Below, in pieces: positions 1-43,818 of a stretch of 43,818 nt of DNA. The translations under genes and the position numbers were made by a program. Numbering within the stretch: position 1 is the stretch's first letter; the number at the start of each line of letters is the position of its first letter. The notes under the pieces were generated by a model that saw nothing but the letters and a program-made list of their open reading frames with translations, did no database searches and was not told where the DNA came from. The stretch comes from Macrostomum lignano (taxonomy: Eukaryota): contig NIVC01004503.1 of the NCBI GenBank assembly GCA_002269645.1, positions 1 to 43,818 on the forward strand, written 5' to 3'.

Positions 1-112
1 TTCTAATCTTCATTCACGTGGAATAGATAGCATGATAGTTTAACACATCCTTCTTAGCCAGCAGTATCCCATGCCAATCTAACTAGTGCTTAGCGACCTC
101 CTACTAGTCACC

Positions 113-402
113 CACTCTTGGCACCTCTGTTGGCTCTTTTTCTTTGCGCCACTCTTGGCGCTCTTTTGGCGCTTTTTCTTAGCGCCACTCTTGGCGCCTC
201 TTTTGGCGCTTTTTCTTAGAGCTACTCTTGGCGCCTCGTTTAGCGCATTTTCTTAGCGCCACTCTTGGCGCCTCGTTTGGCGCTTTTTATTCGCGTCACT
301 CTTTGAAGCCTTTTTGGCGCTTTTTCTTAGCGCCACTCTTGGCGCCTCTTTTGGCGCTTTTTATTCGCGTGACTCTTTGGCGCCTCTTTTGGAGCTTTTT
401 TT
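113..402. repeat. Degenerate ~38-bp minisatellite (consensus ~TTTTTCTTAGCGCCACTCTTGGCGCCTCTTTTGGCGCT), about 7 copies
   Basis: Recurring GCGCCACTCTTGGCGCCTCTTTTGGCGCT blocks read directly. The unit is not a multiple of 3, so the ORF at 228-470 is a repeat artefact. Confidence 0.85.
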
Positions 403-3400
403 CACGTTTTCTTGCCTTTTTTCAATTCCTTTTGCCCTATTTTCTGTCTTCTAAAAGCAATATTTGTTAGCACATCGAGTTACATTGTTTGCACAGTTGA
501 ACAATGAGACTGGAATTTAACTGACTGCCATCTCTACAGCATATCTTCAAATCAGTTTTTTATTTATTCAAACAGCCAACTTAGGCAATTTTTAAGAAAC
601 AACTTTAAGAATTTATAAGTGTGTCCTGCAGAAGCCAGGTTCTGATTTAGTGCATAGGCTCAAGCTATATGCATACGAGTATAAACCATGCATACTTAAC
701 AGCTGTGATCGATCCGCGCAAATCCCCTGAGAAACAGGAGACTGCATGCCACTCGGCAGCTCTCGCCTCTCTCTCTCGCTCCACCTTTCCCAGCCTCTGG
801 TGCCTGCTGCAGCACTGGTTTAACCAATAGCAGTTGTTGAAGATTCAACTTGCAAAAATCTTTAGTCATGCGCGACAGTCCACGTGGATGTGTAGCTGCT
901 ACACATGCATATACGCATATATATACAAGCAGTATGTAAATACGCGGGATCTGCAGCAGGCAGGTGCAGAGGCCGCTTCCCCCCGCCTGGCTTCAGCTCC
1001 CCAATCTTCCCAATTGCCCCTTTTCTGCTGCTATAAGCAAGATGAAGCACAGAGAGAAGAGGCAGCCCAGGAGACGGTTTATACAGCAGGCAATTGTCAG
1101 CAGGCGTTCAGACACGGGCAAGGGCGAAAGAATTGACACGGAATTTGGAAAAGTGCTTTTTAGGGCAGCAGGAAAATAGATTGGAGTGTGCGGTAGCAAA
1201 GTGCCGGAGACTGCGTGGTCCTTGTGCACCCGCTTGAAATGCCTGCTCATTCAATATTCTGCGCGCTCTTCTGCCAGACGGCTTGAGAATTGCAATTTAG
1301 CCGGCTGCTGGCAACAATGGGAACTTCTTCCCAGGCGCGGGTAATGGGCCATGGCTGCGTGAGCTGAGCTCTGATACTTGATGAAGTTGGCGGCTTGGAT
1401 GTCACGCCAGAAAGAAGAAGTTTGCGATGGCAAGCCCCACTGTAATATCCGCTGGAGAGGGGAGGTGAGGGTACAGCTAAAGCAGCCGGTCGTTATAAGA
1501 TGTGTGCTTTCACTGGAGACTGGAGCTTTCTATGCTAAACGCTTTTTTGTCTGAGAAGTTGCACAAAAATCGGACAAAACTCTGTCGAGAAAGACTCGCC
1601 TACAGGGTCAAGCGGCAATCACGTCTGACTGTCGCGGCTGGACATCTGGTTCGATTCAAACATTAGTATGGGGACTTGGGCACGAGAATATTGGAGGAGA
1701 GGTTTTTCGTGCGATTCACACCAATCATGCAGGGCCGATTTCCAAGGCACAGAGAGAGAGAGTGTACATGCCTGATGATTAAAAAGTCAGGACAGCTGTG
1801 AGTGCATGAGTGCCGTCTGCGTACAGTATGGGCGCGCTTGTATGCGCTTGTATGTTGAGACCATGTCGTCGAAGGCCTTGGGCCAGGGTGACCACAGACC
1901 TATCACATAATCAACCACCAGGTACGAAACACATGTTCGTTTAATTTACCGTAAAATTCAGACGTTTATAACAAAACTACAATGTTAAGGCCTAAAAAGA
2001 CCGAAAGTTGAACGAATTGCAAATGAAGTGTCCCTTCTAGTTTAGTTGTCCATGAGGCGGGTGGGAAAGGGAGATAGATGGGAGAATTCTCCCAGGGCCT
2101 CCATCTGAGCAAGGCGACCGAAGACCGAAGTCGCATGAAGTATGTGAAGGCAGTTTGCAGTTGCCGGATATTCAATCAGCCAATGCTCGAAATTTGCCTG
2201 TTGCTACGACCGCGCCTGCGTCTCGGCTGGGAGGAAACCAATTTTCGGGCGAAGGTGGCTGAGCACCAACTCGCGTTTGTCCCCGTTAATGAAGAGAGAT
2301 GAAGGCGGGGGGCTCTATGGGGTGAGAGAAGTAACCAGAACGTATACACGCATTGGTGAGTATGGCCTTGAGAGACCCGAGAGAGAGTTAGAGAGGCCTG
2401 TGTTGCAACAACGGCAAGAGTGCGTGTGCATAGTTTGCCAAATATTTACTCAACGAATTTGAGTAAGCGCCGCGCAAGTTTGAAAGGCTTTGATTGGCCT
2501 TACGGGAACACGACGCGTGGTTCCGGTGCCAATTTAATGCATCAGTGGCTGAGATTCAACGCACAGTTTCATTTCTTTTCATATGCTGACCAACTCCATT
2601 TGCCAATTGATTTTCAGCCTTTTGACTGTGACTTTCAGTTACCTAGTAGTATTGGTCACTGCCCCAAATCGAGGCGGGGCGCTTCGCAAGCTCGAATTTT
2701 CAATAGGTCGAAACTTCACATCATCGAAAGGTCTTGCTGGCCACTTCATGAGCTTGAAACTTCACAAGCTCTCAAGACTGAACATCCTCGAAGAAATCCT
2801 AGTCCTAGGATAGACTCCGATGATTCATTGTGAATCCCTTCATCGATTCCAACAATATCTATATTCATTGTCGTATAGTTTCTCATTGAAAAGTACAGCT
2901 GGTGATTTTACGTGAGAAAAAGTCTGCCGATACCTTCACATTGTATAGCGATGGCCCTGTCACACAGGAAGTCAGCGGCAGAGGCAAACAGACCGAACAG
3001 GGAGGAGGGGTAAGCCAGAAAAAGAGAGATCAAGACAAAAGGCACTGGGTGGTGGGCGTCTCTGCTCTGGCACGATATTGTTTATGGTATCATATAAGTC
3101 GTAAATATGGACTGTGAATGTGAGCCAGATTCTGGGACTCAACCGTCAGCGGCCGGGAAAATCGCCCTCCCCTAACTCCCCGCAGCGACAGAAATCGACA
3201 GGGGGGAGGCGCGAGCGCATGGGTGGCTGAAGCGGCGTGAGGGCTGGGGAGATGCTGGAGGGGATAAAAAATCAAATTTGCTGGCTTGGGAGAGTCGTGC
3301 AGCCTAAGCTTCTCGCATCCCCTGTCATATTTGGTCTCCGGCAGCAATTTTTCTCACATTGTTCAGTCTGGCATGGCAACTGCAGTGAGCCGAGCTTATC

Positions 3401-3411
3401 TTAACTCTGCA

Positions 3412-3456
<45 letters not shown>

Positions 3457-3457
3457 C

Positions 3458-3528
<71 letters not shown>
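3412..3528. repeat. (TATC)n microsatellite, ~29 units
   Basis: Read directly; one TATC>CATC interruption near 3457. Confidence 0.98.
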
Positions 3529-4167
<639 letters not shown>

Positions 4168-5676
4168 GCATTGGCACAGTTATTTAAATTTCTGGCACTG
4201 TTTTTCCTAAAATTATTCAACAATTGTGACCTTTTTCTATCGTAGTTGCACTTTTCAAATCTAATCCATTTAACTTCAGCCCCTAAGGGAAACTAAATCC
4301 CCTTCAGAATCGCCTGTCAATTTCAATTGTCCACTGCAGACTTTACTACAGGGTCGCATTGTGGGTTGCAGGTCAACGCTTCCATTCTCTACTTAATGTT
4401 CTTACTATTGACTGGAAACGTGAACGACGAAATCCCCAGACTTAAGCCGGCGCAGAGTTCAGTCCAGATTGACGGCCGAATTATTTGCAGAGAACTTTCT
4501 TTTGAACAGCTTGGCCACAACACGGAGGCAACTTTCCTGATGCTGTTTCTAAAGAATAGGATTGGTTATTTTGGTGCATAAGCTGGGCTTGCGCATTGTG
4601 CTGCTCTATCGCAGATTGCAATCGTTAGACATAGGGACAAAGCCATTAATTTCCTCAGTCTCTTTGTCTGTCTGTCTCTATGCTACCTCTCGGGCACAGC
4701 CTTCATCCCCAGCTTCGTTGGGAATTGGGACTGAGTCGGGGCCGACCACGCCCCCACCCCCTCATCCGGGAGGCAGCGCGCGTATCGTTTGACGCGAGAT
4801 AGCTATAGGCGAGCTGTCATTATTTTAGCTCGCGCACAAGCCATAAAATATCTGTCAGATCGGTAACTCTAGCCCAGCTTAGCTAATGATATACATGTGC
4901 AGAACAATTGCGATTATGTAAAAGTGGAAGGCGTACTCTTCGTTAAGCTGTTACATTTTTTTATACATTTTCATTTATGTCCTGAAGTGTAATGGAAATT
5001 TAATGCTTCGCTCAATAATTGTGGCGTGGAAAATTAATGAGAACATAATGGCAACATTCAGGGTGTACAAGGTTAGTACAATGGGATAACGGGGCAGGTG
5101 AACAGAAATATGCTGTAAATATGCCTCAATAGCATGTAAATTGGTTAATATTACTTTGTATACTTCCGAATCTAATAAATTAGGGTACAACAATAACCCC
5201 AGTCTAAGCTTGTACACATAGTAGCAACCCTTAATAATATTAATTGTGGGGGCATAATGACGCTATATAATCAGAGGCACTTATTGCACAGCTTTCGGCA
5301 TCAATCAGGATAAATAAATACTCCGAAGGATAGGCTTACCCCAAGCGGTAGAACGAGTCCTCTGTCATACTATAGAACTCAATGAGGCGATTCCTATAGC
5401 TTATCCCAAACAGCTGGCGTGACTGCGCCTGACCCGGCCTCTGCTATTCGACCTGGCTTAGGCCACGAGCCACGAGCGTGCTAGCTATAGCTGAAGGCCT
5501 ATGTAGCCTAGCAACTAAGCTCATGAATATTTAATTAGGCATACGCGACGGGAAGTTTGCAGGAAGATGGAGGCAGCTAAATGACAGCCCACTTCAGAAT
5601 GAGTAGCTTGAATTAACGTAATACTTATTACTGTAGAAGCTACCTATAATAACATGTATCCGCGATCATTGGCGCC

Positions 5677-6938
5677 TAAAAATCGATAGCACAAGTGATT
5701 GAAAATCGATAGTAATTGTGTCTGAAATCGATAATATTAGTGATTGAAATCGATAATATTAGTGATTGAAATCGATAATATTAGTGATTGAAATCGATAA
5801 TATTAGTGATTGAAATCGATAATATTAGTGATTGAAAGCGATAATATTAGTGATTGAAATCGATAATATTAGTGATTGAAATCGATAATATTAGTGATTG
5901 AAATCGATAATATTAGTGATTGAAATCGATAATATTAGTGATTGAAATCGATAATATTAGTGATTGAAAGCGATAATATTAGTGATTGAAAGCGATAATA
6001 TTAGTGATTGAAATCGATAATATTAGTGATTGAAATCGATAATATTAGTGATTGAAATCGATAATATTAGTGATTGAAATCGATAATATTAGTGATTGAA
6101 ATCGATAATATTAGTGATTGAAATCGATAATATTAGTGATTGAAATCGATAATATTAGTGATTGAAATCGATAATATTAGTGATTGAAATCGATAATATT
6201 AGTGATTGAAATCGATAATATTAGTGATTGAAAGCGATAATATTAGTGATTGAAATCGATAATATTAGTGATTGAAATCGATAATATTAGTGATTGAAAG
6301 CGATAATATTAGTGATTGAAAGCGATAATATTAGTGATTGAAATCGATAATATTAGTGATTGAAATCGATAATATTAGTGATTGAAATCGATAATATTAG
6401 TGATTGAAATCGATAATATTAGTGATTGAAATCGATAGTAATTGTGTCTGAAATCGATAATATTAGTGATTGAAAGCGATAATATTAGTGATTGAAATCG
6501 ATAATATTAGTGATTGAAATCGATAATATTAGTGATTGAAATCGATAATATTAGTGATTGAAAGCGATAATATTAGTGATTGAAATCGATAATATTAGTG
6601 ATTGAAATCGATAATATTAGTGATTGAAATCGATAATATTAGTGATTGAAATCGATAATATTAGTGATTGAAAGCGATAATATTAGTGATTGAAAGCGAT
6701 AATATTAGTGATTGAAAGCGATAATATTAGTGATTGAAATCGATAATATTAGTGATTGAAATCGATAATATTAGTGATTGAAATCGATAATATTAGTGAT
6801 TGAAATCGATAATATTAGTGCCTTAAATCGATAATATTAGTGACTAAAATCGGTAATATTAGTGACTAAAATCGGTAATATTAGGTACTGAAAATCGATA
6901 ATACTAGTGAATGAAAGTTGATGGCACAAGTGACTGAA
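5677..6938. repeat. 22-bp satellite (GAAATCGATAATATTAGTGATT)n, ~55 copies, degenerate ends
   Basis: Period 22 read directly. A recurrent AAATCG>AAAGCG variant is present, and the variant unit ATCGATAGTAATTGTGTCTG recurs at a 726-bp (33x22) spacing. Confidence 0.97.
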
Positions 6939-7580
6939 AATTGGCGTGAAGACGGTGTAATTAATTTACTTGTATAATTGATTCATCTACATATTAACAT
7001 ATTTCTCTGATGCATACTGAGTTTCGAGTATCTCGGCTATTTTTTATATAAAGTGCGGCTGATTTTTTTATTCAGCCGGCTGCCTCAGAAAAATTTCAAT
7101 TCGCAATTCCATCCTATTCGACAAACCAATGAAGCGCATAGCAGTCTTTGAAAGCAAAATGGGAACAGACGAACAAAAAGAGGGGGAAATGCGCAGGGTG
7201 AATGGTGAAAGCACCGATTGGAAACCCAAGCCGCTTTGTAAGCCAAATCTAACCTTGCTCTGCCATTCCATGTAGTGAAAACAGGACAGACCTGTAGCTT
7301 TTGGGTAATTCGAGTCCCCATCCCAGTCATGCAGAAAAGCTGCGCCTTTTGCCTTTCTGACTGTTTCCTGTTTTTTTATGTCTGCTTAAATTTCCCCGCA
7401 TTCCAGGCTGATCAATGCCTTTTTTCTGAAACAATCAATATCTGGTTTCTAAATTTGTAAACTGCCAAATGGAGCGGGGTGGGTTATCCATTCTGTCTAT
7501 TGCTGATTTCGTCTTAATGCATATATGGGTACTTGTAGGCTGTTCCGGGAGTCTCGGGGGACGTACACCTTAAGGCGGAA

Positions 7581-7996
7581 GGAGTGACAGACAGGGTACA
7601 CAGTTACGCTAGATGGAGTGACAGACAGGGTACACAGTTACGCTAGATGGAGTGACAGACAGGGTACACAGTTACGCTAGATGGAATGACAGACAGGAGA
7701 CACAGTTACGCTAGATGGAATGACAGACAGGAGACACAGTTACGCTAGATGGAATGACAGACAGGAGACACAGTTACGCTAGATGGAATGACAGACAGGA
7801 GACACAGTTACGCTAGATGGAGTGACAGACAGGAGACACAGTTACGCTAGATGGAATGACAGACAGGAGACACAGTTACGCTAGATGGAGTGACAGACAG
7901 AGGACACAGTTACGCTAGATGAAGTGACAGATAGGGGACACAGTTACGCTAGATGGAGTGACAGACAGGGGAACACAGTTTCTCTAGAAGTGACAG
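7581..7996. repeat. 34-bp minisatellite (GGAGTGACAGACAGGAGACACAGTTACGCTAGAT)n, ~12 copies
   Basis: Period 34 read directly. Confidence 0.95.
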
Positions 7997-9252
7997 AATG
8001 GGTGAGATCCAGGAAGGATAAAGTACATTTTACCCATGCAGTAGGCTCTTACTACGAATATGCTGAGGCAGTGTAGTCAATCTTGGCTTAATTTAGCACC
8101 TCGAGAAAGGGCTTCTTCAAACTCCTCTAAGTTCTTCCAATCAAAAAAAATTCACAAAGCTACAATATAAAAGTCACACAGAATTTGCAGCTCTCAGTGT
8201 GCACACAGCTCTGAGCTTACCTTGGACTTTTGCCCCGATAATAAAGTGATTTGATGCATCTAAGCTTAAAATTTGATGCCGGGCATAATCCCGCCCAAGA
8301 AATGGAAAGCATCTTGATACAAATAATCCTGTGGGAAATTTGCTTAAGAGTCGGGGTCCCCTTTTGCCATTCGCAACCTCCGAGCGGCCAGCTACTGAAT
8401 GATTCATGGTTTCTAGGCAGCCTTTGCACACTATCCCACCTAGCCCGCCTCTACAATGCCCTTTCATTATTAGAGCCGGCAGGTACTTCTGCTTTTTTCA
8501 ACGGAGCCCTCAGAGCCCGATCAGAGCTGTTGCGTTAGTTGCAATTCCTAGAGACGGCAATCAACTAATTCTGATTTATTTGTCCAAATAATCTTAGCGA
8601 CTTCAGAGATGCTTAGTTGCTTAGGTCGTCTCAAGCCTGATTATTACTTAAAGTTCGTAAGCCTTGATAGTTTGATATGAAAATCTTGATAAAAATATCA
8701 AATAGCCTTTGAAGAAGACATCATATGCTCCTTGTTTTGAGTTCATACGGTATCATTATCCGCAATCATGGGGCTCCGGTAATGACAGGAGGACAAGACC
8801 CGATGACAGAGAGCATCCGTTTTAACTTTGAATAGCATGACGGATTTCAGCTTCTGACGCAGGACCGCCTTTAAGCTCGTAATCTACAAAAGCATGATCG
8901 CGTGATACGCAACCATTGAGAAATCAGATGCAGCTCCAAGAGAGCAACGTGTTCGTCAAAGTCAAACTATCCGTTCTGTTAGGTCAAAAAAGAATACACT
9001 ACGAGTTAGAAATCTCTTGAGGAAAGTTTATAAATAACCTGTTCGTATTCACGAATGCAGAAAATTTTAATAAACTATTTCTTTTTTTGAACAATAGAAA
9101 TGTTTCATAACTATAGCACCCGTTACCATTAACGTTCGTACAGGTAAAAAACACACATCGGCTTATTGACTAAGCGAGGCATCGATTCTCTAAAAAAGAT
9201 TTGTTCAGGGAATTTCGTCAGTGATCATCAATAATCAAATCGACGGCCATCA

Positions 9253-9884
9253 ATGCAGCGTCGCTTCGCTGCACCGTCACCGATATTTGCGCGAGCGGCG
9301 GCGCAATCCAGAAGGTCAAAGCCACAGCAGGAGCTGTCCACCGATGGCGGCGGCTGCCACCGCAAGCCGCCGCCGCAGCAGCAGCAGCAGCAGCAGCAAG
9401 AATCCACCTCGGCGTCGGTTTCAGCCTCAAACATGTCGATTTCTTCTGCTTCGTCCTCCACGGACAGCTGCGACTCGACGCCCGAAGCTGAGCGTCCGTT
9501 AAGTGCCGAATCCGATACCTCGTCGACAACTTCAACATCGTCGACGTCTTCCTCGACGCTGTCCGCTTCGGCGGATGCGCCGAAAATTTTTCGCCGTGGA
9601 GTCCGAGCTCGAGTTTTGTACGACTTCCGCGCGGGCAGGCCTGGCGAGCTTAGCGTGCGCCGCGGCGACCTGGTCCGGGTGCTGTACCACGTGCAGCAGA
9701 GATGGGCCTTTGCCTTGGCTGGCCGACGGCGCAATCGGCGAAGCGGCTACTTTCCGTTCCTGTTCGCCGTGAAGCACGACCGGACCTGTGAGAGACGCGT
9801 GCCCAGTCTGGAGCAGTACGTGCGAGAGCTGCCACCAGGGACGGCAGGTGACTTGGCAAACGCGGCGACGGAACGCTCGTCTGG
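9253..9884 (+). CDS. SH3-domain low-complexity protein, coding exon 1 (poly-Q and S/T-rich N-terminus; SH3 at ~9598-9774)
   Basis: The translation RARVLYDFRAGRPGELSVRRGDLVRVLYHVQQRWAFALAGRRRNRRSGYFPFLFAV fits the SH3 signature (ALYDF..ELS..KGD..W..G.FP). First ATG after an in-frame TAA at 9232; strong donor GG|GTAAGT at 9885 (phase 2). Confidence 0.88.
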
Positions 9885-10234
9885 GTAAGTTATTTTCATC
9901 CAATTATTATCTTGTTCACGATAAGCTTTTACTCATTAAACTAGCAGATTAAGCAGAGTTAGTCGCTGCATAGGCTGTCTGCTTTGTTCTTCATAAAGCA
10001 GTAACCAAGAGCATGTGTAGCGAATTAAGATCACCCTGTCTTTTTATGCATTTAAATATTTAAGACACATTAAGACAAAGTGTGAATCAAATTCAACTAC
10101 GAGCGTATAGCAAACAAGGCAATTTAAAAGCCTTTTTGTATCTTATTTTTACTGTTTAGTCTGAACGGATTTACTAAAATGAGTTGGCTCACATTTTTTC
10201 GTTAAGCTGATCAATGCACCCCCACTCCAATCAG

Positions 10235-10682
10235 CTTGGTAGCTCAAACCAGCCGTATGGAAGTAGATCAGCAACGACTACTACCAACTGTAAAGCGGCG
10301 CTGCAATGTTGTAGCTGGCAGCCGCGACTCGGCAGGTTCCGGTAGCTCGGATTCGGGAAATTTCGATGCTTCATCATCGAATTCTTCGACGAATTCCATT
10401 GCCGCCTCCGCGGCGGCGGTGGCTGCAGCTGCTTTAGCTGCGTCTGCTGTAACAGGAGCTTCTTCTTTGGCCGCAGAAGCGACCACTACTGCGACTGGGG
10501 AAACCCCGCTGTCAAGTCCGCAGAATCAGCCGAGACAGCCGCCGTTGAACTGCCATCATCAGCAGATCCTGTGCGCCGCACCGGTAAAAAAGCCGTTTTC
10601 ACCGTCCAAATCCGCTCCGGCAACTCCGCAGCGATCATTGACAAGGAACTACTCGCCCGATGCTGCAGCACCGACTTCAAAG
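10235..10682 (+). CDS. SH3-domain protein, exon 2 (S/A/T/P-rich, disordered)
   Basis: Acceptor CCCCACTCCAATCAG| at 10234. Phase 2 matches exon 1 (GG+C = Gly, then LVAQTSRMEV...). Donor AAG|GTGAGC at 10683 (phase 0). Confidence 0.85.
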
Positions 10683-11123
10683 GTGAGCTTGTTTTTTCCT
10701 AATTATTAGATACATGCAATTTATTTAACTTTTATTGAAGCTTTATTTGTGAACCTTGCATGCATGGTAAAAATATTAGGAATGATTACTCTCGACTGCA
10801 TGCCTTGAAATCGGTTAAAACAAATTTGTCAAAAATTTTTTTTAAATTGTAATTTCGGCTTTGGTAAACGATTAGGTTTTGTTGTCAATTGCGGGGAATT
10901 TTTACGGGAATAATCGCACAGCCTAAAAAGCTACACTTTGAATGAGATGTATCTATAATAATCATGGAATAGTTTTGATTGCTCTAGCAACTCCTATTCT
11001 ATTCTCATGCACAATGATAGGTTTTGATGCTTTCTTCATGCAAAACTACTATAAAGTGACAGTAGTATACTTAAAACATAAAAGTAAACAATTTTTACTA
11101 AAGCGGGTTCAAAAACTTTCCAG

Positions 11124-11672
11124 CCAGCGCCATCAGCTACAGTAACCACACTGGGAGCTGCTGCTGCTGCCGCTTCTGTCACAACGGCTTCAAAAGCCTA
11201 TGTCCCCGATTCTGCGGTTGTCAAGGTCCCCAGCACCGAATGCGACTCCGTATGGCAGCGAAGACCATCATTTGACTCGCTGCCGCTGCTGCCGTTGTCA
11301 GCGGCGTCCAGCATTTTGCCTTCGCGCAGTCGACAATCGCGCGCCCAAGCACCATTGAAGCAGCAGCAGCAGGGGCAGCCGTGGCGACAGCCGGCCCAGC
11401 GTAGAGTTGGTCAGCTGCGCGCCTTGTTAGCCGCTGAACGTCGCCAGCGAAGCTGCTCACCAAACGGCGCTGGCAGTTCCGGCAAGAAAGTGGTTACTTT
11501 CAGCGCCAACAACGAAATAATTGGCGTGGCGGATAACATTGACAGGCTGCCGTATCTGTCGACAAGTGCCTCGTCATCTAAACCGGATGGTCAGCATCAG
11601 GCAGCCGAACTGCCGCCTGAGCTAGCTAATCGACTGGATTCACTCAGCTTCTACGACAACTACCTGCCTCAG
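11124..11672 (+). CDS. SH3-domain protein, exon 3 (contains RRPSF and KKVVTF motifs)
   Basis: Acceptor ACTTTCCAG| at 11123, phase 0, open frame PAPSATVTT...FYDNYLPQ. Donor CAG|GTGAGG at 11673. Confidence 0.82.
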
Positions 11673-11890
11673 GTGAGGCCAGCCGACTGCGAACCTTCTA
11701 GGCGGAATCGGGAAGCAAAGCGACCCGAAAAAGTTACAGATGATTTAGAAGAACACAATGAGGAACAGGGTCTTCAGACACTGGTTTGACGAGAAACGAA
11801 TCATATGAATTCAGGATTTTTTAGATTTTTTATTCTTGCCATCAATCGCATTGTGTCAGTACGCTCGTAAATTATAATTTTTTTTAACAG

Positions 11891-11938
11891 CTGCGTCATA
11901 AAAAAAGCATCTCAGTATTCGAAATTGACGTTTCTTAA
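11891..11938 (+). CDS. SH3-domain protein, probable terminal exon (LRHKKSISVFEIDVS*)
   Basis: Strong acceptor T-run AACAG| at 11890, phase 0 compatible. Stop TAA at 11936-11938 overlaps AATAAA. Confidence 0.65.
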   Translation: MRHKKSISVFEIDVS

Positions 11939-11943
11939 ATAAA
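11938..11943 (+). promoter_or_regulatory. Candidate polyadenylation signal AATAAA of the SH3 gene
   Basis: The hexamer overlaps the stop codon and is followed by T-rich sequence. Confidence 0.35.
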
Positions 11944-12675
11944 AAATTCTGAATGTTCGATTTGGACAATTTTTTGTTTCTTTTTCGCAACTCAAATTTC
12001 TAATGTATTTTTTAATAAAATTAACGATCTTCTGCATATGTAAAGCATGTGAGCTGATGATAGCCGCATGTAAGAGAAAAACAGCCTTAATTACTAATTC
12101 GGCATTAAAAACAGCTAGCTGTACAATCACTAAGTACCATTTTCATTCCGCAATGGCTACGAGTATAAAAGACTGTAATTGTAGAGAATCATCATTGTCA
12201 ATAAGAGGTTAACATGTAGATTGAGGATTAATAAAAACTAACTCTCACTTCCAATTTCACACAGAGACCACACAAGATGTCCCAAAAGTAAGAAAAGTAT
12301 TACTCTAGGCCAGAAAAATTAACAGTGCTACTCTTGTGTTCCCAGTTGTTCTCTCCAATAAGACAAGCCAATAAAAAAAACGATTTTAAGCATCTTATTT
12401 TACTCGTCGGTAGTCACAAATATCCAAAAAGTATTATTAAGGAGGACATGAAAGTGAGAGAAAAGCCTTATTAAATTATTGTTTTGATGTCATGCTGACA
12501 GTTCATATACTGTAAGTGGAAAATCCGAGCCTGCATTTAGTAGCTCCGATTCGAGCAGCGATTTAGTACGAGCTAACTATTGAGTGTGACCAAGGACGCT
12601 TAATTACAGAACGTGTATTAAACAACGTTTATCATATGAAACCAGATTTCTTGCTTCATGGGGAGCACTATGCAA

Positions 12676-13552
12676 GACATGCATAGTTTTTGTGTTGTTA
12701 AACGGGGGTGGGAGCGGTTGCTACCCGCGGATCAGCCCTGGGAGGGGCTCTGCCGTTGATGGGCACTTCCAGGGGCCTAAGCCCGAGATACCACTAAACT
12801 AGTTGGTTAGACACTAACGTCTTGGCTAGGGATGGGTGTGAACTACTGCTAACCCAAGCCTATGGACTAAGGCACCGCCAACCCAAAAGTGGAATCAGGG
12901 ACGGTGCTAGGACCGAGTCCACCCAGGCCACCACCCAGCAGACAAGTCTTTGGGAGTGCGCGCAAAAAGAGTTTGAAAAGCTTAGTTTGCTACTTAGAGC
13001 GGTCCGAGAGCGGGGAAACCCCAGAGGTCTACGGAAAAAGCACTAGTTAGGAATTTGGTATTTGGCTGGAAGGCTTGTTTCCAAGGGCGAGTCTCCTATC
13101 AAGAGGTAAAGTAGACAAAACCCTTCTATAGGGCTGCAAGCCACAAGGGTATCACCTATCCAGCTTTAGATTGGAGGCCGGGCCAAGGGGTCGGGAAAGG
13201 GGCACAAGGCGCAAGAGGACCCGGACTCAGCCGGTATCCCCGATTCGGGACGAACTCATTCCCCAGGACTCCAGTCCACTGTCAGGATGAGAGCCGAGAC
13301 ACAAGGGCAGGGAGACAGCCAGAGGAGCCAGCAGATGGACCAAGGTCAGAGCAAGATGGGCCGGGCAGGGAGGGCAGAGCTCAAAACTCCAGGTTTGTTA
13401 GAGTGGCACTAAGCCGGTTGGAGTGGCAGGCACTGCCAGTGCGTACATTAATGGGAATAAAAACAATAAAAACAATGGGAGGAGCACCTGGACCCAACCC
13501 GCAGGTTGCTTAAGCCTGCTACCCGGGGCTCAGCCTCAGGACATGCATAGTT
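12676..13552 (-). mobile_element. 851-bp non-coding retro-type insertion (12689-13539) flanked by a 13-bp target-site duplication GACATGCATAGTT
   Basis: Identical 13-mers at 12676-12688 and 13540-13552. The interior is GC-rich within AT-rich flanks, and the - strand ends in an A-rich tail (TTTAACAACACAAAA). No ORF with a recognisable RT or endonuclease. Confidence 0.65.
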
Positions 13553-13853
13553 AGACAAGAACGAAAAATTACTTTTAATTACGGATTTTGATAAACAGCA
13601 TATACGCTAGTATTAGAAAAATGACTTTTCTTAAACGTCATTAAAGTAGCTATCTTCGAAAAAGTCATTAACAGTAACAGAATTTAGTATTGCGGAGTGT
13701 ATTCAGATTTTTAGGAAATTTCGAGTCTGAGATCCTGTGAAATTTACGTAGTTAAAATGTCATTTCATTGGTTTGAACAGGCGGTAAGCAATGTAGCTCG
13801 TATTATGTAATCACATACTACTATCAAATAAATATCAGATTTTAGCTCAAATA

Positions 13854-13859
13854 TTTATT
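13854..13859 (-). promoter_or_regulatory. Candidate polyadenylation signal (AATAAA, - strand) of the mucin gene
   Basis: TTTATT on the + strand, ~300 nt downstream of the predicted stop at 14161. Confidence 0.3.
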
Positions 13860-14160
13860 GCTTAGTTTTTAATTCTAATATTGCAAAATGTATATGTATA
13901 TAAGGCTTAAAATAAAACTGAAAAATTTTTTAACTTTTTAAGTGGAATAAATTGTATCCTACAGTAAAAATCCAACCAAAAACTGCAAAAAACTCTGATC
14001 AGTCTCACAACTTCTTGAAACAAAGCAGAAGCAACTTACACATCATATCTGGGAGAGGTTAAACATGAGCATAAAAACAAACATGAAAATATAAATGTCG
14101 ATGTCTACATGTATCACAAAACACAAAGCTTCTGTAAACCCTGCATTTACCAAAAAAACT

Positions 14161-14350
14161 TTACACATTCACATCAATAACATCGTGCCCAGATGCGCCA
14201 TCGGCGAACGTTCCGTAATTCAAACTGGGCTGAAAAAATTCCGACAATGCTCTCACGCGACGGAAATTAACTGCGCTGGCAGCTTGCGACTCCAAGGCTG
14301 GCGGCGCCCGCTCGGGATCCATGGTTCTATGAAAATTCACGTTGCCAAAT
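14161..14350 (-). CDS. Transmembrane mucin, probable terminal exon: cytoplasmic tail FGNVNFHRTMDPERAPPALESQAASAVNFRRVRALSEFFQPSLNYGTFADGASGHDVIDVNV*
   Basis: Acceptor TACATTTTTTTAG| (+ strand CT at 14351-14352). Phase 2 matches the TM exon (AG+A = Arg). GC-rich island in AT-rich surroundings; the other two frames close quickly. Confidence 0.6.
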
Positions 14351-16329
14351 CTAAAAAAATGTATAAAACATGTCAATAGTAACACAACTGTTGAGGCTCT
14401 TGATTTGCAACAGCACCATCGATCCGCTATAATAGTAAAAAATGCGAAAACGTATTTTGCTGCAAATCAAACTTATCAACGCTGCATGAACAAACTGGAA
14501 CTGCTTTATATGAGGCTCCGCATCAGTGATGTACTAGCACACTTTGACCTACCGGTATTTTCTCTAACAGTTAAACAATTAGGTAATTTCTGGCTGTCGC
14601 TATTTAAATCAATAAATCCCGGTTTTACATAAGTAGCCATAGCCATAAAACTACGAGTACTTGGGAATTTCTGTTATATAAGCATAAAAATTACAGAACG
14701 AAGAAAAAACAAGCTAAATTTAAAGCGCATGCTTTCCAGTACATTGATTTTCGTCCTTTGATTTTAACTTTGAAGAATAAATGTTCAAAAGGAAATCAAT
14801 TTCTCTCTCTTAAAGAAGAACCCAGAAGTATGGGCCATGACAGTCAAGAGGTGCATGCGCAGTTAATATACCTGTTTGCATTCGATTTTGTGCAAACTGC
14901 GTTATATTTAGTGCCATACACACAGCGGAAACGAGCCAAGCCGAAATACATGGTTTGCCATAGACATGTGCAGAAGCCCAGCAACCAAAGTGGTCTAAAC
15001 CAAACATCATATATACACAAGATAGGGCACTCATTAACAACTTATGTGGTCATAAAATCTATTTGTAAAAAAATTGCAACTCGCGACAGCGCGAAAATCA
15101 ACTACTGAATTTAATTTCGTAAGTAGAATCTGCAGTGCATGCATCATACTTAGTTTGATTGAGTAGCTTTTTATTTAATTCATGAGAAGTTCTACCAAAT
15201 TCTTAAATATAGCGTCTATGTCCCTAGGCTGCTGAACTCAAAATTTAAGCAACCTATGTCGGCTTTTTTCGCACAAGTGACGAAAATAACAACAGCGGTC
15301 GAACTTTCCCTATCACCGCCATACAAAGTGGCCTATCTAGTGAATATAAGATCTATGGTCTAAACTAAGTTTTTTGGCTAACAAGAGGGCTTCTCATGGT
15401 CCACCAAGCTGATTCTGGAATAAGGGCCTCTATGTGTCATTTTTCTCAATTTACAAGCTATCTTGTACGAGCAATTCTTGGACAGACCAAATTAAACGCA
15501 GCTATTTCCAAATTGCTTGCTGCTTTCTATGGCCAAACCAGAAGTGGCTGACACGTCAGCCTGCTGACGAATTCGCACCAAATTGAACGCAGATTTAACC
15601 AAATAGAGCGCAAAAAGGTACAATACTCGTAGAACGAAGCACATCACCTAAAAACAACAGCTTCAGTATTAGTCATAAACTATAGATTTGCTCTCACTGC
15701 AAGAAGAATACACTGAGCTGTTATTGGCCATTTTCTCAGGTAAATTTTCTAGGTAGAGATTTCAGAAAAAACCGAGGCTAATCCTAGAGATTTGCAATCA
15801 ACTGAATCAAGCTGCAGAAAAATGGACCCAGCGATTTGCCTTTAAATGCATTAGCTACTTTACTATATTCGACACATTCCGATGCCTGTCCTTATCTATG
15901 GCCCAAAAACGACAACTGCAGTAGTGGTACGATTCATGACACCATAGCCCTAAGCTTTAGCAATGTTATCTTAAATGCAAATAAAATCTTATTGCTAAAC
16001 AAAATTTCCGCTTTCAAAGCAACAGAATTAACTCATGGAAAAAACTTTCAGGAAGAGTGCCTGTTTTGATTGAAGAAATTAAACAATCCTAGAAACTGGT
16101 ACTACTCAAACAATAAAATTGGTTTCGCAAAAAAGGTTGTCTGAGACATAGAAAAACCGTCATATTATTTCCCACTCCTTCTCAAAAAGGTGTGCGACAA
16201 AATCGGTAAAGAACTCTCGTTCTTTCACGTAAACTATCAACTATTAAAGTGTAACCTATTTCATTACTTTAACTAACATTAAAAATCTAAAAAAACTATC
16301 CTAGACTACAATTGCAATAAAAAACTTAC

Positions 16330-16414
16330 CTCTGGCGATAAAAAACAACACCGTAGCTGACCAACGGAATGAAAATAACCGCACCAATCACCGACGCAAT
16401 CGAACCGATAAGCC
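16330..16414 (-). CDS. Transmembrane mucin, TM exon (W)LIGSIASVIGAVIFIPLVSYGVVFYRQ(R)
   Basis: Acceptor GTTTTTTGTAG| and donor AG|GTAAGT. A 68-nt GT-AG intron (16415-16482) joins it in phase 1 to the repeat exon. It encodes ~24 hydrophobic residues followed by basic RQR (positive-inside rule). Confidence 0.85.
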
Positions 16415-16482
16415 CTACAAAAAACATTACTAGAGTTGCGCCAAAAAACCAAAAAAAATTTAAAAGTACAAAGTAAACCTAC

Positions 16483-19400
16483 AAGAAGGTGCTTGTGAAG
16501 GAACCAAAGGCAACGACTCAGTAGTCACGTGCTCCGTCGTAGCTTCCGGCAACCCAGTGCTGCTGATGAAGCCAGTAGTACTGCTGCTCTCCGTCGGCGG
16601 CGGTGCAGTCTCAGTAGTAGCCTCGGGACCGGCTGTTGTCCTCTCTTCTGTGCTGGCTTCTGTGCTCGCTTCCGGTGAAGCCGAGGAGCTAATAGTAGCC
16701 GACGAAGAGTCCGCAGTCGACGGCTCTGTTGTCAAAGTCGACTCCTCCGACGGCGTCACTGCCTCGTCGGTGGTGCCAGTAGTACTGCTGCTCTCCGTCG
16801 GCGGCGGTGCAGTCTCAGTAGTAGCCTCGGGACCGGCTGTTGTCCTCTCTTCTGTGCTGGCTTCTGTGCTCGCTTCCGGTGAAGCCGAGGAGCTAATAGT
16901 AGCCGACGAAGAGTCCGCAGTCGACGGCTCTGTTGTCAAAGTCGACTCCTCCGACGGCGTCACTGCCTCGTCGGTGGTGCCAGTAGTACTGCTGCTCTCC
17001 GTCGGCGGCGGTGCAGTCTCAGTAGTAGCCTCGGGACCGGCTGTTGTCCTCTCTTCTGTGCTGGCTTCTGTGCTCGCTTCCGGTGAAGCCGAGGAGCTAA
17101 TAGTAGCCGACGAAGAGTCCGCAGTCGACGGCTCTGTTGTCAAAGTCGACTCCTCCGACGGCGTCACTGCCTCGTCGGTGGTGCCAGTAGTACTGCTGCT
17201 CTCCGTCGGCGGCGGTGCAGTCTCAGTAGTAGCCTCGGGACCGGCTGTTGTCCTCTCTTCTGTGCTGGCTTCTGTGCTCGCTTCCGGTGAAGCCGAGGAG
17301 CTAATAGTAGCCGACGAAGAGTCCGCAGTCGACGGCTCTGTTGTCAAAGTCGACTCCTCCGACGGCGTCACTGCCTCGTCGGTGGTGCCAGTAGTACTGC
17401 TGCTCTCCGTCGGCGGCGGTGCAGTCTCAGTAGTAGCCTCGGGACCGGCTGTTGTCCTCTCTTCTGTGCTGGCTTCTGTGCTCGCTTCCGGTGAAGCCGA
17501 GGAGCTAATAGTAGCCGACGAAGAGTCCGCAGTCGACGGCTCTGTTGTCAAAGTCGACTCCTCCGACGGCGTCACTGCCTCGTCGGTGGTGCCAGTAGTA
17601 CTGCTGCTCTCCGTCGGCGGCGGTGCAGTCTCAGTAGTAGCCTCGGGACCGGCTGTTGTCCTCTCTTCTGTGCTGGCTTCTGTGCTCGCTTCCGGTGAAG
17701 CCGAGGAGCTAATAGTAGCCGACGAAGAGTCCGCAGTCGACGGCTCTGTTGTCAAAGTCGACTCCTCCGACGGCGTCACTGCCTCGTCGGTGGTGCCAGT
17801 AGTACTGCTGCTCTCCGTCGGCGGCGGTGCAGTCTCAGTAGTAGCCTCGGGACCGGCTGTTGTCCTCTCTTCTGTGCTGGCTTCTGTGCTCGCTTCCGGT
17901 GAAGCCGAGGAGCTAATAGTAGCCGACGAAGAGTCCGCAGTCGACGGCTCTGTTGTCAAAGTCGACTCCTCCGACGGCGTCACTGCCTCGTCGGTGGTGC
18001 CAGTAGTACTGCTGCTCTCCGTCGGCGGCGGTGCAGTCTCAGTAGTAGCCTCGGGACCGGCTGTTGTCCTCTCTTCTGTGCTGGCTTCTGTGCTCGCTTC
18101 CGGTGAAGCCGAGGAGCTAATAGTAGCCGACGAAGAGTCCGCAGTCGACGGCTCTGTTGTCAAAGTCGACTCCTCCGACGGCGTCACTGCCTCGTCGGTG
18201 GTGCCAGTAGTACTGCTGCTCTCCGTCGGCGGCGGTGCAGTCTCAGTAGTAGCCTCGGGACCGGCTGTTGTCCTCTCTTCTGTGCTGGCTTCTGTGCTCG
18301 CTTCCGGTGAAGCCGAGGAGCTAATAGTAGCCGACGAAGAGTCCGCAGTCGACGGCTCTGTTGTCAAAGTCGACTCCTCCGACGGCGTCACTGCCTCGTC
18401 GGTGGTGCCAGTAGTACTGCTGCTCTCCGTCGGCGGCGGTGCAGTCTCAGTAGTAGCCTCGGGACCGGCTGTTGTCCTCTCTTCTGTGCTGGCTTCTGTG
18501 CTCGCTTCCGGTGAAGCCGAGGAGCTAATAGTAGCCGACGAAGAGTCCGCAGTCGACGGCTCTGTTGTCAAAGTCGACTCCTCCGACGGCGTCACTGCCT
18601 CGTCGGTGGTGCCAGTAGTACTGCTGCTCTCCGTCGGCGGCGGTGCAGTCTCAGTAGTAGCCTCGGGACCGGCTGTTGTCCTCTCTTCTGTGCTGGCTTC
18701 TGTGCTCGCTTCCGGTGAAGCCGAGGAGCTAATAGTAGCCGACGAAGAGTCCGCAGTCGACGGCTCTGTTGTCAAAGTCGACTCCTCCGACGGCGTCACT
18801 GCCTCGTCGGTGGTGCCAGTAGTACTGCTGCTCTCCGTCGGCGGCGGTGCAGTCTCAGTAGTAGCCTCGGGACCGGCTGTTGTCCTCTCTTCTGTGCTGG
18901 CTTCTGTGCTCGCTTCCGGTGAAGCCGAGGAGCTAATAGTAGCCGACGAAGAGTCCGCAGTCGACGGCTCTGTTGTCAAAGTCGACTCCTCCGACGGCGT
19001 CACTGCCTCGTCGGTGGTGCCAGTAGTACTGCTGCTCTCCGTCGGCGGCGGTGCAGTCTCAGTAGTAGCCTCGGGACCGGCTGTTGTCCTCTCTTCTGTG
19101 CTGGCTTCTGTGCTCGCTTCCGGTGAAGCCGAGGAGCTAATAGTAGCCGACGAAGAGTCCGCAGTCGACGGCTCTGTTGTCAAAGTCGACTCCTCCGACG
19201 GCGTCACTGCCTCGTCGGTGGTGCCAGTAGTACTGCTGCTCTCCGTCGGCGGCGGTGCAGTCTCAGTAGTAGCCTCGGGACCGGCTGTTGTCCTCTCTTC
19301 TGTGCTGGCTTCTGTGCTCGCTTCCGGTGAAGCCGAGGAGCTAATAGTAGCCGACGAAGAGTCCGCAGTCGACGGCTCTGTTGTCAAAGTCGACTCCTCC

Positions 19401-22400
19401 GACGGCGTCACTGCCTCGTCGGTGGTGCCAGTAGTACTGCTGCTCTCCGTCGGCGGCGGTGCAGTCTCAGTAGTAGCCTCGGGACCGGCTGTTGTCCTCT
19501 CTTCTGTGCTGGCTTCTGTGCTCGCTTCCGGTGAAGCCGAGGAGCTAATAGTAGCCGACGAAGAGTCCGCAGTCGACGGCTCTGTTGTCAAAGTCGACTC
19601 CTCCGACGGCGTCACTGCCTCGTCGGTGGTGCCAGTAGTACTGCTGCTCTCCGTCGGCGGCGGTGCAGTCTCAGTAGTAGCCTCGGGACCGGCTGTTGTC
19701 CTCTCTTCTGTGCTGGCTTCTGTGCTCGCTTCCGGTGAAGCCGAGGAGCTAATAGTAGCCGACGAAGAGTCCGCAGTCGACGGCTCTGTTGTCAAAGTCG
19801 ACTCCTCCGACGGCGTCACTGCCTCGTCGGTGGTGCCAGTAGTACTGCTGCTCTCCGTCGGCGGCGGTGCAGTCTCAGTAGTAGCCTCGGGACCGGCTGT
19901 TGTCCTCTCTTCTGTGCTGGCTTCTGTGCTCGCTTCCGGTGAAGCCGAGGAGCTAATAGTAGCCGACGAAGAGTCCGCAGTCGACGGCTCTGTTGTCAAA
20001 GTCGACTCCTCCGACGGCGTCACTGCCTCGTCGGTGGTGCCAGTAGTACTGCTGCTCTCCGTCGGCGGCGGTGCAGTCTCAGTAGTAGCCTCGGGACCGG
20101 CTGTTGTCCTCTCTTCTGTGCTGGCTTCTGTGCTCGCTTCCGGTGAAGCCGAGGAGCTAATAGTAGCCGACGAAGAGTCCGCAGTCGACGGCTCTGTTGT
20201 CAAAGTCGACTCCTCCGACGGCGTCACTGCCTCGTCGGTGGTGCCAGTAGTACTGCTGCTCTCCGTCGGCGGCGGTGCAGTCTCAGTAGTAGCCTCGGGA
20301 CCGGCTGTTGTCCTCTCTTCTGTGCTGGCTTCTGTGCTCGCTTCCGGTGAAGCCGAGGAGCTAATAGTAGCCGACGAAGAGTCCGCAGTCGACGGCTCTG
20401 TTGTCAAAGTCGACTCCTCCGACGGCGTCACTGCCTCGTCGGTGGTGCCAGTAGTACTGCTGCTCTCCGTCGGCGGCGGTGCAGTCTCAGTAGTAGCCTC
20501 GGGACCGGCTGTTGTCCTCTCTTCTGTGCTGGCTTCTGTGCTCGCTTCCGGTGAAGCCGAGGAGCTAATAGTAGCCGACGAAGAGTCCGCAGTCGACGGC
20601 TCTGTTGTCAAAGTCGACTCCTCCGACGGCGTCACTGCCTCGTCGGTGGTGCCAGTAGTACTGCTGCTCTCCGTCGGCGGCGGTGCAGTCTCAGTAGTAG
20701 CCTCGGGACCGGCTGTTGTCCTCTCTTCTGTGCTGGCTTCTGTGCTCGCTTCCGGTGAAGCCGAGGAGCTAATAGTAGCCGACGAAGAGTCCGCAGTCGA
20801 CGGCTCTGTTGTCAAAGTCGACTCCTCCGACGGCGTCACTGCCTCGTCGGTGGTGCCAGTAGTACTGCTGCTCTCCGTCGGCGGCGGTGCAGTCTCAGTA
20901 GTAGCCTCGGGACCGGCTGTTGTCCTCTCTTCTGTGCTGGCTTCTGTGCTCGCTTCCGGTGAAGCCGAGGAGCTAATAGTAGCCGACGAAGAGTCCGCAG
21001 TCGACGGCTCTGTTGTCAAAGTCGACTCCTCCGACGGCGTCACTGCCTCGTCGGTGGTGCCAGTAGTACTGCTGCTCTCCGTCGGCGGCGGTGCAGTCTC
21101 AGTAGTAGCCTCGGGACCGGCTGTTGTCCTCTCTTCTGTGCTGGCTTCTGTGCTCGCTTCCGGTGAAGCCGAGGAGCTAATAGTAGCCGACGAAGAGTCC
21201 GCAGTCGACGGCTCTGTTGTCAAAGTCGACTCCTCCGACGGCGTCACTGCCTCGTCGGTGGTGCCAGTAGTACTGCTGCTCTCCGTCGGCGGCGGTGCAG
21301 TCTCAGTAGTAGCCTCGGGACCGGCTGTTGTCCTCTCTTCTGTGCTGGCTTCTGTGCTCGCTTCCGGTGAAGCCGAGGAGCTAATAGTAGCCGACGAAGA
21401 GTCCGCAGTCGACGGCTCTGTTGTCAAAGTCGACTCCTCCGACGGCGTCACTGCCTCGTCGGTGGTGCCAGTAGTACTGCTGCTCTCCGTCGGCGGCGGT
21501 GCAGTCTCAGTAGTAGCCTCGGGACCGGCTGTTGTCCTCTCTTCTGTGCTGGCTTCTGTGCTCGCTTCCGGTGAAGCCGAGGAGCTAATAGTAGCCGACG
21601 AAGAGTCCGCAGTCGACGGCTCTGTTGTCAAAGTCGACTCCTCCGACGGCGTCACTGCCTCGTCGGTGGTGCCAGTAGTACTGCTGCTCTCCGTCGGCGG
21701 CGGTGCAGTCTCAGTAGTAGCCTCGGGACCGGCTGTTGTCCTCTCTTCTGTGCTGGCTTCTGTGCTCGCTTCCGGTGAAGCCGAGGAGCTAATAGTAGCC
21801 GACGAAGAGTCCGCAGTCGACGGCTCTGTTGTCAAAGTCGACTCCTCCGACGGCGTCACTGCCTCGTCGGTGGTGCCAGTAGTACTGCTGCTCTCCGTCG
21901 GCGGCGGTGCAGTCTCAGTAGTAGCCTCGGGACCGGCTGTTGTCCTCTCTTCTGTGCTGGCTTCTGTGCTCGCTTCCGGTGAAGCCGAGGAGCTAATAGT
22001 AGCCGACGAAGAGTCCGCAGTCGACGGCTCTGTTGTCAAAGTCGACTCCTCCGACGGCGTCACTGCCTCGTCGGTGGTGCCAGTAGTACTGCTGCTCTCC
22101 GTCGGCGGCGGTGCAGTCTCAGTAGTAGCCTCGGGACCGGCTGTTGTCCTCTCTTCTGTGCTGGCTTCTGTGCTCGCTTCCGGTGAAGCCGAGGAGCTAA
22201 TAGTAGCCGACGAAGAGTCCGCAGTCGACGGCTCTGTTGTCAAAGTCGACTCCTCCGACGGCGTCACTGCCTCGTCGGTGGTGCCAGTAGTACTGCTGCT
22301 CTCCGTCGGCGGCGGTGCAGTCTCAGTAGTAGCCTCGGGACCGGCTGTTGTCCTCTCTTCTGTGCTGGCTTCTGTGCTCGCTTCCGGTGAAGCCGAGGAG

Positions 22401-25400
22401 CTAATAGTAGCCGACGAAGAGTCCGCAGTCGACGGCTCTGTTGTCAAAGTCGACTCCTCCGACGGCGTCACTGCCTCGTCGGTGGTGCCAGTAGTACTGC
22501 TGCTCTCCGTCGGCGGCGGTGCAGTCTCAGTAGTAGCCTCGGGACCGGCTGTTGTCCTCTCTTCTGTGCTGGCTTCTGTGCTCGCTTCCGGTGAAGCCGA
22601 GGAGCTAATAGTAGCCGACGAAGAGTCCGCAGTCGACGGCTCTGTTGTCAAAGTCGACTCCTCCGACGGCGTCACTGCCTCGTCGGTGGTGCCAGTAGTA
22701 CTGCTGCTCTCCGTCGGCGGCGGTGCAGTCTCAGTAGTAGCCTCGGGACCGGCTGTTGTCCTCTCTTCTGTGCTGGCTTCTGTGCTCGCTTCCGGTGAAG
22801 CCGAGGAGCTAATAGTAGCCGACGAAGAGTCCGCAGTCGACGGCTCTGTTGTCAAAGTCGACTCCTCCGACGGCGTCACTGCCTCGTCGGTGGTGCCAGT
22901 AGTACTGCTGCTCTCCGTCGGCGGCGGTGCAGTCTCAGTAGTAGCCTCGGGACCGGCTGTTGTCCTCTCTTCTGTGCTGGCTTCTGTGCTCGCTTCCGGT
23001 GAAGCCGAGGAGCTAATAGTAGCCGACGAAGAGTCCGCAGTCGACGGCTCTGTTGTCAAAGTCGACTCCTCCGACGGCGTCACTGCCTCGTCGGTGGTGC
23101 CAGTAGTACTGCTGCTCTCCGTCGGCGGCGGTGCAGTCTCAGTAGTAGCCTCGGGACCGGCTGTTGTCCTCTCTTCTGTGCTGGCTTCTGTGCTCGCTTC
23201 CGGTGAAGCCGAGGAGCTAATAGTAGCCGACGAAGAGTCCGCAGTCGACGGCTCTGTTGTCAAAGTCGACTCCTCCGACGGCGTCACTGCCTCGTCGGTG
23301 GTGCCAGTAGTACTGCTGCTCTCCGTCGGCGGCGGTGCAGTCTCAGTAGTAGCCTCGGGACCGGCTGTTGTCCTCTCTTCTGTGCTGGCTTCTGTGCTCG
23401 CTTCCGGTGAAGCCGAGGAGCTAATAGTAGCCGACGAAGAGTCCGCAGTCGACGGCTCTGTTGTCAAAGTCGACTCCTCCGACGGCGTCACTGCCTCGTC
23501 GGTGGTGCCAGTAGTACTGCTGCTCTCCGTCGGCGGCGGTGCAGTCTCAGTAGTAGCCTCGGGACCGGCTGTTGTCCTCTCTTCTGTGCTGGCTTCTGTG
23601 CTCGCTTCCGGTGAAGCCGAGGAGCTAATAGTAGCCGACGAAGAGTCCGCAGTCGACGGCTCTGTTGTCAAAGTCGACTCCTCCGACGGCGTCACTGCCT
23701 CGTCGGTGGTGCCAGTAGTACTGCTGCTCTCCGTCGGCGGCGGTGCAGTCTCAGTAGTAGCCTCGGGACCGGCTGTTGTCCTCTCTTCTGTGCTGGCTTC
23801 TGTGCTCGCTTCCGGTGAAGCCGAGGAGCTAATAGTAGCCGACGAAGAGTCCGCAGTCGACGGCTCTGTTGTCAAAGTCGACTCCTCCGACGGCGTCACT
23901 GCCTCGTCGGTGGTGCCAGTAGTACTGCTGCTCTCCGTCGGCGGCGGTGCAGTCTCAGTAGTAGCCTCGGGACCGGCTGTTGTCCTCTCTTCTGTGCTGG
24001 CTTCTGTGCTCGCTTCCGGTGAAGCCGAGGAGCTAATAGTAGCCGACGAAGAGTCCGCAGTCGACGGCTCTGTTGTCAAAGTCGACTCCTCCGACGGCGT
24101 CACTGCCTCGTCGGTGGTGCCAGTAGTACTGCTGCTCTCCGTCGGCGGCGGTGCAGTCTCAGTAGTAGCCTCGGGACCGGCTGTTGTCCTCTCTTCTGTG
24201 CTGGCTTCTGTGCTCGCTTCCGGTGAAGCCGAGGAGCTAATAGTAGCCGACGAAGAGTCCGCAGTCGACGGCTCTGTTGTCAAAGTCGACTCCTCCGACG
24301 GCGTCACTGCCTCGTCGGTGGTGCCAGTAGTACTGCTGCTCTCCGTCGGCGGCGGTGCAGTCTCAGTAGTAGCCTCGGGACCGGCTGTTGTCCTCTCTTC
24401 TGTGCTGGCTTCTGTGCTCGCTTCCGGTGAAGCCGAGGAGCTAATAGTAGCCGACGAAGAGTCCGCAGTCGACGGCTCTGTTGTCAAAGTCGACTCCTCC
24501 GACGGCGTCACTGCCTCGTCGGTGGTGCCAGTAGTACTGCTGCTCTCCGTCGGCGGCGGTGCAGTCTCAGTAGTAGCCTCGGGACCGGCTGTTGTCCTCT
24601 CTTCTGTGCTGGCTTCTGTGCTCGCTTCCGGTGAAGCCGAGGAGCTAATAGTAGCCGACGAAGAGTCCGCAGTCGACGGCTCTGTTGTCAAAGTCGACTC
24701 CTCCGACGGCGTCACTGCCTCGTCGGTGGTGCCAGTAGTACTGCTGCTCTCCGTCGGCGGCGGTGCAGTCTCAGTAGTAGCCTCGGGACCGGCTGTTGTC
24801 CTCTCTTCTGTGCTGGCTTCTGTGCTCGCTTCCGGTGAAGCCGAGGAGCTAATAGTAGCCGACGAAGAGTCCGCAGTCGACGGCTCTGTTGTCAAAGTCG
24901 ACTCCTCCGACGGCGTCACTGCCTCGTCGGTGGTGCCAGTAGTACTGCTGCTCTCCGTCGGCGGCGGTGCAGTCTCAGTAGTAGCCTCGGGACCGGCTGT
25001 TGTCCTCTCTTCTGTGCTGGCTTCTGTGCTCGCTTCCGGTGAAGCCGAGGAGCTAATAGTAGCCGACGAAGAGTCCGCAGTCGACGGCTCTGTTGTCAAA
25101 GTCGACTCCTCCGACGGCGTCACTGCCTCGTCGGTGGTGCCAGTAGTACTGCTGCTCTCCGTCGGCGGCGGTGCAGTCTCAGTAGTAGCCTCGGGACCGG
25201 CTGTTGTCCTCTCTTCTGTGCTGGCTTCTGTGCTCGCTTCCGGTGAAGCCGAGGAGCTAATAGTAGCCGACGAAGAGTCCGCAGTCGACGGCTCTGTTGT
25301 CAAAGTCGACTCCTCCGACGGCGTCACTGCCTCGTCGGTGGTGCCAGTAGTACTGCTGCTCTCCGTCGGCGGCGGTGCAGTCTCAGTAGTAGCCTCGGGA

Positions 25401-28400
25401 CCGGCTGTTGTCCTCTCTTCTGTGCTGGCTTCTGTGCTCGCTTCCGGTGAAGCCGAGGAGCTAATAGTAGCCGACGAAGAGTCCGCAGTCGACGGCTCTG
25501 TTGTCAAAGTCGACTCCTCCGACGGCGTCACTGCCTCGTCGGTGGTGCCAGTAGTACTGCTGCTCTCCGTCGGCGGCGGTGCAGTCTCAGTAGTAGCCTC
25601 GGGACCGGCTGTTGTCCTCTCTTCTGTGCTGGCTTCTGTGCTCGCTTCCGGTGAAGCCGAGGAGCTAATAGTAGCCGACGAAGAGTCCGCAGTCGACGGC
25701 TCTGTTGTCAAAGTCGACTCCTCCGACGGCGTCACTGCCTCGTCGGTGGTGCCAGTAGTACTGCTGCTCTCCGTCGGCGGCGGTGCAGTCTCAGTAGTAG
25801 CCTCGGGACCGGCTGTTGTCCTCTCTTCTGTGCTGGCTTCTGTGCTCGCTTCCGGTGAAGCCGAGGAGCTAATAGTAGCCGACGAAGAGTCCGCAGTCGA
25901 CGGCTCTGTTGTCAAAGTCGACTCCTCCGACGGCGTCACTGCCTCGTCGGTGGTGCCAGTAGTACTGCTGCTCTCCGTCGGCGGCGGTGCAGTCTCAGTA
26001 GTAGCCTCGGGACCGGCTGTTGTCCTCTCTTCTGTGCTGGCTTCTGTGCTCGCTTCCGGTGAAGCCGAGGAGCTAATAGTAGCCGACGAAGAGTCCGCAG
26101 TCGACGGCTCTGTTGTCAAAGTCGACTCCTCCGACGGCGTCACTGCCTCGTCGGTGGTGCCAGTAGTACTGCTGCTCTCCGTCGGCGGCGGTGCAGTCTC
26201 AGTAGTAGCCTCGGGACCGGCTGTTGTCCTCTCTTCTGTGCTGGCTTCTGTGCTCGCTTCCGGTGAAGCCGAGGAGCTAATAGTAGCCGACGAAGAGTCC
26301 GCAGTCGACGGCTCTGTTGTCAAAGTCGACTCCTCCGACGGCGTCACTGCCTCGTCGGTGGTGCCAGTAGTACTGCTGCTCTCCGTCGGCGGCGGTGCAG
26401 TCTCAGTAGTAGCCTCGGGACCGGCTGTTGTCCTCTCTTCTGTGCTGGCTTCTGTGCTCGCTTCCGGTGAAGCCGAGGAGCTAATAGTAGCCGACGAAGA
26501 GTCCGCAGTCGACGGCTCTGTTGTCAAAGTCGACTCCTCCGACGGCGTCACTGCCTCGTCGGTGGTGCCAGTAGTACTGCTGCTCTCCGTCGGCGGCGGT
26601 GCAGTCTCAGTAGTAGCCTCGGGACCGGCTGTTGTCCTCTCTTCTGTGCTGGCTTCTGTGCTCGCTTCCGGTGAAGCCGAGGAGCTAATAGTAGCCGACG
26701 AAGAGTCCGCAGTCGACGGCTCTGTTGTCAAAGTCGACTCCTCCGACGGCGTCACTGCCTCGTCGGTGGTGCCAGTAGTACTGCTGCTCTCCGTCGGCGG
26801 CGGTGCAGTCTCAGTAGTAGCCTCGGGACCGGCTGTTGTCCTCTCTTCTGTGCTGGCTTCTGTGCTCGCTTCCGGTGAAGCCGAGGAGCTAATAGTAGCC
26901 GACGAAGAGTCCGCAGTCGACGGCTCTGTTGTCAAAGTCGACTCCTCCGACGGCGTCACTGCCTCGTCGGTGGTGCCAGTAGTACTGCTGCTCTCCGTCG
27001 GCGGCGGTGCAGTCTCAGTAGTAGCCTCGGGACCGGCTGTTGTCCTCTCTTCTGTGCTGGCTTCTGTGCTCGCTTCCGGTGAAGCCGAGGAGCTAATAGT
27101 AGCCGACGAAGAGTCCGCAGTCGACGGCTCTGTTGTCAAAGTCGACTCCTCCGACGGCGTCACTGCCTCGTCGGTGGTGCCAGTAGTACTGCTGCTCTCC
27201 GTCGGCGGCGGTGCAGTCTCAGTAGTAGCCTCGGGACCGGCTGTTGTCCTCTCTTCTGTGCTGGCTTCTGTGCTCGCTTCCGGTGAAGCCGAGGAGCTAA
27301 TAGTAGCCGACGAAGAGTCCGCAGTCGACGGCTCTGTTGTCAAAGTCGACTCCTCCGACGGCGTCACTGCCTCGTCGGTGGTGCCAGTAGTACTGCTGCT
27401 CTCCGTCGGCGGCGGTGCAGTCTCAGTAGTAGCCTCGGGACCGGCTGTTGTCCTCTCTTCTGTGCTGGCTTCTGTGCTCGCTTCCGGTGAAGCCGAGGAG
27501 CTAATAGTAGCCGACGAAGAGTCCGCAGTCGACGGCTCTGTTGTCAAAGTCGACTCCTCCGACGGCGTCACTGCCTCGTCGGTGGTGCCAGTAGTACTGC
27601 TGCTCTCCGTCGGCGGCGGTGCAGTCTCAGTAGTAGCCTCGGGACCGGCTGTTGTCCTCTCTTCTGTGCTGGCTTCTGTGCTCGCTTCCGGTGAAGCCGA
27701 GGAGCTAATAGTAGCCGACGAAGAGTCCGCAGTCGACGGCTCTGTTGTCAAAGTCGACTCCTCCGACGGCGTCACTGCCTCGTCGGTGGTGCCAGTAGTA
27801 CTGCTGCTCTCCGTCGGCGGCGGTGCAGTCTCAGTAGTAGCCTCGGGACCGGCTGTTGTCCTCTCTTCTGTGCTGGCTTCTGTGCTCGCTTCCGGTGAAG
27901 CCGAGGAGCTAATAGTAGCCGACGAAGAGTCCGCAGTCGACGGCTCTGTTGTCAAAGTCGACTCCTCCGACGGCGTCACTGCCTCGTCGGTGGTGCCAGT
28001 AGTACTGCTGCTCTCCGTCGGCGGCGGTGCAGTCTCAGTAGTAGCCTCGGGACCGGCTGTTGTCCTCTCTTCTGTGCTGGCTTCTGTGCTCGCTTCCGGT
28101 GAAGCCGAGGAGCTAATAGTAGCCGACGAAGAGTCCGCAGTCGACGGCTCTGTTGTCAAAGTCGACTCCTCCGACGGCGTCACTGCCTCGTCGGTGGTGC
28201 CAGTAGTACTGCTGCTCTCCGTCGGCGGCGGTGCAGTCTCAGTAGTAGCCTCGGGACCGGCTGTTGTCCTCTCTTCTGTGCTGGCTTCTGTGCTCGCTTC
28301 CGGTGAAGCCGAGGAGCTAATAGTAGCCGACGAAGAGTCCGCAGTCGACGGCTCTGTTGTCAAAGTCGACTCCTCCGACGGCGTCACTGCCTCGTCGGTG

Positions 28401-31400
28401 GTGCCAGTAGTACTGCTGCTCTCCGTCGGCGGCGGTGCAGTCTCAGTAGTAGCCTCGGGACCGGCTGTTGTCCTCTCTTCTGTGCTGGCTTCTGTGCTCG
28501 CTTCCGGTGAAGCCGAGGAGCTAATAGTAGCCGACGAAGAGTCCGCAGTCGACGGCTCTGTTGTCAAAGTCGACTCCTCCGACGGCGTCACTGCCTCGTC
28601 GGTGGTGCCAGTAGTACTGCTGCTCTCCGTCGGCGGCGGTGCAGTCTCAGTAGTAGCCTCGGGACCGGCTGTTGTCCTCTCTTCTGTGCTGGCTTCTGTG
28701 CTCGCTTCCGGTGAAGCCGAGGAGCTAATAGTAGCCGACGAAGAGTCCGCAGTCGACGGCTCTGTTGTCAAAGTCGACTCCTCCGACGGCGTCACTGCCT
28801 CGTCGGTGGTGCCAGTAGTACTGCTGCTCTCCGTCGGCGGCGGTGCAGTCTCAGTAGTAGCCTCGGGACCGGCTGTTGTCCTCTCTTCTGTGCTGGCTTC
28901 TGTGCTCGCTTCCGGTGAAGCCGAGGAGCTAATAGTAGCCGACGAAGAGTCCGCAGTCGACGGCTCTGTTGTCAAAGTCGACTCCTCCGACGGCGTCACT
29001 GCCTCGTCGGTGGTGCCAGTAGTACTGCTGCTCTCCGTCGGCGGCGGTGCAGTCTCAGTAGTAGCCTCGGGACCGGCTGTTGTCCTCTCTTCTGTGCTGG
29101 CTTCTGTGCTCGCTTCCGGTGAAGCCGAGGAGCTAATAGTAGCCGACGAAGAGTCCGCAGTCGACGGCTCTGTTGTCAAAGTCGACTCCTCCGACGGCGT
29201 CACTGCCTCGTCGGTGGTGCCAGTAGTACTGCTGCTCTCCGTCGGCGGCGGTGCAGTCTCAGTAGTAGCCTCGGGACCGGCTGTTGTCCTCTCTTCTGTG
29301 CTGGCTTCTGTGCTCGCTTCCGGTGAAGCCGAGGAGCTAATAGTAGCCGACGAAGAGTCCGCAGTCGACGGCTCTGTTGTCAAAGTCGACTCCTCCGACG
29401 GCGTCACTGCCTCGTCGGTGGTGCCAGTAGTACTGCTGCTCTCCGTCGGCGGCGGTGCAGTCTCAGTAGTAGCCTCGGGACCGGCTGTTGTCCTCTCTTC
29501 TGTGCTGGCTTCTGTGCTCGCTTCCGGTGAAGCCGAGGAGCTAATAGTAGCCGACGAAGAGTCCGCAGTCGACGGCTCTGTTGTCAAAGTCGACTCCTCC
29601 GACGGCGTCACTGCCTCGTCGGTGGTGCCAGTAGTACTGCTGCTCTCCGTCGGCGGCGGTGCAGTCTCAGTAGTAGCCTCGGGACCGGCTGTTGTCCTCT
29701 CTTCTGTGCTGGCTTCTGTGCTCGCTTCCGGTGAAGCCGAGGAGCTAATAGTAGCCGACGAAGAGTCCGCAGTCGACGGCTCTGTTGTCAAAGTCGACTC
29801 CTCCGACGGCGTCACTGCCTCGTCGGTGGTGCCAGTAGTACTGCTGCTCTCCGTCGGCGGCGGTGCAGTCTCAGTAGTAGCCTCGGGACCGGCTGTTGTC
29901 CTCTCTTCTGTGCTGGCTTCTGTGCTCGCTTCCGGTGAAGCCGAGGAGCTAATAGTAGCCGACGAAGAGTCCGCAGTCGACGGCTCTGTTGTCAAAGTCG
30001 ACTCCTCCGACGGCGTCACTGCCTCGTCGGTGGTGCCAGTAGTACTGCTGCTCTCCGTCGGCGGCGGTGCAGTCTCAGTAGTAGCCTCGGGACCGGCTGT
30101 TGTCCTCTCTTCTGTGCTGGCTTCTGTGCTCGCTTCCGGTGAAGCCGAGGAGCTAATAGTAGCCGACGAAGAGTCCGCAGTCGACGGCTCTGTTGTCAAA
30201 GTCGACTCCTCCGACGGCGTCACTGCCTCGTCGGTGGTGCCAGTAGTACTGCTGCTCTCCGTCGGCGGCGGTGCAGTCTCAGTAGTAGCCTCGGGACCGG
30301 CTGTTGTCCTCTCTTCTGTGCTCGCTTCCGGTGAAGCCGAGGAGCTAATAGTAGCCGACGAAGAGTCCGCAGTCGACGGCTCTGTTGTCAAAGTCGACTC
30401 CTCCGACGGCGTCACTGCCTCGTCGGTGGTGCCAGTAGTACTGCTGCTCTCCGTCGGCGGCGGTGCAGTCTCAGTAGTAGCCTCGGGACCGGCTGTTGTC
30501 CTCTCTTCTGTGCTGGCTTCTGTGCTCGCTTCCGGTGAAGCCGAGGAGCTAATAGTAGCCGACGAAGAGTCCGCAGTCGACGGCTCTGTTGTCAAAGTCG
30601 ACTCCTCCGACGGCGTCACTGCCTCGTCGGTGGTGCCAGTAGTACTGCTGCTCTCCGTCGGCGGCGGTGCAGTCTCAGTAGTAGCCTCGGGACCGGCTGT
30701 TGTCCTCTCTTCTGTGCTGGCTTCTGTGCTCGCTTCCGGTGAAGCCGAGGAGCTAATAGTAGCCGACGAAGAGTCCGCAGTCGACGGCTCTGTTGTCAAA
30801 GTCGACTCCTCCGACGGCGTCACTGCCTCGTCGGTGGTGCCAGTAGTACTGCTGCTCTCCGTCGGCGGCGGTGCAGTCTCAGTAGTAGCCTCGGGACCGG
30901 CTGTTGTCCTCTCTTCTGTGCTGGCTTCTGTGCTCGCTTCCGGTGAAGCCGAGGAGCTAATAGTAGCCGACGAAGAGTCCGCAGTCGACGGCTCTGTTGT
31001 CAAAGTCGACTCCTCCGACGGCGTCACTGCCTCGTCGGTGGTGCCAGTAGTACTGCTGCTCTCCGTCGGCGGCGGTGCAGTCTCAGTAGTAGCCTCGGGA
31101 CCGGCTGTTGTCCTCTCTTCTGTGCTGGCTTCTGTGCTCGCTTCCGGTGAAGCCGAGGAGCTAATAGTAGCCGACGAAGAGTCCGCAGTCGACGGCTCTG
31201 TTGTCAAAGTCGACTCCTCCGACGGCGTCACTGCCTCGTCGGTGGTGCCAGTAGTACTGCTGCTCTCCGTCGGCGGCGGTGCAGTCTCAGTAGTAGCCTC
31301 GGGACCGGCTGTTGTCCTCTCTTCTGTGCTGGCTTCTGTGCTCGCTTCCGGTGAAGCCGAGGAGCTAATAGTAGCCGACGAAGAGTCCGCAGTCGACGGC

Positions 31401-34400
31401 TCTGTTGTCAAAGTCGACTCCTCCGACGGCGTCACTGCCTCGTCGGTGGTGCCAGTAGTACTGCTGCTCTCCGTCGGCGGCGGTGCAGTCTCAGTAGTAG
31501 CCTCGGGACCGGCTGTTGTCCTCTCTTCTGTGCTCGTGCTTTCCGGTGAAGCCGAGGAGCTAATAGTAGCCGACGAAGAGTCCGCAGTCGACGGCTCTGT
31601 TGTCAAAGTCGACTCCTCCGACGGCGTCACTGCCTCGTCGGTGGTGCCAGTAGTACTGCTGCTCTCCGTCGGCGGCGGTGCAGTCTCAGTAGTAGCCTCG
31701 GGACCGGCTGTTGTCCTCTCTTCTGTGCTGGCTTCTGTGCTCGCTTCCGGTGAAGCCGAGGAGCTAATAGTAGCCGACGAAGAGTCCGCAGTCGACGGCT
31801 CTGTTGTCAAAGTCGACTCCTCCGACGGCGTCACTGCCTCGTCGGTGGTGCCAGTAGTACTGCTGCTCTCCGTCGGCGGCGGTGCAGTCTCAGTAGTAGC
31901 CTCGGGACCGGCTGTTGTCCTCTCTTCTGTGCTGGCTTCTGTGCTCGCTTCCGGTGAAGCCGAGGAGCTAATAGTAGCCGACGAAGAGTCCGCAGTCGAC
32001 GGCTCTGTTGTCAAAGTCGACTCCTCCGACGGCGTCACTGCCTCGTCGGTGGTGCCAGTAGTACTGCTGCTCTCCGTCGGCGGCGGTGCAGTCTCAGTAG
32101 TAGCCTCGGGACCGGCTGTTGTCCTCTCTTCTGTGCTGGCTTCTGTGCTCGCTTCCGGTGAAGCCGAGGAGCTAATAGTAGCCGACGAAGAGTCCGCAGT
32201 CGACGGCTCTGTTGTCAAAGTCGACTCCTCCGACGGCGTCACTGCCTCGTCGGTGGTGCCAGTAGTACTGCTGCTCTCCGTCGGCGGCGGTGCAGTCTCA
32301 GTAGTAGCCTCGGGACCGGCTGTTGTCCTCTCTTCTGTGCTGGCTTCTGTGCTCGCTTCCGGTGAAGCCGAGGAGCTAATAGTAGCCGACGAAGAGTCCG
32401 CAGTCGACGGCTCTGTTGTCAAAGTCGACTCCTCCGACGGCGTCACTGCCTCGTCGGTGGTGCCAGTAGTACTGCTGCTCTCCGTCGGCGGCGGTGCAGT
32501 CTCAGTAGTAGCCTCGGGACCGGCTGTTGTCCTCTCTTCTGTGCTGGCTTCTGTGCTCGCTTCCGGTGAAGCCGAGGAGCTAATAGTAGCCGACGAAGAG
32601 TCCGCAGTCGACGGCTCTGTTGTCAAAGTCGACTCCTCCGACGGCGTCACTGCCTCGTCGGTGGTGCCAGTAGTACTGCTGCTCTCCGTCGGCGGCGGTG
32701 CAGTCTCAGTAGTAGCCTCGGGACCGGCTGTTGTCCTCTCTTCTGTGCTGGCTTCTGTGCTCGCTTCCGGTGAAGCCGAGGAGCTAATAGTAGCCGACGA
32801 AGAGTCCGCAGTCGACGGCTCTGTTGTCAAAGTCGACTCCTCCGACGGCGTCACTGCCTCGTCGGTGGTGCCAGTAGTACTGCTGCTCTCCGTCGGCGGC
32901 GGTGCAGTCTCAGTAGTAGCCTCGGGACCGGCTGTTGTCCTCTCTTCTGTGCTGGCTTCTGTGCTCGCTTCCGGTGAAGCCGAGGAGCTAATAGTAGCCG
33001 ACGAAGAGTCCGCAGTCGACGGCTCTGTTGTCAAAGTCGACTCCTCCGACGGCGTCACTGCCTCGTCGGTGGTGCCAGTAGTACTGCTGCTCTCCGTCGG
33101 CGGCGGTGCAGTCTCAGTAGTAGCCTCGGGACCGGCTGTTGTCTCTCTTCTGTGCTCGCTTCCGGTGAAGCCGAGGAGCTAATAGTAGCCGACGAAGAGT
33201 CCGCAGTCGACGGCTCTGTTGTCAAAGTCGACTCCTCCGACGGCGTCACTGCCTCGTCGGTGGTGCCAGTAGTACTGCTGCTCTCCGTCGGCGGCGGTGC
33301 AGTCTCAGTAGTAGCCTCGGGACCGGCTGTTGTCCTCTCTTCTGTGCTGGCTTCCGGTGAAGCCGAGGAGCTAATAGTAGCCGACGAAGAGTCCGCAGTC
33401 GACGGCTCTGTTGTCAAAGTCGACTCCTCCGACGGCGTCACTGCCTCGTCGGTGGTGCCAGTAGTACTGCTGCTCTCCGTCGGCGGCGGTGCAGTCTCAG
33501 TAGTAGCCTCGGGACCGGCTGTTGTCCTCTCTTCTGTGCTGGCTTCTGTGCTCGCTTCCGGTGAAGCCGAGGAGCTAATAGTAGCCGACGAAGAGTCCGC
33601 AGTCGACGGCTCTGTTGTCAAAGTCGACTCCTCCGACGGCGTCACTGCCTCGTCGGTGGTGCCAGTAGTACTGCTGCTCTCCGTCGGCGGCGGTGCAGTC
33701 TCAGTAGTAGCCTCGGGACCGGCTGTTGTCCTCTCTTCTGTGCTGGCTTCTGTGCTCGCTTCCGGTGAAGCCGAGGAGCTAATAGTAGCCGACGAAGAGT
33801 CCGCAGTCGACGGCTCTGTTGTCAAAGTCGACTCCTCCGACGGCGTCACTGCCTCGTCGGTGGTGCCAGTAGTACTGCTGCTCTCCGTCGGCGGCGGTGC
33901 AGTCTCAGTAGTAGCCTCGGGACCGGCTGTTGTCCTCTCTTCTGTGCTGGCTTCTGTGCTCGCTTCCGGTGAAGCCGAGGAGCTAATAGTAGCCGACGAA
34001 GAGTCCGCAGTCGACGGCTCTGTTGTCAAAGTCGACTCCTCCGACGGCGTCACTGCCTCGTCGGTGGTGCCAGTAGTACTGCTGCTCTCCGTCGGCGGCG
34101 GTGCAGTCTCAGTAGTAGCCTCGGGACCGGCTGTTGTGCTCGCTTCCGGTGAAGCCGAGGAGCTAATAGTAGCCGACGAAGAGTCCGCAGTCGACGGCTC
34201 TGTTGTCAAAGTCGACTCCTCCGACGGCGTCACTGCCTCGTCGGTGGTGCCAGTAGTACTGCTGCTCTCCGTCGGCGGCGGTGCAGTCTCAGTAGTAGCC
34301 TCGGGACCGGCTGTTGTCCTCTCTTCTGTGCTGGCTTCTGTGCTCGCTTCCGGTGAAGCCGAGGAGCTAATAGTAGCCGACGAAGAGTCCGCAGTCGACG

Positions 34401-35714
34401 GCTCTGTTGTCAAAGTCGACTCCTCCGACGGCGTCACTGCCTCGTCGGTGGTGCCAGTAGTACTGCTGCTCTCCGTCGGCGGCGGTGCAGTCTCAGTAGT
34501 AGCCTCGGGACCGGCTGTTGTCCTCTCTTCTGTGCTGGCTTCTGTGCTCGCTTCCGGTGAAGCCGAGGAGCTAATAGTAGCCGACGAAGAGTCCGCAGTC
34601 GACGGCTCTGTTGTCAAAGTCGACTCCTCCGACGGCGTCACTGCCTCGTCGGTGGTGCCAGTAGTACTGCTGCTCTCCGTCGGCGGCGGTGCAGTCTCAG
34701 TAGTAGCCTCGGGACCGGCTGTTGTCCTCTCTTCTGTGCTGGCTTCTGTGCTCGCTTCCGGTGAAGCCGAGGAGCTAATAGTAGCCGACGAAGAGTCCGC
34801 AGTCGACGGCTCTGTTGTCAAAGTCGACTCCTCCGACGGCGTCACTGCCTCGTCGGTGGTGCCAGTAGTACTGCTGCTCTCCGTCGGCGGCGGTGCAGTC
34901 TCAGTAGTAGCCTCGGGACCGGCTGTTGTCCTCTCTTCTGTGCTGGCTTCTGTGCTCGCTTCCGGTGAAGCCGAGGAGCTAATAGTAGCCGACGAAGAGT
35001 CCGCAGTCGACGGCTCTGTTGTCAAAGTCGACTCCTCCGACGGCGTCACTGCCTCGTCGGTGGTGCCAGTAGTACTGCTGCTCTCCGTCGGCGGCGGTGC
35101 AGTCTCAGTAGTAGCCTCGGGACCGGCTGTTGTCCTCTCTTCTGTGCTGGCTTCTGTGCTCGCTTCCGGTGAAGCCGAGGAGCTAATAGTAGCCGACGAA
35201 GAGTCCGCAGTCGACGGCTCTGTTGTCAAAGTCGACTCCTCCGACGGCGTCACTGCCTCGTCGGTGGTGCCAGTAGTACTGCTGCTCTCCGTCGGCGGCG
35301 GTGCAGTCTCAGTAGTAGCCTCGGGACCGGCTGTTGTCCTCTCTTCTGTGCTGGCTTCTGTGCTCGCTTCCGGTGAAGCCGAGGAGCTAATAGTAGCCGA
35401 CGAAGAGTCCGCAGTCGACGGCTCTGTTGTCAAAGTCGACTCCTCCGACGGCGTCACTGCCTCGTCGGTGGTGCCAGTAGTACTGCTGCTCTCCGTCGGC
35501 GGCGGTGCAGTCTCAGTAGTAGCCTCGGGACCGGCTGTTGTCCTCTCTTCTGTGCTGGCTTCTGTGCTCGCTTCCGGTGAAGCCGAGGAGCTAATAGTAG
35601 CCGACGAAGAGTCCGCAGTCGACGGCTCTGTTGTCAAAGTCGACTCCTCCGACGGCGTCACTGCCTCGTCGGTGGTGCCAGTAGTACTGCTGCTCTCCGT
35701 CGGCGGCGGTGCAG
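16483..35714 (-). CDS. Transmembrane mucin, giant PTS-repeat exon (94 x 68 aa; TPSEESTLTTEPSTADSSSATISSSASPEASTEASTEERTTAGPEATTETAPPPTESSSTTGTTDEAV); one 1-nt deletion frameshift at ~33143
   Basis: ORFs 16460-33058 and 33055-35661 share the unit. The unit contains 18 T, 15 S, 7 P, 11 E, 2 D, 1 R and no C, N or K. A unique S/T-rich linker (GFISSTGLPEATTEHVTTESLPLVPSQAPS) precedes donor T|GTAGGT at 16482. Confidence 0.88.
16571..35714. repeat. 204-bp coding tandem array: 94 units plus 38 bp (19,144 bp), with five shortened variant units
   Basis: Lines recur every 1020 nt (5x204). Variants: -12 (~30320), -9 (~31535), -13 (~33143), -12 (~33350), -24 (~34137). 19144+70 = 94x204+38. Confidence 0.97.
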
Positions 35715-36086
35715 AATTTTTTCAAGCATTCGGTTTGGCACAGTTTGTGAATTTCGGTTTGGCACAGTTTGTGAATTTCGGTTTTTAATTTCGGTTTGGA
35801 GTTCTTGTTTTCTTTTATTTATTACCTTGGTAGTGTTAGATGGTATATAGTGTTTTTTCTTTGTAGTATAAACTGTATCCTTCCGGTTTACGTTTTGGGG
35901 TGTTGCTGTAGGGTGTTGCATAAAATTGTTTCGATCTGTGCCTTTTTTGTTGGTTGTTTGTGCCGCCTGTGCCAAGTAGTTGTTAGTTTTGTTGCTGCGT
36001 TGCTTCTGCCGGTTGTACTGCAGGAAGGCTACAGTGGCGATGAGCAGAGTTAATCCGAGGAGAACGGCGGCTGAGTACGTCTTCAT
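35715..36086 (-). CDS. Possible N-terminal segment of the mucin with a signal peptide or signal anchor (MKTYSAAVLLGLTLLIATVAFL...), out of frame with the array by 1 nt
   Basis: ATG with A at -3, a basic n-region and a 17-residue hydrophobic core; sequons NKT and NTT. One extra base in the A6 run at ~35716-35722 would fuse it to APPPTESS. Composition is very different from the array, so an unrelated insertion or misjoin is not excluded. Confidence 0.45.
35729..35799. repeat. Short tandem duplication: 2 x 24 bp TTCGGTTTGGCACAGTTTGTGAAT plus two partial TTCGGTTT copies
   Basis: Read directly; translated as NRNSQTVP x2 on the - strand. Confidence 0.9.
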
Positions 36087-36862
36087 TCTCTCGGCTGTGA
36101 TCTCTGCCTTTGCATTCAGGTTGCAGTGCTGTTCAGAAAGACTTTTTCAGTTCAGAATTTTAGTGCTGAGGTCCTGTTTAATTTTGGCCTGCCCATTTTG
36201 TGAATTCGTCATTAAGAAGTCGCGGCTTATCTTTCGGCGTGGCGTTGACCGGGGTATCAACTCGTGTTTTGAGTCTTTGTACCCTTCTTGCCTTTTGCTG
36301 ACTGCGTAGTTTTTGTGCTAACTAAAAACTTCGTGAGTCAAGATTGGCGTTGCCGCGGGCGGTATATTTCTTTTATTGCTGCATCCTGAGCAGAATTTAT
36401 CAAGTCTGCTTTTTTTCACCAGCTGGTTTTTACAAAAATTTAATCGCATATGGTTGAAATCGCTTAAGTTGTTAGCTAGCGGAGTGCGTTCAAATTCTGG
36501 TAAGAATGGCGAACATACAAGAGACGCAAAGTGAAACGACTTTCTCGCAAACAAGTTGATTATTCATCAGATTACATGTGAAAGAACGATGAGACATGCA
36601 TCGGTCCTTTATTTACATAGTTTTTGCCAACTAACAAAATACGCTATCCACAAGGTCTTAGAGATGAGACGTTGAGTGAGTCGCAAATATGTAGGTTTTT
36701 AGCAACTGTATGACTGTAAAGATAAGCGTAAGTACTGAAAAAAACAAGCTGACACAGCTATGTACAGTACTGGCACTATCTATAGTTGGAATTAATCTTT
36801 CATTTCTTAGAAATTCTGGCGTGCAAGAGTGCCGATGCAAAACAGTCAACTGTGTATAGTTT

Positions 36863-36887
36863 AGATTCAGATTCAGATTCAGGTTCA
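36863..36887. repeat. (AGATTC)n hexanucleotide run, ~4 units
   Basis: AGATTCAGATTCAGATTCAGGTTCA read directly. Confidence 0.8.
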
Positions 36888-37113
36888 CCTCGTAGGCATA
36901 GCTGATCCAACCATTGCGGCACTTTCTACTTCCAACTAGCTCCGTGCTTTATTTGCCACAGAATTCTTTGAATCGGCGTAGACCTTTTTCAATTTACTCA
37001 AACAGCAAGCGGCGAAATTAGTAGCTAGATAAGAGTGACGCCTAGCTGGCATTCCTGCTGCTCTTTATTACTGAATGAGATACCGTCTCTGCCATACTTT
37101 AGTGTGTAAGACC

Positions 37114-39240
37114 AGTCTGCTGAGTGACAGCAAATGGTGTATAGCACAAACAATCAGTCTGCTGAGTGACCAATCAGACACATTAATTAGCACACACTGT
37201 GTCTGCTGAGTGACCAATCAGACACATTAATTAGCACACACTGTGTCTGCTGAGTGACCAATCAGACACATTAATTAGCACACAGTGTCTGCTGAGTGAC
37301 CAATCAGACACATTAATTAGCACACACTGTCTGCTGAGTGACCAATCTGACACATTAATTAGCACACACTGTCTGCTGAGTGACCAATCTGACACATTAA
37401 TTAGCACACACTGTCTGCTGAGTGACCAATCTGACACATTAATTAGCACACACACAATCAGTCTGCTGAGTGACCAATCTGACACATTAATTAGCACACA
37501 CTGTCTGCTGAGTGACCAATCTGACACATTAATTAGCACACACTGTCTGCTGAGTGACCAATCAGACACATTAATTAGCACACACTGTCTGCTGAGTGAC
37601 CAATCTGACACATTAATTAGCACACACACAATCAGTCTGCTGAGTGACCAATCTGACACATTAATTAGCACACACTGTCTGCTGAGTGACCAATCTGACA
37701 CATTAATTAGCACACAATCAGTCTGCTGAGTGACCAATCTGACACATTAATTAGCACACACTGTCTGCTGAGTGACCAATCTGACACATTAATTAGCACA
37801 CACACAATCAGTCTGCTGAGTGACCAATCTGACACATTAATTAGCACACACTGTCTGCTGAGTGACCAATCTGACACATTAATTAGCACACACTGTCTGC
37901 TGAGTGACCAATCTGACACATTAATTAGCACACACTGTCTGCTGAGTGACCAATCTGACACATTAATTAGCACACACTGTCTGCTGAGTGACCAATATGA
38001 CACATTAATTAGCACACACTGTCTGCTGAGTGACCAATCTGACACATTAATTAGCACACAATCAGTCTGCTGAGTGACCAATCTGACACATTAATTAGCA
38101 CACACTGTCTGCTGAGTGACCAATCTGACACATTAATTAGCACACACTGTCTGCTGAGTGACCAATCTGACACATTAATTAGCACACACTGTCTGCTGAG
38201 TGACCAATCTGACACATTAATTAGAACACACACAATCAGTCTGCTGAGTGACCAATCTGACACATTAATTAGCACACACTGTCTACTGAGTGACCAATCT
38301 GACACATTAATTAGCACACACTGTCTGCTGAGTGACCAATCTGACACATTAATTAGCACACACTGTCTGCTGAGTGACCAATCAGACACATTAATTAGCA
38401 CACACTGTCTGCTGAGTGACCAATCTGACACATTAATTAGCACACACACAATCAGTCTGCTGAGTGACAAATCTGACACATTAATTAGCACACACTGTCT
38501 GCTGAGTGACCAATCTGACACATTAATTAGCACACACTGTCTGCTGAGTGACCAATCTGACACATTAATTAGCACACACTGTCTGCTGAGTGACCAATCT
38601 GACACATTAATTAGCACACACTGTCTGCTGAGTGACCAATCTGACACATTAATTAGCACACACTGTCTGCTGAGTGACCAATCTGACACATTAATTAGCA
38701 CACACACAATCAGTCTGCTGAGTGACCAATCTGACACATTAATTAGCACACACTCTGCTGAGTGACCAATCTGACACATTAATTAGCACACAATCAGTCT
38801 GCTGAGTGACCAATCTGACACATTAATTAGCACACACTGTCTGCTGAGTGACCAATCTGACACATTAATTAGCACACACTGTCTGCTGAGTGACCAATCT
38901 GACACATTAATTAGCACACACTGTCTGCTGAGTGACCAATCTGACACATTAATTAGCACACACACAATCAGTCTGCTGAGTGACCAATCTGACACATTAA
39001 TTAGCACACACTGTCTGCTGAGTGACCAATCTGACACATTAATTAGCACACAATCAGTCTGCTGAGTGACCAATCTGACACATTAATTAGCACACACTGT
39101 CTGCTGAGTGACCAATCTGACACATTAATTAGCACACACTGTCTGCTGAGTGACCAATCTGACACATTAATTAGCACACACTGTCTGCTGAGTGACCAAT
39201 CTGACACATTAATTAGCACACACTGTCTGCTGAGTGACCA
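37114..39240. repeat. 42-bp satellite (GTCTGCTGAGTGACCAATCTGACACATTAATTAGCACACACT)n, ~48 copies, with interspersed 44- and 48-bp junction variants
   Basis: Read directly. The CVLINVSDWSLSRQ ORFs at 37231-39073 are its translations. Confidence 0.97.
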
Positions 39241-40032
39241 AAAATAAATTCCGACTGTGTTTTGAATTTCCCGATTGCAAGATAAACAAATAATAAAAGT
39301 AAAAAAACTATATTTTTTTGTTTTGTTATATTAGAAGCGTCCGTATGCAATTTAATTAATTGTAGCAAACAGTAGCATGGGCTGATAAACTATACAGACT
39401 TGTGGACAGCAAGCTCAGAGGACAACAATTAACCTCCGTCCAGATGGAACAGATCTCCGGTTGAAGAGTTTATTTATTACAAAAAATGCCTCAAATATTA
39501 ATTAACAATTATTTCTAATGATAATATTAGATGAAAAATAATGCAAGTCACAAGTGTACACAGGTACAAAAGTTTTGACAAGTAATACAGCAATATATTA
39601 ATGCCACGGTAATGTACACATATAGTACATTTTCATTAACAACAAATATAACAAACAAGGCTGCACTAAAGTAACAAAAATTCCCTCTGACTACTTGGAC
39701 AGGCAAGCAAGTAGTAGTGAACTATAATAATACTTTCTAAAACGTATTCAACGATCTAGGAGTATTAAGCTAGCATGTCAAAGTAATTAAATAGCTATTT
39801 ATTAATAATTCATATACCACTAGCATGTTTTCGTTGAATACTACTAAAGTTAGACCTATTGAGCAGCTAGCATGGAACATGCCATTATTTTTTATTAACT
39901 AAACTGGCAAATCAGTAAGGGACACTGGAAACAGATGTAAAAAGGGATTTTAAACTTTTAAATTATTATTAAAGGATTTTAAACTACTGAAACATGAGAT
40001 TAAGAAATAGAAGCAGAAACCATAGGAAAAAG

Positions 40033-40762
40033 AAAGATAGACGGGGGAGAAATAGAATGACAGATGGGGGAGAAATAGAAAGACAGATGGGGGAGAAAAA
40101 GGATGACAGATGGGGGAGAAATAGAATGACAGATGGGGGAGAAATAGAAAGACAGATGGGGGGAGAAATAGAAAGACAGATGGGGGGAGAAATAGAAAGA
40201 CAGATGGGGGGAGAAATAGAATGACAGATGGGGGGAGAAATAGAAAGACAGATGGGGGGAGAAATATGATGACAGATGGGGGAGAAATAGAATGACAGAT
40301 GGGGGAGAAATAGAAAGACAGATGGGGGAGAAATAGAAAGACAGATGGGGGGAGAAATAGAATGACAGATGGGGGAGAAATAGAAAGAAAGATTGGGGGA
40401 GAAATAGAATGACATATGGGGGGGGAGAAATAGAAAGACAGATGGGGGAGAAATAGAAAGACAGATGGGGGAGAAATAGAAAGACAGATGGGGAGAGAAA
40501 TATAAAAATAGATGGGGAGAGAAATAGAAAGATAGATGGGGAGAAATAGAAAAATAGGTGGGGAGAGAAATAGAAAGATAGATGGGGAAAAATAGAGTGA
40601 TAGATGGAGGAGAAATAGAAAGATAGATAGGGAGAGAAATAGAAAGATAGATGGGGAGAGAAATATAAAGATAGATGGGGAGAGAAATATAAAGATAGAT
40701 GGGGAGAGAAATATAAAGATAGATGGAGAGAGAAATAGAAAGATAGATGGGGAGAAATAGAA
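40033..40762. repeat. Purine-rich 23-25-bp minisatellite (GAGAAATAGAAAGACAGATGGGGG)n, ~30 copies, variable G-run
   Basis: Read directly; the + strand is almost all A/G. Confidence 0.93.
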
Positions 40763-40856
40763 AACAGAGCAACAAGTCTGCAAGAGACAGACACAGAGAT
40801 ATCAAAAAAGGACAATGCAGTTAAACAAATCATTGCAATTTTAACTCGGCCAGAAT

Positions 40857-41108
40857 TCAAGACCTACTTGTGCGCGACTTCTTGTGCGCGAACCGGGTCT
40901 TGTGACGGTGCCGACGCTTAGGCGCCGCGGGCGCCGACGCGCCACCGGAAGCTGCACCAGCGGCCGCGCTCGCGGAAGCAGAATCGGAAGCGAAGCCCCG
41001 ACGAAGGGCGGACAGCTTGACTGGGACACCCGATAGGAGCCGAACCCGTTCAGGCAGTGCCCGTTGCGCCGCGTTACCTTGATTGTTAAGCCTGGAAATG
41101 TAACCCAG
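40857..41108 (-). CDS. Possible terminal exon of Ada2b (LGYISRLNNQ...AAPKRRHRHKTRFAHKKSRTSRS*)
   Basis: Acceptor TTTAAAATCAG| at 41109-41110. The phase-0 frame is open for 83 aa with a basic NLS-like end, and GYISR resembles the GWISR/GYI end of Ada2 SWIRM domains. Connection to the upstream exon is not frame-consistent as assembled. Confidence 0.4.
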   Translation of the reverse strand: MGYISRLNNQGNAAQRALPERVRLLSGVPVKLSALRRGFASDSASASAAAGAASGGASAPAAPKRRHRHKTRFAHKKSRTSRS

Positions 41109-41134
41109 CTGATTTTAAATGGACATACGATTCT

Positions 41135-41541
41135 TATTCCAGCATCATGGACACCTATTCCAGCATCATGGACACCTATTCCAGCATCATGGACACCTAT
41201 TCCAGCATCATGGACACCCATTCCAGCATCATGGACACCTATTCCAGCATCATGGACACCCATTCCAGCATCATGGACACCTATTCCAGCATCATGGACA
41301 CCTATTCCATCATCATGGACACCTATTCCAGCATCATGGACACCCATTCCAGCATCATGGACACCTATTCCATCATCATGGACACCTATTCCAGCATTAT
41401 CGACACCTATTCCAGCATCATGGACACCCATTCCATCATCATGGACACCTATTCCATCATCATGGACACCTATTCCATCATCATGGACACCTATTCCAGC
41501 ATCATGGACACCTATTCCAGCATCATGGACACCCATTCCAG
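41135..41541. repeat. 21-bp minisatellite (TATTCCAGCATCATGGACACC)n, ~19 copies, intronic
   Basis: Period 21 read directly; it produces repetitive ORFs in four frames. Confidence 0.96.
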
Positions 41542-41549
41542 AAGCTCAC

Positions 41550-41928
41550 CATTAGTTCGATCGAGCTCGGGTGATACAAGCTGGTCAGACACCTGATGAT
41601 CTTGCTGCCGACGTCCGCCCCGACGATGCAGTCGCTGCTGCTGATGCTGATGCTCACGCAGCTGCAGCCGATGCTGATGACCATCAACGCCATCCTGCGA
41701 GCTGCCGCCGTCCCTTCGCCGATGCAGATGATGCTGCTGCCATACTGAGCAGACTGACACTGGCAGGAACCAGCGATGGCACCGAACTAATTGATGCCGC
41801 TCATGCTGCTGAGAATACGGCAGCCGAGACGAGCTCGAGGACAGCGTAGCGGAGGCGGGGGCCGGCCTCGGCCACGGCCGCCACCGCCATTAGTGGCAGC
41901 GAGTGCGCTGGCCGGCGGAAGAAATCGA
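41550..41928 (-). CDS. Probable low-complexity exon of Ada2b, reading frame unresolved
   Basis: Acceptor TTTTTTCCGCAG| at 41929-41930 and donor ATG|GTGAGC at 41549; GC-rich. Phase-1 entry gives VDFFRRPAH...VFSAA* (stop at 41801). The other frames have stops at 41787-41789 or ~41890. Confidence 0.4.
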
Positions 41929-42084
41929 CTGCGGAAAAAATCGATTAACTTATAATGCTACTGAATGGGGGGTTGTTGTAAGTAGTAAAACACGCTTATT
42001 AGATGAAAATTGTAATTGGATTTTTTATGCTGCTCAAAAACCGGAATTTCAGAAAGCAGCGCCAATAAAAAAATAACGAAAACC

Positions 42085-42534
42085 ACTGGGAAGCCAATGG
42101 CGCCAACTGACACGAGACAAAATGGCGCCAACTAATACGGGAAAGAATGGCGCCAGCTGACAAGAGAGAGAATGGCGCCACATGATACGGAAGAGAAGGG
42201 CGGCAACTGACACGAGAGAATGGCGCCAACTGACTGGGAAGCCAATGACGCCAACTGACACGGGAGAGAATGGCGCCAACTGACACGGGAGAGAATGGCG
42301 CCAACTGACACGGGAGAGAATGGCGCCAACTGACACGGGAGAGAATGACGCCAACTGACACGGGAGAGAATGGCGCCAACTGACACGGGAGAGAATGGCG
42401 CCAACTGACACGGGAGAGAATGGCGCCAACTGACAGGGAAGCAAATGGCGCCAACTGACAGGGAAGCCAATGGCGCCAACTGACTGGGAAGCCAATGGCG
42501 CCAACTGACAGGGAAGCCAATGGCGCCAACTGAC
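42085..42534. repeat. 25-bp minisatellite (AATGGCGCCAACTGACACGGGAGAG)n, ~18 copies, intronic
   Basis: Period 25 read directly. It accounts for the SWRHSLPCQLAP tail of ORF 41999-43003. Confidence 0.95.
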
Positions 42535-42546
42535 GCGGTAACTCAC

Positions 42547-43054
42547 CCGGCAGGCGTTTCGCCCCGGCAGTCCGCAGTCTCAACAGCTGACTAATCTCCC
42601 ATTTAAGCCGTTCCTCCCGTTCCACGCCGGCCAAGAACTGCCTGGCCTCGGCTGACCCGAGATACCGCAGGAATGGCTTCAATCGATCGTCAACGTCTAA
42701 CGCATTGTAGTTGACGGCGTGCCGCCTCCGAGGCCCGGGCTGGGCCAACAGACGGGCTGAGGCGGGCGGGCGGCCGCCGACCCCCCTGGCCAGGATGCAG
42801 CGCATAGCCTGGTGCAGCAGGCCGTGCCTAGCAGCAATCAGTTTCCGACGCTGTCGCTCCTGCAGCCGGCCGGTGTACATGTCGATTTGGGCTACGCGCA
42901 GCGCGTTGTCGAGCTCGTCCTGCTCGAAGCTGGGCTGCAGCTGGCACAGCAGGCTTTCAGCTTCATTGTCATAGTCGCGTTCGAAATCGCCTCGCAGAGG
43001 CATAAAGCCGAGCAGCTGGGCCTCCTCCTGAGTCAGGTCGGCCGGCGGCAGGGC
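42547..43054 (-). CDS. TADA2B: Transcriptional adaptor 2-beta (Ada2b; SAGA HAT-module subunit), internal exon
   Basis: The translation ALPPADLTQEEAQLLGFMPLRGDFERDYDNEAESLLCQL...ALRVAQIDMYTGRLQERQRRKLIAARHGL...RLKPFLRY...EREERLKWEISQLLRLRTAG matches, from my recall of the family, the conserved Ada2 box (GYMPLRxDFExEYDNxAE; ..VDMY..LxERxRRK). Acceptor CATCTCACAG| at 43055-43056, donor G|GTGAGT at 42546. The ZZ and SANT exons would lie beyond the window. Confidence 0.88.
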
Positions 43055-43060
43055 CTGTGA

Positions 43061-43818
43061 GATGGGTTATGGGATGCTCAGTGTGGATTTATGGAGTATG
43101 GGATGCTCAGTGTGGGATTTATGGAGTATGGATGATCACATTGGTCAGTGTGGGATTTATGAGGTATGGGATGATCAGTGTGGTATTTATGGGGTATGGG
43201 ATTATCAGTGTGGGATTTATGGGGTATGGGATTATCAGTGTGGGATTTATGGGTATGGGATTATCAGTGTGGGATTTATGGAGTATGGGATGCTCAGTGT
43301 GGGATTTATGGGTATGGGATGCTCAGTGTGGTATTTATGGAGTATGGGATGCTCAGTGTGGGATTTATGGGGTATGGGATGATCACATTGATCAGTGTGG
43401 ATTTATGAGGTATGGGATGATCGGTGTGGTATTTATGGGGTATGGGATGATCGGTGTGGTATTTATGGGTATGGGATGATCAGTGTGGTATTTATGGGGT
43501 ATGGGATGCTCAGTGTGGTATTTATGGGTATGGGATGATCGGTGTGGTATTTATGGGTATGGATGATCAGTGTGGTATTTATGGGGTATGGATGATCGGT
43601 GTGGTATTTATGGGGTATGGGGTGATCGGTGTGGTATTTATGGGTATGGATGATCAGTGTGGTATTTATGGAGTATGGGATAATCAGTGTGGGATTTATG
43701 GGGTTTGGGATGATCAGTGTGGGATTTATGGGGTATGGGATGCTCAGTGTGGATTTATCAATTATGGGATGAACAGCAGTGTGGAATTTATGATGGTATG
43801 GATGATCAATGTTTGATT
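43061..43818. repeat. ~28-30-bp minisatellite (TATGGGATGATCAGTGTGGGATTTATGGGG)n, intronic, running off the window end
   Basis: Read directly; ~25 degenerate copies. Confidence 0.93.

Follow-up and report, generated by a model that had tools for sequence, protein, structure and literature searches.

The minus strand of the window analysed here, 43,818 nt of contig NIVC01004503.1, appears to carry a genuine gene for a type-I membrane-tethered mucin-like glycoprotein, a reading to which we assign a probability of roughly 0.75, including the O-glycosylated anionic brush described below. From its N-terminus, the encoded protein would comprise a signal peptide, a head of ~100 residues rich in Asn, Lys and Thr, ~94 repeats, a 30-residue stalk, a transmembrane (TM) helix followed by YRQR, and a 63-residue tail, with no folded extracellular module. 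The source of the DNA is Macrostomum lignano, in agreement with an earlier note on this sequence, which had raised a flatworm as one possible host. All features below lie on the minus strand unless stated otherwise.

The largest feature of the gene is a long Pro/Thr/Ser-rich (PTS) tandem-repeat array (16571..35714), which consists of 94 full units of 204 nt (68 residues each) and a partial unit of 36 nt. Eighty-nine of the 94 full units share one and the same 204-nt sequence. Five length variants (−24, −12, −13, −9 and −12), each within an internal 12-nt sub-repeat, all fall among the first 27 units. Slippage of this sub-repeat explains the in-frame variants, which were consequently rejected as evidence of selection. 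Apart from one frame-breaking unit, the array contains no further stops or substitutions. The unit translates as APPPTESSSTTGTTDEAVTPSEESTLTTEPSTADSSSATISSSASPEASTEASTEERTTAGPEATTET, with 48.5% Ser+Thr (26% Thr and 22% Ser, alongside 10% Pro), four S-x-E motifs, a net charge of −12 and no Cys, Asn or Lys. These values reproduce the 68-residue, 49% Ser+Thr unit of charge ~−12, lacking the same three residues, that had been proposed previously.

An open reading frame in such an array is to be expected by chance, and openness by itself means nothing: a 204-nt unit is open in some frame with P = 0.59 in shuffles, and the plus strand is likewise open across the length of the array. A non-coding minisatellite, whose ORF arose by chance from a period that is a multiple of three, would account for both open strands, and would fit a window with at least nine other tandem arrays and a genome of which 15% is tandem or simple repeat. 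The composition of the unit, however, makes this explanation extremely improbable. None of 20,000 shuffles reached 48.5% Ser+Thr in any frame (the maximum was 41%), and none matched the C-rich codon position 2, where one base accounts for 63%. With Ser/Thr richness and codon periodicity so far above chance, the array is coding, and its minus strand encodes a mucin-like repeat. Inside one unit Ser is encoded by 6 codons, Thr by 4 and Ala by 4, indicating that the composition bias acts at the protein level. The minisatellite explanation also sits poorly with the GC content of the array (61%, compared to 40–48% in the flanks), and with a frame that runs on through unique stalk sequence to a TM exon in the correct phase and an annotated, conserved tail exon. 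The plus-strand ORF was considered as a gene and rejected, as it lacks both Met and flanking features, and its composition does not exceed chance.

Downstream of the array, the repeat frame enters the unique stalk, which consists of FISSTGLPEATTEHVTTESLPLVPSQAPS and the first base of a Trp codon (16483..16570). A 68-nt intron (16415..16482; GTAGGT ... TTTTTTGTAG) separates it from the TM exon, (W)LIGSIASVIGAVIFIPLVSYGVVFYRQ(R), at 16330..16414, which is entered in phase 1 and left in phase 2. A second intron of 1,979 nt with consensus splice sites (14351..16329; GTAAGT ... TTTTTTTAG) leads to the cytoplasmic-tail exon (14161..14350), which supplies 63 residues including the split Arg codon and ends with TAA at 14163-14161. 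An AATAAA at 13854..13859, read from the sequence about 300 nt past the stop, is a candidate polyadenylation signal. The TM exon encodes a 25-residue helix, the single TM helix found C-terminal to the repeats, and then YRQR. Its KD19 is 2.33, and a stretch as hydrophobic as this occurs only 8 times among 47,612 positions when the flanks are read in six frames. The boundaries of both introns and both exons (16482-16415, 16414-16330, 16329-14351 and 14350-14161) are as claimed in the earlier note. Its spliced TM exon and cytoplasmic tail are backed by phases, hydropathy, conservation and annotations, and its estimate of only ~30 unique residues before the membrane corresponds to 30 residues counted between the last repeat and the helix.

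The splice model is further supported by a second genomic copy, contig NIVC01001120.1 of assembly Mlig_3_7, which is about 1.3% diverged and ends inside the array. The stalk, the TM exon (0/85) and the tail exon show no differences between the copies. Intron 1, by comparison, has undergone nine change events and is 76 nt long in the second copy, with donor and acceptor unchanged, and it is this divergence in length and sequence beside unchanged exons that supports the model. Intron 2 has 10 changes within its first 309 nt. The 173 nt of stalk and TM exon therefore contain 0 changes, compared to 19 events in 377 flanking intronic nt (Fisher p = 8e-4), which indicates that the TM exon is under constraint. 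The absence of differences in the tail exon is uninformative alone, since only one difference is found in the neighbouring 1.67 kb of intron 2. The four repeat substitutions between the copies (one synonymous type found twice, and two non-synonymous) were too few for a test of selection.

Two independent annotations place a gene on the minus strand with the tail exon at 14161-14350. UniProt A0A1I8IZW4, an M. lignano fragment, joins the last repeat to this exon using the same acceptor, and its C-terminus is 100% identical to it. An RNA-seq-derived GenBank CDS of 53 residues, on the same strand of NIVC01001120.1, corresponds to the last 53 codons of the exon. A0A1I8IZW4 contains the first half of the stalk and uses the acceptor of the TM exon, and is the only database model to reach that exon, of which it reads the first 23 nt in another frame, without a TM helix. 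As the sole deposited protein model covering the junction, it raises the alternative of a secreted mucin without an anchor, produced either by its own splicing (a donor after GAGCAC, a 23-nt micro-exon and the tail exon) or by an alternative donor leading to an out-of-frame TM exon and an early stop. We consider this alternative improbable. It requires two weak donors (GTGACT and GTGATT) and a 23-nt exon, and ignores the consensus donors GTAGGT and GTAAGT, which give a 25-residue helix and basic residues in the correct phase. In addition, A0A1I8IZW4 derives from the earlier, error-rich ML2 assembly, and the invariance of the entire 85-nt exon between copies would be left unexplained.

At the 5' end, the first in-frame ATG past an in-frame stop (36086-36084) begins a signal-peptide-like segment, MKTYSAAVLLGLTLLIATVA followed by F (36027..36086). 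Its Kyte-Doolittle 19-residue mean of 2.2 makes it one of the two hydrophobic peaks in the model, and the small residues T-V-A precede a plausible cleavage site; the segment is a putative signal peptide. The unique N-terminal region that follows (35723..36026) is rich in Asn, Lys, Gln and Thr, and has two N-x-T sequons (residues 32 and 84). The head frame is open for 122 codons, with 6 and 5 stops in the other two frames (P(open) = 0.006 in composition-matched shuffles). A protein search with the head and one repeat unit returned no homologue, and a protein search with a TADA2-like exon, directed at a Mlig_3_7 contig covering the 5' end of the mucin gene, gave no match at E ≤ 1e-20.

The frame is interrupted twice in the assembled sequence. 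The first break coincides with an A6 run (35717..35722) where the unique head meets the first repeat; here the repeat frame has a TGA at 35724-35722. The head can be joined to the repeats in one of two ways, by a 1-nt repair or by a weak intron. One added A at the A6 run, the repair adopted previously, joins the two frames. A candidate 131-nt phase-0 intron, read from the sequence (35695..35825; AAG/GTAATA ... GACGGAG/AGC), joins them without repair and gives a clean translation of 6,582 residues, but is weak in that its acceptor has no T-rich tract, which is present in both supported introns. The first break could represent an assembly error, a true frameshift or intronic sequence.

The second break lies in unit 12, a 191-nt variant (33110..33300) that combines a −12 deletion with the loss of one G from a GG run (GAGAGGACA to GAGAGACA, at about 33143), such that the upstream frame stops at 33057-33055. 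A matching −12/−1 indel pair with equal offsets is present in unit 5 of the Mlig_3_7 contig. Because the pair recurs, the repair of this break is an assumption, and the break may be real. G/C runs, of which a unit has 24, are also the sites of all six deletions of 1 nt in the repeats of Mlig_3_7, so that a shared offset would arise by chance with a probability of roughly 0.07–0.2. As assembled, the frame from the ATG at 36086 stops after 142 codons or, with the first break fixed, at codon 1,010, and does not run uninterrupted from signal peptide to tail.

It is conceivable, at somewhat less than even odds, that the window copy, as a paralogue or allele of the mucin gene, has recently been disabled by frameshifts, yielding at most a truncated, secreted product of ~1,010 residues without a TM helix, and that the function rests with an intact copy at another place in this partly duplicated genome. 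Two breaks within 20 kb and the recurrent indel pair would be explained in this way, and blocks duplicated at ≥95% identity make up 180 Mb of the DV1 line genome (PMC5730564), where redundant copies can decay. However, both breaks occur in contexts prone to long-read error (the A6 run and the GG doublet), the shared offset has the chance probability given above, the rest of the array is free of stops and substitutions, and the stalk, TM and tail exons past the break are perfectly conserved while the introns have diverged. The window copy may itself be intact.

The length and homogeneity of the array may themselves be partly products of assembly (collapse, expansion or over-polishing), in which case the true mucin would be of another size, perhaps much shorter or longer. 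The near-complete identity of the units and the restriction of variants to one end of the array would be expected in that event, and the older assembly failed to span the array. The last 9 units of its contig, NIVC01001120.1, include three units of 192/191 nt and 4 substitutions, where the window has consensus units only. We nevertheless regard this explanation as unlikely. The array is covered from end to end in the window and flanked there by unique sequence, near-identical units can occur in young VNTRs of mucin genes, and the differences can be explained if NIVC01001120.1 is another genomic copy.

With two 1-nt repairs and the two introns removed, the coding sequence is 19,881 nt and the protein 6,626 residues. 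The size and coding length given in the earlier note are thus exact for the repaired model, but both repairs are assumed and an intact ORF is absent from the assembly. The repaired model contains 3,142 Ser+Thr, ~1,230 Asp/Glu (19% of the backbone) and no Cys, with ~6,400 residues in repeats. Its net charge of −1,109 matches the value near −1,100 proposed before, its computed pI is near 4, and its peptide mass is ~655 kDa before glycans. Hydropathy peaks are confined to residues 1–7 and 6533–6544. The ~3,100 potential O-glycosylation sites previously estimated agree with the count of Ser+Thr, a figure to be taken as an upper bound only, since acidic residues beside Ser/Thr disfavour several GalNAc-transferases. 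Scans of the window with Rfam and for tRNA were empty, and exact look-ups of its minus-strand ORFs 41999-43003 and 35658-36086, and of P0001, matched no recorded contig.

We propose that the Ser/Thr-rich repeats would be densely O-glycosylated in the secretory pathway, and that the S-x-E motifs might also be phosphorylated. The acidic residues would give the chain a large negative charge, and charge and glycans together would stretch it into a brush tethered to the apical membrane, reaching about 1.3–1.6 µm at most for a full-length protein. Particles, microbes and the cationic glue of the animal itself would be kept off by this layer, which would also keep the surface hydrated. The rigid anionic bristle or anti-adhesive coat of the earlier note is a putative role of the same kind. 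PNA-reactive O-glycans have been reported in M. lignano (PMC6410801, PMC8621496).

No domain was found by Pfam in the head or in the C-terminal 132 residues (E ≤ 0.1), which, with the lack of Cys, bears out the prediction of a protein without SEA, EGF or Cys modules. Neither a SEA module with an autoproteolytic site nor the NIDO/AMOP/vWD/EGF and Cys-rich regions of MUC4-type mucins are present. The TM exon and the N-terminal head occur in no protein among 5.8 billion clusters / 1.84 billion representatives, and searches for a named SEA-less sialomucin homologous in its TM and tail returned only A0A1I8IZW4 and the 53-residue self-match. The likeness to SEA-less sialomucins is one of architectural class and not of homologous family. 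Membrane mucins without SEA are already known, among them MUC21/epiglycanin, MUC22, endomucin/MUC14, CD43, PSGL-1 and yeast Msb2. The architecture is therefore not new, and the contrast drawn earlier with vertebrate transmembrane mucins overlooked MUC21/22, endomucin, CD43 and PSGL-1. Domain-free membrane mucins are well known, and the locus adds another example rather than a new kind of molecule.

MUC21/22, endomucin, CD43 and PSGL-1 resemble the M. lignano protein in their signal peptide (here predicted), PTS repeats, short stalk, TM helix and short tail, and likewise have no SEA, EGF, vWD or Cys-rich module (transmembrane mucins are listed in PMC11985918). An extended anti-adhesive or hydrating brush is the presumed role in both cases. 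The latter is much longer, its 68-residue units are almost perfectly identical, and its acidity resides in the peptide backbone and not in sialic acid or sulfate. MUC1, MUC3, MUC12, MUC13, MUC16 and MUC17 are also giant type-I glycocalyx proteins with PTS repeats and a short tail. MUC12, MUC16 and MUC17, with thousands of residues, are comparable in size to the M. lignano protein, which differs from the SEA-domain mucins in having no SEA, autoproteolytic site or EGF, and only its short stalk between repeats and membrane. The fungal Msb2/Hkr1 likewise span the membrane once, lack SEA and combine a short tail with a large ectodomain of Ser/Thr-rich repeats. However, they come from another kingdom, are much smaller and have no homology to the M. 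lignano protein, and their ectodomain is shed to signal, whereas the M. lignano protein has no sign of a cleavage site.

Within the phylum, SmPoMuc of Schistosoma mansoni, the laminated-layer apomucins of Echinococcus and the mucin-like proteins of Fasciola share lineage-specific PTS repeats and rapid VNTR evolution. These are small, secreted proteins of parasites, for which a TM-plus-tail module is not described, and protein searches found no similarity to them. In M. lignano itself, Mlig-ap1 and Mlig-ap2 are likewise extracellular proteins of giant size, highly repetitive and glycosylated, but they are gland-secreted and cationic (Lys/Arg repeats in Mlig-ap1), and contain vWD, TIL, EGF and lectin-type domains (PMC6410801). 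By our model, the mucin-like protein is instead membrane-anchored, polyanionic and domain-free, and would more probably act as their counterpart, or as a shield, than as a glue.

According to PMC6410801, Mlig-ap1 is connected to the glycocalyx of the microvilli. This statement and charge complementarity suggest that the polyanionic mucin could form the glycocalyx on the anchor-cell microvilli of the adhesive organs, or on the surrounding epidermis, and be bound by cationic Mlig-ap1, an idea that we consider quite a long shot. If it were true, then within the model published for attachment and release in M. lignano the Lys/Arg repeats of the cohesive glue protein Mlig-ap1 would bind the mucin electrostatically, the small anionic release factor would compete against the mucin, and knockdown would abolish attachment or leave the worm sticking to its own glue. 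As a laboratory model, M. lignano serves the study of regeneration and reversible bioadhesion, and its glycocalyx has been stained and discussed in the adhesion literature with the core protein unnamed; the locus offers a concrete candidate. In situ hybridisation and RNAi can be aimed cleanly at the unique head and the tail, making roles in hydration, anti-fouling, self-glue avoidance and glue docking directly testable.

Current annotations reduce the gene to a 116-residue fragment, misnamed 'TonB-dependent receptor', and the 53-residue CDS. The locus thus illustrates how giant VNTR genes are lost from transcript-based annotation with repeat filtering. The 53-residue CDS, for which no accession came out of a cluster look-up, co-clusters with a 458-residue protein (P0003) that, judged by eye, is apparently an unrelated portal-type protein.

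A 204-nt tandem array occupies positions 16571–35714 of the window, with ~94 copies at 99–100% identity (Tandem Repeats Finder) and a GC content of 61%, compared to 40–48% in the flanks. When the minus strand is divided at one constant anchor, 94 full units result, of which 89 agree at every one of the 204 positions. The five remaining units differ in length only (−24, −12, −13, −9 and −12 nt), always within an internal 12-nt sub-repeat and among the first 27 units. The minus-strand unit translates as APPPTESSSTTGTTDEAVTPSEESTLTTEPSTADSSSATISSSASPEASTEASTEERTTAGPEATTET, which contains 48.5% Ser+Thr, carries a net charge of −12 and lacks Cys, Asn and Lys, in agreement with the earlier note (~49%, about −12 and the same three absent residues). 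The open frame of the array is not in itself evidence of coding, since the window is rich in minisatellites, the plus strand is likewise open along the full array length, and in 59% of shuffles with the composition of the unit, one or more of the six frames is open. The evidence lies in the composition: neither the Ser+Thr content (maximum 41% in any frame) nor the 63% share of a single base at the second codon position was reached in any of 20,000 shuffles. A single unit uses six codons for Ser, four for Thr and four for Ala, so that the repeat is simple at the protein level rather than at the DNA level. On this basis, we take the minus-strand frame to be a genuine coding repeat of the mucin (PTS) type, and the antisense ORF on the plus strand, rejected as a gene, to be its by-product.

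A unique stalk of 29 codons continues on the minus strand in the frame of the last repeat and ends at a GTAGGT donor, which begins a 68-nt intron with the 3′ end TTTTTTGTAG. The next exon (85 nt) is entered in phase 1, encodes the transmembrane (TM) segment (W)LIGSIASVIGAVIFIPLVSYGVVFYRQ, and is left in phase 2 at a consensus AG/GTAAGT donor. A second intron of 1,979 nt, with the 3′ end TTTTTTTAG, leads to the last exon, which encodes 63 tail residues followed by TAA, and an AATAAA is located ~300 nt beyond this stop. Hydrophobic peaks of the joined protein are confined to residues 1–7 and 6533–6544, and in the flanks a stretch that matches the TM segment in hydrophobicity appears just 8 times among 47,612 six-frame positions. 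The tail (14164–14352, minus strand) contains an internal near-duplicate (NVNFHR/AVNFRR), as well as a Y-G-T-F motif of the YxxPhi type and a C-terminal V-N-V, by eye possible sorting or PDZ-type signals.

A search with the spliced C-terminus among 5.8 billion clusters returned one protein, UniProt A0A1I8IZW4 of Macrostomum lignano, a 116-aa fragment that is fully identical (100%) over the last part of the repeat, the first part of the stalk and the entire tail. No other model of the junction has been deposited. The fragment uses the same acceptors for the TM and tail exons as our gene model, but takes in just 23 nt of the TM exon, which it translates in a different frame, and relies on two weak donors. 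We regard this splicing as a work-around by the gene predictor in the older ML2 assembly; the TM helix is absent from every database protein in the same search. The automatic name of the fragment, "TonB-dependent receptor", is an obvious misnomer. The tail exon alone matched one protein among 1.84 billion representatives, a 53-aa product encoded on NIVC01001120.1 (assembly GCA_002269645.1, Mlig_3_7), on the strand equivalent to the minus strand of the window. Together the two matches bear out an earlier guess that the host is a flatworm. The Mlig_3_7 annotation was made from RNA-seq-guided transcripts, and those overlapping repeats were filtered out (PMC5730564), which explains why the gene is annotated only as a stub. 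The RNA-seq basis also lets this stub count, indirectly, as evidence of transcription from the minus strand. The locus is a real, almost unannotated gene, and our searches of the literature turned up no account of a protein of this type in M. lignano. The 53-aa product has been grouped at 90% with a 458-aa protein to which it is unrelated and which is portal-like by eye, a clustering artefact.

The NIVC01001120.1 sequence is 97.8% identical to the window over 10.8 kb and represents a different genomic copy, which allows it to be used as a test of constraint. The stalk (88 nt), TM exon (85 nt) and tail exon (190 nt) show no differences between the copies. Intron 1 has 9 change events (76 nt in the second copy instead of 68 nt) with both splice sites kept, and the first 309 nt of intron 2 have 10 changes. 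Stalk plus TM exon (0/173) against flanking intron (19/377) gives Fisher p = 8e-4; when the test is restricted to the TM exon, p = 0.03. The absence of changes in the tail exon is uninformative alone because the remainder of intron 2 is also almost identical. The second contig ends inside the array (its positions 1–1900). Six indel events that shift the frame are present in the final 9 units of this contig (1-nt deletions within homopolymer runs of G/C, plus one 2-nt insertion), along with three units of 192/191 nt and 4 substitutions; the array structure differs between the two copies or assemblies.

With two 1-nt repairs and two introns, the coding sequence of 19,881 nt (6,626 aa) calculated in the earlier note is reproduced exactly, and the joined model contains 3,142 Ser+Thr and no Cys, with a net charge of −1,109. 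However, the assembled sequence contains no intact ORF, and the giant frame claimed previously depends on two unproven repairs. The first break lies at the junction of head and array, where the repeat frame meets a TGA (35724–35722, minus strand). The frames can be joined by one extra A in an A6 run (35722–35717), as was assumed, or, repair-free, by a candidate 131-nt phase-0 intron (AAG/GTAATA at 35825 to GACGGAG/ at 35695) that gives 6,582 aa, although its acceptor is without the T-rich tract seen in the two supported introns. The second break, in unit 12 (33300–33110, minus strand), combines a −12 deletion with loss of one G from a GG doublet, after which the upstream frame terminates at 33057–33055. 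The same −12/−1 pair occurs at identical offsets in one unit of the Mlig_3_7 copy, suggesting that unit 12 is a real, propagated variant. All 1-nt deletions in the Mlig_3_7 repeats fall in G/C runs (24 per unit), so that the shared offset has a probability of roughly 0.07–0.2 by chance. The breaks may be assembly errors, or real frameshifts in a disabled copy of the gene. The extensive duplication of the DV1 genome (PMC5730564) would accommodate a disabled copy, but constraint between the copies on the TM exon, downstream of a break, argues against long-standing inactivation.

The anatomy proposed earlier is confirmed at the 3′ end, while at the 5′ end, where the gene model is weakest, it is only plausible. 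The ATG at 36086 lies after a stop codon in the same frame and starts the sequence MKTYSAAVLLGLTLLIATVA/F, in which MKTYSAAVLLGLTLLIATVA is a plausible candidate signal peptide judged from its sequence. The N/K/Q/T-rich head that follows is open for ~100 codons (P = 0.006 by shuffles), with 6 and 5 stops in the other two frames, and the protein search found no homologue of it. A short upstream ORF (MQRQRSQPRE, then stop; 36083–36115, minus strand) is out of frame, and its TGA overlaps the mucin ATG (GAATGA); it may serve in translational control or have arisen by chance.

The product is best read as a type-I membrane-tethered mucin-like glycoprotein. No SEA, EGF, vWD or Cys-rich module was found (no Pfam match, zero Cys). 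The earlier note had already stated the absence of SEA, EGF and Cys domains, but the contrast it drew with transmembrane mucins of vertebrates is valid only for those with SEA or EGF modules (MUC1, 3, 4, 12, 13, 16 and 17; PMC11985918). The architecture is shared with the SEA-less membrane mucins and sialomucins MUC21/22, endomucin, CD43 and PSGL-1, and with fungal Msb2 and Hkr1. We found no homology at the sequence level between the locus and these mucins, and it differs from the SEA-less and fungal examples in its size, strongly acidic backbone and near-perfect unit identity. The kind of molecule is thus already known, and the locus adds a new example. From established mucin biology, the repeats would be O-glycosylated in the Golgi. 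The ~3,100 glycosylation sites proposed previously agree with the Ser+Thr count but are an upper bound, as several GalNAc-transferases are disfavoured by adjacent acidic residues. Four S-x-E motifs per unit (370 in total) fit the consensus of secretory-pathway Fam20C-type kinases, making phosphorylation of the repeats a putative alternative or additional modification. PNA-reactive O-glycans have been reported in M. lignano (PMC6410801, PMC8621496). Glycans on the repeats, together with ~1,230 backbone carboxylates, would keep the chain extended, to a length of ~1.3–1.6 μm should the full ectodomain of 6,500 residues be produced, and would form a hydrated anionic brush. In the adhesion model for this worm, the cationic glue protein Mlig-ap1 connects to the glycocalyx of anchor-cell microvilli and is released by a small anionic molecule (PMC6410801). 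Charge complementarity suggests that the polyanionic mucin could be the docking partner of Mlig-ap1, or else could shield the worm from its own glue, but either role seems very improbable.

Elsewhere in the window, an ORF at 41999–43003 (minus strand) starts with a TADA2A-like third domain (PF22941, E = 5.6e-23), followed by a 25-nt minisatellite (42096–42538). It is probably one exon of a transcriptional adapter 2 gene that immediately precedes the mucin gene and has the same orientation, and no database protein matched it at E ≤ 1e-20. An ORF at 9253–9888 (plus strand) contains an SH3 domain (PF00018, E = 1.1e-7) after Ser-/Gln-rich low-complexity sequence and is an exon of an unrelated plus-strand gene downstream of the mucin 3′ end. 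Besides the mucin repeat and including that minisatellite, there are ten tandem arrays, the others being at 112–400 (period 37 nt), 3412–3528 and 3917–4166 (both 4 nt), 5680–6916 (22 nt), 7581–7988 (34 nt), 37157–39241 (42 nt), 40026–40768 (24 nt), 41135–41541 (21 nt) and 43062–43812 (30 nt). Their abundance is in keeping with the reported share of tandem and simple repeats in the M. lignano genome, 15% (PMC5730564). Several of them yield long meaningless ORFs, and the 22-nt and 34-nt arrays are not alignable between the window and the Mlig_3_7 copy, leaving a gap between window positions 7583 and 6805.
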